Shown here piece after piece: positions 1 to 64,000 of a stretch of DNA of 64,000 bases. The translations under genes and the position numbers were made by a program. The stretch covers positions 9,734,001 through 9,798,000 of the forward strand of contig CM069162.1 in assembly GCA_035221665.1 (NCBI GenBank). Reading direction: 5' to 3'. The stretch's first letter is position 1; each line of letters opens with the position of its first letter. The notes under the pieces are model-generated. The model saw nothing but the letters and a program-made list of their open reading frames with translations, was not told where the DNA came from and made no database searches. This stretch comes from Okamejei kenojei. Taxonomy: Eukaryota.

Positions 1-1039
1 TCAATATTGTGTATGCTTCAAATGGTGCAGCGAGAATGAAGGAACTTGGTTCAATTAGTGGTTTGATGTAGTTGCAGTGTGTGAGCTCCCTGCTATTATT
101 ATTGGGCGTAGATATCACAAGCTGCTTGCTGTGTATATTGATTATTTGTATTGCATGAAGTTTTATCATGGAAAGAAATTTAGACTCCATAAATTCTCAG
201 GAAGAGATACTTTTTAATATATCATATATGTAAAATGTAGGTCCCTTTTTTAAATCTATGGTGCTAAATTTGCGTACATGATAATCAAACTGTTCATATG
301 ACTCAAATACAAATATTCATGTTTGTAAATAATGAACTATTGTTTGCAATGAATGGTAAGCATGAAACAATTGGACTATCATTAATGATGTTCATTATCC
401 ACTGAAATGGCTTGCCAATCGCCTAATTGTTACCAAATTATTGAAAGTAATTGAATTTGGGGCAGTTGTCTTGCAGACAATTCAATGACAATATGGACAG
501 TGTGCGGCTCAAAGCTGTTTCCAGTATGCCCAACAAGGTACTTGGGCAAATCGTGTCTTACTCGTAGGTCAAATCCTTGATACATTGGGGCAGAATGATA
601 TATTTGCGTGGTGATGTGAATGGGACAGAAGATGGAGGTGGAATAGCCCTGGAATCATCAATATTGACTCTATAATCTTCCACTGAAAAAAAAAGTGTTT
701 TGATAATCATCTTAGGCACTCGTTCAACTGTATTGCTTTATGTTCAACAGTAATTCTGACTTAATAATAACACTGCGAATAGTAATCATTCAAAATTGGA
801 AGAAACTTTTCTTGAATCTGGTGGTATTTGCTATTAAGCTTTTGTGTCTTGTGCACGACAGGAGAGGTGAGAAAATGGAATGAATGGGTCCTTGATTATA
901 TTGGCTGCTTTCTTCAGGCAGGGTGAAATGTAGAAGAGAGTCGAAAGGGGATGATTGTTTTAGACACCCTCCCATCATCTATTGGAGTGCGATAAAATAC
1001 TCGGATGAATGTTACTTCAATAGTATTCGATTACAAGCA

Positions 1040-1430
1040 CCACCCAGAACAAAGCAATGTGCTTAATCACTGCACGTCCACTATCTAAAATATTCATTCC
1101 CTTCACGACTGATGTATCTTGGCTGCACTGATTACTTTGGACTATGCATTGCAGCAATTTGCCAAGTAATTTTTGATAGACTTTCCAAACCTTTAACCAC
1201 CTAAATCTGGAACAGCAAGAGCAGGAAGGTGGGGCGGATACTGGAATCTTGCACATATGTGGTTCTTTCAACACCATTGGGTCAAATTCTTAAACACCCG
1301 ACCTAACACACAATCTCAACACATTGTGCAAGGGGTTTACCACAAAGATTGCATGCCACCTTTTCAAGAGGAGATTTGATGGACAATAAATGCTGGATTT
1401 GCTGTATGTGGTACCCACATTCTTTGTATG
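1040..1430 (+). mobile_element. Old degraded LINE 3' fragment (CR1/L2-like elasmobranch family)
   Basis: Decayed RT C-terminal-like sequence followed by a 3' UTR with AATAAA (ggacaataaatgctgg); similar to minus-strand copies at 13.6, 26.5 and 62.4 kb. Confidence 0.45.
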
Positions 1431-2799
1431 AAAAAGGAACGACTTCTCTGTACTTGCACAAACAATAAATGACCATAACAGCATAATGCGCATCAGTGAA
1501 ATGGATCTGTGCTTCTCAACTGGTCTGACCTTGCACTCCAAACAGCTGTGGTTTCTGGTTAATTTGTCTTGGCACTTCACAGGAGCCCTAACTGTAAGCT
1601 TGCTTCCAAGCCTCAAGGAATTTCCACATCAGATTAATTTGACAATGACCTGATAGATTAAAATCTGGCAATATCTCAACCAGGAATGCCCTAATTTACT
1701 TTATAATTAAGCTATCAATGCACAAATACCTAAGCAAAATGTAAAAAAGAGCATACAGTATATGACATTTTTGCTCATTTCCAATAATTTATTAATATGT
1801 TTTGTGGACCCATTCTTGTTCTGCATGCTTGTACAGGGTTTGATAATTACAATTCATTAGATTATTTGTAAGTAGAAATATTTTAGCGTGAGACTTCAAG
1901 AAGAATTGAATATTTTTTATATCTTTAACTGCACAAAGTGGTATATTTATTTGTGAATAGTGACCATTCTATGATTGTTATCCATTTCCTTTTTAATAGT
2001 GTGTTATCCTGTTTCATGCTCTTATTCTGACACTTAACTAAGTTATGCATTGCTGTAAGTGCAGTGGCATGTAAAATAAATGTATTTCATTCATCCTTAT
2101 CGTGAAGTGCAATGGGCTCTTAAATCTAACAATGACTAAATATTTGCATTAAGTATTCTAATGGTCGTGATGTTGAAGCAAATGCAAGGCTTGTAGCATA
2201 GCATACGAGAACAAATAAAATGTAGTTTCCAAGAATACTCTTCATGGGAATTACTGCATAAAATGCCAAGCCAGATAATAATCAAACTAGCGTAATTGAA
2301 TGTTGAGAAAACAATCCATATTATAGGATGTGTAAAATAAACGCATTAATTATGTTATTATGCGTTCCCACTACCACACTATAACACATTCGCTTCTCAA
2401 AGTTGTAACTGATGCAGCCATAATTGTCACGGGAAGATACTAAAATTCAATACGAATGTAGTAAAGCAAATTGATTGATGGGAAAGCTATGCGCTTCCTG
2501 CATGTTGTATATGCAAGTATTAATTAGATCTGGTTGCTTGCTTAAATAGGAATATGATCAATGCTGAATGCCCTTAGCACTAGGTATAAAACAATAATAG
2601 AAAACTGAGGAAGATTTTATTTAGAGATTTGTACAAGCTACTAATTGGAAGCTTTTTTGAGAAAGAAGTTCTGTTATCAAAGATTTAGTGGACCATAAAC
2701 AGGATGCGTGACTGAATCTTTTCTAATTCAGTAAAATACACTTTGGACACAGACTATATCGCAGAGGGATATTGTGATATTCTGCATTTAAAAAAAAAA

Positions 2800-3480
2800 T
2801 TAGCTGCAAACCTGCTCTTGTCAGTTATCGAAAGACCAGGCGGTGAATAGTTGGTGGAAACGAGAAGGAAAAGGGGAATTTGGAATTGAGGCGTTTTCCA
2901 AAGAAATTGAAAGTCCAGTCAATTTCCTGTGCAGATTAATTTATCCAGTACCTGAATATTTATTGATGATATGTATGAAGGGACTAAAGTGCATTCTAGC
3001 CAGATTAACTGACGGTACAAGGAAAGGTAGGCTAAAATGTGTTGAGACAATCTGAGGAGGGATATAGATCTGTTAAAGAGTGGGGAAAGAAGTTGAGAGG
3101 TGGAGTATAATGTTGAAAAATATAGTTATTCACTTTGGAAGGAAGAAAGGCAGCAAATTATTATTTAAAAAGAGCCTACAAAATGATGCAATACAAAGCA
3201 ATGTGGGGATTTTAAGTGCATGAAGTTGCTGAAGATGTGGAATGTTGGCCAGAGATATGGATTAGAAAAAATTATTTTGATGTAACTTTACATGATTCTA
3301 GTCAGTATCATCTATTAGCATCCAGAGTACTGCACACAATTTAGTGTCAATATTTAAGAAAATATATACAATCTTCTGGGAAATTCAGGTAGGAAAAGAT
3401 TTTGGAAATGCTCCTGGAAAAAAATATATCTGGTAGAATGGGATTAATATATGAATCCCAGGACACTTGTTGATCATTGT
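2800..3480 (+). mobile_element. Old degraded CR1 LINE fragment
   Basis: Residual similarity to CR1 RT (gatatagatc...gagtggg...ggagtataatgttg...gttattcactttgga; ccagagtactgcacacaattt). Confidence 0.55.
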
Positions 3481-4150
3481 TCCACTAGCCTGATTCAAAG
3501 CCTAGTATTATAAAACATATCACTGAGGTTGGAGGTAATGCTATAACTGTAACCCTAACTCTTTCAGCAAGTAACAGATAATGTGCAGGTATTGATGAAC
3601 AAATGAACTGTGCCATTTTAGCTTATGAAAATGACGCAGTGCTCTGTACACATATCGTTGGTAGCTAAACTTTGTGCTATGAGGTAACAAGAAGATGGTG
3701 TGCCTATCATTTCACGCAACTGGAAACTTGAACATGGCAGCAAATTTTCATGCAAATTAATTATTTATTTCAAACCTGATAACAAAAAATGTATTTTTAT
3801 CTATAGCTCTCATCATGTTTTTTGATATTACATAATTTGCTTCAGCCAATATTAAATATTGGTTTCCAGGACGTTTGTGTCCTGCATCTATGCGAGTAAT
3901 TGTCAGAAGCCAGATCTTTCATCAGTGTCCATTGGGAACTCCATTGAGACTTGGATGGAATCAGCTTTGGGAACTTATTTTACTTAAGTGCAGTAGGGAG
4001 ATCCATGCACAGGTTACTTGTCGTTTGGTCTTCTAGTCTGTAATATCCCATGGTCTGCATGAGGTGCCCTATTGCTTTATTCCTTACAGATTCAACTATT
4101 TTGATGTTGATCTCAATGTTTTATAGGTAAATGCTAACATTCTTTTACGC

Positions 4151-4506
4151 TGTAGAGGCACCAAATGTGGTGAACAAATGGGTTACTTTATTCAGGCATA
4201 AAAGGTTTGTTATACATGCACATTGGTCCTCGAACATAAAGTTGTTGTTGCTGCTGCGAGGCTGTTGCCTTGTGGGCTCGAGCTGTGCCCCTGCTGAGGT
4301 GGAATGACTCTCGCCTCTAGAGGGAAGAGAGCTGGTCAGCTTGAAGTAAGAGAGAGGGAGAGAGAGATGGTTGTCCCTGGGTTCGTTATATATCCCAGGA
4401 CACACCCCTGTACCCCGTGACAAATTCCTCCCTGCCATTGACCAGTCACATGACTGAATGCTGAGCGTTCGTGTAGCTAATGGCTCAACCATCGGGTGCC
4501 GCCACA
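4151..4506 (-). mobile_element. Solo LTR (Gypsy-like), 356 bp
   Basis: TG...CA termini; flanks acgc/tcgc (3 of 4 matching, consistent with a 4-bp TSD). On the minus strand a TATA-like box (~4387-4393) precedes AATAAA (~4187-4192). GC-richer than its flanks. Confidence 0.6.
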
Positions 4507-4692
4507 TCGCAAAGGTTATATTACACCATTCGTTACACGTTTATTATTATTCCTTGTCATTTCCATTGCTTTGATTTATGGATTTATTATGCCTGGACTT
4601 CAACATCCACTTTTTTTACACTTTAATCCCTGAACATTATAATATTTCCTCACGTTAAGCTAATTTGAGCACTAACCTATCATCTGCTGGAT

Positions 4693-4828
4693 CAATCTGA
4701 AGAAGGGTCTCGACCCGATATTTCACCTATTCCTTTGCTCCATAGATGTTGCCTCACTCGCTGAGTTTCTCCAGCATTTTTGTCTCCCTTCGATTTTTCC
4801 AGCATCTGCAGTTCTTTCTTAAACAATG
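4693..4828 (+). mobile_element. Short Penelope-derived (pLTR/hammerhead) insertion
   Basis: ctgaagaagggtctcgaccc...ctgcagttctttct consensus; 12-bp TSD catctgctggat at 4681-4692 and 4829-4840. Confidence 0.75.
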
Positions 4829-4944
4829 CATCTGCTGGATAATGTTGATTGGTTTCCCTTGGAGCCTCTTCTTTCTTGCAGTGAGTCAACTGGGCACCCA
4901 GCTGATAGACACAAAGTACTGGAGTAATTCAGCAGGGCAGGGAG

Positions 4945-5480
4945 CATAGAGTCATAGAGTGATACAGTGTGGAAACAGGCCCTTCGGCCCAACACGCCCA
5001 TACCCGCCAACAATGTCCCAGCTGCACTAGTCCCACTTGCCTGTGCTTGGTCCATATCCCTCCAAACCTGTCTAACTGTTTCTTAAACAATGGGATAGTC
5101 CCAGCCTCAACTATCTCTTCTGGCAGCTTGTTCCATACATCCACCACCCTTTGAGTGAAAAAGTTACTGCTCAGATTCCTATTAAATCTTTTCCCCTTCA
5201 CCTTAAACCTATGTCCTATGGTCCTCTATTCCCCTATTCTGGGCAAAAGACTGCGCATCGACCCGATCTATTCCTCTCATGATTTTGTGTACCTTTGTAA
5301 GATCTCCCCTCATCTTCCTGCACTCCACGGAATAGAGACCCACCCTACTCAACCATTCCCTATAGCTCGCACCCTCTAGTCCTGGCAACATCCTCGTAAA
5401 ACTTTTCTGAACCCTTTCAAGCTTGACAATATATTTCCTATAACATAGTGACCAGAACTGAACACAATATTCTAAATGGG
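4945..5480 (-). mobile_element. CR1 LINE 3' end inserted in a Penelope-derived short element
   Basis: Minus ORFs read HLEYCVQFWS...LERVQKSFTRMLPGL and FFTQRVVDVWNKLP; (CTATGACT)-type tail at the left end. Halves of the host element lie at ~4905-4944 and ~5488-5554. Confidence 0.85.
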
Positions 5481-5555
5481 TTCTCGTGCGGGACAGGCAG
5501 CATCTCTGCAGAGAAGGAATGGATGATGTTTTGGGTCGAGACCCTTCTTCAGACA

Positions 5556-5775
5556 TGTTCCAGGCATCCTCTGTGTAAAGAACTTGCCCCGCACATCTTT
5601 AAACTTTTCCCCGCTCATCTTAAAGCTATCCCACTAGTCTTTAACATTTCCACTCTGGGGAAAAAGGTTCTGGCTGCTTACCCTTTGTCTGCTTCTCATA
5701 ATTTTTTATAATTCGATCAGGTCTCCCCTCAACCTCCAACGCTCCAGAGAAAACAATCTAAGTTGTGTCCTCACT
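5556..5775 (-). mobile_element. CR1 LINE fragment
   Basis: gtctcccctcaacctccaacgctccagagaaaacaatcta is a typical reverse-strand CR1 RT C-terminal segment. Confidence 0.7.
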
Positions 5776-6305
5776 CAGAGAGCGATGGTTATTATCTGTG
5801 GATGTGTAATCGGCCTTTCTTGAAATCCACGAAAATGTACAATCTACTGTGGCATAAAATGTTTGTTAAATTCAGTGTAAACCTTTTCAAATAATTGCAT
5901 TCTTAGTGTCTGACCAAATGTAATATCAGGCAACATTTTAAGACATAAATCTCTTAAGATTCTTTCTTGCACTTTAAGAGGCTTCTGTGTTAATTCATCA
6001 TTGAAATGTTTACCTAGTTTAAATTGCAGTTGCATCATAAAACCAGTGAAATGTCCATGTAATTACTAATTTTCTCATTTTTAATCATCCATAAAAGCCA
6101 TGAAGCATACAAAAACGAAATAAAAGCTTACACGGGCAGGAAATAGCAGCCTATCGGAGGACCCAGATGTGTGTACATTAGAATGATTGTTCACCCTCGG
6201 GCTGTTGAACTCTACTTCCTTTTTATGTAATAACATTAGGACCTGGTTGTTTATACAAAAATAACTCCTTTATGGTTTTAAAATAAAACCTGGAGTTCTG
6301 AAATA

Positions 6306-8135
6306 CAGTGCCCCCCATAATGTCTGGGACAAAGACCCATCATTTATTTATTTGCCTCTGTACTCCAGAATTTGAGATTTGTAATAAAAATCACACATGG
6401 TTAATGTGCACATTGTCAGATTTTATTAAAGGGTATTTATAGACATTTTGGTTTCACATGTAGGAATTCTTCTTTCAGTGTCCATCTTATTACAAATGTT
6501 GATATCGCTGTCATCGTCCATCCTGAAAAGGACGCAAGCTTCCGGCGACAATCAGTGGAAGCCATCACTTGTCGCAATAGATGATGATGGTAGCAGAATT
6601 AGCTCAGGATATTTCCAGTTTCCAGCCCTGCGACATGGATGTTTCTGCTATGGGGCCATGTAGAAATTACAGCTGTGTTTATACATAGTCTCTCCCCCTC
6701 CCCATTTCAGGGCACCATAATTTTTGGGACACATGGCTTCACAGGCTTTGTAATTGCCTCCTTAATGCAGGTATAAGAAAGCTCTCAGCACCTCGTTCTT
6801 CCTCCAGTTTTTCCATCAGCTTTAGAAACTTTTATTACTGTTTATCAACATGAGGACCAAAGTTCTGCCAATGAAAGTCAAAGAAGCCATTATGAGACTG
6901 AGAAACAAGGATAAAACTGTTAGTGATATCAGCCAAACCTCAGATTACCAAAATCAACTGTTTAGAACATCATTAAGAAGAAAGAGAGCACTGGTTAGTA
7001 TACTAATCGTAAAGGGACTGGTAGGCCAAGTAAGACTTCCAGAGCTGATGACAGAAGAATTCTGTCTATAATAAAGACAAATCCCCAAACACCTGTCCGA
7101 CAGATCAGAAACACTCGTCGGGAGTCAGGTGTGGATTTGTCAATGACCATTGTCTGCAGAAGACTTCATGAACAGAAATACAGAGGCTACACTGCAAGAT
7201 GCAAACCACTGGCTAGCCACAAAAATAGGATAGCCAGATTACAGTTTGCCAAGAAGTACTTAAAAGAGCAACCACCATTCTGGAATAAGTTCTTGTGGAC
7301 AGATGAGATGAAGATGAACCTATATCAGTGTGATGGCAAGAGCAAAGTATGGAGGAGACAAGGAAAGGCCCAAGATCCAAAGCATACCACCTCATCTGTG
7401 AAGCACGGTGGTGGGATTGTTTTGGCCTGGGCATGTATGGCTGCTGAAGGTACTGGCTCACTTCTCTTCATTGATGATACAACTGCTGATGGTAGTAGCA
7501 TAATGCAATCTGAAGTGTATATAGATGTCCTATCTGCTCAAGTTCAAACAAATGCCTCAAAACTCATTGGCCGGCGGTTCATTCTACAGCAAGACAATGA
7601 TCCCAAACATCCTGCTGAATCAACAAGGGAGATTTTCAAAGCTAAATAATTGTCATTTCTTGAGTGGCCAAGTCAATTACCTGATCTGAACACAGATGAG
7701 CATGCCTTTTATATGCTGAAGAGAAAACTGAAAAGGACTAGCCCCCCAAACAAGCATAAGCCAAAGATGGTTGCAATACAGGCTTGGCTGAGCTTCACCA
7801 AAGACACCCAGCAACTGGTGATATCCATGAATCACAGACTTCAAGCAGTCATTGCATGCAAAGAATATGCAACAAAATACTAAACATGACTACTTTCATT
7901 TTCATGACATTCATGTGTCCCAAACATTATTGTACCCCGAAATTGGGGGGGGGGGCGCTATGTATAAACACTACTGTAATGTCTACATGGTGAAACCAAA
8001 ACGTACAAAAAGGGCCTTTATTAAAATCTGACAATGTGCACTTTAACCACATGTGATTTTTTTTTTCTATTGCAAATCTCAAATTGTGAAGTACAGAGGC
8101 AAATAAATAAATGATGGGTCTTTGTCCCAAACATT
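6306..8135 (+). mobile_element. Tc1/mariner DNA transposon, IR/DR type, decayed
   Basis: TA + CAGTG start; ~220-bp inverted terminal repeats with inner and outer direct repeats (ataatg/ttt..gggaca; tgtcccaaacatt). The right ITR lacks its terminal ~13 bp; the left ITR carries a ~200-bp insertion. Confidence 0.93.
6850..7883 (+). pseudogene. Tc1 DD34E transposase, frameshifted with an internal stop
   Basis: HTH N-terminus (MRTKVLPMKVKEAI), LWTDE, SVKHGGG, QQDNDPKH, WPSQLPDLNTDEH; 34 residues between the second D and E; stop at 7647-7649. Confidence 0.92.
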
Positions 8136-9499
8136 GCAGCATTTCAAAAAGCAATTTTGTTTTGTGGAATTGATGACATAAGCCTGTGGGCACTTAGAAT
8201 GTAAAGGGAGTTAATTTCATAGCACATGAACAGTAAGTTAATGCATTATTTTTAAATGAAATATTTGAGAAACTACAGAAAGTAATGTTTAGATGCGTAC
8301 TGCAATGTTCCCTGTTATTTAAGTAATGTTGCACTCCTGTGGGCTCTGCAACGCATTAAATGACAAGTGCTCAAAATAACAACAGAGTTATTTTGGCAAT
8401 TTATTAAAGTCAGCATCATAATATGTGAAAGGAATGTGCAGCAGAGATTTCTATTGTCTGCCAACTACTGCAGTACGAATAAATATATTGGATGACAAAG
8501 AATAATTTATGAACTGCTCAAGGCACATAATCCATATTTATATTTTAAATAGCACTGTTAGATGTTTGAGCATCTTTAAAAAAAAAATGGTTTGTTCTAA
8601 CATAATAAATTGAAAATAAATGCTTAGGAATCAAACATCGGATGAAATTTGTTGTAAATTATTATTATGAACGTTGTGCCTCTTGGAAATTTTTTTAATT
8701 ACTTTTAATCTCGGAAAATTCTCCTTAAATTAAAAATTGGGTTTACATTGAAAAGAGCTTCCTCTGGATAGGCCGTGATTACTCCAGTAGCTACTGAATT
8801 TGAGATACTTCATCTTGGTGTTTTACTATGGTACTTACATCATTGCTGACGGTAGAAAACAATTTGCTTTGAATGGTTGATAATAAACTGATTTACATTT
8901 ATAATGAAAATGGAAAAAAAAATCTCTTTTTACGAATCTTTTTCACCATTTATTTCAGTTGTATGATCTGGCAATCTCATTCTGTCGAACAAATAAAATC
9001 GTGGTATGCAGTTTTCAATCATTTATACTGCCTGTGATTCTTTACTTATTATTGAAACGGGGTGGTACAATGAAAAAAGCTTGTGAATGCATTCCTGTAA
9101 TGTTGACCGTGGGAGTTTAAATTATAATTCTCCCAATCAAAGGCTTCTGTAAATATTCTAAGGATTTGGTGAATCAGGCAGAATAAAATTGCACTATTTT
9201 CAACTCCTCGACTGCCTATGCCATCTTTTACTATGGGATAAGAAACAGTCAGATTTTGTGGAGCTGGGATTGAGAATGTGAAATGAAGTTAGGCCATATT
9301 GATGAATACATAGAAGACTTTGAAGAAGGCAAAGATTAAGCATGAACAAAAAATGGGTGATAATAGTGACAGGACATAATGGGCAAAACAGAATCTTTAA
9401 GAGGAAATAATTTAACACCTTTAGGAAATAACCAGGTATGTGAAATCATGTAGTTGGAATCACAACAATCTTCAAACAGTTATGGCACTAACATTACCA

Positions 9500-12390
9500 A
9501 TACATTTATTTATAGCCAGGATAAAACAAAATGATGGAAACACTCACCAGGTTAGAATAAGTTATTTTCAGTCGAAGAGATGTTTGGAAGTGATGAGTAG
9601 AGTAAAGAGTATCTCAAATAAACTGGTACTCAGAAGCCCATTTCACTTCTTTATATCTACTTTATTGTTTAAGCTGGCAAACAATATTAAAAGCGAATGG
9701 AAAGGCGAGCCAAAATAATGTTAGGCAGAAATGGCCAGTCCCGATTGGGACAAAATAAAAGAGTTGGTTACCTAAAATTTGAGAATTCAATGTTGAATCC
9801 AAGAGGCTGCAAAGTGCTCAGATGGAAGTTGAGATGTTGTTCCTTAAACTTGCATTGGGCCGTCGTTATAGTGCAGGCGTCAGAGTGAAAATATGTCAGA
9901 ATGAGAGGTGAAATTAAGATGGCAGGCAAACAGATCCTCAGGGTCATTGCTGTAGACTGTATGCAGGCGCTCTGCAAAGCCATTATCTAATCTGTAGGGA
10001 GGAACTGCAGATGAGCAAACAAAATCTGTATTTGTTTTCTCTAATATAGAGATGACAGCCATTGTGAGCACTGAATGCAGTACTTGATGGGGAAAAGTGC
10101 AAGGGAATGCTGCTTCACCTAGGATGATTGCTTATGTCCCTAGCTGGTGGGAAGGGAAGGGGGTGAAGGATAGGTGTTACAATTCTTGCAGTTTCATAAG
10201 AAAGTGCCATTAAAATGTGATTGGCTGGTGGGGATGGAGGAGCAAACATTGAATTGCAAAAGAAGCAATGTATTCAGCATGTTAATAGGGGAGGAGATGG
10301 GACGTGGTGGTTGAATCTTGTTAGAACGCACACCCGTATAATGCGATAGATTAGGTTGAATGTTAAGACTGGAGGGATGATAACCGGTGGTCTCTTGTTC
10401 TTGCTCTGTCTAAGAGGAGAGGGATTGAGAGCGGAGAACAGATGTGCAATTGGATCTGCAATTGGATCCTCGACTTCCTCATTCAAAGACCACAGACTGT
10501 TCCTATTGGTGGAAATGTGCCAGCCTCGATAACATTCAGCACGGGAGCACCTCAAGGCTGCGTGCTCAGCCCCCTGCTGTACTCACTCTATACTCATGAC
10601 TGCGTAGCCGGTCATAGTGCAAACTCCATCATCAAGTTCGCTGACGACACCACTGTTGTGGGACGTATCACTGATGGGGACGAGTCAGAGTATAGAAGTG
10701 AGATCGACCGACTGACCAAATGGTGCCATCACAATAACCTGGCCCTCAACACCAGCAAAACCAAGGAACTGATTGTGGACTTTGGAAGGAGTAGGATGGG
10801 GATCCACAGTCCTGTTTATATCAACGGGTCGATGGTGGAGAGGATCAAGAGCTTCAAATTCCTGGGCGTGCATATTTCTGAAGATCTCTCCTGGTCCGAG
10901 AACACTGATGCAATTATTAAGAAAGCACATCAGCGACTCTACTTCCTGAGAAGATTACGGAGAGTCAGTATTTCAAAGAGGACACTCTCTAACTTCTATA
11001 GGTGCACAGTAGAGAGCATGCTGACCAGTTGCATCATGGCTTGGTTTGGCAACTTGAGCGCCCAGGAGCGGAAAAGACTACAAAAAGTAGTAAACACTGC
11101 CCAGTCCATCATCGACTCTGACCTCCCTACCATCGAGGGGATCTATCGCAGTCGCTGCCTCAAAAAGGCTGGCAGCATCATCAAGGACCCACACCATCCT
11201 GGCCACACACTCATCTCCCTGCTACCTTCAGGTAGAAGGTACAGGAGCCTGAAGACTACAACGTCCAGGTTCAGAAATATCTACTTCCCCACAGCCATCA
11301 GGTTATTAAACTCAACTGAAACAAATCTCTGAACACTAATAGACCATTATCTGTTTATTTGCACTTTATCTGCTTATTTATTGATGTGTGTATATATTTA
11401 TATAATGGTATAAATGCTCACTGATATGATATGTTCTGTATTCGTGCCTACTATATTCCGTTGTGCTGGATGCAAAGCAAGAATTTCATTGTCCTATCTG
11501 GGACATATGACTATTGTGACAACTCTCTTGACTTGATGAGATGCAATCAAGTGTTCTGTCCAATTTGATTGAGAATAAGCTGTGGCCAGGAAGAAGGAAG
11601 TCATTTCAAAGACATCTGTAGAATGCCTTATCGTAGGACTAAATGCAACAGAGATGGAGGAAACAGAAACATGTAAAGGAGTCCTTCAAGGAAGCGGAGT
11701 GGGGGTATTATGTCCAAGGAGGCCATGGGAATTTGCCTGCTGCCAGCCTATCTCCTGAGCTGGAGACAAAGAGATCCAGAAAAGGAAGAAGTAGAAATAG
11801 ACCATGTGAGGCAAGAGCAGGTTTGAAACCGGCAGCAAAACATGACTAAATTTTTAAGTATAAGATCGAACGTAGTTTCAGTGTAGTTTCAATGTTCCTG
11901 AAAAATAAGTTGAGGAGATGACCTAAGTCGGACTGATCAAGAATGTGCCAAGTGTTTCACAAGACAAGTGTAGCTTGGTTACGTATGTGTGCCCATAGCC
12001 AATATTTGATGTGGAGAAAATGAATGGAATTGAAGGAGGAGTTGTTCAATATGAGGACATGGTTGGCCAGGTGAATGATCATGTTGGCAGAGCATGCATA
12101 ATGCAGGCAAAGTTGTATAATTGGCTTCTAACTGGCAGATTAATTCATTTGGTTTCAGCCTATTAAATACATTGGTCCATCCGCCCCAGCCAACCGACTA
12201 CCCTCTGCACCTCAAAAATAACTTGCTGCAACTTTTCACCAAAAGTCTCCATCTCTGTTTCCTGGTACCGACAGAGGGTTGGGAACCTGAAACATTAATC
12301 ATTTCTCTTTCCACTGATGCTTTATGCTGGGTCTTCCCAGAATTTTCTGTTTTAATTTTTGTTTTTTTGGCTTTTGCAGTTTTAATTCTT
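9500..12390 (-). mobile_element. Old Penelope-like element remnant (split by a Rex1 LINE)
   Basis: ORF 9768..9983 ends KFKEQHLNFHLSTLQPLGFNIEFSNFR, the typical C-terminus of vertebrate Penelope GIY-YIG ORFs; degenerate pLTR-like ends at ~9520-9600 and ~12265-12390. Confidence 0.65.
10445..11536 (+). mobile_element. 5'-truncated Rex1/Babar-type LINE with an uninterrupted RT C-terminal ORF
   Basis: ORF 10442..11332: [53 protein letters not shown]; 3' UTR ending in a (CTTGA)n tail. Confidence 0.9.
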
Positions 12391-12859
12391 AAAAGCTGGG
12401 GTCTGGTTAATGTTCTGAAATTATAAAAATGTGGCTCTGAATTCATGATTCAACTGTTTTGTGTGGTTGAGCAACAAAGCTTTATTTTAGTGGCAATCCA
12501 AATATCTATTTGAATGGATAACAGGATTTTTTATATGGCACATTGAGACGTTTGAATTTGATAAGGTCAGGATACTGTAAAGAATATTGGTTCAGCCCCT
12601 CTGGTGCAGAATATGCACGAATGAGAATAATTTTGCATTTCTGGGCCTCTTGGCAGTTTTAGGTGATTTTTCCAAAAACTGCAAAAAGGTTTTTAATCTT
12701 GTTTTTTTCCCTGTGCTAAAACAAATGTCACTGCGGTGTTTAATAATGACGAAGTATTTTATGTATCTCAAAACTCAGAGAAATGAATATTATACATAAT
12801 CTTCAACAGTAACTAACATTATTAAAGGTAGCATTGAAATCAATAAATAATAAATCTGT

Positions 12860-13170
12860 GGGATAAAACAGAATGTATTTGTTTTAATCAAAGAAAATAG
12901 AGATGTTGGAATTCTAAAAGAAAACAGAAAATGTTGAAAGTATGCAGCTCATCGGTGGATTAGATATAATTTTGCAGCATTTTCCCGTGATCAGTTTTAT
13001 TCTGTCAGTGATATCCCTCTTTCTCCATCCTTCCTGCACGTTAACAAGCTCCTTCCGTCTCCTTCCCAGTTGTGATAAATGATATTCAACGTGAAATGGT
13101 AGCTCTGTTTCTCTTCTCACAGATGTGGCCTGATCTGCTGAGTATTTCCAGCATTCTATGTTTTTGTTTT
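12860..13170. mobile_element. Old foldback Penelope-derived element
   Basis: Inverted arms (aaaacagaaaatgttgaaagtatgcagc / gctgagtatttccagcattctatgttttt). Confidence 0.5.
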
Positions 13171-13579
13171 AACTTGTTTGAACAGGAGAACGTGCCTTAG
13201 GCTGGTATGTGTCATGTAGCACATCTACAGATTTGTTTAACACTGATGCAAAGTTTCTTATTTCAGATAAGTGCACAACCGTAGGGTTACAGCATCCACT
13301 CGTCTGAGCTAATGTTTTCACCTCAGAGAAGGTTTCAGGCATTTGTTGAATATTGGTGATATTGTGTCTCGAAGCAGCTTGAATTTCACTTTTCTAAATG
13401 CAAACTTGGTAATGCTTTCCATATATCCAAGAGAATTGCAGTTGCAGTTCAGCTCAGGAAGAGATGTGGGGGCGAAGGCTTTTCCTTGATTTATGGCTCG
13501 CGCTTTGTTTCAAATCAGTGGAAATTAATATATCATGATGATCTGTCCAGTGGGCAATAAAATAGACCAAAACTTTAAA

Positions 13580-14150
13580 AAGAGTAGAACTCTTGTGGAT
13601 TTGCAGAAACGTGGGTGGTGTTTATGTTTGTCTGTTGGCCTTGCGCTGGGTGGTCAAGATCATAAGTTTGGGAGATGCTGTCACAGCAGTACAGGTGCAT
13701 AACTGCATTGCACTTTATAGGTAGTACGGGTTGCAGCCATTATGTGCTGGAGGGAATAAAATGTATGTTGTGTATGTTGTGTGAGAGCAAAGGAAGATTT
13801 GTCCTGGATGGTGTCGATCTTCTTGAATGTTGTTAAAGCTGTGCTCGTCCAGGCAAGCAGAGAAATTTCCATTGTACATCTGTATTATATCTCACGGATG
13901 GTGGAAAGGCTTTGGGATCTTACTAGCTGAGTGATTTTGCTACAGGATGCTCAGCCTCAGAATGCACAATTTATGTGGCTGGCCAGGTTTGGCCCAGTCA
14001 GAGATGACTCCAATGGTGATATGGTAACCATTGAATATCAAGGTCAGGTGGTAAGTCTCTTGTTTCTTGGAGATGGTTCTTGCCATTTACCACTTGCTAT
14101 TTATCAGCCTGTGCCTGAGTGTTTACGTCTTGCTGCATGCTGACAAGGGT
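13580..14150 (-). mobile_element. Old CR1/L2-like LINE fragment
   Basis: ORF 13681..13872 (LAWTSTALTTFKKIDTIQDK) resembles a LINE RT C-terminus; same family as the copy at 1040-1430. Confidence 0.55.
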
Positions 14151-14814
14151 TTATTGTGTGACACGTTATGAAGTAAGTATGGGCTGAAGGGACAAAATAC
14201 TGATGTTATAGTAAAACAACTTGTAGGAGAATGGAATTACAGTGACCAGTGTATTTTGGTTACATCTATAGTAATCATTTGTAGGAATATATAATGGAAT
14301 GTAACAATGAGTTGAAAAAATGTATTAAGATGTCAATTTGCTTGTAGCCATTGAACGCTGGTATAGGTTTTCCCTGAACATTATATTGGACGTGATTTAG
14401 TTGGCTTCAAAGGTAAAGACACCTGCAAAACTGTTGAATATGGTGCAAAATATCTGCTTCTACTGTATTTCATTGGTAAATACTCTTGTATTAGGAAGCT
14501 GTGGGTGGATTGGGGTTGTGGGGAACGCACATTGCTCACACGTGTGCTACATCCTTACCAGTCCAAATATAAAATAACAGAAAATACATTTTTGTATGTG
14601 ACGTCTGCCATTTAAAGGTAGGGCTGGATAGGTTTTTCAAATGATTTTGCTTGTAATTCTTCTCACCAAGTAGAAGAAGCAGTTACTGTTTATTGTGAGT
14701 GGGCTTTGAAAGTAAATTAGAATTCTGATTCTGAATTCTGAATGATGGTTCTGAAGTAGAACCATTTAATTTCCCCCTATTAACGCTCTTCTGAGTATAA
14801 ATGGTTATGCGCAT

Positions 14815-15070
14815 AATGGCTCAATGGAACAGTTGTTAGAGCTGCTGCTTCACAGCGCCAGAGAAACGGGTTCCATCCTAACCTTGGGGACTGTTTGTGT
14901 AGAGTTTGCACATTCCCACTCGGGACTGCATGGGTTTCCTCCAGGTGCTCTGAATTCCTCCCACATCCCAAAGATGAGTAGATGAGCAAGTTAGATAACA
15001 TAGAATAGTGAGATCGGATGATCGATGGTTGGCATGCACTCGGTAGGCTGAAGGGCTTGTTTCTGAATGT
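14815..15070 (+). mobile_element. HE1-type tRNA-derived V-SINE
   Basis: gagctgctgcttcacagcgccagaga...gggttccatcct head, gggtttcctccaggtgctctgaattcctcccacatcccaaaga V-domain, CR1-like tail (ctgaagggcttgtttc). Confidence 0.75.
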
Positions 15071-15269
15071 TTTGTCTGTTTTACTGGTCAAATAACAATT
15101 CAAATGTGTCAGTCTTGAAAGGTGTTTATTACTCAATTTCTTAGCAGGTCTCATTCCCTTCATTTGCTGTAGCATTGTGTACCATGATGTGTGCAAGATC
15201 AGAATAGGATTGGTGTGATTCATTTTGTAATTACAGAATGATAAATAATATCCACATGAGTGTCATCGA

Positions 15270-15590
15270 GCTAAATAGCATTGAGAAATGTCTTTCAGCC
15301 CACTGAGCACACATTGACTATCAGGCACCTTATTATTTTAACCCTACGGTAATTCCAATTTATTCTCTCCACATACCCATCCGCTCCTCCCAGATTCTAC
15401 CACTCAACTATATACTTATGGTGGCCAATTAACATAGCAACCCACGTTTCCTGTGGATGGAGGCGGAAATTGGAGTAGCTGGAAAAAACCATATGAGATC
15501 ACAGGGAAGCCGTGTAAACACAACGCATATAACGAGGGACATCAGAGACAAACCTGAGTCCTTGGAGATGTGTGACAGCAACACTGTTGA
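15270..15590 (-). mobile_element. Degenerate HE1-type SINE
   Basis: Reverse-complement similarity to the other HE1 copies. Confidence 0.5.
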
Positions 15591-15640
15591 ATCAGGATCT
15601 ACATAAACTGATCCTACCCAACAGGTATTATTTTCTTGTG

Positions 15641-16328
15641 TAAGAAAGAACTGCAGATGCTGGTTTAAACCGAAGAGGAACACAAAAATCTGGAGAAACT
15701 CGGCGGAACAGGCAGCATCTCTGGAGAGAAGGAAAGGGTGCGCCTCGGGTCGAACCCCTTCCTCAGACTGGATAGGGATAAGAAAAACGAGAGATATAGA
15801 TGGTGATGTGGAGAGATAAAGAACAATGAATTAAAGATATGCAAAAAAAGTAGCAATGATAGAGGAATCTGGCCATTTTTAGCTGTTTGTAAGGTGAAAA
15901 TGAGAAGCTAGTGCGACTTGGGTGGGGGATGGATAGAGAGAGAGGGAATGCCAGGATCCCCTGAAGTGAGATAAACCAATATTCATAACACTGGGCTGTA
16001 AACATATGAGATGCAGTTCCTCAGTATCTTATACATCGGCGAGACTAAACGCAGACTGGTTGATCGTTTCGCCGAACACCTTCGCTCAGCCCGTCTGAAC
16101 CTACCTAATCTCCCAGTTGCTGGACATTAATTCTCTTTACTCCCTCACCTTTACAATGGACGTACAGTCACTCTACACCTCCACCCCCTGAAAGTCCTCC
16201 GTTTCTTCCTCGAACGCAGAACCATCCAATTTCCCTCTAATAACATCTACTCTGCCTAGCGGAGCGGGTCCTCACCCTCAACAACTTCCCCTTTGACACC
16301 TCCCACTTCCTGCTATGGGCACCCGCGG
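15641..16328. mobile_element. Rearranged Penelope-like element (pLTR/EN C-terminus on minus; GIY-YIG and RT fragments on plus)
   Basis: 16029-16127 reads LYIGETKRRLVDRFAEHLRS (GIY-YIG); ~16150-16325 reads FTMDVQSLYTS...VLTLNNF...AMGTR (Penelope RT); 15641-15770 is the pLTR consensus. Confidence 0.85.
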
Positions 16329-16329
16329 A

Positions 16330-16353
16330 GGGGGGGGGGGGGGGGGGGGGGGG
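16330..16353 (+). repeat. Poly-G homopolymer (~24 nt)
   Basis: Direct observation; lies at the junction between Penelope and CR1 fragments. Confidence 0.9.
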
Positions 16354-16394
16354 AGAATCCAGTTGTAATCGAGACACCTGAAAAGGTATGTGAT

Positions 16395-16830
16395 TGCACT
16401 GGATAGTGTACAGGGGAATTCACCAGAATATTGGCAGGATTGGACTGTTTCTGTTATGAGGTGAGACTAGATTTGTTTTCCTTGGAATAGGCGAAGGTGA
16501 AGGGGAACTCGAAAGAGAGAATGAAAATTATGAGAGGCATAGATAGGGTAGATGCTAAGAAACTTTTCCCCATGGCAGAGGGCATTGGTTTCAGGGAAGG
16601 GGTAATAAAAGGATCTGGGGAGTGGTTGGTTATAATATGGAATGCACAACCTGGCAGTGGAGGCAGGTGCTCTAACAACATTTAAGAAGCATCCGGATGA
16701 GCACTCGAATTGTCAAGGCATGGGAGACTGCAGGCCAAGTGCTAATAAATGGGGGCAGTGCAGATAGAATTTGTTGGTATGTCCATAGTGGCTGAAGGGT
16801 CCATTTCTGTGCTTTCTGACTCGTGTCTCA
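16395..16830 (+). mobile_element. CR1 LINE 3' fragment
   Basis: KIMRGIDRVDAKKLFP-like peptide; ends gctgaagggtccatttctgtgct. Confidence 0.75.
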
Positions 16831-16934
16831 AAGAGAGTAAAGATGTCAAGGAGCTCGCATCTACATTTAAAAAAATAGTGGATTGCAATCCCTGATATAT
16901 TAACTGACTTGCATGCAAACTTGGTAAAGGCCAA

Positions 16935-17670
16935 ATGAAAATCAAAAAACTGCTGATGTCGAAACCCTGAAATAAAAACGTAGAATGTAGGAAATCTTGC
17001 CAGGTCGGGCAGCATCTGTGGAAAGAGAAACAGAGTCCTCTCTTCAGGTGGAAGACCCTTTGTCAGAAGCAAAGAAGTTCTATTGCAGGGTCAGTGATCT
17101 GAAACACTCATTAACCTTCCCACAAATAATGCTTGACCCGCTGAGGGATTCCATCATTCTGCTTTTATTTTGCACAAGGATAAACCATTTAAAATGTAGA
17201 ATCAGGGTGTCCAAAGATGTGGAATGGAAATATTGCATTCTGTTTCACAGGGCACTAGAACCACGTGTGGGATTGACAGAATGTACTGTTCAGCTGAACT
17301 AAACCGGAAACAAAAATCAAAACAAAAAACTGCATCCGAATTAAAAACAGAAAATGCCAGAAATCCTCAGCTAGTACGGCCTCATCTGTGAGAAGGGAAA
17401 TAGAACTCATGCTTCTTCAACCTGCAATATTAGCTCTGTTAGACACAGTGATAGAGTGACTCAACGGGTCAGGCAGCATTTCTGGGGGAAAGAAAGATGG
17501 ATGACGTTTCGGGTCAGGCCCCTTAAGAACTGCTGAGTTACTCCAGCACTTTGTGTCTATCTTTGGTGTAAACCAGCACCTGCAGTTCCTTTATTTCTAC
17601 ATGTTAGCTATGTTTCTCTTCTCACAGATGCGTCTTGACATTGAGTATTTCCAGCAATTTCTGTTTTATT
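16935..17670. mobile_element. Cluster of nested Penelope-derived foldback elements
   Basis: Several pLTR-like arms in both orientations; a younger copy (~17440-17600) sits inside an older one (17320-17670). Confidence 0.6.
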
Positions 17671-18020
17671 TCATGTTATCTGTACTGGGTTAGTGCAAAG
17701 GTGGAGGTACAATATTGGGCCTCACCCCTTTGTGATGTTTGTTAGCGTTTCAGTGACGAGGAAATTCCAGTTCCAAGTGGAAACTGAAATTTTAACATAT
17801 TTAAAAAGCTAGAGTACAAGCAGGGAATAGTTCTGGTACTATCTTGAAGTGAATCTTCTACCTTTTTGCATACTAGTCCTGCAAGAGTAATGCTGTGGGT
17901 GAGACCAGAGAGAAATGTTGGGTTCTCGGCACCACAGCATCAGAGGGGTTTCTTACTCTTGCAGGGATTGCAACATGGATATTCGAGAATGATACCTGTC
18001 TTCAATGATTATGTTAGCAG

Positions 18021-18143
18021 GAGAAGGTGGACAAAAATGCTGGAGAAACTCAGCAGGTGAGGCAGCATCTATGGAGAGAAGGAAGAGGCGACGTTTCGGA
18101 TCGAAACCCTTCTTCAGACAGCCTCTGCAGTTCTTTCTTAAGC
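18021..18143 (-). mobile_element. Short Penelope-derived insertion with an intact hammerhead core
   Basis: Minus strand CTGAAGA-AGGGTTTCGATCC-GAAACGTC at 18090-18117; 10-bp TSD atgttagcag at 18011-18020 and 18144-18153; inside an old CR1 (~17760-18530). Confidence 0.8.
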
Positions 18144-18614
18144 ATGTTAGCAGTTTTTTGTAAACTAGAACAGTATTCCCAGGAATGTAGAAGATTAAGA
18201 TGTGATTTGATTGAAGATTTCAAGATATTAAAGGAAATTATTAAGGTCAATAGTAGGAAATCAACTGCACTGGCAGGATAGCCCAAGCTTAGAGGAACTT
18301 GGCCTTGAAGAAATTGGGGTTTGGTCTTTGAGAGTGCGGGATAGTTGTAGGTTGGAACTCTGCAGTTGTGACTAAACTGATCACTTTAAATGTGTGATTA
18401 CCACAGATATCAAGGAAATTGATGCAGAGACAGCTGGTCCTGTGGAATAAGATCAAATATGATTTCAGTGAATGGTGGAGCTGACTCTGTGCCAAATACT
18501 CTACTATTGCTGTGCTTCTAACTACTTCTGCATAGCTGGCAGTTGCACAGCATGGAGAGAGACCTGTGACGGGGTTAAGAACTGTGGAATGGAGATACAC
18601 CCAAGCCTCCCTAA

Positions 18615-19800
18615 ATTAGATTAGATTCCTTTATTGTCATTCAGACCTTTCGGTCTGAACGAAATTGTTACCATACAGTCATAACATATAATAAAACAAA
18701 ACAAAACACACAATAAACACATATCCAACATCCACCATAATGAGTTCACCAGGCACCTCCTCACTGGTGGAAGGCAAAAGTCTTAAGTCATTGTCTTCAT
18801 CCCTCCTAGTTCTCCCTCTGTGCTGAGGTGATCCAGGCCTCCGATGCCGCTGGAGCACCGCAGCTCTAAGTTGGACCGCCGCTGAAGCACCGCAGCTCTA
18901 AGCTGGACCGCCACCACCGCTGGAGCACCGCAGCTCCAAACCAGGCCGTCGCTGCCGCTGGAGCACCGCAGCCGCTGGAGCACCGCAGCTCTAAGCTGGA
19001 CCGCCGCAGCCGCTGGAGCACTGCAGCTCTAAGCTGGGCCGCCGCCGCTGGAGCACCGCAGCTCTAAGCTGGGCCGCCGCCGCTGCTGGAGCAACGCAGC
19101 TCCAAACCAGGCCACCGCCGAAGCTGGAGCACCGCAGCTCTAAGATCCGCCGCTGGAGCACCGCAGCTCTAAGCTGGGCCGCCGCTGGAGCACCGCAGCT
19201 CCAAACCAGGCCGTCGCTGCCGCTGGAGCACCGCAGCCGCTGGAGCACCGCAGCTCTAAGCTGGACCGCCGCAGCCGCTGGAGCACAGCAGCTCTAAGCT
19301 GGGCCGCCGCCGCTGGAGCACCGCAGCTCTAAGCTGGGCCGCCGCCACTGCTGGAGCAACGCAGCTCCAAACCAGGCCACCGCCGAAGCTGGAGCACCGC
19401 AGCTCTAAGCTGGGCCGCCGCCGCTGGAGCACCGCAGCTCTAAGATCCACCGCTGGAGCACCGCAGCTCTAAGCTGGGCCGCCGCCGCTGGAGCACCGCA
19501 GCTCTAAGATCCGCCGCTGGAGCACCGCAGCTCTAAGCTGGGCCGCCGCCGCCGCTGAAGCACCGCAGCTCCAAACCAGGCCGCCGCCACAGCTCCGCCA
19601 TTAGGCCTCAGCACAGATGGTGACCTGAAGGGTGAGACTAAAACTCTGTTTCTCCCACCCCCCCACCCCACATACACAACCTAATAAAACAAAGTTCTAC
19701 TAAACAAACACTAGAAGACAACAAAAAAGAAAAGAAAAAAACAGACGGACTGCAGGTGAGCCGCAGCTGCCAGCCAGCGCGGCGCGGCCACTTCCGGAAC
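18615..19800 (-). mobile_element. Non-autonomous non-LTR retroelement with a Rex1/L2-type 3' tail and an internal minisatellite
   Basis: Minus strand: 5' GTTCCGGAAGTGGCCGCG; 3' perfect stem-loop TTCAGACC-GAAA-GGTCTGAA (18640-18659), then AATAAA and a (TCTAA)n tail. Confidence 0.6.
18847..19600. repeat. GC-rich minisatellite, ~22 units of 17-38 bp, with a 265-bp higher-order period
   Basis: Core GCTGGAGCACCGCAGCTC repeated. Variant markers recur 265 bp apart (ccaggccgtc at 18941 and 19206; gcaacgcagc at 19091 and 19356). Confidence 0.95.
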
Positions 19801-22800
19801 ACAAAGATAGGTGGATTACAATTATGCAAGATTGGACAATAAGTATGCACAATATGCGGTGACTTGTAATATTACTCAATCATTAGATTGTCTAGAAATT
19901 AAAACCGTAGCAATTTTGAATTGCAAGTCTATCAAATTACTTTTGCTGAATTATATCACCACCCAGCTAATCGCTGGGCTCCTTCTTTATTGCAATCAAT
20001 GATTGACAGTCCAAGGATTTGTTCACTTTGAAGCTGGTGTCAATGCTTTTGTTATATTTTTCTTTTAAGTGTAAGGGAAATTAATGATCCTAACCTCAGT
20101 CATGTACGAACGTCTGCAAATTCATCAGTCAATGAAATTGTAGTCGTGAATTAGGATTGCAACATAATGTAATGTAATGTCAATGGAACTTCATTTTGAT
20201 ACCCAGCTGTGCTAAAATGATTTGAGATTTTTTAGCAAATTGGTGGATTAATTTTTTTCTCAGTGTATGAATTGTAATCCATTTTACTGTTTACCATCGT
20301 TGAATATAATTTGTATTTAGTACAATAGAATCCTGTTTAAAAATTACTAATAGTTTTAATATGAAAACAATCTAAGTAGCATTAGAATACCTTCTCTTCT
20401 GAATTAAAAAAAATATATAATCTGCATTATAATGTTCAGAATGTTGCCTTTATGTATGTATCTTTGTAGAATCAAGTCACCGCAGGCATATTTAATCATA
20501 AGGTTAATATATTTGTAATAACATGAGTTGTTGGGTAAAGTGTTTGCTGATTGTGTTTGACATTAAGCTCACGTACTTTAAAATGCACAGTTTATCGTAG
20601 CTGTAAAAATACTAATATGTGAGCTGATTTAAAACACTGTTTTGATATTACAGTAAAAACCGAACAAGTCTTTGTCATTAAGTGTGGCACGCACTGATTT
20701 AGTGAGAGATACATTGTATAATAGCTCATCTTTGACATTTTGTGAAGAAAGGCACTGTGCAAGGACAGATGTTAATGGAATTCAAAGGAAGTGAATGTGA
20801 AATAGAGCAGAAAGGCACCACACATTGATTAAATGAGGGAGAGCAAGCAACGACCTCTGACCGGCATTGAAGGGCCACTTTGATTTTTTTTTGAACGCCA
20901 CAATGTATTTTCTAATTCACTACTTAATATCTTAAGCACATCTTAGCTGTCAGGTTTAAGGAGAATTCAGCTTCCTACCCCAAATGGTTAGAACTGAGCA
21001 CGCAGAATTTGATATGTGGATAGCAAGACTCATCCATTTGAAATCATTCCTGCGCCATTAACATTTAACAGACAGAAGAAACTAATGCAAAGCATAATTA
21101 ATGCCCAAATGTGGTATGATTGAGATCAGATTAAGACAACCTTTTGAGTTTCTGAGTAGAGATTACCAGATACGGCTGAGTAGTTGAACCTTGCTATTTA
21201 TTCCAGTGAAGCAATTGATGTTTTTGATACCCCAAGCAGCTTAGCACAGCTCAACTCGCACTTCACTGAATATAGTGATCGATTATCTGTGGCTTAACCA
21301 AGCCTTCTCATTTCCTGTTTTCCATTACCTCGCTCAATCAAGTTAGGCATTTGTAACCATGTTTGTGCATTGAGATAAGCAATCGAGGCTTGTTGCTATT
21401 TGCTAATCTCTTGCAGATGGTGCTGCTGTGAGATAAGACGATCCTGTTTAAAAGATGCACTTTATTGTGTTGAACTGGGCAGAATAAATGAAACACGGTG
21501 CATTATGTTGGGAGCAGGCTTGTTGTGGAAATGGCCTTCAATTTTTTTTCCAAAAAAGTACTCGTGCTGCTGGTGGGATTATAATATACATGGTCACACA
21601 ATATATAACATCTCTCATAAATAGGTATGAGCGCAGCATACAACCATCGCCTGATGAAAAGTCCTATTTACTGTACAGTATTGATCTTACATTTATGACC
21701 TATTTTAGAAATGCAGTACCTGGGCAGTTTTCACCGTGCAATAATTCAGGAGTTACTGGTTTGTACATTAATGTTGCAGCGTTCTGTTTTTGTTTGACTG
21801 TACAGGCCAATTTCAAGGGTATTAAAAATGTATGGAGTTAAATAATGCATCCCCAAACAATAATCAGTCTTTTCACAACATTTTGGGCACGTTTTTGATT
21901 AAATCTGCTTTATGGGCAGCATCGAACTATTTTTTTTACAAGATGGTGAAATCCCAGGAAATTGTACAGTAGATTATGTTTTTGATATGGAAAGTTTATC
22001 AGCCCCGTTTTTTTGATAATTGGTATGAAAAAATGCCAGCTGGTTATAACATGCAAACAAGCCAGGTGATTGAGAATATTCTTCAACTTTAAAACATTTC
22101 TCGTAAGTGTTGCGTATACATTTATACTTAAGAAAATAGGGGCATTAAACAAGGCGATAAATCAGAATATTAAAAAAAATATTCAGCCTCAACACTTTTT
22201 CCAAAATGCATTTCCCATATTTAAAATTATCTTCCACCACATTTATATTTTTCCAATCTTTTCACTGAGAAATGTTAGTTATAAATTGTTCCACAATTCT
22301 ATCCAAGTGAGCTTTACAAGGAGCATTAGAACTCTACATTTATTTAGAGATGCAACGCATACATTCTAGGAACCACTTAGACGGCAAGAAATAAATATTT
22401 TGCCAACAAGCTAATGCTTAATTCTTTGGTGCCATAATTTAAAACAAAAATTGGTTTTGGCTCTTTCGTTGAGTTGCTTTAATATATATTTTGTTTTTCC
22501 TGTGCAGCTTGTTGAACCATTTTCTTTCCCTTAATTTAATGTTCACTTTTAGTTGTACTTTTCTATCTTGTTCTCTGTCTACCTTTTACTAACTTTCTCT
22601 TTGCTGCTGCTGCTGCTTCATCCGTTGTACATTCTTTTTGGAAATGTCAGGAATCTGTGAGTTTTACCTTTTAACATCCTTACAAATATATGAATGAGGA
22701 GAAGGAGAAAGATGGGCAACCCCATGAACTGAAGGCGTCTGAAAGGTAGAAAAACTGTGGAAGTATGGGGAAGGAGCCGTGAGGGTGGATGGATTGTACA

Positions 22801-23254
22801 GCTTTTTGAAAGACCGAACTGAGACCCTGGATTGAATAGCCCTTCTCATTGTTGAACTATTTTATAATTCTATGACTCGATCATTTGGCCCAAGATGAGA
22901 TATTGCAATTTTCATGGTTGCATTGAAGAATAATATCACTTCAGAAAGGTGGTTCTTGCGAGACCTGTCACATTGTATGCTATGATGGTGTTCATCACTA
23001 CGACAAGAATTCTAATGAACATTCCGAGCAAATAGTGGACCTCACACAGAGCTATAATTGGGAAATTTTAGAGAAATGAAGGAAACATCTCGAAGCCTGC
23101 AGTTTTCCAGCCATCTTTCTCTATACCGAACACCTGATCAAGGAAGACATTATATGTGCTGGAAAGTGTATGTGTTATAATAGTTGTGAAAGCAGATTTG
23201 AACCTTATTACATGACTGAGATTACATTTGCTGGTCAGTTACATCCTTTTAACC

Positions 23255-23600
23255 ATAACACATAGGAGTAGAATTAGGCCATTTGGCACACCGAGTCTGC
23301 TCCGCCATTAGATCATGGCAGATCTATTTTTCCCTCTCAATCTCATTCTCCTCCCCGTAATCTTTGACACCCTTACTAATCAAGAACCTATTAATTTCAG
23401 CTTTACAAACACCCAATACACAGCTGCCTGTGAATGAATTCCAGATTTACCACCCTCTGGTCAAATACATTTCTCCTCATCTCCATTGTAAAGGCATGTC
23501 CTTTTATTCTGAAGCTGCACCATCTTGACCTAGACTCTCCCACTACTGGAAACATCCTTTCCACATCCACCCTATCTGGGTCTTTCATTATCCCGAAAAG
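23255..23600 (-). mobile_element. CR1 LINE 3' end
   Basis: DRVDVERMFPVVGESRSR...RNVFDQRVVNL on minus; cataggagtagaattaggccattt terminus. Confidence 0.8.
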
Positions 23601-24119
23601 CACCACTGAACTGGTTACATCTGCATCTCTACCTTGACATGTCACTACTCGGGTCAATGTGCCACGAAAGGTCAATAAAAATACGGTGTTATTTTATTTC
23701 ACCCCATTTGATTCTTTTCATGAATCATTGCCATAGTTAGAAAATGAAAGTAAGCACTGCAAAGTTTAATTTGTTTGGATAGGTTGAAAAGAAGCAAGAT
23801 TAATGCCTATATTAAATGCATTAAAAACTAAAGATAAGTTGTTTTGAAACTGATTTAGATTTGATATTTAAGATGCTGCAGTTGGTGTGGAGATGGAGAT
23901 ATGTCGTTGGAATTTCAGAATATTACCTAGTTATCTTTTGAATTGTAAAGCTTGAGAAACATGAGTAGAAATAGATAGACCAGTTAGACCTAAACTCGCT
24001 GGACTATTCAGTATGATCGTGACTGATCTCATCTTTACTTCAAAACCACTTTCCCACTCTTTCCCCAAACCATTTGACTCTTTTGAAGTTCAATGCTGTT
24101 CAAGAGATATGTATAAATG

Positions 24120-24235
24120 TGGGCACAAAATGCTGGATTAACTCAGCGGGACAGGACTGGAGAGAAGGAATGGGAGATGTTTTGGGTCGAGACTCTTCTT
24201 CAGACTGATGTCAGGGGAGTGGGCGGGACAAAGCT
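24120..24235 (-). mobile_element. Short Penelope-derived insertion
   Basis: cacaaaatgctgg...gagactcttcttcagactgatg; imperfect duplication atgtataaatgtgg / atgtacaaacgtgg on the flanks. Confidence 0.7.
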
Positions 24236-26464
24236 GGGATGTTTAAATTTAGAATGTACAAACGTGGACATTGGATCAGTTGTGTATGGCTTTAATTATC
24301 CACTGCATTCCTCCACTTCCCTTCCCAGCCCATGATCTACCTCGTGTTTCCAATTCCTGCCTGCCATGGCTGAAAAACTTAATGGACACTGACCATAAGA
24401 AAATAATGTGAAAGAAGAAACCTGGAACAAACTATAGGAGGTGGGCAGGCCTGCCTGTGGAAATTTAATCTGGACTTCAGCTGAATGCCGAAAATTAAAT
24501 GGGAAAAGAAAAAAAATGTTACTTGGATGTGAAAGATGGAATAGATGATAGCTGTGGCAGTCACCCAAAACATGTGAAGTAAACAGGCACTCTTTGATTA
24601 AAATGGCTTTTGTGCAAATGATTCACATTTTATCTGCCAACCAATGTTTGACTTTGTATGAAGATAGAGACGAGAGATTCTGATGATGTCAAATTAACAT
24701 CTTTTAGTTATGAGGGAGGACAATGATCGATCATTTCTGCTGTATCTTGCATTTAATATGTTCCAGCATTTACTGTGTGCTCCCCATATTTATTAATAAT
24801 GCGAACACTATTTATAGATTAAAATAGGGAATAGAATCCCTTAATTCTCCTATATTGATTAAATATTTAGAAAATTTAATTTTTACGAGCAATGTAAAGC
24901 AGATGTTATGAAGAACATATTTTCATTATATTTTATGCCGTGCCGATTTAAGTCACAGCAAAGGACACTAGCTTTGAACTACCTACAGGGACTAATATCT
25001 AAATAAAAGGAGATTGGTTCCAACCTTTTACATCGGAAGCAAATGATTTCCTGAACATCTGACTGGTTTGTTCAGTATTTTCCTGCCAGATTCACTCTGC
25101 CCTGTGTAGCTGATATTCATAGTTGTGAGAAATAGAGGTGACAGATGGCCAAATTGCCTTCAAAGCTAGCAGAGGTTTTAAATATAAATAGTGTAGGTAA
25201 CAGCTACGGATGCATAGTCCAAACAAAGGACCAGCCTGCCATAGCTAGTTTAACATCTGTGGTCACCCGCACCATTTTGTTTTACGTTGATCTGAAAAGA
25301 TTGTAGTCGGGGAGCATCTCCATGTGAGAGCAGCTGTGATTGTGCTTATTGCTAAATGTCATGTTGTGACAATGAGATCTTCTTACAGTATGTCAGTTAA
25401 ATGTAGGCAGAGAAAGTACATGAATAAGATATTTTGTGAGGCTGTTAATAAAAACAGGGGTTCTATCCTTAGTCACATTTAACTAATGCCCTGTCTAAAT
25501 TTTGAGAATAATTTAATCTTTTTAAAATGTGAAGATTCTAATTACTGAGTACTACACACTTAGAAGTTACCCATTTTCTGTATTTTTATTCCATTCTTAA
25601 AATAAAGCAGTTTTTATTATAGGAATATCGTATTTTTGGATATGGGCATCAGTAAAAATGGTTCTAAATTTACCTGATGGTTGTCTCAAGTACATTTGTT
25701 AAACAAGTGAAAAATGAACAATTTAAATATATTCAGAAAGACAAGTTTCAACTGCATTTAAAACCTCACTGATCGCCGTTAAGTGATAAAAACAGCTTTG
25801 AAATTGCTTAATGTCCTAACTCAATCTTTTTAAACATCTAGATTTTATCAAATCCTTCAATTAAGGTAAAGATATTAAATAGATAATGTTGAAGGCTGTC
25901 CAGAGTAATAAAAGGAACATAAGCTATCTTATGTTATGTAATATTTACCTCATCTTTGCAATTGATTTTTAAATCATTTTCTGTTGAGGATCATTTGTGG
26001 AAATACAAATATATTTTAGGACTTAAATGTTATGCAGTTTCTTCCTTATTTATGCTTCTATGGACTAATATCTGTCCAATCTCATTGTGATTCAATTCTT
26101 ATATCTCTTTCTATTAATATTTCTATCTGTTATATATTCTTGCTGATTTTGTTTTATTGCATTTACACTTCTGTGTTTTTGCAAAATTGCTAATGGGGAA
26201 GGATTGATTTAAAGAGGTGGACCCATATAAACCGCGAACAATTTAGTCACACTTGGATAAAGCAGCAGATAGCAGTTTCAAAGATTTGTTTTATTGCAGC
26301 ATGTCAAAAATTGTAGACATTTTGTTGTAGACATTTTTCTACTAATACTTTCCATTTAATACCAGAATCTAATTGTACATTAGATGAGTATTCGTAAGGG
26401 CAAAAAATCTGCATTAAATATGATAAGCTGAGTGTTCTGGTTTTTTTTTTCGCTTTGCTATTCA

Positions 26465-26980
26465 TTTTATGGGAGATGTGTGTTGCTGGCCTTGGCAGCA
26501 ATGATTGACAGTCCCTAATTGCCATGAGGCAATGGTGATCAGCTGCCCTCATGAACTACTGCTTGCTGGGTGGCAGTTGTCAATTTTGGCAATACTGGTG
26601 CAAGATCTTTGGCAAATTGCGGCAAGGCTGTTTGTAGATGCTCAACTCTGTAGCCAGGGTTTGTTTGTGTTCGCCAGTGAAGCGAGATGGTGTCAAGTTT
26701 TTTTAGTTTTTTAAGTTGAGTTCGTCCAGGCTAATGGCAAATATTCCATCATATACCTCACCTAAGGCTTGTAGGTAATGGAAAGACTTTGGAGAATTAG
26801 GAGGTGAATCACTTTCTGTAAGATACTTAGCTTCTTCACTAGTTTTTACAGAACAGTGTTTAAATGCCTGGTCAAGCTATACCACTTGACATTGGGCAGT
26901 AGTGATCCCACAGGACATGGATGGTGGCGGACATGATGATGGTAATATTGTTGAATGTGAAGAGCAGGTGATTGTCAAAA
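26465..26980 (-). mobile_element. Old CR1/L2-like LINE fragment
   Basis: Similar to the 62440-64000 and 13580-14150 remnants (ccctaattgcc...tggtgatcagctgcc). Confidence 0.5.
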
Positions 26981-27629
26981 GTCCCTGTCAAAAACAGGAG
27001 CAGCCGGAGTCTTACATGATCACAGGGAGAAGGTGCAAAATCCACATAGACAGCAGCCATGGTCAGGATTGAACCCTGGTCATTGGCAGCTGCACCATGG
27101 TCTTGCCATTTTCAAATGCAATATTTCACACAGACAGCAGCCAAGTCAGATTGAACCTGGGTCTCTGGTAGCTGTACCTTGAATGCACATATGGGTTTCT
27201 TCATTGTCAGGAATTCATGGGGTTGAATATTTTAAAATCAGTGAATATCTTCACTTCTGGAAGAGGGTTGTTGAAATTGTTGATAGTTTTGCCACGGATT
27301 AATGTCCTGAACAGAAATGATTGAACTTGCAGTCATTCTTACCTTCATTATTTGTAAACGACAAGAGCATGGACTTCCCATGGAATAACAACAAATGTGG
27401 AGGTATATCAGGTCCTATGTACCCAGGCCACCTAAATAAGCATGCCCCACAATGTTGTAAAGGAGTAGCATACATAATACCCACATTAAAGCATTGAAAT
27501 GGAATTTCATATTAGTTAATGTATAAATCCATATTGGTTAATCTATAAATGCTCAAACCATGAATCGTGTAGTCTTGAGTAATTCATCATTAAGGGGAGT
27601 GTTGCTATAGTCATTCCTCTTGATTGTGA

Positions 27630-27789
27630 AGGAAAGAACTGCAGATGCTGGTTTAAACCAAAGATAGACACAAAATGCTGGAGTAACTCAGCGGGACAAG
27701 CAGCATCTCTGGTGACCCATTCGTCACCCATTCCTTCTCTCCAGAGATGCTGCCTGTCCCGCTGAGTTACTTCAGCATTTTGTGTCTAC
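27630..27789. mobile_element. Foldback Penelope-derived insertion (ribozyme core deleted)
   Basis: Inverted arms gacacaaaatgctggagtaactcagcgggaca / tgtcccgctgagttacttcagcattttgtgtc; 14-bp TSD cctcttgattgtga at 27616-27629 and 27790-27803. Confidence 0.8.
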
Positions 27790-28181
27790 CCTCTTGATTG
27801 TGATGTGGGAATGTGGCCGATTCTTCCTTTGGGCCACTAGTTGTTGCCCTGGGAGAAGGAGATTCTTCTCCTGAAGATTCTTTTGCTAGCTTTGTAGCTG
27901 GCTTTGTTTTTGTAAAGAACACTTACATGTGGAGGAATATATCTCTGTATTTGCACTCCTTTGGAGGGATTTCAAATCTCTTTGAGATGGCACAAACCTT
28001 CTGTGAAAATTGAAGCACTCTAAGATAGGTCTCAGAGTTATTATGAGCATGCACTTAGCAATCTGTACGCAAGGAGTACTGCAGATAATGGATGAGTAAC
28101 TTGAGAATATTATTTATTTATGCAAAAACAATGAACTGCAGATGCTGGTTTATCCCAAAGAAGGCGCAAAATGTTTTGCTA

Positions 28182-28393
28182 AGGGCCTGTCCCACTTACG
28201 CGATTTTTTTTGGCAACTACAGGCATCATCCCACTTGGTGACACTTGTATGGTTGTGAGTAGTTGCCCAAAGAGTCGTACCTGTTTCTGGTCGCCGCTGG
28301 ATTTTCAACATGTTGAAAATGTTCGTCCACCTGCTGCGACTAATGACGGGTACCGGCAGTCACCAAAAAAATTGCGTTATTGGGACAGGCCGT
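28182..28393. mobile_element. MITE (PIF/Harbinger-like) inserted in a Penelope-derived element
   Basis: TIRs agggcctgtcccacttacgcgattttttt / aaaaaaattgcgttattgggacaggccgt; same termini as the 53.1-kb MITE. Confidence 0.7.
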
Positions 28394-28794
28394 GCATCTC
28401 TGGAGAATATGGATAAGTGATGTTTTGGGACCCTAATCCAGAGATGCTGCCTGACCTGTTGAATTACCAGTCTTTCCTACTGTGTTTATTTGTTTATTGT
28501 CGTTTGTCCACGTTGCTTGCTATCAAATTATTGCATCACTTCCTGATTTATTTACTTACTTTATTCTTGGAGTTTTGAAAGACCCCTTGGATACCCAGGA
28601 AATGGTTCTTGATTGACTTTACGAATAATACCATGAATGTAAAAGTACATTGAATGATGCCAACCCAGAAATCCATGGCTTCCACTTTGACATGCATATC
28701 CTGTGCAGACAGAAGTGCATCAAATTTGGGTGATGATACCTGAACCATAAACTGATCCTTGCTAGGTTGGGCAGACTCATTAGAACATGGAATG

Positions 28795-29535
28795 AATAAG
28801 TAAGTAAGTTTATTGGCCAAGTATTCACATACAAGGAATTTGCCTTGGTGCTCCGCCCACAAGTAACAACATGACATACAGTGATAGTTACGAATGACTC
28901 AGAAAACACTAAACATTAGTAATAATAAAGCATTAATGATAAAACACCATTGATCAAGCATGTGAACCAACAAAATACCAGATCAAAGGGAGGCTACAGA
29001 TTTTTGGCTGTTGAGTAGAGCAACTACTCGTGGATAAAAACTGTTTTTATGTCTGGCTGTGGCACAGTCCGGAGTCGCCTTCCAGAGGGAAGTGATTCAA
29101 AGAGTTTGTGGCCAGGGTGAGAGGGGTCAGAGATGATCTTGCCTGCTCGCTTCCTGGCCCTTGCAGTGTACAGTTCATCAATGGAGGGAAGGTTGCAGCC
29201 AATAACCTTCTCTGCTGATCGGACGATTCGCTGCAGCCTCCAGGTGTCGTGCTTGGTGGCTGAGCCAAACCAGACCATGATGGAGAAGGTGAGAACAGCC
29301 TCCAAGATGGCCATGTAGAATTGGACCATCATTTCCTGTGGCAGATTGTGCTTCCACATCCTCTGTTGTGCCTTTTTGACTGTGGAGTCGATTGTAGTCC
29401 CCCACTTAAGGTCCTTGGAGATGATGGTTCCCAGGAACTTAAAATACTCCACATATGTGACTGTGGTGTTGTTGATGGTGAGTATGGTGAGGGGAGGGGG
29501 AGCTCTCCTAAAGTCTACAATCAATTCCACTGTCT
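28795..29535 (-). mobile_element. 5'-truncated Rex1/Babar-type LINE
   Basis: ORF 29024..29530: ELIVDFRR...FKFLGTIISKDLKW...LPSGRRLR; AATAAA plus (ACTT)n tail at the left end. Confidence 0.88.
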
Positions 29536-30149
29536 TAGTATGGAAGAATATGGAACAGGCCCTTCAGCCCACATTATCTGTACCAAACATGTACAATATC
29601 ATTGTTAACCATGTAGCTACTGACACAACATCCTTTTCATAAAACTCTGGAAATTGATTTTGTAATATACTCTGCTCAAATTTTTTATCGTTAAAAAAAA
29701 TAATCGTACTTGATGTTATTACTTTTATATTACTTTTCATTTCTTAGTGTCAACCAGAAGACATTACATGCAAATCGGCGTAAATGTTTTTCACTCTTCA
29801 ATCATGGAGGAGGCAGTTCCAGTGTTCAATAGCAATAAGGGAGTTATGTAAATACCAACATGCAGGGCCTGTTGTATTGACTACAAATTGACTCATTTGA
29901 AAACGAGGTAATCTGATTCCTTTAGAAAATAGACTATTTCTAAACTGGTTGGTAATATGGATATTGCACTAGATATGTGCACTCTAGTATATTTTCATTT
30001 TAAACATGTCCTATCTCAACAAAAGCCGACCCAACTATTGACGGTGTTTAATTGATGTTGCGTTATGTGGAATGCTGTAACAAGCAGCCATATCTACCTT
30101 GCAAAATTTATATTCCATTGAAAAAGCATATTTGCTCTTCCTGTACGAT

Positions 30150-30430
30150 GGTTTAATTCAGAGATAAAGCCCGAAACAGGCCCTTCGGCCCACCAAGTCT
30201 GCCGATGATCCCCGCACACTAACATTATCCTACACACACTCGGGACAGTTTTACCAAACCAATTAGCCTGCAAATCTGTATGTCTTTGGAGTGTGGGCGG
30301 AAACTGGAGATCCCAGAGGAAATCAACACACGTACACTCTCTATATAGACAGCACCCGTAGTCAGGTTTGAACCCAGGTCTCTGGCGATGTGAGGCAGCA
30401 ACTCCACCACTGCAGCACCAAGCCGCCCGT
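30150..30430 (-). mobile_element. HE1-type V-SINE
   Basis: Reverse complement of the HE1 consensus (gaaacaggcccttcggccc...gaacccaggtctctggcgatgtgaggcagc). Confidence 0.8.
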
Positions 30431-31825
30431 CTGTGCCACAGCTCAGAGGACTATTTTATGCTTAGTTTATACCTTCATTGTGTGAGATTCTTTGGTTAAA
30501 GTGTAAGAACTGAGAAATAAGGATAATGGCCTGTTTTGGGTCAATTAATGGAATCTGCAGTCAACGTAGATAATGTAAATACTGCATTTATGTATTTTCA
30601 GTTTAGTCATTTGTTGCTTTTAGCAAATTGCAGAAATCTTTGTGCTCATGAAAACACGGGAGACTTGGAAAAACAGCAGCTATTGAATATTTTAATATAT
30701 TAAAGCCACATGGTCTCAGTTTAAAAAAATCTTTTGTTATTAAAATAATGAGCTCATGGGGGAAAAACTGATTTTAAATTGGCGTAGTTTTGAAGTCTTA
30801 CAGCTTCAAAATGAAAATTAATTGTATTTTATTTGAGATGTTTGTGCCAATATCCACTAAATCTAAGAAAACCGAGCTTTATCTTGGATACAAAGATGGG
30901 ATGCAGGGACTGATATGGGAAAATAAAGCTTTTTGTGCTCAAGACCAACATTTTAAATAGAATTTCCATTCTGACTGCTTAGATTATATCGAGGCTTTTA
31001 AAAAAAAAAATCAGCTGTGATTGTTAAAGTCAATCAATTAAAACACTTGCATTTAATTAAATGTGTTTTAATCTTGAAATAAAAATATGCGTGTGTGTCC
31101 CCCCGCCCTTCAGAGCTCATTAATTTCACGAATGATAAACAACTAAAAACTGCACAGCATCCAGATCCTTCTGTACAGGATCACATTCCAATCCTGCAGC
31201 TGTCGGATAAGTTCCTGAAGTGATTAGCTTTCAGCCAGTGAATTCAACATTATGTCTCTGCCTCCTTTAGTTTACACAAAATGATGTGCTGTACTTTGCA
31301 ATGCATTTCCAAAATTAAAACAAAAACGAGAACGCATCTGTAAAAAATGAACAAGAATGTGCTAAGGTAAGGTAGGAGGTTTTGTTGAAGATTTCCTGAC
31401 ATATTTAATGCCCATGATTTGCATTCAAAGCTGCCTTTAATGGGATGTTTTTTTTAAAAAGCAAAGCTTCCTTTGAGACCTGCATACATTGAAAGGTGAG
31501 AACATGCATACATGAGCTAACACATACTGTTTTGGATATTATTAGCCTTACAACATCTCTTGTTTTGAGTCTATCATAGACATCGAGTGATACAGTGTGG
31601 AAACAGGCCCAACTCGCCCACACCGGCCAACAATGTCCCAGCTACCCCAGTCCCACTTGCCTACCATGCTCGTGGTTAAGTATAATTTAAAAGTAAAATC
31701 ATCAGATGCACCCCAAGCATGAAAATGTACTTATTTGTGGCTCCACTGTCGCAAATATATTTTTCACACTTGATTTTAAAATGCCTCTAATTTCAGTGTA
31801 AGAAAACATCGAGCACAATGATATT

Positions 31826-32126
31826 TACTTTAGTTTAGAGATATAGCATGGAAACACACCGTGGAAAACAGAATCCGCGCCGATAATTGATGACCCGTTA
31901 ACACTAGTTCCATGTTATCCACTTTCTCATCCACTCCCTTTACACGAAGGACAATTTATAGAGGCCAATCAACTGACAAACCCGCACATCTTTGGAATGT
32001 GGAAGAGAATCGAGGGTTTCCCGGAGGAAACCCACGCAGTCATAGAGAGAACGTGCAAATTCGCACAGCTCAGGTTTGAACCCAGGTTCTTGGCACTGTG
32101 AAGTAGCGACTCCATCAGCTGTGCCA
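31826..32126 (-). mobile_element. HE1-type V-SINE
   Basis: tttagtttagagatatagcatggaaac tail...ggaaacccacgcagtcatagagagaacgtgc...gaacccagg. Confidence 0.75.
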
Positions 32127-32427
32127 TCTGTTGAACCTTATTTGTCCCTTATCAGCCCATGCCTGAAAGTTCTAAATGTTATACTTTATGCCGTGTACCT
32201 GTTGCTTTATTGACAAATTAGCTCATGGAGTTTAATATCATGTAATCAGTGAATATCCTGGAAGAGAGTTGTTAAAATTGTTGTTGACGATTTGGCCATA
32301 GATTAATGTCCTGGGCAGAGGTGATTGATCTTGCAGTCACTTTTGCCCTCATCTGGATTGAACCGGGTCTCTGGTGCTTTGAGGCAGCTGTGCCATTTAC
32401 TTGAATCAAAATGACAAAACAATATAT

Positions 32428-32745
32428 TGAAGGTAGACAAAAATGCTGGAGAAAATCAGCGGGTGAGGCAGCATCTATGGAGCGATGGAGTAGGTGACGT
32501 TTCGTGTCGCGACCCTTCTTCAGACTGATGTGGGGGGGGGGGGGGAGTGCGCCGGGAAAAAGATCGGAAGAGATGCTGTGGGAAAGCTGGGATGGGGAAG
32601 GAGGGAGAAAGCAAGGACTACCTGATATTGGAGAAATCAATGTTCATACCGCTGGGGTGTAAACTACCCAAGTGAAATATGAGGTGCTGCTCCAATTTGT
32701 GGTGGGACTCACTCTGGCCATGGAGGAGGCCCAGGCCAGAAAGCT
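32428..32745 (-). mobile_element. Penelope 3' end (EN C-terminus plus pLTR with hammerhead core)
   Basis: Minus strand encodes a KLEQHLIFHLGSLHPSGMNIDFSN-like peptide; CTGAAGA...GAAACGTC core at 32496-32523. Confidence 0.8.
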
Positions 32746-33504
32746 CGGATGTTGAGAAATCTGCTGTTGAAGACTGGGTTTGTGTGTTTTCCCTTTCTGC
32801 ACCATGTTTCTATTATTACTGACAAGTAAGAAGACAAGGCCAACTATCCTGAGTTTTTCCAGGTAAAACCAGTTGACATGTGACCAGGGACATTTGTTGG
32901 AAATTATCTTGGTAATAGCATTGGTACAAGATTGGGAACTTGTTACCTGTTTGGGCTTTTGGCAGGGAGGCTGGGTAAAAAAATATAATTTATAAAAAGA
33001 TATTCCCACAGTCGTCCATGTGTTTGGAGATCAGTCAGAATGCTGTAGTTTTACTATAGCTTGTATTTCCGTAATGCTAATTTTCTCCAATGCGAGACTT
33101 ACGAGCAGCACATCTATTGTGTTATTGTAGAGGTACATGCACATGTAAAATGGTATAATGCCTTGAATGCCACATGTAAATCACAGTTTTGGTTTAATTT
33201 TACTGGTCATACTAAAATAGTTCTAAATTTGAAAATAAAAGCATTTAGACCAATTGCTCAAAGTTATCCATGGAACTTCCTTGAATTTTATTCCCATTGA
33301 AATACATTTTGGTATCAATGGTGCTGTACTTTGCGTGCATCAATGGGTGACCAGTTTCCAGCACTAATCTTCTGGCACTGATTCAATCTGGTACATTTGT
33401 GGACTTATTATTACACAGATATGTACCACTTCAATTTTTTGGCTGCCATGAGACTCTTCAAATTGTAGAATGCAGATGGCAAAGGGAGTGCTATCAGATT
33501 TATA

Positions 33505-33960
33505 TCAGTCATAGAGTGATACAGTGTGGAAACAGGCCCTTTGGCCCAACCTGCCCACATTGGCCAGCGTGTCCCAGCTACACTAGTCCCGCCTGCGTTT
33601 GGTCCATATCCATCCAAACTAGTCCTATGGATGTCCCTGTCTAACTTTCTTAAACGTTGGTATAGTCCCAGCCTCAACTACCTCCTCTAGCAGCTTGTTC
33701 CATCCACCCACTGCCCTTTGTGTGGAAAGAGTTACCCCTCAAATTCCTATTAAATCTGTTCACCTTAAACCTATGTCCTCTGATCCTCGATTTATCTACT
33801 CTGGGCAAGAGACTGCCCGATCTATTCCTCTCATGATTTTATACACCTCTATAAGATTGCCCCTCCATCCTCCTGCGCTCCAAGGAATAAAGTTCCAGCC
33901 TACTCAACATCTCCCTCTAGCTCAGACCCTCTAGTCCTGCACCATCCTAGTAAATCTGCA
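33505..33960 (-). mobile_element. CR1 LINE 3' end
   Basis: Highly similar to 4945-5400 (gtcatagagtgatacagtgtggaaacaggccc...). Confidence 0.85.
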
Positions 33961-34349
33961 ATGTTTTCAATGCACATTTCTTTCCGCTAAGATCATAATG
34001 TTTTATATTTTATTTCCTGCAATTTAAAATATACTGATGTGTTCTATTTTGGTCTGCAAGCAATGGAAATAAGGTGTCTAGGGTTGCGTTCCAATCCACT
34101 CTGAGCCAAGCTAATAACTTTTTGACAATATTGACTGATGTGATATTGAATTTATCATATCGGAGAATGCATTAGTGATTTGTGGTCTTCATTGACTTCG
34201 GGTTCATTGCAGAATAACAATTCTAGCTAGAAATTAACCAACTGATTAGTTAAAGGTGGAACAGCCTATTCTTTTTTAAATCTCAAGTAATTCCAAGAAC
34301 ATCAGAGTGGTCATTATCTGGGAACACTGATTTAAGTTAATTGGTATCA

Positions 34350-34690
34350 CCAACATTTTTATTAGACATCCCTAATTGCCTCTGAATGGCTAGCTGCCTC
34401 CAGCTTCAAAGGACTGTTAAAAATCTACCATTTTGGTTTGAGGTTTGGGGTCACATTTGGTCAGATCGGAAGAGTGTGCTAGTTTGCTTCCCTTAAACGT
34501 CATTAGGGAAGCAGATGGAGTTTTTATGACATTCTGATACCTTCGTAGTCACCTTCACTAAGCTAGCTTTTTATTCCAGATTTATTTAATTAGCTACATT
34601 TAAACGGGGCAGGTGCCATAGTGGTATTGAAGAATGTGCATCCTGCTCAGTAATCCTGACTTTGGATACTAGTCCAGTAACGTCACCTTG
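34350..34690 (-). mobile_element. Old elasmobranch tRNA-derived SINE
   Basis: Minus strand has a tRNA-like head (ttactggactagtatcc), aataaatctggaataaaaagctag, ccatctgcttccctaatg and a caattagggatg tail. Confidence 0.55.
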
Positions 34691-35034
34691 TATGGATCTC
34701 CAAATGTCTGCTGTTTATGAGCTGTTTGGCCATTAGTTTGCATTAATAAATCATGGTATAGTTATAGAAAGAACTTGCATGCATCATATAAATCATATAA
34801 GTCAGGTTGTCTTATCGACTGCTACTTAGAAAGGCAACTAACATTTATTTCTGGTTATATTGCCTTGTGTAGGATTTGATACTGGTGTCAGATCAAATTC
34901 AAAACCAATTTAGATTTAAATTCAAAACCAACAACGCTGGGAACACTTAGCAGATCAGGCAGCATCAATAGAGAAAGAAGCAGAGTTAATGTTTCGGGTC
35001 GATGAGCTTTCATCAGAACATGCATGGTATTAAA

Positions 35035-35133
35035 GGTAGGCAAAATTACTGGAGAAATTCAGCGGGTGCGGCAGCATCTATAGAACGAAGGAAATAGGCA
35101 ACGTTTCGGGCCGAAACCCTTCTTCAGACTGAT
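35035..35133 (-). mobile_element. 99-bp Penelope-derived insertion with an intact hammerhead core
   Basis: Core CTGAAGA-AGGGTTTCGGCCC-GAAACGTT at 35100-35127; exact 16-bp TSD catgcatggtattaaa at 35019-35034 and 35134-35149. An older pLTR family copy lies immediately upstream (~34925-35018). Confidence 0.85.
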
Positions 35134-35691
35134 CATGCATGGTATTAAATTATTGAATGCTGATTTTGGTAGTCTGTGTTAATCCTATACACACCTAAAA
35201 TGCAGACATGTTCTTTCAGTTGGATATAACATTTTCTCTGCTGTTATTCCATTTGCATCTAAATACAGTCCAAATCCAAACTTAGTTCTCTATGCTCAGT
35301 TCTGCATCAATAACTAGCACGTTTAAACATATAGGTTCTCAGTATGTTTCATAATGGCAGGAAGAAGTGAAACTTGAGTCCCAGGACAGAATTTATTAGA
35401 ATGACAAATAGGATCATGGTCAAATGTTTGATTATCACTTGCACCCCGATGAATGCTGAGATGTTACTTCTGGAATGTAGATGTGAGAAATGTGGCAGTA
35501 TAATGCTAACGTCAAAGTAGCCTTTGCGAAGATACTGCTACCATTTGCATGACTTTGTGGCTAGTTTGTTAACTGTGGACTGCAGGAAGAAATTATGTGC
35601 TTTTTTTTTCCTATTTATGCTGTTTATTCTTCAGTGTTCTCAGTAACCATCAAGGCCAATTTCCTGTGATACCCGACTTTAATCCAGTTGC

Positions 35692-36097
35692 CTCTGGATA
35701 TAATCTGTAACACTGAATGATAGTAAAAGTCAATTACTTCCAGCCTGGTAATTCACAGCAAACTTCAGATGAAGATGCTTTGGAACTCAATGCTTTGGAG
35801 CTCGATGAACATAGTGTGAAGATCAATAAATAGAGATGGTGTCACTTTATTTTGCTGCGATGTGTGAGTTATCAATGTTATATGTAAGTGCCTGAAACAA
35901 TAATGGTGACTAGTAACAATGTTTTGTGTTCTTAGGAATTTAGGAAATATGCCTTGTGATTGGGTCTAAATTCTACCCACCTAGATCAAATGGGGGAAAA
36001 ATAGCCAGACCTTGTCACATGTCCTCCTCCACCCAGGCTCCCCCTATTCTGTATGTCATGAATCTGGAGGCAGAATACCAATTCAGTTGGCATGAAG
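35692..36097 (+). repeat. Donor copy of a local ~400-bp duplication
   Basis: Colinear similarity with 38075-38487 (cactgaatgatagtaaaagt...gttggcatgaag). Confidence 0.9.
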
Positions 36098-36234
36098 CAT
36101 TATGGCAGTTAATAAGCATTATGCTGCAGCATTATGCCATACACAATAGCAAGGCTTCCAACTCGGCACTTCAGAAACGTTATGCCTGGAAAGTTCTTGC
36201 AAGCTTGGCAGATAGTTATAGAATTAAATACACA

Positions 36235-37240
36235 GTTTAAAACAGGCCCTTCAACCCAACTCGTCCATGCTGACCAAGTTTTCTAACTGAACAAAACCCA
36301 CTTGCCTGCGCCTTGCCCATATCCCTTTAAACCTTTCTTATCCGTGTACCAGTCCAAATGTCTATTAAGTGTTGTAATTATATTAATCTTTACCACTTCC
36401 TCTGGCAGTTCGTTCCAGATATGCACTGCAGCATGAATGCAGCACGCCCAATGCCCTCTTCATCTGTCTACTTGGGTTACCACTTTCATGCAACTATGTA
36501 GTTGCATCCCTGGGTCTCGCTATTCTACACCACTCTCCAGGAGCCTGCCACTTAGAATGTAAGTCCTGCCCTGGCTTGTCCTATCAAAATACAACACCTC
36601 ACATTAATCTGAATTACTGTTCATCAGCCTGTTGGCCCAATTGATAAAGATCCCATTGTAATCTTAGAAAACCTTCAGTGTTCACCATGCCACCAACTTT
36701 AATGGTATCTGTAAATTTACTAACCATGCTACCTACAATCGCATTCAAATTGTTACTATAAATAATGAATATCGCTGGACCCAACACTGATCCCTGTGGT
36801 TTAACACTTGTTACAAGCCTCCAGTGTGGAAAAAAAACCTTCTTCCTCTACACTCTGTCTTCTACCTTCAAGCCAGTTGTTATATTGAGCTGGCTGCCTC
36901 GCCCTGGATCCCATGTTATCTAACCTTCAAAACCAACCTGCCAAATGGTACCTTGTTCAAGGACTGGCTAAGGTCCATGCAAACAACATCCACAACATTG
37001 CCCTCATCAATCCTCTTGGTGATCTCTTCAAAAACAATTAAATCAAATTTGTGAAACACTATTTCCCAGAAGGCCATGGTAATTATCCTCAGCCTGAAGA
37101 AGGATCTCGATCCAAAACATCACCCATTCCTTCTCCAGAGATACTGCCTGTCCCGCTGAGTTACTGCAACATTTTGTGTGTATCCCTAGTCATTCAAGAT
37201 GCATGGAGATAATATCTCAGGATTCACTCACCTTTCACCA
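36235..37240 (-). mobile_element. CR1 LINE fragment with a nested Penelope-derived insertion (~37093-37180)
   Basis: aacaggcccttcaacccaac terminus; ggacccaacactgatccctgtgg (PQGSVLGP on minus). Confidence 0.75.
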
Positions 37241-37299
37241 CCTCCCTCAGCCAAACATTTGATTCATTCTGGAGCTCCGTTCATTAACATTAATGGTGA

Positions 37300-37467
37300 T
37301 AGTCACAAAATGCTGAAGTAACTCAGCGGGAGAGGCAGCATCTCTGGATAGAAGGAATGAAGAAGGGTCTCTACCTGAAACATCACCCATTCCTTCTCTC
37401 CAGAGATGTTGCCTGTCCCGCTGAGTTACTCCAGCATTTTGTGTCTATCTTCGGTTTAAACCAGCAT
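37300..37467. mobile_element. Foldback Penelope-derived element
   Basis: Inverted arms cacaaaatgctgaagtaactcagcggg / cccgctgagttactccagcattttgtg. Confidence 0.75.
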
Positions 37468-37767
37468 ACGGACAATGGGAACCCATCGTAGGGGGATCGT
37501 CGTGAGAGAGGGGGAGAATAATGGGGACATTATGTGGGGGGGGGGGGGGGTGCCGTCGTGAGGGAGGGGGAACAGCAATGGACAATGCAGGACCCGGCGT
37601 TGGGGGGACTGCCATGAGGGAGGGGGGTGGGGGAAGAACAAAGGTGGAACTGGCGCGGGGGAGGGGTTTGGAACTTTTTAAGCGACTCTTTGTATACCTT
37701 GGGTATGCAAGCAAAGAATTTCACAGTGACATCAAATGTGACAATATAATATTCAATTCAATTCAAT
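37468..37767 (+). mobile_element. G-rich SINE-like fragment with a Rex1-type tail
   Basis: 3' end gcaagcaaagaatttcac...gtgacaat...(ATTCA)n resembles the Rex1 3' UTR at 11470-11536; many G-runs. Confidence 0.5.
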
Positions 37768-37957
37768 CCTTAATATTAAAGGTGACGTATTCATCTAGTG
37801 TCAATGATTTGAAAAAGGCATCTACAAGTGTTTTGCAGACATGTATTCAACAATGCCAAGTCAAATAAAGAATTGGTTGAACTGAAGTAACGGTTGAAGG
37901 TGAGCATTAGGTTTGGTTTTGGGCAGGAATATGTTAAGATTATCTCAGAGATGATCA

Positions 37958-38650
37958 GGGCAGCACAGTGGAAGGGTTGCTGCCTTACAGCGTCAGAGAC
38001 CCGGGCTTGATCCTGACAACAGGTTCTGTCTGTACGTAGGTTGTATTTTATTCCAGTATTTTTATTATTTTATGCTCTGGGAGTATTTTGTAGCACTGAA
38101 TGATAGTAAAAGTAAATTACTTCCAGTTGGTAATTCACAGCAAACTTCAGATGAAGATGCTTTGGAACCCAATGCTTTGGAGCTAGATGAACGTCAATGT
38201 ATAGTGTGAAGGTCAATAAGTAAATATAGTGTTGCTTTATTTTGCTGAGATGTATGAACTATTAATGTTATTTGTAAGTGCTTGAAACAATAATGGTGAC
38301 TAATAACAATGTTTTGTGTTCTTAGGAATTTGGGGAATATGCCTTGTGATTGGGTCTGATTTCTACCCATCTAGATCAAATGCGAACAAAAGGCAAGACC
38401 CTGTCACACATTCCGCCTCCACCCATACTCCCCTTTTTCTGAATGTCATGAATGTAGAGGCAGAAAATCAATTCTGTTGGCATGAAGACAGGTTCTGTCT
38501 GTACATAGTCTCTATGTCCTCCCTGTGGCCACGTGGGTTTTCTTCGAGATGTCTGGTTTCCTACCACTTTCCAAAGATATGCAGGTTTGTAGGTTAATTG
38601 GCTTCTGTAAATTGTTCACAGTGTGTAGGATAGAACTAGTGTATGGGTCT
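37958..38650 (+). mobile_element. HE1-type SINE interrupted by a templated insertion (38040-38487)
   Basis: SINE head at 37958-38039 and V-domain/tail at 38488-38650; junction repeat acaggttctgtctgtac on both sides. Confidence 0.8.
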
Positions 38651-39084
38651 TTCGTAATGTAGTTATTTCATCCAAGTACAACAGGCTGTACATGGCAATG
38701 GAAAGACGCTTGTATATGATGATTGATGGTGGAATTTTGTTCCCTTGGTGAATTCATTGCTGTTTTGAAAGTACAGTGCAATGTTTAATGTCATCTAAAC
38801 CAGCTGCAAGGGCCTCTTGTGTAAATTATGTGTAATGTCAGCCTGGGCTATAACTTCTGAACCTGGTGCTGGTTGTCAGCCCTTGAACTCTGGCTTAGAT
38901 GAGAGTTCTACCAATTGTGCCACCCTGATATCTGAGATAACGCTTTGAATTTTTTAGATTAAATGTCCGTTTAAATTTAGTGGATTTATTCAAGGCTCGA
39001 GTGGTGCAGATGTTGAAAATAGCATAACCTTGAGTAGCAAAAGTTTTATAAATAACACAATTCCAAGTCATCGTCACAAAGCTG

Positions 39085-39415
39085 AGAAACAGGCCCTTTG
39101 GCTCCCGAGTCCACGCAAGCCTCATTAATCAGCTAGTTACCCTGATCCTACATGAATCACGCTTGTTATTCTCCCCCGATGCTCACCAAACATGGCCAGA
39201 TTCTGCCCCTCACCTTCACACTGGTGGCAATTCACAGCGGCCAACTAATCTATCAACCTTTACGATTTCGGGATGTGGGGGGGAACCACCTGGAGGAAAA
39301 CCCATACAGTCACAGAGAGAACGTGGGAAACGCCACACAGACAACAACAGTTTGGATTAAACCTGGGTTCTTGGATGTGTGAGGCCGTGGTTCTATTGGC
39401 TGCGCGCTCTGCTGT
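39085..39415 (-). mobile_element. HE1-type V-SINE
   Basis: gaaacaggccctttggc...cctggaggaaaacccatacagtcacagagagaacg...aacctgggttc. Confidence 0.7.
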
Positions 39416-41829
39416 TTGCTTCCGTCAAAATGAATATTGCACTCTAATATTACCATTCATTGATTGATGTACACAACAGTATCTTTGTACTGTAATGAAA
39501 CAAGTACATTATCATCTCAAGCTTTCATCATGAACAAAATATACAATGATAATTGAAATAACATTTCAGCATTCCTCAAGCTCTTGATGATAACATATCC
39601 AACAGATATCATCAACATGGTGGTAACACAAATCTCAATACTTACAGGTTTTAAAAATCCCACTCCCCCATGCCTTCTGCAATGCATCATTTTGCATTTG
39701 GAAAAAGAGGAGTACACGAGGAGCTAAATATTTCATTTATTTTTTTAATATGATGGATTCAAGTGTTTGGAAACATGTCAAAGGAAATTCAGTTTTCCCT
39801 TCCGCCAAGTAACATGCGTTTGGATTTTGGCAGAATGAGTAGTTTTCCAAAGTTTGCCTGACAACCACGCAGATATCAACCAAATCCACAGACCTTGTGG
39901 AAAGTATTAACAATTTGAAATGCAACTAGTTACATACTTGTATTTGTATAGGTGGTCACATAGTCATTCTGAATGTTTGGAGTGCTGCTTTTATAAGGAA
40001 ATTTGCTTCTTATACTTCCCTGTACTGGTTTGTAATGAATAGCTGACAAATTCATTTTGTGAAGATAATGTTGATTTGTATGGAAGGAAACAAAAAAGTG
40101 AGCTCTAGATTGCTTGTGCTATAAACCAGCATCTTGGTTGTTTATATATGGGAGGTTGCTGTCTGAATCCATCAATTTTGTGCAAGAACATTTCATGAAT
40201 GGAAGCACCGATTGCTTTTTATTTCTAACTCGGTGCTGCCACTAACTGGATGACTTATGAAACTGCGATATATCTTTATCGGGCAATATCTTTTGTGGGA
40301 CTTGATCTTTTAATCTGACTTTCCAGTCAGCATTTGTAAGCAGCATGAATGTTTATTGAGAATTTTACCAACCCCATCAAAATACTATTATCTGTATTGA
40401 ACAACTACATTCACAACATAGCAAAACCTTTGCAACCAATTACGCTTGGGAACTATTTCATCCTTCAAATTTTGCATAGTTGTTTGCTAAATGTGATACT
40501 GCCACAAACTTGAATAAAATATGATTTTTGACTTTAATACTAAATTCATGAAAATATTACATGTCCAATGTAATGATATGGTTAATCAATTTCATGGGGA
40601 ATTTAAATGGAAGAGATCAAATCGGTTCACTCGAAAGCTTCTTTCAAACCTCTCCACATAGAATGATAATGCAGAACAATCAATTTATAGTACTAACATT
40701 TATGAACCCTTTAAATTGAAGCTGGAGTAGGCCTTTTGAGTCTGGTCTGGAATTCAATGAGTTTATAACTAGTTCAGTTATAAACTCTATTTTAGAAGGG
40801 TATGGTCCAAATGCAGGTAAATGGGACTAACTGAGATGAGGCATATTGGTCAGCATGGATGAGTTGGGCTGAAGGGCCTGTTTTCAGTTCTGTGTGGCTC
40901 TACCTATTACTCTGAAACTGGTTCAGTTGTGGAATCCTCTTTGCTAACAATCCCAAATATGCTTATTTCTTCAGCATCCAAATGTAATTGAGTGTTTCAA
41001 ATGGATATAATCAAGTCCCTATGTGTAATGCAACCATGACATTTTTTCAATTATTGTAAAAATGTGTGATATCATGAATTTCTGAAACTTGGATATTAAT
41101 GGTGGTTACACCATTCACGGAAGGAACATGACATTTGTGAATGTGTGCTTACAAAAGACAAACTACAGTTGCCTTTACACAGACACATCTAACCCATGTG
41201 CACATATTACAAGTGAACTAATTTGTCACCTTTATATTTGTCACTGGTCATGTTTTTCCTGCCTTCGCTATTTTCACTAATGTTCCAAGTGTGAACATGG
41301 AACAGTGCAGTACAGGAGCAGGCCCTTTGGCCCACAATGTCCTTGTCAAAAATGATGCCAAGATAACCTAATCTCATCTGCCTGCTTGTGATCCATATCC
41401 CTCCGTTCCCTGCATTTAATATCAAACCAGAAAATGCCCAGAAGTTCATCCATTAGTTTTTCTATTATGTAACAACTTTAAACAGCTGATTTTTTTCCTT
41501 TATTTTTCTAGATTTTATTATTTTTGCTTATGAGAAAAAAAAAGAAATTGATCATAGCTACATATCTAAAAGCAGTGACTGCTAAGACAATTGTAATTGT
41601 CAAGACTGAGTTGAATATTCTCTCGTTTTATAATGGGATAGAGAGCAAAGGCAGGAAAATTAAGTTTCGGTATAGATTAGTCATCATATATTTGATTGGT
41701 AGAACACAGTGCTACAGACTGGTTGAATGAAACACTCCTACTTTAATGCTGCATTTTATATCCAAATAAATCTAACAATAAATGCTCTACAACTTTACGT
41801 TCTACTTTAATGCACATGGACATTCATGT

Positions 41830-41941
41830 ATAGGAAGGAACTGCAGATACTGGTTTATACCGAAGATGGGCACAAAGTATGGAGTAACTCAGCGAGTCAG
41901 GCAGCATCTCTGGTAATAGGTGACGTTTCTGACATTCTTCA
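41830..41941 (-). mobile_element. Short Penelope-derived insertion
   Basis: aggaaggaactgcagatactgg...gacgtttc..ttcttcag; 11-bp TSD gacattcatgt at 41819-41829 and 41942-41952. Confidence 0.75.
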
Positions 41942-42352
41942 GACATTCATGTGGCTGCTTCAAACAACTCTAAACTCAAAGTGGCACACTACTCTGAAGT
42001 GGACTATTATGGGAATAATTCATCTCTTTTGGATCTGTAATTTTACTGTATACATGTGAATTACGGGGTCTTATCATCCAGATTATTTCTCTGCTGAATC
42101 CACTGTGTCATATGTTGTGCTTGATGTGGAAGGTGCTGAAAATTTCAAACCACGTGGCCATGAATGTCACTATTACTGAACTGGAAGATCTCAGCAAATA
42201 TTGCTTACACTTGCGTGTGCTTTGTGACCAACTCATGTGATCTGATTGAAGTTATTTAAAATGTAAATACCAAATACTTGCTCACTGTTTATTAGCACAG
42301 TGCAAAGTGCTAATATTGTTCCTTTTATAATTTCATTTATTTAGCCTGCTGA

Positions 42353-42589
<237 letters not shown>

Positions 42590-43169
42590 TAATCTTGAAG
42601 ATGTATTATCTTCATAAGTACATCTGAATGTACAAACAGTAAACTCACTTTTTTGGGTTGGGTCAAGATTCGGTATTTGGGGACACATGACGTCAACCCT
42701 ATTCACTGTCAACACAAATGCATGCAACAGCAGAAGTTAGTTGTGTTGGAAAGAATCTTGTCCTGTGTCCTGGTAGACCAAAGACAACTTTTTCATCCAC
42801 TGTATTTTCAATGCATGAACACTGGAAGTTCCTTATAGTCGATAACTATGTTGCAGGCATAGTTTTTTTTGCCAGATTAACTTTTTGGATTCAGGAGAAG
42901 TCTCAAAACCAGTAATGCCGGAAGCTTTATTATAATTAAATATGGTAGAAGTTGATGCAGATTATATTTTCAGTTGATTTTGATGTACACAAGCATTCCA
43001 TAACATGTGAAAAAGCAATTTTAATTCCCCCTATATTCTCTGTTTCTTAACTGTAGCATCACACTGTGCTCTGCTTAATTTGATCTGTTTCATGGCCTTT
43101 ATATCGATGGGTATTGCACTCGGTTTTGATCTTATCAGGCTACAGTAAGTGGATTTAGTTATTATTCCA

Positions 43170-43975
43170 GAAACATAGAAAATAGGTGCAGGGGGCCATT
43201 ATGCCCTTCGAGCCAGCACCGCCATTCATTCTGATTATGGCTGATCGTCCACAATCAATAACCCATGCCTGCCATCTCCCCATATCCCTTGATTCCACTA
43301 GCCACTAGAGCTATATCAAACTCTCTCTTAAATCCATCCAGTGATTTGGCCTCCACTGCCCTCTGTGGCAGGGAATTCCACAAATTCACAACTGTCTGGG
43401 TGAAAAAGTTTTTTCTCACCTCAGTCTTAAATGGCCTCCCCTTTATTCTAAGACTGTGGCCCCTGGTTCTGGACTCGCCCAACATTGGGAACATTTTTCC
43501 TGCATCTAGCTTGTCCAGTCCTTTTATAATTTTATATGTTTCTATAAGATTCCCCCTCATCCTTTTAAACTCCAGTGAATACAAGCCTAGTCTTTTCAAT
43601 CTTTCCTCATATGACAGTCCCGCCATCCCAGGGATCAATTGTGTGAACCTATGCTGCACTGCCTCAAGCACAAGGATGTCCTTCCTCAAATTAGGAGACC
43701 AAAAATGTACACAATACTCCAGATGTGGTCTTACCAGAGCCCTATACAACTGCAGAATAACCTCTCTACTCCTATACTGGAATCCTCTTGTTATGAAGAC
43801 CAACATTCCATTAGCTTTCTTCACTGCCTGCTGTACCTGCACGCCAACTTTCAGTGACCAGTGTACAAGGACACCCAGGTCTCGCTGTACCTTTCCCTTA
43901 CCTAACCTAACCTAACCCCATTGAGATAATAAACTGCCCCCTTGTTGTTGCCACCAGAGTGGATAACCTCACATT
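43170..43975 (-). mobile_element. 5'-truncated CR1 LINE, relatively young
   Basis: ORF 43255..43842: QLYRALVRPHLEYCVHFWSP...NFFTQTVVNLWNSLP; 3' UTR and tail at the left end. Confidence 0.92.
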
Positions 43976-44935
43976 CTGTGGTCATGCATTTGCATTGTAA
44001 TTTTTTCTTTTATAAGTGGCGGCACATCTTGAGATGAAGAACCGTAGAAGTCAAACAGGGCACTTTGTTAAAATTTCCAACTTGCATCTTACTCTTACTT
44101 TTCTTCATAAGATTTACGCATAGACAATTCTGCTGACAGTTCAGAATTGATCTCTGGAATGAATGTTTGTCATTTTGACAGAATTGTGCCTAATTTGAAC
44201 AAGACTGTATAATATTGATCTTTAAAGGTTTTTATCAATCATCTTTACCTTACATTGGTTACAGCTGATTTTTGTTTCTTGAATCGCAACTTCATGCTTT
44301 GAAATCTCCCAATTGCTTGCATACATTATTTGGTGCTGCTCAATATTCGGCTGATGGTTCCGACAGTTTTCATTGTTATTTTGTAAGTCAACAGCAGAGG
44401 GTTTCCAGTAAATTTGCCGTTCATTTTCTCACATTGAGGAGCTGCAGCTTTTATACCAAACTGTGAAGCATTTAAATATTTTTCCCCCTGAAAGTGTGTG
44501 CTCTGAAATTGTGTTAACGCGTTTGAAATCTCCGAACAAGGACCATGAACTTAAAATGGAGTGAATTTGTGATCTTATCAATAACCTTACAAGGTTAGAC
44601 AGTCCTTTCATTCCCTCATGCTTGCAGCAAGATATCTTAAGGACAGTTGAAGGCGTTCATGTTTGCTTATTCTATCAGAAATTGTCTTGATGTGTCTCTA
44701 CTCTCCCCTCTCCCAATTTTTCCATTTAGATTCTGAGGTCATTGTTTGCCACATAACTTTGCCTGAGGGATTAGAGATTAAAATGGTAAATAGATTAAGC
44801 ATTTACCATAATTGGTACCAATGTATAGCTATTTGCAGATAGTTTAGTTATTGTTGAAAATGTTCATATTAAAAGTCGTCAATCATGTTGGAGATGCCAC
44901 AGAACTTCGGTGACCTTGGTTTGATTCTGACCTCA

Positions 44936-45245
44936 GACACTTTAGACTTTAATGATACAGCGCGGAAACAGACTCTTCAGCCCACCAAGTCTGCACCTAC
45001 CAGCGATCACCCCGTACAGTAGAAATATCCTACAAACTAGGGACAATTTACAATTTTACTGAAGCCAATTAACCTACAAACCTGTACATCTTTTGAGTTT
45101 TGGAGGAAACCGGAGCATCCAGAGAAAACCCATGCGATTACAGGGAGAACGTACAAACTCCGTACAGACAGCACCTGTAGTCAGGATTGAACCCGGGTTC
45201 TCTGGCGCTGTAAGTCAGCAATTCTACCGCTGCACCACTGTGCTG
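44936..45245 (-). mobile_element. HE1-type V-SINE
   Basis: (gacttta)n tail; gccaattaacctacaaacctg; gaacccgggttctctggcgctgtaag. Confidence 0.85.
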
Positions 45246-48200
45246 ACACACTCTGTGCAGAGTTAGCATTTTCTTCCTTTGAACATGTGGGTTTTCCCCG
45301 GGTGCTCCAATTTTTATCCTATGACCCAAAGATATGGTGTAGGCTTAATTGCTAATGCAGGTAGCTGGGTGGGGGAATCAGAAGAGAGTCAATGGGCATG
45401 TGAGGGACAATAGATTGCAGGAAAATAAGCTGTGGGTGGGACTGGTGGGATTATTCCTAGAAACAGCATTGAGTTGATGCGCAAAAGGGCAACCTCATGG
45501 CATTATGAAATGTGAAAATACAAAATGTTGTATATTTTAAAATATAAAATATTGTAAAATGTTATACAAAATACAAATCGTCATGATATTAGTCACATTT
45601 CAAGTTGATTTTGTAGGGAATATTTCACGAAAATCCAGATTATAACTAGAATCTTGCCAATCAAAGTTCTGTGTAGCAATACATCAAAACTTTAGGAAAG
45701 GGCTGAAATAAAACAGAAAATGAAGATCACGAAACATCAATTGAAAGAGAAACTATTAAAATATCTGGCCATTGACATTCAAATGGCTGTTATCATCATT
45801 TGCTTCTGAAACGCCAAGCCACAGATTACTTAAAATTGCCTGCTTTGGTCTTTTAAACCATTACTTTTCAATGGGTAATGATGGTTCTGCAGCCGTCAAC
45901 ATTTTTTAGTTCTGGAAGGATAAAATAACATATCATTAGATGTAGAATTACAGCACTGCAACCTTTTGACTCGTGTGACTAGATGAGAAGAATTACCTGA
46001 GTAATTTAGAGCGTTGCTCATTACCCGTGTTTTAACCTTCCCACAGTAAAGCATGGGTTGCTCTTAACTGTACTTTGTGCTTCAAGTGCAAGATCAACTA
46101 ATTATCTACGAAAAGGGACTGTGGTTAGCTAAACAGGAAGGAGGACTCTGATCTCTAATCCTTTCCCTGGGTGAATTTTAAATACACACCAATAATGGAA
46201 ATACAGTATTATTGGCACTGGCACCAAATAAACAAAGGCATCTTTCAATTGGAGGCATAGATTCCTGCTCCGTGGATATAAATGGCCATGACTAAAACCA
46301 CGAAATCTCATTGTTCATTTCTGCAATAATGTCCAATAACAACATTATTTTCCCTGGCCTTATTCCACTTATCCTATATGTTACTTTATAGGGCAGCTGG
46401 TCATTTATAATTATGTTCTTATATCTGACTTGGGCCTGAGTGTTATCAGAATTAAACAATTAGCACAGTGAGGAATTGGGCAGGTTGTATTGCCAAGTTT
46501 TATGGCTAATAGTTTAATCTGGTAAGTGCCTTACTGCACTTATTTAATATGTGTTTGGATATATTCAGTTCCTCTGAAGGCACAATAATGGATAAAGCCA
46601 GTTGGCATCTGAACAGTGATAAAATCAGTTTTTACCTTTTTTGTGTTCAAAATAACCACCTAACGCTTAAGAGTTGATAATGCATGTTGAAAACATTAAG
46701 GAGGTCCTATATGTGTATCGTGTCCTATTTGTGCATGATGTCCTATATGTTGGGGGTGATGTGTGGGTTAAAATAAAACAGTGTTGGTGGTCACTTTGAA
46801 GCAGTAAACTTCCATTGTGGGTCCTAAAGCTGTGGTTACATTAATTAATATAACCCTTTTAAAGCAATGGCTTTGTGTGACATGCACTTCCGACTGAAAA
46901 GATTTAATTTGGAAGTTTCATTATTATCATTTATTCAAAAGATGAGTGGATTGCTGCAGAGTGGATTGTTTGTATTTGCCACCACGTTTAGTACAACTAC
47001 AGAATAATGACAAAAGCACGACATCCATACGAATCTTAAAAATAGTGTCCCTGCTGAAGAACGCATTGTTTCAATGACCCATTCAGTGTTGAGTGAATAA
47101 ATATTCCCAACTATGGCTGGAGGGAGAAATCACAATTGAAACCTAATCATTGTGGGAGAGATATTTCAGCTAAAGTTGTCACCAACTAGTGTATGGTGCA
47201 TTAGTTAATGAGCACATCTGTTAATTTGCTCTTCCAGTTCCATTTTTGAGTGATGTCCTCATAGATCAATATACTAGGTGATGGTAGTTGCACAATTATA
47301 CAGATCACTTGACTGATGGAATGTTTGAAAGCTTTTTTTTTTTAATTGTCCCCATTTTTGTGAAATGTAGTTGTTTGTTGATGGGAGTCATGTGGAGAGA
47401 TATGTTTTCTGACATTAAAATGGAAGAGAAGCAGGTGTGCACTTAACATCTGGTTGGCTTGCATGAATCGAGCGGTTGCTGCAGAGTTGGTTCAGACGGA
47501 CTAGCAGACGTCTTGATTAAATCAGTTCCTGATGTATTTTACTGTGAACAAAGTAAGGTTTGGCTGGACTCCTCTGGGCTGAAAGAGAGAACTCTCCCTG
47601 TTGGTCAGTAAATAGAGATCTCAGTGGTGAAAAACAGCTGGAGCTTCACAAGATTCTCTTACTGTCAGCAGAGGATTTCTGCTTTGATGAAGGGCCAGTT
47701 GGCAGTTGCCAGTTGGCCTCGAATCATATTCTTTCAATTAATAATTTTTCTACAAAGATTTAAAAACGACCAGATGGGACATGTAAAGGGAAAGCACTCT
47801 ATTTTGATAGACCTTTCTTTTTATTACTCTTAAAATTTGGTGCCCGTATATGTCAGCTCCTCTTTCCTCACTTATGAGACAACATTACTCCAGATGTTCA
47901 TCGCCCTATGATATCTCTCCTAAGTGGCCACCTTCAGGTGAGTTGACACAGAACAGTGTGAAATGGCAATGTTTAGGGCATCATTGTCGAACTGGCCCAA
48001 AGTTCACAATTCTGGGAATGATTTCCCACCATCCTTGTATGTTATGCTGGGATGTTTGAACCAATTTCATACATTAAACTAACATTACTTAATTCCTTTA
48101 ATTCAGTACAAACCAGGACTTGAACCGTGATAGTTTGTTTTACCCACCAGATTATTCGGGAAGCATTATTGCCTGATCTTTTGACATTTTAATGTTTTAA

Positions 48201-48744
48201 TTTCCAGCATTTATCAAATGTAGTTTAGGTTGTTAGGTTTAGTTTATTCGGCACTACTTTTTTGTTACTCTTCAAGTTTTGCCATTAAATCTTGGATCAG
48301 TTAAGGGTATTGAGAGTAAATTATTTTGGGAAAGGATATTGAGGTAAGATTGCAGATTGTAGGATGGAAATTTGTTGAAAAGTGAAACATGTTCATTGAT
48401 TTATCCCAAAGTGCAGCCTGATTAATTCTGTACACTTGGTGGAATCTTTACTTGAATACATGAGGAATTACCCGTTACACTTTAAATCTCAAGGGATTTT
48501 CATGTTTTGAATTTTAGGGTCCATGTAAGATATGGAAGTTTATAAATTGATTGTTTTCAGTTCAGCAATTGTAAATTGTCATATAAATTACAGCTGTAAA
48601 GTGTTTGGTATAATTTGTTAATTACAATGTGTGAACCATGGCTATTTTCAGAAGTACAGTAAACCCTCGTTATAACAGATCATGTGGGGGGAAATGGTGT
48701 TAGTTATTGACAATTGTCCGCTATAACCAAGGAAGGTATTATCT

Positions 48745-49109
48745 TGGAGTAACACAGCGGGTCAGACAGCAGCTCTGGAGAAAAGGAATAGGTGATGTTT
48801 CGGGTCAAGACCCTTTTTCCTCACAACCCAAAACATCACTTCCATTTCTCCAGAGATGCTGTCTAACCCACTGAGTTAGACAGCTTTTTGTGTCTATCTT
48901 CATTTTAAACAACATCTACAGTTCCTTCCTGCACACAATGTGTGTTGTTGAAACAAAGAACTGCAGATGATGGTTAATACACTAAAGGACACAAAGTGCA
49001 GGAGTAACTCAACGGGTCAGGCAGCATCTCTGCAGAACATGGATAGGTGACATTGAGACCCTTCTTCAGACTGATTCAGTCTGCTGAGTTACTCCAGCAT
49101 TTTGTGTCA
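48745..49109. mobile_element. Two Penelope-derived foldback insertions nested in the Tigger-like element
   Basis: pLTR consensus arms at ~48745-48930 and ~48950-49109. Confidence 0.75.
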
Positions 49110-49283
49110 CTTCACCTTAAAACTAGGCACTGATGCCACTGGTCTGTATCAGCAAGCCCTTCCTCACCAACTACCACATGGTCCGGTTGAAATGACTGTT
49201 GTTGTGGCTCACGTTGTAGCCCTTCACTGACCGTGCTTTCTTCAGGCCGCCGCTACCGCCAGGATGTGCTTGGTCATTGGTGG
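49110..49283 (-). pseudogene. Decayed histone H1 (H15 globular domain)-like fragment
   Basis: Minus-strand translation across two frameshifts: PPMTKHILAVAAA / LKKARSVKGYNVSHNNSHFNRTMW*LVRKGLLIQTSGISA / SFKVK, versus the H1 consensus PPVSELITKAVAAS...[47 protein letters not shown]. Confidence 0.75.
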
Positions 49284-50652
49284 AATCTGTCAGCGAGTCC
49301 TGAGGAGGAGGAGGAGGCAGCATGGGTGCGGGGAGTGAACAAAGTGACGGCCAACAGGAAGAAGCGGCGGCTGGTGAGCGGGGTGTGAGCCCCACAGACA
49401 TCTACGCGCGGCAACAGCGTGAAGAAAGTGTTGTCCCCAGGGGCTGCAACATGAGGTGCGACAACAACTGTGTCAACCGGACCTTGCTATTGGTGATGAT
49501 AGCTGGGGGTAGAGTCGGCGGCTGGGTGTTGTGCGCAGGTACCTCTGCTAAAACCAAAATCTGTTATAAAGAAGTCCGTTAAAATGAGGGTTTACTGTAG
49601 TGGCCAACAAGATCTGGGCAGTGCATTATTTGAACGATTTACCACCAACACATAAAAGAGTTTCAGTATTATTATGATAATATACAAAGATTAGTCTAAA
49701 TTAATTTAGTAAATAAGATAACCTGGTAGTGAAATAAGAAAATAATTCTGAGTTAAGTGCAGTTTCAGTTTGAAGATTTCCATGAAAATAAATCTCACTG
49801 AAGATAAATCACTTATCACTATTCACCTTGAACAGATAATGTCATCAAGTATCCATAGCTCGTTTTTATTATCTGATTAATGGCATGTGAAATGCTACTT
49901 CTCCTGAAATAATGCATAAATCTTTTTAAGCAAATTAGTTTGATTCCCCCCCCCCCCCCCCCCAAATCCAAAGTGTAATCACAGCTTTTATTCTTATTAA
50001 CTAAAGCAAAATAATTATTTTATTTGGTTTTCCATGATCTTGCCACCATTCTCTGTTAGTGGTTTATTTTTAGGAAAAGGTAAATAAAGTTCATTACAGA
50101 TGCCTTCATGTATGTGAATTGGTGTCTTTTTTTGGGTGGAATTAATGAACTGAAAACAGAAGAATCTTTCTTAAAATAATTTGGTAAGTGGTTGTTTAAA
50201 TAAGTTTGAAATAGACATTCAAAAGAGCTTTTTAAATAATATATTGTAACTACGCACCTGGTAATCTAACTGTGTTCTCTATCCTAAAAAATAATTATAA
50301 CTTGAAGTAATGCTCAGGGTTTTTATGAGCAGACCTGCTGAGAAGCTGCATGACAACATTAGCTGAATGTGCATGTGTGACCGCTTGGTGCTACATTCTA
50401 TCTTCCATTGGTTCAAATACTGAGATGAAAACGTTTGAAAGCACACCTAAACAGTGATGTGTATGCATGTACAGGAAAAATAGGAACATTTCAGGTTGTC
50501 AGTTTGACAGTGGTGTACATGAGGGTTTGTTTTGGAATACAATATCAACTTGTCAGCATAAACAAGGCATGTTGGTGTTAGTTTGGAATCTCATTGTCGG
50601 GGCAAGTTTTTCTGTGTTGGGTTATCCGACAACAGCAGTGCAGATGGTTTAG

Positions 50653-50962
50653 GGAGCACAGCGGGGCAGCAGTAGAGTTGCTGCCTGACAGCGCCAGAGA
50701 CCCCATGTTCAATCCTGACTACAGATGTGGTCCGTACGGAGTTTGTACATTCTCCCTGTGACCATATGGGTTTTCACCAGGTGCTCCGGTTTCCTACCAC
50801 ACTCCTAAGACATGCTGGTTTGTAGGTTTATTGGCTTTGATAAAAATTATAAATTGTCCCTAGTGTGTAGGATACTGCAAGTGCACGGGATGAACGCTGG
50901 TCGGCACGGACTCTGTGTGCTGAAGGGCCTGTCTCTATACTGTATCTCTACTGTCTAAAGTC
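50653..50962 (+). mobile_element. HE1-type V-SINE
   Basis: gtagagttgctgcctgacagcgccagagaccc head; ccaggtgctccggtttcctaccacactcc V-domain; tgaagggcctgtctc tail. Confidence 0.85.
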
Positions 50963-51229
50963 AAGATGGACATGGCCAAATGAGAAATTAATGGATGTCC
51001 TCTGCGTGAGAGGATGGATGACCACTGCATTGTAAACATTATTCCACAAATTAAAAAGCAAATTAACGATGTTCTTCATATTAAGTAAAAAAGTTTTAAT
51101 ATCAGATTCATGTGACATTAGTTAGTACCTAATACTTGGTTGGATCCTATGTTCCCTGAATAAAGATAAAATTTTTTATAGATGTCTAAATAAAATGGGA
51201 TCATTAAAAAAAAAATTAAAAAACATTAT

Positions 51230-51510
51230 TGCTAAATAGGTTTGAGGTGAGAGGGGAAAGATTGAATAGGAATCTGAGTGCCACAATTTTCCACTCAGAA
51301 GAATGGTTGGTATATGGATGAGCTGCCAGAAATGATAGTTGAGGCAGGTACCATAATAACATTAAAAAGACATTTGGACAAGTGCATGGATAGGAAAATG
51401 TTTTGAGTGATATAAGCCGAACACGGGCAGGTGGGACCAGGGCAGATGGGGCATCTTGGTCGGTGTGGGCAAGTTGGGCCAAATAACCTGTTTCCATGTT
51501 GTACGACTAA
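51230..51510 (+). mobile_element. CR1 LINE 3' end
   Basis: aggtgagaggggaaagatt...gagctgccaga...gaggcaggtac...gttgggccaaataacctgtttcc. Confidence 0.75.
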
Positions 51511-51837
51511 AATATTCTAGGTATTACAAAATTGAGAAAAAGGTAGAAAATTGCAAGACAATTTTCATCATTCTTCACTTTAAGGGACAAGTATATTCAT
51601 GTATTGTTGAATGAATTTCTGCACTGATTCCACTCTATTGCAGAGCTGCCTCCTCGAAGTCACTTGGGAGTCGGGTTCTGCTTTATAATTTTTTTCCTCA
51701 TTTGACAATGCCTGTTTTCAAATGTGTTTTCATTTATCGTAAAATTTCCCCTTGGGGAACTGTTTATTAAGAGTATTCAATTATATTAGCATTTTTAATA
51801 TATATCCTACATCTGAATTTTGAATAAATACTTGTGA

Positions 51838-51975
<138 letters not shown>

Positions 51976-52084
51976 TGAGTAATTAATGTGATGGTTTATT
52001 TGACTAAAGCAGCAAGATTGAAATATTAATTGGTTTTAAAATATTGTCATGATAATATCAATTACAAATGTTTTTTCCTTACAG

Positions 52085-52189
52085 AGGGAAATGCAATATT
52101 ATACATTTTTCTGACATATTTGCCGCGAGAGAATTCAAGCCACAACTGGACCAATTTTTTTATATTCTGGGCTACAACCCAGAGACGAG
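52085..52189 (+). CDS. RERE: Internal coding exon (105 nt), end of RERE BAH domain
   Basis: ttttttccttacAG acceptor; AG+A=Arg then [35 protein letters not shown]; donor AG|GTAAGG at 52190. Confidence 0.92.
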
Positions 52190-52209
52190 GTAAGGAGGTG
52201 ACATTTGCA

Positions 52210-52410
52210 ATCAAAAATAATGCAGATGCTGGAAATCTAAAATTACAATACAAGCAACTTTGAATTTTCTGTATTTAAGTCTGAAGAAGGGTCTCGATCT
52301 TAAACGTCACCCGTCCCTTCTCTCCAGAGATGCTGCCTGTCCCGCTGAGTTACTCCGCATTTTTGTGTCTTCCTTTGAGTATTTCCAACATTTTCTGTTT
52401 TTATTTAAGG
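52210..52410. mobile_element. Nested Penelope-derived elements immediately downstream of a RERE exon
   Basis: Younger + strand copy at ~52280-52372 (ctgaagaagggtctcgatcttaaacgtc) inside older foldback arms. Confidence 0.7.
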
Positions 52411-53081
52411 AGGTAGTATTTGTTTTGACACCAGTCCTGAACTACTGCAGAAAATATTGTTTAGTCAAATGTGGAGACTGCCTCTGCCTGTATTCATGAC
52501 AAAGGAAATGAAAGCGTGAGTGACATTGTAAAGGAAATACACTACTAGCTAAACTGATGGAATAATTATAAAATCACGAGAATAGTTATTATAAAAGATA
52601 CACATTAACATGATCCTGCTCATTGCCATAGCAAATTAATGATGATGGGTTTTGCAGCAATCAATTTCTCAAGATGCTGTTTCATCTTTATTTTTCTCCT
52701 TCTATTGTCTCTACCCTCATCGAGTCCCGACACTGAACATGTAAATGACTTCATTCCAACGTCACATTGACTTGTTATCATCCTGAGAGAAAGCGGCCAC
52801 TTTATTATGTTGGAGGTTACTTCCTGCACATGCAGAAGAGACTATGCATAACCAGAATGGGGATTTAAATTTGTGCTTCACAATATTTATGTGTATGTCC
52901 TTAAGTGCCTTATACCGTCTGCAACAATGGTGTCGCCTGATTTAAAGCTGTTTGAATTTTTCATTTAATTTGTTCTTTTTTATTCAGAGATCTGATTGGT
53001 ATAACAATGTTGTTCTGGCTGTGAAATTTCTCTATTGCCTGTTACTAATGAGATTTCAGTTGGAAAATAAAGCGTGTGTAA

Positions 53082-53279
53082 AGGGCCTGTCCAACTTGGG
53101 CGTCATTTGCACGTCACGCAGGTGGCGCGTGAAGATTTTGTGAATCCCAAAATCCTGGGGCGTCGCGCGCTATCGGGTGTGACTGCCTACGCCACCACAC
53201 CTTCACCATGCGCGTAATGCACGTCACGTGCACGTCGTGCGTCATGACGCGCAAATGACGCCCAAGTGGGACAGGCCGT
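53082..53279. mobile_element. MITE (PIF/Harbinger-like), CpG-rich
   Basis: ~35-bp TIRs agggcctgtccaacttgggcgtcatttgcacgtca / tgacgcgcaaatgacgcccaagtgggacaggccgt; TAA TSD at 53079-81 and 53280-82. Confidence 0.8.
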
Positions 53280-54439
53280 TAATTCTACTTGAACTGTGGA
53301 AAACAGTAGCATATGATTTTGACTGTCCAAATTTCTAATCACCATCTTGAACTATATAAGACTAATGTGAAGTACTGATGTTTATAAATCAGCAGTCATG
53401 ACAGTAATTGTGAATATACATTGTTTGTCACACAAATTGATGCAGTATTAAAGTTTACAGATTTCATGTGTTGCTTTTCAACAATGTATTAGTATGACTA
53501 CATAAAAATAACCAAAGGAACAAATTAAATGTATATAACTTCAGTTCTAATTTTCAGTTAGATGACTTGAATGTGTTTCTGCTTTGACAATATATCTTGT
53601 AAATACTTCATGAGAAGTTACCTGTTCCTTGGACCAAACACTTTATTATCTTCACGCACATAGGGAATATTGCAGTTTAAAAATGTTACCTCATTTTGTC
53701 TCTGATTCATTTCAAACCTTCAGTAAGTAGGGTTGACGTTATTAGCACAATTAATCACAACAAATTCATTTTGAAACTGATCTAAATTGCCTAATCTAAA
53801 TTGCCTGATCTAAGTTCCCTTTTCATCCATACTTCTTTTTTAACAAAGAGGCCATGTACATTAGAGGATCTGTCAGTGAGTAACTGTCACATTGTTGAGT
53901 CTGTTTACAATGGTTTTGCTCGGTGGAACACTGTAAAAATCGGGTTTCATCCACTACAGAATTAAAACTGATGTCCTTGTATTCTATTTGGTTTCATCTT
54001 GTGACAAAGACGTGTGCCTGTCTGAATTCTGCACACTGCTTCTGTTAAATCTATGGGAGAATGGAACAAGAAAGAAATCTTATGTTACATTATTTTCTCA
54101 CAGATTTCAATGTGGGCAAATAATTATTGCTGATGCACACTACCTCATATTTTGGGAGACCAAAGTTTTTTTTATTGAAGTTTATACTGGATCCTATTTG
54201 AATCCAATACTGGATCTGTGCTTTCATGCTGAAGGACAGTGGTAGAGCTTTTACGCTACTTAAAGACTGGTGAAGTGGATCCATATCAGAATATTCTGAC
54301 ACATCAAAGCATTGTTATCAATCGCTCATCTGAAAGCAATATTCTTGTGTATTACTTTCAGTCCTCCAATCTGGTCAGTACTTGTTTATCCAATCTGTAT
54401 GTTTCCATCGGCAAAGCTATACTCGTTCTTATGCGGAAC

Positions 54440-55660
54440 ATAGAGCAGAAGCTCTGAACAACACAGGAACATGTTCATCAGCCCAGGAGGTTTGCGGCGA
54501 ACATGATGCCAAATTAAACTAATCTCTTCTGCCTGTACAGGATCCATTTCCCTCCATTCCTTGCGTATCTATGTGCCTATCTAAAAGCCTCTTAAATGCC
54601 ATTTTCATATCTGCTTCCACCATCACCTGTCAGAGCAATCCAAGCACCTACCATTCTCTATGTAACAACAAAACTTGGCCTGCACATCTCATTTAAACTT
54701 CCCCCTCTTTCATCTTAATGCTATGTCCTCCAGCTTGGGAAAAAGATTCCGACTGATAAGGCGAACAGCATTGAACACAATACTCCAAATGCAGCCTAAA
54801 CAAAGTTTTATAAAGTTGTCAAATGACTTCTTGACTTTTATACTTAGTGCTTTGACAAATGAGGGCAAGCATGCCATACACTTTATTTCCCACTTTATCT
54901 ACCTGTATAGGGAACGATTGAGTTGGACCCGAAAATCTCTCTGAACATCAATGCTTTTGAGGGTCTTGCCTTTAACTCTATCTTTTCCCCTTATATTTGA
55001 CCTGCCAAAGTGCATCAGGGGCCTAGATTAAACTCCCATCTGCCATTTTTGCGCCCATATGTGTAACTGATCTATGTTTTGCTGCATCTGTTGACAGCTT
55101 TCTTCACTATTCAACTCCACCAATTTTGGTCCATCTGCAAAACTTACGAACCAACCCATCTACATTTTTCTCCATGGTAGGCAAAAAAGCTGGAGAAACT
55201 CAGTGGGTGAGGCAGCATCTATGGAGCGAAGGAATAGGCGACGTTTTGGGTCGAGACCCTTCTTCAGACTGGTCTTCAGTGCAAAAATGAGAGCAGACAG
55301 ATCAAGCATTGCACTGCAAAATCAAAGTGCAAAGTTCAGTCTCAACCGCAGCGTTGCCTATTCCTTTGCTCCATAGATGCTGCCTCACCCGCTGAGTTTC
55401 TCCAGCTTTTTTGTCTACCTTCGAATTTTCCAGTATCTGCTGTTCTTTCGTAAATAAATAGATTTTTCTCCAAGTAGTTTGTACATATCCCGAACAGCGG
55501 AGGCCTCAGCCAAGGTTCATGTGGAACACCACAGGTCACAGGCCTCCAGGGAAAATAGCACTCTTCCACCGCAACTCTGTCTTCTATGCGTAAGCCAGAT
55601 CTGAATCCAAACCGTCAAGTTACCGTGGATCCCATGCAACTTAATCTTCTGAATCAGCCA
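54440..55660 (-). mobile_element. CR1 LINE fragment interrupted by a Penelope-derived foldback element
   Basis: gaacacaatactccaaatgc and ccatctgcaaaactt (FADD region on minus); ORF 55342..55569 begins WRPVTCGVP. Confidence 0.75.
55175..55461. mobile_element. Foldback Penelope-derived insertion
   Basis: Near-perfect ~70-bp inverted arms; 11-bp TSD atttttctcca at 55164-55174 and 55462-55472. Confidence 0.85.
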
Positions 55661-57212
55661 TGTGTACTCCATGTGTCGGAGACACATCTTTGTAGCACTT
55701 TATGGAGTATCCACTGAAAATCTGTTAGTTCTTCCTAAATGCCCATTAAATTTGCTGAGAGCTCTGTTGACAGGCAATTAACATGTTGTCTAGTCAGTTA
55801 ACAAAGACACTATTCAACAGAAAAACACCAATGAGTCTACATTCAGTCAGCATATTAAACTTGTCTTTGATAGGAACCAAAAGCCCTATTAATTGACCAG
55901 CTTGCTAGACCTTGTAAAATTTGTCTTTTGCATCCTGATGTAATTTGGCCACCCTTTGTGGCCTCCAATGCAAAAACTAAGGAAAGAGGACACAATTAAA
56001 ATTGCAGTTTTGCAGCGGAAAGAATGATCTACAAATATTAATTTTAATAAGGTAAACAGAAATACAGAATCTTTTAGTTTCCCTTTTGGCTTCTTGGACG
56101 TCGGACATACTGGTTTGAACACACAAGAAGTTCAAAGCTAGTGCCTTGCAGTAAGTATGTGTTCTGTTTAAGGATGTGCTTTTATTCTTGTTTTTCTCCA
56201 CGGCGATCCCTTCCCTTCCGCAGAACACTTGCTACAAAACCGTTTTAGCTACTTCTGCACGTCACCTATCACTGTAGCACCACATGTACTTCAGTCACAG
56301 TCAGCGGTGAAGTATTGTCGGGGAGTGGAGGATATCAGTGGTCCGTGCATGCATGGTTATTTATTGGAAGCTATTTGTACAAATTGAATGCAGCTGACAG
56401 GTCAGTCTGCTTTTCCTGCAAGAAATGAAAAACAAGTCTGCTGTGGTGCCAGGATTTTTTTAGTTTTAAGAAAGCTTTCCATACCACTAAATAATTGGCC
56501 CCTGGTGTGCAAAATGCAAAGCAGGATATCATCTGTTAGAAATGGTATTGCTTATTCCTGAAATGGCAAATGTAACCATTTTTCTGGCATCTCCCTCAGA
56601 GCTTAACCATCTTCAAAAACTGAAGCAAGATATTCAATCCAGTGATTATATGTGGATTGACTGATTTCACAGCATTCACTGAAATACTTGTCTGGAACAA
56701 TGGTTGTGGGAACTGATAAAACCTAGTTTGGCTTCTGGAACTAAATGTTGGACCTTGATCAACTCGCGAGGGAGCCATGGTTCTTTCTGTGTTTAAGCAG
56801 TGTTACAATTAGAAACTATTTTATTGCTATCCCTTTATGCCTGTGTTTTTGAACTGAGGAAAAAAAGTAAGGCCATTGTTAATGTGCTGATCATTTCTGT
56901 TGCTTCATGCTGCTTAATGTGAAACTCATTGATATGGGCACAACAAAACATTAAGTCCATATTTTAAAACTACATGGGATGTTTTTAATTATTCTCTGAG
57001 GATCCTTACTGGTCAGCTATGTCAACAGTACAGTTGTGGTTTGAAACTTGACGCTATAGACTGAGCTGCTAGATCGTGTAACAGTTACATTATTGAGATG
57101 AGATCCTATCTCTCCTATCAGCCTAATTAAAAGATTCCAGAAGATTCTGGGAACAAGGAGAGATTATCTTTAATGTTGTGTTCATTAAATATTTCTTGAT
57201 CAACAGCAATGT

Positions 57213-57525
57213 GTCACAGTGGCGCAGCGGGTAGAGCTGCTGCTTCACAGCGCCAGAGGCCCGGGTTCGATCCTGACTTTGGGTGCTCTCTAAGTGGCGT
57301 TTGTACCTTCTCTATATGACCGCATGGGGTTCCTCCTGGTCCTCTGGTTTCTTCCCACATCCCAAAGAATTGCGGGTTCGTAGGTTAATTGGCCTCTGTA
57401 AATTGCCCATAGTGTGTCGGGACTGGATACGAAGGTGGGATAACACAGAACTAGTTCGAACGGGTGATCGATGGTTGGCGTGGATTAAAGGGTCTGTTTC
57501 CATGCTGTACCTCTAAACCAAACTA
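57213..57525 (+). mobile_element. HE1-type V-SINE
   Basis: gtggcgcagcgggtagagctgctgcttcacagcgccagaggcccgggttcgatcc (tRNA A/B boxes); V-domain; (CTAAA)-like tail. Confidence 0.88.
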
Positions 57526-57679
57526 AATTAAACATCGATGATGACATTTATCACTGCCTTCAATGTGTCAGTGCAGTCTTTGGTTGATTGAGGAACGAGA
57601 ATCAGGACCTGGGCTGCAATGATCCTTGCCCTCCTTTAGGTATCCTTGATCTAGACTACCTACTCCTCATTAGGAGGTT

Positions 57680-58290
57680 AAGCAAACCAAAATCTAACGC
57701 AATCACACTTAGTTGTCGGAATTGCTTGCCATTATGACTGATGAAGGAGCATTTGAGACAGTATTGAGGACCTTGAAGCTGTGGACCAAGAGCACAGAGA
57801 ATAAACGGCAAAATGGCATAAATGGCAAAAATAACGTACCACCTCATCTACCATCCATCTACTCCCGTCAAGCCATGCTTACACCGTCTATGGAAGAATC
57901 TGTGGTTCTCCCATTGATCTCATGAACTACCTCAAAACTGGAGTGAAGCAAGTCATTTTCAATGCAAAGGGACTGCCTAAGATGAAGTAATATTGACTTA
58001 TAGACCAATTTCCCCACAGGCTATGAGAGTATCTCTAGTGTCCAACATTGAGGCCTTAGTTACCTACGTTGGGAAGGCCACGCTGTTCATTAGCCAGAAT
58101 GATCATTTTGTTGTATTTACTCAAGTATTTTGTTGTATTTACTCAAGCATAAAACAATCCCACTGACCTGTTGGAATCACTGGATATTAAGACTGACGAA
58201 GGAGCATTCGGGACAGTATTGCGAGCCTTGAGGCATCAGTAGAACAAAGAATACCTCTCTGTACGCGTTTGCGAACAGCAGGTTTCTTAC
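57680..58290 (+). mobile_element. Two decayed RTE-type LINE 3' fragments
   Basis: Duplicated gactga(t/c)gaaggagcatt..gacagtattg at ~57736 and ~58192; 3' end aactggagtgaagcaagtcat...gggactgcctaagatgaag resembles RTE termini. Confidence 0.5.
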
Positions 58291-58787
58291 CTTGAAAAAC
58301 CCACCTAATTTGACTGTTTTGGAACTTGTGGCATCCTGTACTATGCTAATGTCAACAAAGCTGTTGGTGACTGTGTGCTGTCATAGTGATAAGCTCCTAA
58401 TGCATGATGCAGTAGCTGCTGAGTTAAGAGTCATCTGTCATATGTGGCAATGTCAGGGATCCAGACCTCCTGATGCTGATTTATGCATTGGCCTAATGTT
58501 GTTGTGGTTGCACATTGACATGAATGAAGTGAAATAATTTGAGAGGCTACAGAGCCCGCAGTGTTATTGGCCTCTGTAAAACCATTTCACTGGTTTGAAA
58601 TTCTGTCCCCATGATGGATGATGATAAGTTATTGTAGAGCTCTTCCCTGCAAGTTATTTTTATGAATACTTCTTTATCTAACAGGTAACAGTGGAGAACT
58701 GTAAAATCTGTAATTTGTGAGGAAAAAGGCTTGTGGAGCTGAGAGGAATCAGCTGCAAATCTGAAAGGGAGACAGAAAATGTAAATT

Positions 58788-58911
58788 TCGGGTCACGACT
58801 CGAAACGTCACCTATTCCTTCACTCCATAGATGCTGCCTCACCCGTTGAGTTTCTCCAGCATTTTTGTCTACCTTTGATTTCTCCAGCATCTGCAGTTTT
58901 TTCTTAAACAC
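58788..58911 (+). mobile_element. Short Penelope-derived insertion
   Basis: gggtcacgactcgaaacgtcacctattcc...ctgcagtttt; 12-bp TSD aaaatgtaaatt at 58776-58787 and 58912-58923. Confidence 0.8.
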
Positions 58912-59034
58912 AAAATGTAAATTGTGCATTTGAGAAAGATATACTTAAAATCATTACAGTTGTTGAGTGGCCCAATTTAACTGTCCACTTTTTTAAAGGC
59001 TTAAAGCTAACTCCCTGATTTACATACATGCCAT

Positions 59035-59277
59035 GATTGGTGCAGCGGTAGAGCTGCTGCCTTACAGCGCCAGAGACCCAGGTTCGTTCCTGACTATGGG
59101 TGCTGTCTGTATGAAGTTTGTACATTCTCCCTGTGACCACGTGAGTTTTCCCCAGCTTAATTAAAATTGTAAATTATCCTAGTGTGTAGGGTAATGCTAT
59201 TGCATGGGGTGATCGCTGGCCAGCGCGGACTCAGTTGGACGAAGGACCTGTTTCCGTGCTGTAGCTCTAAAGTCTAA
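59035..59277 (+). mobile_element. HE1-type V-SINE (internally deleted)
   Basis: ggtgcagcggtagagctgctgccttacagcgccagagacccaggttcg head; gaaggacctgtttccgtgctg tail. Confidence 0.85.
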
Positions 59278-60249
59278 GACACTTCAGTGCAGTGCTGAGG
59301 GAGTTCTGTATTATTGGTGTGGCACCTCTTGAGTGAGGTGCCAGGTCTAGAAACAGGCGAAAGTTAAAAATGGTTTAACAAGAGAAAAATCTGGAAACAC
59401 TCACAAGATTAGACAGTCTCTGTGATAAGAGGAACAGAGATGACATTTTAGGTCAAAGACCCTTTGTTGGGATTATTTGACCTGAAAGATTAATGCTGTT
59501 TCTCTTTCCATAGTTGCCCGAACTACTGAGTGTTCCCAGCTCCTCCTGTCGTTATTTTGGATTTCCAGCATCTGCAGATTTTTCCTTTTTGTTTACTGTA
59601 CAGTTTACTGTTATAGTATTACATGAAGGAAAGCCTGCTGGTGTTCTGATCAATATATCAAGTTGGAGATTGCCTTGAGTAACAATACATTCATTGAAAA
59701 AATAATTGACTAAATAAAGCTGCTGTCAACATTTTCCTTTTTTATTTATGACTTTTTTGATTATTATACTAGATTATACTATTATTATTACTAGTCATCG
59801 AACTATGCACTTTTGACATTTTATGAGACTTAACGTTTTGTATAAAAATAATTATTGAATTCAAGCTGTGCTCAAATTCTTCTTCTTGTTCTATTTGTTT
59901 GTGCTTTTTATTCTTTTGCTTAAAACATTTTTTTTCCCTGTTATATGTCTGCCTGTAATCCTGACATCTGAAAGCCATAAAGATTAATAGCTTCCAGGCA
60001 GGGAAAATGAGAGCAAGATGAATTGTTTTTAAGTTGGCACATGTGAGTTCTTTATTAAATACAACAGAACATGAAAATATAACAAATTAGATTCACAGAT
60101 GATTTAAAAGCTATATCTTAGCTTACACCAAGATGTGGCTTAATAAAGCTTACAAGCAATGTTGACATTTGTTTAATAAAACTGTTTTGGAAAAAAGCAG
60201 CTTAGAACAAAGGTATCCTATTATGTAGTCATGATAGGTACCCTGATAA

Positions 60250-60600
60250 ATTATGAGTGGGTATTTTTCACTTAATACATCAAACTATTTCTCTACAGCA
60301 AAATCTCACCAATAACATAGAGATAAATGATCAGTTAATCTGTTTTTGGTGATCTTGGTTGAGAGAAGGTTGTTAACGGGGCATAAAAAAAGTTTGAACA
60401 GTTGACAATAGATAGGATCTTTGATTTTTTTAATCAAAATAGGCAATTGATGTTAAATTTAATTTGCTGTTTAGGTGAATTTTCTGTTTTAGTGTGTCCA
60501 GATAATAGCAATTATGCTTTCTGGCTGTGATTCTTCAGCAACAAAGTACTTTGGGTATCCTGAGAATGTGCTTGTACTACACGTTAATTATTTCTTGTGT
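60250..60600 (-). mobile_element. Very old DeuSINE/SacSINE1-like remnant
   Basis: aatgatcagttaatctgtttttggtgatcttggttgag...ggatctttt resembles the reverse complement of the Deu-domain SINE body; similar traces at ~57090-57210 and ~59278-59345. Confidence 0.4.
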
Positions 60601-61004
60601 AAATGTCTGGCTACTTAGCTCAACAATACAGAGCTCTCACAGCACAGATTACTTTGTGCACCCATTCCTAGATTGAGTTGTGATCATATCTTAAACTGAT
60701 ACTTGAAACTCAGTCTTGCTTTGGATAAAACAAGTCCTAATCACTAATTTGTAAACTTCAGGAAAGGACAATCTGGGATTATCCATCATTTTTTGAGTTT
60801 GTTTGCTACCATAGTTGGATACTTGAAAAATCCTGTGCCTTTCTGTATTTACAAAATAACCGTTTAATGTTTACTTGGAAGAATTCCTTTAAAACTCTTC
60901 TAAAAACATAATTTTTAGTCATTGTTTTCTACAGACATTACTGCGAATAAAATGTAAACATTTTGGCATTTTAATTCCATTCTAATCAAAAGCGAATGAT
61001 TTCT

Positions 61005-61439
61005 TAATAGAAACAAGAAACTGCAGATGCTACTTTACAAAATCGACACAAAGTGCAGGAGTAACTCAGCGTGTCGGGCCGCATCTCTGGAGAATGTGGA
61101 AAGGTGATGTTTTTGGGAGCCCCTCCCCACGTCCCCTACATGTCGCACTTATTTCTCCGCTCTCCTCTTTTACCTACATTCCTTCCTCCATCTTTACAAT
61201 TCGCATCTCTACAATCCTTTTGTCTTTTCATCTCTGGCCTTCTTCCAAATATCTGCCTATCACACGCCCTCCCCTCACTTCTATCAACCTATCTTTGTCC
61301 TTCCCCTCCCCTCATCCAGCTTTCTTCCATCCCACTGCAATCAGTCTGCAGAAAGATCTCAACCTGAAATGTCACCTATCTGTATTCTCCAGGGATGTTG
61401 CCTGACCCGCTGAGTTACTCCAGCACTTTGTATCACTTT
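61005..61439. mobile_element. Foldback Penelope-derived element with a pyrimidine-rich spacer
   Basis: Inverted pLTR arms; 11-bp TSD gaatgatttct at 60994-61004 and 61440-61450. Confidence 0.8.
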
Positions 61440-61479
61440 GAATGATTTCTGAGATGGAAGGTTGAATGAGGCAGTGTCG

Positions 61480-61955
61480 ATGTTATTCTTAAGGCGCTGG
61501 ACAGGCCGCAGTTGGAGTACTGTGAGCAAATTTGAGCCCCATATCTGAGGAAGGATGTGCTGGCTCTAGAGAGGGTCCAGAGGAGGCAACAAGAATTATT
61601 CCAGGAATGAGTGGCATAGCATATAATGGCGCTTGGCAGCACTGGACCTCTACTCACTGTTTAGAAGGTTGAGGGGTGACCCCATTGAAACCTACAGAAT
61701 AATGAAAGGCAGAGTGGATGTGGAGAGGATATTTACACTGGTGGTGGGAGAGTCTAGAACCAGAGGTCATAGCCTCAGAATTAAAGGGCGCTCTTTTAGA
61801 AATGAGGTGAGGAGGAACTTCTTTAGTCAGAGGGTAGTTAATCTGTGGAACTCATTGCCACAGAGGGCTGTGCAGGCCAAGTCAGTGGATATTTTTAAGG
61901 CGGAGATGGACAAATTCTTAATTAGAACGGACGTCACAGGTTATGGGGAGAGGCA
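61480..61955 (+). mobile_element. CR1 LINE fragment
   Basis: RRLRGDPIETYRIMKG...RNFFSQRVVNLWNSLPQRAV. Confidence 0.88.
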
Positions 61956-62687
61956 TGCTCCTTTGGAATGCTGCTATGTATCTCCAAAGCTGCAATAAAA
62001 CTGCCTTTGAAGGATTCATTGGAGCAGATTATTGATTGAATATTGCTGAGGTCTGGAAATAGGAAGGAAATTTAATATAATATAAAGAAAAGTATAAACT
62101 CAATGAACAGGACACAAATTTACAAGAGTTGTGGAGCCTTTTACATTTGCAATATAACCAAGAGAAAATCTTATCCACCTAAAACCATTGTTTACTGGAT
62201 CTTGCAGTTCTATCATGCAAAAATCGCAATTTTACTCATCTTTAGTGCAGATACGAAGGAAGAAAATATAAAGTCAGTACTTTTGGAACGTTGAATAAAT
62301 GAGTAGCAGTGCAGATTTCTCCTCTGTGCTACAAATGTAGTCTAGTTTAGACATACAGCATGGAAACTAGTTGTTTGGTCCACTAAGTCGACACAAACCA
62401 TTGAAACTTGAGACTTAACTTTTTTCGTTCATTTTTCACAATAGGGACACAACTGGCACCATCAGGTGCTTCGAATGGCCCTTGTGGATGTGGTGGAGAG
62501 TCACCCGCTGCTGCTTTCTTGGTGAGAGCACTTGGTATTAATGTGTAGGGACTTCTAGGATTGAGAACTAGTGAATTCTCCAGGTCAGAATGGTGGACAA
62601 ATTGCGAGGAATCCTGCAGATGGTGCTGTTTCCACCTACCTACAGAACCTGAACTACTTGATGGTGGAGTAGCGGATTCGGGGTTAT

Positions 62688-63275
62688 GGACAATGGACAA
62701 AAGGTGCAGGAATAGGCCATTCGGCCCTTTGAGCCAGCAGTGCCATTCATTGTGATCATGGCTGATCATCCACAATCAGTACCCTGTTCCTGCCCTCCCC
62801 ATATCCCTTGACTCTGCTATCTTTCAGAGCTCTATCTAACTCTCTTGAAAGCATCCAGAGAATTGGCCTCCACTGCCTTCTGAGGCAGAGAATTCCACAG
62901 ATTCGCAACTCTCCGGGAGAAAAACTTTTTCCTCATCTCCGTTCTAAATGGCTAACCCCTTATTCTTAAAGTGTGGTGCCTGGTTCTGGACTCCACCAAC
63001 ATTGGGAGCATGTTTCCTGCCTCTAGTGTGTCCAATCCCTTAATAATCTTATATGTTTCAATATGATCCCTTCTAAATTCCACTATATACAAGCCCAGTC
63101 GCTCCATTCTTTCAACATATGACAGTCCCACCTTCCTGGGAATTAACCTCGTGAACCCACGCTGCACTCCCTCAATAGCAAGAATGTCCTTCCTCAATTT
63201 TGGAGACCAAAGCAGCACACAATACTCCAGGTGTGGTCTCACTAACGCCCTGTACAACTGTCTATTGTCTATTGA
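62688..63275 (-). mobile_element. 5'-truncated CR1 with a 7-bp TSD, inserted in an older LINE remnant (~62440-64000)
   Basis: ORF 62952..63257 begins YRALVRPHLEYCVLLWSP; TSD gggttat at 62681-87 and 63276-82. Confidence 0.88.
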
Positions 63276-64000
63276 GGGTTATTTTTGGTTAAACCTAGGC
63301 CAGAATCTTCAGTTGGTTTTATTTGTGGTAAACAGTGTAACCATTGTGTGCTGATTGAGGAGGAAATAAATATTTAGGGTGGTGGATGGGGCGCCAGTCA
63401 AACAGATGATGTCTTGTCCTAGAATGTGTTGAGCTGCTGGAGTTACATTTGTCCAGACAAGTGGAAAATATCATCAGGCTCCTCTTGTAGATGTGAAAAG
63501 GCCTGATGGTGTCAGGAGGTGAGTCTTTCGTGTGGTGTGCACAGCCTAAAGTTGTAGGACAACTTGTTTGATCTTCTGTATGTGCACGTCGAGTTGATTG
63601 CATTAGTCGAAACAGGGCGGACCACGTGAAGGTTGCAATCTTTCACCCCAGGAGATTAGGCATTTGCTGTGGTATATCCAGACTCAGATCTTCGGCTGTG
63701 TCCACGGTATTTATGGGGTTTTTGATGGTGGGCAACTTGACAATGTTAAAGCATTGAATATTGTGGATGGTTGATTGATCTTAATTATTGGAAGTGGCCA
63801 TTATCTGATATATTTGTGATGCAAATATAACACTTTGCACTGTGCTGGAGTCTTATCTGGACTTGTTGCATGCAGGTATGTTGGTCAACTGGAATGGAAC
63901 AGTGTGAAATTATCAGCAAAAATGCTCATTCGTTACCTTATGATGGCATAAAAGGCATCGGTGAAGTTGCTAAAGATGCTTGGGCCTTTTGAGGAACTGT

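Follow-up and report, generated by a model that had tools for sequence, protein, structure and literature searches.

Hammerhead-bearing repeats in a window of Okamejei kenojei DNA are mostly decayed 3' ends of Penelope-like elements and have clustered end positions

Short copies of one repeat are scattered through the window, the single 64-kb stretch of Okamejei kenojei DNA that was analysed (Table 1). An nhmmer profile built from copies in the window recovered 40 fragments, compared with 0 in each of 20 shuffled windows searched with the same profile, and these fragments correspond to ~20 younger and 8 older insertions that cover 5.9% of the window (7.4% when long parts are counted). The family of about 20 elements proposed in an earlier note on this DNA is thus real. 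All eight of the exact target site duplications (TSDs, 10-16 bp) that it listed are also present, and TSDs of at least 10 bp flank 8 of 27 candidate insertion intervals versus 1.7% of 2000 random intervals, supporting separate retrotransposition events for the copies. The suggestion that the short unit inserted on its own holds in part: the TSDs are exact, but four of the eight TSD-flanked insertions are head-to-head inverted pairs and one has 220 nt of upstream pLTR.

Table 1. Repeat copies and associated features, in window positions. Element coordinates count the C of CUGA as +1; HHR, hammerhead ribozyme; PLE, Penelope-like element.
Feature	Position	Strand	Details
Single arm, subfamily A, tailed	4693..4828	+	5' end -4; HHR core broken; TSD 4681/4829 (12 bp)
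3' fragment, +52 to ~+100, subfamily E	4893..4947	-	5' end unusable; excluded from end statistics
Arm, subfamily B, within LINE-like sequence	5488..5555	-	5' end -2; cut at +67
Old PLE remnant	9526..10382	-	linker + GIY-YIG region 9771-10382: 30% identity to P0002, E 3e-7
Weak downstream D-type piece of old PLE remnant	9526-9555	-	
Old (D-type) arm	12260..12381	+	
Old (D-type) arm with upstream pyrimidine tract	13039..13172	+	
ORF-linked copy, subfamily B	15633..16025	-	endonuclease C-terminus; pyrimidine-rich spacer of 193 nt; HHR broken (15766); tailed
Inverted 5' part of 15633..16025 insertion	16026..16328	+	YIG motif 16026-16127; RT pieces 16120-16188, 16247-16309
Old head-to-head pair	16938..17170	.	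tail on left arm, none on right
Old pair (17320-17436, 17597-17672)	17320..17672	.	interrupted by younger subfamily E pair
Younger subfamily E pair in old pair	17437-17596	.	5' ends +7, +60; one arm tailed
Pair	18021..18143	.	minus arm + inverted tail-only arm 18121-18143; TSD 18011/18144 (10 bp)
Minus arm of pair 18021..18143	18022-18120	-	-2 to ~+97; intact HHR 18117-18090
Arm, subfamily B, tailless	24113..24245	-	extends to ~-35
Head-to-head pair, subfamily B	27630..27789	.	5' ends +43, +25; without HHR 5' half; TSD 27616/27790 (14 bp)
Head-to-head pair	28126..28475	.	tailed arm interrupted by TIR-bounded insert ~28175-28391
ORF-linked copy, subfamily A, tailless	32428..32752	-	endonuclease C-terminus to 32621, then 97-nt spacer, HHR
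HHR of ORF-linked copy 32428..32752	32523-32496	-	core intact; one stem II mismatch
Old (D-type) arm	34916..35018	-	HHR with variant stem I, 3-nt loop II
Best short copy, tailless	35035..35133	-	5' end -6; intact HHR 35127-35100, predicted cut after 35100; TSD 35019/35134 (16 bp), some microhomology
Arm, subfamily B, tailless	37089..37186	+	5' end -5; holds sole double change in stem II
Head-to-head pair, subfamily B	37294..37467	.	5' ends +33, +2; right arm into tail (to +112)
Single tailed arm, stem II deleted	41830..41941	-	5' end -2 to +2 (3-nt microhomology); TSD 41819/41942 (11 bp)
Head-to-head pair	48740..48936	.	5' ends +3, +13; tail on right arm
Head-to-head pair, subfamily E	48942..49112	.	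5' ends -7, +62; tail on left arm
Arm, subfamily B	52278..52372	+	5' end -3; sits in decayed D-type sequence (52221-52407)
Head-to-head pair, subfamily A	55175..55461	.	5' ends -4, +14; right arm tailed; 69-nt filler 55273-55341, no source found within window; TSD 55164/55462 (11 bp)
Single tailed arm, subfamily A	58788..58911	+	5' end +9 (without CUGANGA); TSD 58776/58912 (12 bp)
Old head-to-head pair	59384..59587	.	tail on right arm
Head-to-head pair, subfamily E	61005..61439	.	TSD 60994/61440 (11 bp)
Tailed arm of pair 61005..61439	61005-61125		5' end +7
Long arm of pair 61005..61439	61126-61439		5' end -220; pyrimidine-rich upstream part

The Penelope origin claimed for the repeats is borne out, as subfamilies A, B and D each include a 3' unit linked to GIY-YIG/RT remnants, among them those reported earlier (found at 15633-16328 and 32591-32749). 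The linked RT and C-terminal GIY-YIG survive as remnants only, and the Pfam GIY-YIG match (E 0.024) is below the cut-off. Their best protein matches come from skate and ray at 59-75% identity; relative to P0002 (LOC134353856, Mobula hypostoma), the endonuclease C-terminus is 59% and the YIG region 65% identical. A CX2-5CxxC linker between RT and endonuclease marks Neptune/Nematis (PMC8557442). This linker region falls outside both younger remnants; it is present as CX4CX2C in P0002 and in decayed form in the old remnant. Judging from the skate and ray matches and the linker of P0002, the parent appears to be a Neptune-type PLE. Our literature search found no description of a skate or shark Neptune, which does not imply absence from print. 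No full-length element was found in the window, and the parent RNA, its start site and its ORF start are thus unseen. The repeats are mostly decayed copies of the PLE 3' end, which comprises the pLTR and 'tail' and bears the HHR.

The family majority, CUGAAGA-A-stem II-GAAA-CGU-C, has the consensus core read by the earlier note, and the family carries the minimal type I hammerhead of PLEs, as seen in this majority and in 3 of the 14 copies tested (18117, 32523 and 35127), the only ones with the whole core intact. That the elements contain a hammerhead core therefore fits the majority, but only two of the eight TSD-flanked insertions keep it whole. G12 is lost in 8/20 arms and G16.2 in 9/22, mostly through CpG decay. 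Stem II could not form as first drawn, since GGGTC-TC-GACCC as 5 bp with a 2-nt loop is impossible in cis and corresponds to 4 bp with a tetraloop; 5 bp in cis can be dismissed for the younger subfamilies but suits the old D type, with its 3-nt loop. Helix II is 4-5 bp, and helix I is 2 bp in younger copies and 3-4 bp in the old D type, with stem I having G-C in younger copies and U-A in 3 of 4 old ones. The covariation suggested for stem II is weak. Three pairs changed on both sides versus 2.4-2.8 in shuffles, and 13/500 and 6/500 shuffles reached the covariation score, in a control whose outcome is inflated by relatedness. Across helices I and II, 83% of cells pair, compared with 10-52% when the helices are slid, and double-change counts are no higher than in shuffles. 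RNAalifold predicted no consensus pairs for 17 HHR regions, and the Rfam search returned no hammerhead match either at the gathering score or at E<=10. The top Rfam matches were hairpin families hitting inverted pairs. The active dimer fold differs from the predicted minimum (-5 to -13 versus -23 to -25 kcal/mol), and folding of four short units gave z-scores of +0.35 to -1.2, nothing out of the ordinary. For 12 tailed arms, RNAalifold proposed one 8-bp helix joining ~+48 to the tail (0 double changes), which we record as a lead only.

Non-CpG core positions are somewhat better preserved than the rest (8/172 versus 158/1650 changed, p 0.036). Selection among short templates could account for this, but so could alignment-end trimming and subfamily variation. 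The hammerhead is the inherited minimal PLE ribozyme, which in the parent RNA probably works only when dimeric or assisted by protein. It does not set the ends of the short copies: none of the 28 arms terminates at the cleavage site (+28/+29), and the nearest ends lie at +25 and +33. To a specialist, neither the ribozyme nor the density of copies would be surprising, because metazoan PLE hammerheads have been described in thousands per genome, mostly as solitary motifs scattered about and ascribed to truncated PLEs (PMC4209133). The ribozyme and the type of jumping gene are both known, and the single unexpected feature is the fixed position of the ends, a clue to the way such elements are copied.

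At the 5' side, 11 of 28 younger arms end within the 11 nt from -7 to +3, the 5' edge of the hammerhead, where the hazard is 9.5% per nt compared with 0.5-0.7% elsewhere. A scan for such a peak was significant whichever distribution was fitted: p<5e-5 for the geometric, lognormal and gamma, 6.5e-4 for the normal. These ends were curated by eye, with microhomology blurring several by 2-3 nt. Ordinary random 5' truncation, with the peak an artefact of homology loss in a variable, low-complexity upstream region, would fit the general rule of 5' truncation in PLEs and the fact that upstream regions vary among subfamilies and align poorly; moreover, 3 of the 11 peak arms (5555, 37089 and 52278) have neither a TSD nor an inversion to fix the boundary. 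However, the peak stays when only TSD- or inversion-bounded arms are counted, with 8/23 in 11 nt (p 0.004-0.017) and 12/23 in 17 nt (p <=0.0004), where the two scan widths were picked after data inspection and arms within a pair are non-independent. We regard random truncation as quite improbable. Truncation is not continuous, as the length ends are clustered and random truncation fits poorly, and the copies form a discrete unit with a 5' peak at -7 to +9 and 3' ends at ~+95 (tailless) and ~+133 (tailed), two classes about 35-40 nt apart.

The 3' ends follow a second rule. In each of the 12 head-to-head pairs, one arm has a tail and the other lacks it (binomial p 2.4e-4 at 0.5), and single younger arms with a usable 3' end comprise four tailed and six tailless. 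In 8/8 measurable pairs, the two arms are more alike than 80-100% of other comparisons. The value of the copies is mechanistic, in that they give countable rules: each inverted pair bears a single tail, and there is an abrupt stop at the HHR 5' edge. The route by which PLEs produce pLTRs, inverted arms and tails is stated to be open in PMC3846280 and in the report on the anole element PAc (Poseidon_Ac, Anolis carolinensis; Frangieh et al. 2024, PMC11167929), and these rules would distinguish two-site priming of both target strands from an antisense self-priming model (PMC3846280). For PLEs, our literature search found no report of strong-stop, twin priming or a peak of 5' ends, which again does not imply absence from print.

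A discrete short unit might instead be a true non-autonomous, SINE-like family, in which short masters are transcribed from ~-6 and re-mobilised in trans, as the HHR and both RT start sites are present in short copies. The discrete 5' boundary and high copy density speak for it, and PAc insertion requires only the ORF-start region of the RNA; non-autonomous PLE derivatives are known (Chlamys MRC1), and A. vaga pLTRs work in trans. Against it, short arms form no clade distinct from long ones. In a tree of 25 younger arms and 93 columns, they are interleaved with long and ORF-linked arms in three subfamilies; holding the four long arms together was rejected (p-AU 5e-8), and with it a single short-only clade, as was holding the two ORF-linked arms together (p-AU 0.034). 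One non-autonomous master per subfamily would look identical in this tree, in which 1 of 22 branches is strongly supported, but separate masters with an identical boundary would then be required in A, B and E, and their promoter is only putative. The insertions show 5' truncation, an inverted 5' arm, an optional 30-40 nt tail and a short TSD; insertions of autonomous PLEs have been described with just such an inverted pair, one-sided tail and ~10-bp TSD (PMC3846280, PMC8557442). The separate SINE-like family of the earlier note is thus unsupported and, in our view, unlikely, although some short copies may have been re-mobilised.

Its retrozyme alternative, in which HHR-cleaved monomers circularise and are copied by rolling circle, fares worse still. 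An HHR is present, and pLTR-related retrozymes have been reported in vertebrates, including one chondrichthyan (bioRxiv 10.64898/2026.07.22.740005). However, the window has no head-to-tail arrays (the three neighbours found on one strand within 150 nt are insertions of different subfamilies, either nested or side by side), no arm ends at the cleavage site, short and long copies are intermixed, cores are seldom intact, and the HHR is of the minimal kind found in PLEs rather than the canonical one of retrozymes. We therefore consider a retrozyme origin very improbable.

We think it likely that the short elements are by-products of autonomous Neptune-type PLEs, copied by the elements' own RT/GIY-YIG protein from pLTR-containing RNA. 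The endonuclease would make a cut staggered by ~10-12 bp, as the TSDs suggest; cutting of both strands has been shown in vitro for PAc (PMC11167929). RT would then begin inside the RNA at ~+95 or ~+133, leaving tailless or tailed 3' ends, where the ends are observed here and the internal start is proposed by analogy with the two RT start sites of PAc, which the two end classes match. Both target ends might often be primed, one from each site, giving head-to-head pairs with exactly one tail. The RNA would be uncleaved, so that RT would pass through the hammerhead and usually end at its 5' edge (-7 to +9), a clustering observed here whose cause we infer. A few cDNAs would run ~30-250 nt past the edge, two of them into the ORF end, and the copies would decay after insertion.

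For the stop at the 5' edge, we give about half the weight to an RNA 5' end at an Inr-like TCAGT start, yielding strong-stop-like cDNA, somewhat less to RT being blocked immediately upstream, at the pyrimidine tract and candidate 3' splice site, and little to any other cause. In the subfamily A ORF-linked copy, a donor-like site lies at the ORF stop (32621) and the candidate acceptor at -2 (32525). A spliced template with an upstream exon found no support, as hard-bounded short copies have at most 6 nt upstream of the candidate acceptor and no common extra exon. It is possible, if doubtful, that the PLE transcript itself begins at the HHR 5' edge and that each 100/135-nt copy is a complete strong-stop-like cDNA, for which a dimeric RT would have primed both target strands using two internal start sites; a full short copy, having the start site, the ribozyme and both RT start sites, could then be re-copied as a minimal parasite. 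If true, the genome would preserve, on a very large scale, traces of two unresolved stages of PLE transposition, second-strand synthesis and pLTR formation.

The ribozyme resembles the minimal type I HHRs of metazoan PLEs (Cervera and De la Pena 2014, PMC4209133) in its core, the extra nucleotide before stem II, G10.1-C11.1, the palindromic 15.2-16.2 and the lack of helix III. Its helices I and II are shorter than those of Schistosoma (4-5 bp and 7-8 bp, respectively), and the available text of that study does not name cartilaginous fish among the hosts. Non-LTR retrozymes (Cervera and De la Pena 2020, PMC7229834; Li et al. 2026, bioRxiv 10.64898/2026.07.22.740005) are also non-coding, HHR-bearing and related to PLE pLTRs, but they occur as tandem repeats and circular RNA, whereas the copies here are dispersed single arms or head-to-head pairs with ends off the cleavage site. 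Neptune PLEs share 5' truncation, inverted 5' arms, a one-sided tail and 10-16 bp TSDs (PMC8557442, PMC3846280); most insertions here consist of the last 100-135 nt only, and a sharp boundary at the HHR edge is not mentioned in the available text of these sources. PAc belongs to the Poseidon clade, whereas the parent here appears Neptune-type, and the available text on PAc reports no 5'-end peak. In PAc, an ORF opens at HHR stem II, and the first RT start is located 111-118 nt into it (PMC11167929). Here, a PAc-style ATG at stem II is absent and no frame is conserved across all subfamilies: the frame from +1 is open to +93 in 5/7 copies and closed in subfamily E, and a translated-unit search found one protein among four candidates, without an RT domain. 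That the unit encodes the ORF N-terminus, as in PAc, is thus not established. Nevertheless, PAc likewise has its HHR ~100-135 nt upstream of two tail-defining RT start sites and extends both target strands, and its HHR mutants transpose normally in vitro from an uncleaved RNA template, so that in PAc, too, hammerhead cleavage is unneeded for insertion (PMC11167929).

Our results indicate that the short insertions are the ends of Neptune-type Penelope-like elements (PLEs) carrying the known minimal hammerhead ribozyme (HHR). The repeat family described in the earlier note is real: a fuzzy motif search recovered 14 HHR-like sites in the window and none in each of 10 shuffles, and an nhmmer profile built from the window copies recovered 40 fragments and none in each of 20 shuffles. 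After grouping, there are ~20 younger insertions (subfamilies A, B and E, with mean departures from their own-group majority of 7%, 8% and 15%, respectively) and ~8 older ones (D, whose copies form one clade with bootstrap 100), and PLE repeat insertions cover 5.9-7.4% of the window. All eight TSDs claimed earlier proved exact, and TSDs of at least 10 bp were found at 8 of 27 candidate intervals versus 1.7% of 2000 random intervals. Three of the 20 younger insertions (17437-17596, 35035-35133 and 52278-52372) lie within or next to older D-type copies, although such copies occupy ~2% of the available target sequence (post hoc p about 0.009); this suggests that PLEs prefer their own terminal repeat (pLTR) as insertion target.

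The reported attachment of the repeat to GIY-YIG/RT remnants also held, with matches at 32591-32749 and 16026-16309. The piece at 32621-32752 has its nearest named matches in the skate Rhinoraja longicauda (75%) and, next, the ray Mobula hypostoma (61%), pointing to a batoid. Relatives, rather than an RT tree, would place the element in the Neptune clade: the M. hypostoma protein P0002 (LOC134353856) has a CX4CX2C linker, the linker type that is a hallmark of Neptune/Nematis according to PMC8557442. The C-terminal end of P0001, an R. longicauda NCBI protein predicted as neuromedin-U receptor 1, is a PLE endonuclease (EN) C-terminus; either the gene model is in error or part of a PLE has been exonised.

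PLE-derived and other features in the window
Feature	Position	Strand	Remark
Long/ORF-linked arm, A	32428-32752
Long/ORF-linked arms, B	15633-16328, 24113-24245
Long/ORF-linked arm, E	61126-61439
Long/ORF-linked arm, D	9526-10382		weak link
EN piece	32591-32749	-	59% to P0002, E 3e-12
EN piece	16026-16127	+	65% to P0002, E 2e-7
RT pieces	16120-16188, 16247-16309
Third, older PLE remnant	9771-10382
~210-nt element, terminal inverted repeats	28175-28391		inserted in PLE arm; presumably resembles Harbinger-type MITE
Tc1/mariner transposase remnant	6999-7649	+	Pfam PF01498, E 1e-15
LINE RT remnant	10367-11332	+	Pfam RVT_1, E 4e-13
LINE RT remnants	29024-29563, 43255-43911	-
LINE RT remnant	61627-61998	+
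GC-rich minisatellite	18833-19598		29-38 bp units; higher-order periods 265-303 bp

Judged by its family consensus, the motif is a true minimal hammerhead of the PLE type, with putative self-cleavage. The hammerhead claim stands for the family majority, which has every core position, one additional A ahead of stem II and the ACGU palindrome, but most copies are broken, the core being intact in only 3 of the 14 tested. Of 20 arms, 8 have an altered G12, and G16.2 is altered in 9 of 22, the pattern expected if CpG sites decay once a copy has inserted. Core sites outside CpG changed somewhat less often than other sites (4.7% versus 9.6%; p 0.036, with alignment bias possible). GGGTC-TC-GACCC, read earlier as a 5-bp stem II, can pair in cis over no more than 4 bp, closed by a tetraloop, in the younger subfamilies, a fifth pair being compatible with the old D type (3-nt loop) or with an intermolecular duplex. 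HHR pairing is kept in 83% of cells versus 10-52% with slid partners, and stem I shows G-C to U-A in three of four old copies. Double changes in HHR stems, including stem II, were not above shuffles, RNAalifold returned no pairs for the window copies, and an Rfam search of the window gave no hammerhead match. A separate, decayed HDV-like ribozyme lies at 6592-6669 (-), near the Tc1 remnant and flanked by repeated ends (6319-6463 and 6656-6735); it scores 24 bits with the CPEB3 model against a gathering threshold of 35 (E 0.057 for the whole window, 3e-4 locally), has a perfect 8-bp P2 and is probably the 5' end of a LINE.

Numbering from the C of CUGA as +1, with the predicted HHR cut after +28, we curated by eye the 5' ends of 28 younger arms, an arm being one fragment of the HHR-bearing PLE 3' end (4893-4947 and all D-type arms excluded). 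They lie at -255, -225, -220, -35, -7, -6, -5, -4, -4, -3, -2, -2, 0, 2, 3, 7, 7, 8, 9, 13, 14, 25, 33, 43, 44, 60, 62 and 108. Eleven fall in -7..+3 and 15 in -7..+9, and the stop rate per nt is 9.5% in -7..+3, 4% in +4..+9 and 0.5-0.7% elsewhere. In none of 20000 simulations with a geometric, lognormal or gamma fit was the scan statistic equalled, and a normal fit gave p 6.5e-4. Restricted to the 23 arms that have a TSD or an inverted arm as their boundary, the scan gave p 0.004-0.017 for a width of 11 nt and <=0.0004 for 17 nt; the widths were set after the data were seen, and arms within a pair are not independent. None of the 28 arms ends at the cleavage site. The 5'-end distribution thus favours a discrete product over plain truncation, and this product is not defined by the ribozyme cut. 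A literature search, with key PLE reviews and repeat databases outside its scope, returned no report of this 5' stop.

What stops the RT at the HHR edge? Pyrimidines make up 68-80% of the 40 nt upstream of -5 in each of the five long copies examined. The stretch runs into CAG at positions -4 to -2 (in D, one base further), the next AG upstream lying at -25 or beyond. TCAGTC at this edge would fit the initiator of vertebrate promoters as well as a 3' splice acceptor. A donor-like AG/GTA lies over the ORF stop in two of three ORF ends (the third is altered), a match that an R-stop ending alone suffices to create. Candidate introns running between the ORF stop and the 5' edge of the HHR would span 97 nt in A (32621-32525, -), where the join would match the phase of the sole frame that stays open across the HHR, and 193 nt in B (15960-15768, -). 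The peak would mark a transcript 5' end at the HHR edge, to which we give about an even chance, or, somewhat less probably, a roadblock at an unspliced acceptor. In the accounts cited, the intron of Drosophila virilis Penelope ends at HHR helix I (PMC4209133), its start site lies 46 nt upstream of the intron (PMC2377424), and an Adineta vaga pLTR has an Inr-like TCACT (PMC3846280).

The claim that short units inserted alone fared less well: the TSDs are exact in 8 of 8, but four of these TSD-flanked insertions are head-to-head pairs of arms, missed earlier. There are 12 such paired insertions, with 3' ends outward. Arm 3' ends form two classes, about +95 and, with a tail, about +133. Each of the 12 pairs, nine younger and three older, has exactly one tailed arm (binomial p 2.4e-4 at 0.5). 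This count includes a tail cut short at +112, a tailless arm reaching only to +79 and a pair interrupted by an insert, and it excludes a decayed thirteenth pair (52221-52407). Among single younger arms whose 3' end is usable, four are tailed and six tailless. In all eight pairs with enough overlap, mutual arm similarity is higher than in 80-100% of other comparisons, consistent with one event per pair. CCAGCAT occurs twice in tailed arms (about +75 and +104, 28-30 nt apart), preceding the two 3' end classes by ~20 and ~30 nt. Both copies are potential partners of AGATGCTG at about +48, with no covariation support, and this arrangement may be the reason for two RT start sites. In Poseidon_Ac of Anolis carolinensis, as described in PMC11167929, RT starts internally at two sites that bound the tail, both target strands are cut and extended, and HHR mutants insert normally, HHR cleavage requiring protein.

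The earlier note proposed a SINE-like parasite of Penelope. In a tree built from 25 younger arms, the four long ones need four changes, the same as with shuffled labels, and grouping them apart, as a separate family would require, is rejected (p-AU 5e-8; 0.034 for the two ORF-linked arms alone). A single short-only family is thereby excluded, although this weak tree (1 of 22 branches starred) could accommodate a short master inside each subfamily.

We suggest that two features deserve genome-wide attention, the strict rule of one tail per pair and the sharp 5' stop. The elements are not the retrozyme that had been proposed: tandem arrays, the defining feature of non-LTR retrozymes in the passages cited (PMC7229834; bioRxiv 10.64898/2026.07.22.740005), are absent among the HHR units of the window. 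The family majority agrees in core, extra A and ACGU palindrome with the minimal PLE hammerheads as listed in PMC4209133. In that paper they reach thousands in a genome; most are solitary and probably stem from truncated PLEs, some lie on opposite strands at a distance of 100-700 bp, and cleavage is absent in the monomer and low in the dimer. Other PLEs are described with 8-10 bp TSDs (PMC3846280, PMC8557442), and, as far as these accounts go, the inverted arm and one-sided tail are common to them and to the window copies.

Follow-up and report, generated by a model that had tools for sequence, protein, structure and literature searches.

How a fragment of a linker histone came to lie between the ends of a DNA transposon, and whether it has been carried around the genome, is the question raised by a 941 bp unit within the window analysed here, a 64,000 nt stretch of the skate Okamejei kenojei (contig CM069162.1, positions 9,734,001 to 9,798,000). 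The reading that we regard as quite probable is that of an old non-autonomous, transposase-free pogo-type element with terminal inverted repeats (TIRs), which harbours two head-to-head fragments of a histone H1 variant and has spread them as an inert passenger.

The limits of the unit, placed at 48657-49597 in a preliminary description of this DNA, were borne out. The left (48657..48679, plus strand) and right (49575..49597, minus strand) TIRs are each 23 bp long and agree at 20 of 23 letters, with TA target-site duplications outside both, at 48655..48656 by reading of the sequence and at 49598..49599, where the flanks of other contigs additionally diverge. Ten of ten shuffles of the window yielded no TA-started 25 nt inverted repeats with three or fewer mismatches, and the exact pair of TIRs occurs once within the 64-kb window, as the element itself. 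Inside the left TIR, the subterminal arm (48680..48744, plus strand) contains a reversed and separated TIR core at 48718-48730 (4 mismatches of 13, weak alone), whilst the right interior and subterminal arm (49502..49574, minus strand) carries two tandem copies of this core, at 49561-73 (2 mismatches of 13) and 49545-57 (4 mismatches of 13, likewise weak alone).

With regard to superfamily, the TA duplication and the short TIR (23 bp, within the 40 bp expected of the pogo type) are those of pogo elements; an empty site was not seen among the aligned contigs. The pogoR and Lemi families, in the portions of Gao et al. 2020 (PMC7386202) available to us, similarly have a TA duplication and a TIR of at most 40 bp that starts CAGTA. 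By-eye comparison with supplement rows of that paper reveals that the first 16 letters of the left TIR equal a listed pogoR TIR and that 19 of its first 20 letters equal a listed Lemi TIR, with near-identical letters in the rows for Vollenhovia pogoR and for Aspergillus and Lipomyces Lemi, families whose elements carry a transposase. The pogoR and Lemi families are, however, defined by their transposase, whereas the window element has none and is likened to them by its TIR alone. The TIR of the whale-shark Tigger, the lone cartilaginous-fish Tigger row in the same supplement, is less similar. The earlier label 'Pogo/Tigger-like' is thus better supported in its first half than in its second, and 'pogo superfamily' is the safer name. 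As far as the accessible text of PMC1636448 goes, the Emigrant MITE/Lemi1 system of Arabidopsis is also non-autonomous, pogo-related and present in some hundreds of copies, and its subterminal repeats, as in the window element, are contiguous at one end but reversed and separated at the other; it differs in that captured host coding sequence is not mentioned.

No partner transposase (CENP-B/HTH_Tnp_Tc5 with DDE_1) was found: metagenome scans for the TIR gave 0 and then 4 loci, at which the ORFs next to the motif, read by eye, include none recognisable as a transposase, and these four loci display no H1 or arm similarity beyond the TIR. One metagenome contig (L003, 1216-1480) holds a 195 bp TA-flanked MITE-like unit, with a TIR 93 % like that of the element over 30 letters, further nested TIR copies and no H1 cargo. 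Elsewhere in the window, TA-started long inverted repeats at 6345-8109 enclose a 216 aa frame (6999-7646), which we take to resemble a Tc1-type transposase, and a 321 aa open frame at 10367-11329 presumably resembles a LINE reverse transcriptase.

The interior of the element is, as had been described, rich in GC and CpG: 49110-49545 has 57 % GC and 21 CpG, compared with a flanking GC content of 37 %. Apart from it, the window has a single GC-rich region, a tandem array at 18830-19600 (about 70 % GC, with units of roughly 20-30 bp). Within the interior, a first H1 fragment (copy 1) occupies 49110..49283 on the minus strand and corresponds to residues about 50-119 of the H1 variant P0006, as judged by Pfam, PDB and alignment. 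All three H1-like peptides proposed for this strand are present. Translated as a minus-strand frame (49245-49108, stops read as X), the fragment matches Linker_histone (PF00538) at 49108-49245 with E=2.5e-4, although the 21.7 bits on this 46-residue piece fall below the 22.4-bit cut-off; two of the ten frames tested matched this family, both over one stretch. All nine PDB matches of copy 1 are H1/H5 chains, and these, with the protein search and alignment described below, make its homology to H1 clear despite the sub-threshold Pfam score. The missing segment that had been suspected in the fragment was confirmed: 11 residues of the parent are gone at 49245, with a frameshift at the same point. 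A stop follows at 49173-49171 and a second frameshift near 49125.

Beside copy 1 lies not a promoter but more histone. The preliminary description had read this side as upstream non-coding GC-rich DNA with a CACCAAT box at ~49488-49494, and had argued from it for capture at the DNA level rather than by way of a retrocopy. Frameshift-aware alignment and DNA comparison instead assign 49283..49500, on the plus strand, to a second, inverted and more decayed H1 coding copy (copy 2), spanning residues about 7-100 of P0006: an N-terminal tail followed by a globular domain with deletions and frameshifts. P0006 aligns to plus-strand 49280-49500 with a frameshift-aware score of 95.5, against 46.6 +/- 7.9 (maximum 66) for 40 shuffles and 33.5 for the canonical H1 P0031 on the same stretch. 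At the DNA level, copy 2 matches copy 1 with a local score of 44 (best of 1000 shuffles, 27); the two are about 75 % alike over 49 bp and meet head-to-head near 49283, so that the host-derived interior amounts to about 390 bp of H1-variant coding sequence. The CACCAAT letters sit at 49489..49495 (minus strand), within codons of copy 2, and at two of the seven, 49489 and 49491, the orthologous contigs of sequencing runs X14 and X17 have another letter. Capture of a promoter was therefore rejected, since the stretch at 49284-49500 is coding, and neither a promoter nor a UTR or poly(A) could be recognised in the element. With the cargo consisting of two coding fragments rather than a fragment and its promoter, the argument for DNA-level capture falls. 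Canonical H1 genes are mostly intronless, and the loss of introns would thus likely not settle the choice between a DNA and an RNA route.

By residue identity, the donor is a chondrichthyan clade of H1 variants. A search of 1.84 billion representatives with copy 1 returned 10 matches, among which the four of highest identity (57-61 %) comprise two named H1-like proteins, from shark and skate, as well as two Logan ORFs without a name; a word-indexed protein search found nothing among longer proteins, and an alignment search gave three matches, none of them a new family copy. The named proteins fall within a clade that takes in 15 elasmobranch H1 variants out of 16 matches (XP_078280407.1, P0007 and P0018-P0030). 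Copy 1 is identical to these 15 at 21-25 of 40 positions, as opposed to 16-20 of 40 for four canonical H1s, and its best match is XP_078280407.1 of Rhinoraja (24/40). At five diagnostic columns it carries the variant residue three times and the canonical residue not once; on both grounds a canonical H1 was rejected as donor. For copy 2, the N-terminal tail of P0006 is matched as well. Where 'an H1 or H1-related sperm protein' had been proposed, the H1 variant stands and the sperm protein is not supported. The donor variants have full ORFs of 213-360 aa, whereas the cargo is without a start, 11 core residues and the entire C-terminal tail.

The wider divergent H1 clade (P0006, P0007, P0018-P0030 and P0032) extends across sharks, rays and possibly a chimaera, with up to four genes on same-sized contigs in Rhinoraja and two each in Hypanus and Heterodontus. 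The paralogue type closest to the cargo is absent among the matches from Amblyraja and Leucoraja, reflecting either missing annotation or loss.

The remainder of the interior is occupied by two palindromic pieces of one abundant short interspersed repeat, insert 1 at 48745..48931 (ends approximate) and insert 2 at 48951..49108, the end of which adjoins copy 1. About 10-23 overlapping matches to this repeat occur elsewhere in the window. Both inserts had been called Penelope-derived; their presence was verified, and the Penelope label is plausible without being upheld by an Rfam hammerhead match, both inserts displaying decayed core-like letters only. Across the whole window, Rfam gave no match at gathering score, and sub-threshold hairpin matches alone within the element. 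Hammerhead motifs are described as widespread in fish genomes in the available part of PMC4209133. Two intact minimal hammerhead-like cores lie in short-repeat copies at 18117(-) and 35127(-), compared with 0-2 in 20 shuffles. Six-frame Pfam scans of 36001-64000 returned no families; they also missed obvious reverse-transcriptase pieces, and thus say nothing on a host gene or on the surrounding DNA being an intron, as had been supposed. That the 3′ piece SFKVK merely continues the short repeat was rejected, for the repeat copies of the window often end there, though the letters are partly alike. Insert 2 had furthermore been taken for a nested arrival. At least its end adjoins the H1 piece in many other contigs, and it is probably a family feature that predates amplification rather than a late insertion into this copy.

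This same junction bears on a different history, in which the H1 pieces were retroposed as a chimera with the short repeat of insert 2, and a few came to lie inside a TIR element whose family is otherwise cargo-free. Such a history would account for an H1 3′ end that adjoins the short repeat in many contigs, and the inserts themselves show inverted partial duplications; it is at odds with the lack of a poly(A) or tandem tail at the end of either H1 fragment. The copies in other contigs speak to it more directly. Part of 47800-50500 is contained in 20 of 24 sequencing runs, from seven organisms. Contigs were aligned to 49100-49940 at 80 % likeness, the left arm and the repeat inserts lying outside the aligned region, and counts were taken from X1, which may be the window's own sample, and from X14 and X17, which represent other organisms; X19, marked 'probably DNA', was left out. 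Behind 49599, loose ends occur in 170 of 946 contigs in X1, 174 of 991 in X14 and 160 of 885 in X17, with an agreement of 0.36-0.38, and mark numerous unrelated sites of insertion, with both ends of the element probably counted together. Contigs sharing a letter other than that of the window number 55, 60 and 48 (X1, X14 and X17, respectively) at 49147, 58, 49 and 51 at 49195, and 40, 48 and 33 at 49446, and H1 pieces are present on at least 48-60 contigs per run. By eye, the majority letters restore parent residues at 49147/49149, 49232, 49446 and 49467.

In X1 the single-copy flank has a depth of 27.8, relative to which summed depth reaches 3753 (135x) for copy 1, 2398 (86x) for copy 2 and 14609 (525x) for the arm, the last of which is shared by both ends of the element; summed depths are not copy numbers, but taken as a rough guide they point to some 250 elements and more than 100 H1 halves. 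A cargo depth of the same order as that of the arm is not what retroposed chimeras would lead one to expect, and nor are the joints between the parts. Among the 15 joints listed, from 132 in all, three link the right arm with an H1 piece (each in a single X1 contig, sides 30-63) and five link the two H1 copies on one strand, in contigs of X1, X14 and X17, so that the inverted pair recurs in three organisms; joints at low likeness can arise from repeats. The consensus of loose ends in other contigs, moreover, resembles by eye 49502-49519, the arm interior directly behind copy 2. Retroposition would, for its part, explain why repeat-like letters precede 49111 in 21 X17 contigs whose alignment starts there, why 96, 98 and 81 contigs (X1, X14 and X17, respectively) run past the ends of the aligned stretch, and why long H1 pieces begin at 49100-49105. 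It would also suit the 141 X1 contigs (31+34+44+32) that break away within the right arm and then show a median of 119-197 letters with no match at 80 %, these being either too diverged or cargo-free. Weighing these points, we hold the retroposed chimera to be rather unlikely. The claim of an amplified family is supported by the many TIR flanks and cargo contigs, with three joints linking cargo to arm; no complete second element was seen in the aligned 49100-49940. The element likely belongs, on the evidence of these contigs, to a multicopy family that spread its H1 cargo to a hundred or more places.

A single event at this locus would be the simplest alternative to such a family: a one-off gap-filling capture, with the other H1-like contigs being ordinary pseudogenes or tandem copies from a donor cluster. 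Most animal Pack-TIRs are single-copy and transposition-independent according to the available sections of Tan et al. 2021 (PMC8277862), in which gap filling is given as the common route of capture, and the donor genes are indeed clustered, four Rhinoraja matches lying on a same-sized contig. Against this, cargo contigs number at least 48-60 per genome, whilst named genes of the donor clade number at most four per species among the 16 matches, and cargo-to-arm joints occur in other contigs. Derived lesions are, in addition, common to unrelated ORFs, and together these points make a one-off capture highly improbable.

The lesions concerned are those of the Logan ORFs P0005 and P0008/P0011, which are identical to copy 1 at 23 of 40 positions and hence too distant to be the same locus in close relatives. 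As in copy 1, an out-of-frame stretch directly before LKK replaces the 11 residues of the parent, and the recorded ORFs end at codons where copy 1 has stops. Run X14 carries 11 letters behind 49404, and with these restored copy 2 shows by eye the same junction as copy 1. Lesions held in common by P0005, P0008/P0011, copy 1 and the restored copy 2 indicate that the cargo was probably already broken before it was duplicated and spread. In a tree, the clade of copy 1 with P0005/P0008/P0011 has support of 95/89, falling to 67/0 once six CpG-prone columns are dropped; tree support was accordingly set aside as proof of a single origin, and the case for a single master rests on the lesions. P0005 holds the N-terminal tail and the globular part in one sense unit, with no match upstream to the window's inverted neighbour, and may represent the single-unit form of the cargo. 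A search of the ESM Atlas with P0005 gave no usable match.

The insertion at this site is present in three organisms, since it recurs with its right flank in organisms E and F (records 9 and 18), where 33 and 40 of about 840 letters differ from the window. Within X1 alone, likeness falls below 90 % in 657 of 946 contigs. Set against the close agreement of the orthologous contigs, this divergence places the origin of the family long before the three organisms split.

Alternatively, the head-to-head cargo could have a function, with read-through transcripts folding into hairpins and yielding small RNAs that target the donor H1 variant, or with some copy keeping an open H1 frame. The interior is an imperfect palindrome, with a folding energy z of about -2.5 relative to 100 pair-shuffles, and the inverted pair recurs in other contigs. 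Both copies nevertheless carry stops and frameshifts, with lesions common across copies; likeness between the halves is only about 75 % over 49 bp, and that of most copies lies under 90 %. Orthologous copies, by inspection, differ by about 4-5 %, indels included, and are kept no better than the flank. Functional cargo is therefore very unlikely. We attach an equally slender chance to the bolder version, a Pack-TIR family numbering hundreds of copies in a vertebrate, with mirrored cargo that serves as a dispersed source of hairpin RNA that silences or tunes the donor H1 and has been kept across several skate species.

For an element that spread an inert passenger, the course of events may be reconstructed as follows. 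One capture would have brought coding DNA, from codon about 7 to about 120, into a pogo-type MITE, after which 11 residues would have been lost with a frameshift and a second frameshift acquired near the 3′ end. An inverted duplication would then have arisen, probably through template switching during repair or replication, and the short repeat would have been inserted. Amplification to roughly 100-250 copies would have followed by cut-and-paste, with transposase supplied in trans, and then prolonged decay, to a large extent at CpG sites. No protein would be made from the cargo.

In plants, TIR transposons commonly capture and amplify genes; in vertebrates, such amplified capture is reported in the available text of PMC8277862 as rare and low-copy. 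A Pack-TIR is defined there as 100-5000 bp of host sequence between both ends of one TIR element; 370 were identified in 100 genomes, four of them multicopy, with a frog example of three copies and none in the elephant shark, the one chondrichthyan surveyed. The multicopy examples spread by transposition, with template switching proposed as a route, and like the window element they enclose a host interior in one TIR element, TcMariner-type carriers being common. The window element differs from these animal examples in that its cargo forms a head-to-head duplicate and occurs on at least 48-60 contigs per genome. As the search demanded 90 % identity to the parent, an old family of this kind would be missed; here, the donor clade and the closest protein were found, and identity to the parent likely falls short of that figure. 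We found no account in the literature of this family or of an H1 captured by a TIR element, and the available part of a recent preprint (bioRxiv 10.1101/2025.06.08.657570) makes no mention of the family; a consensus may exist in Repbase, Dfam or species repeat libraries.

The family looks far larger than the four multicopy cases of Tan et al. 2021. If its hundred-plus cargo copies are real, then old and large vertebrate Pack-TIR families exist that searches for young captures have missed, and a comparison of copies that hold one H1 half with those that hold two would reveal the order of capture, deletion and inverted duplication. The finding also points to a divergent clade of H1 in sharks and rays, and advises caution, in that scattered H1-like matches in skate genomes may be transposon cargo.
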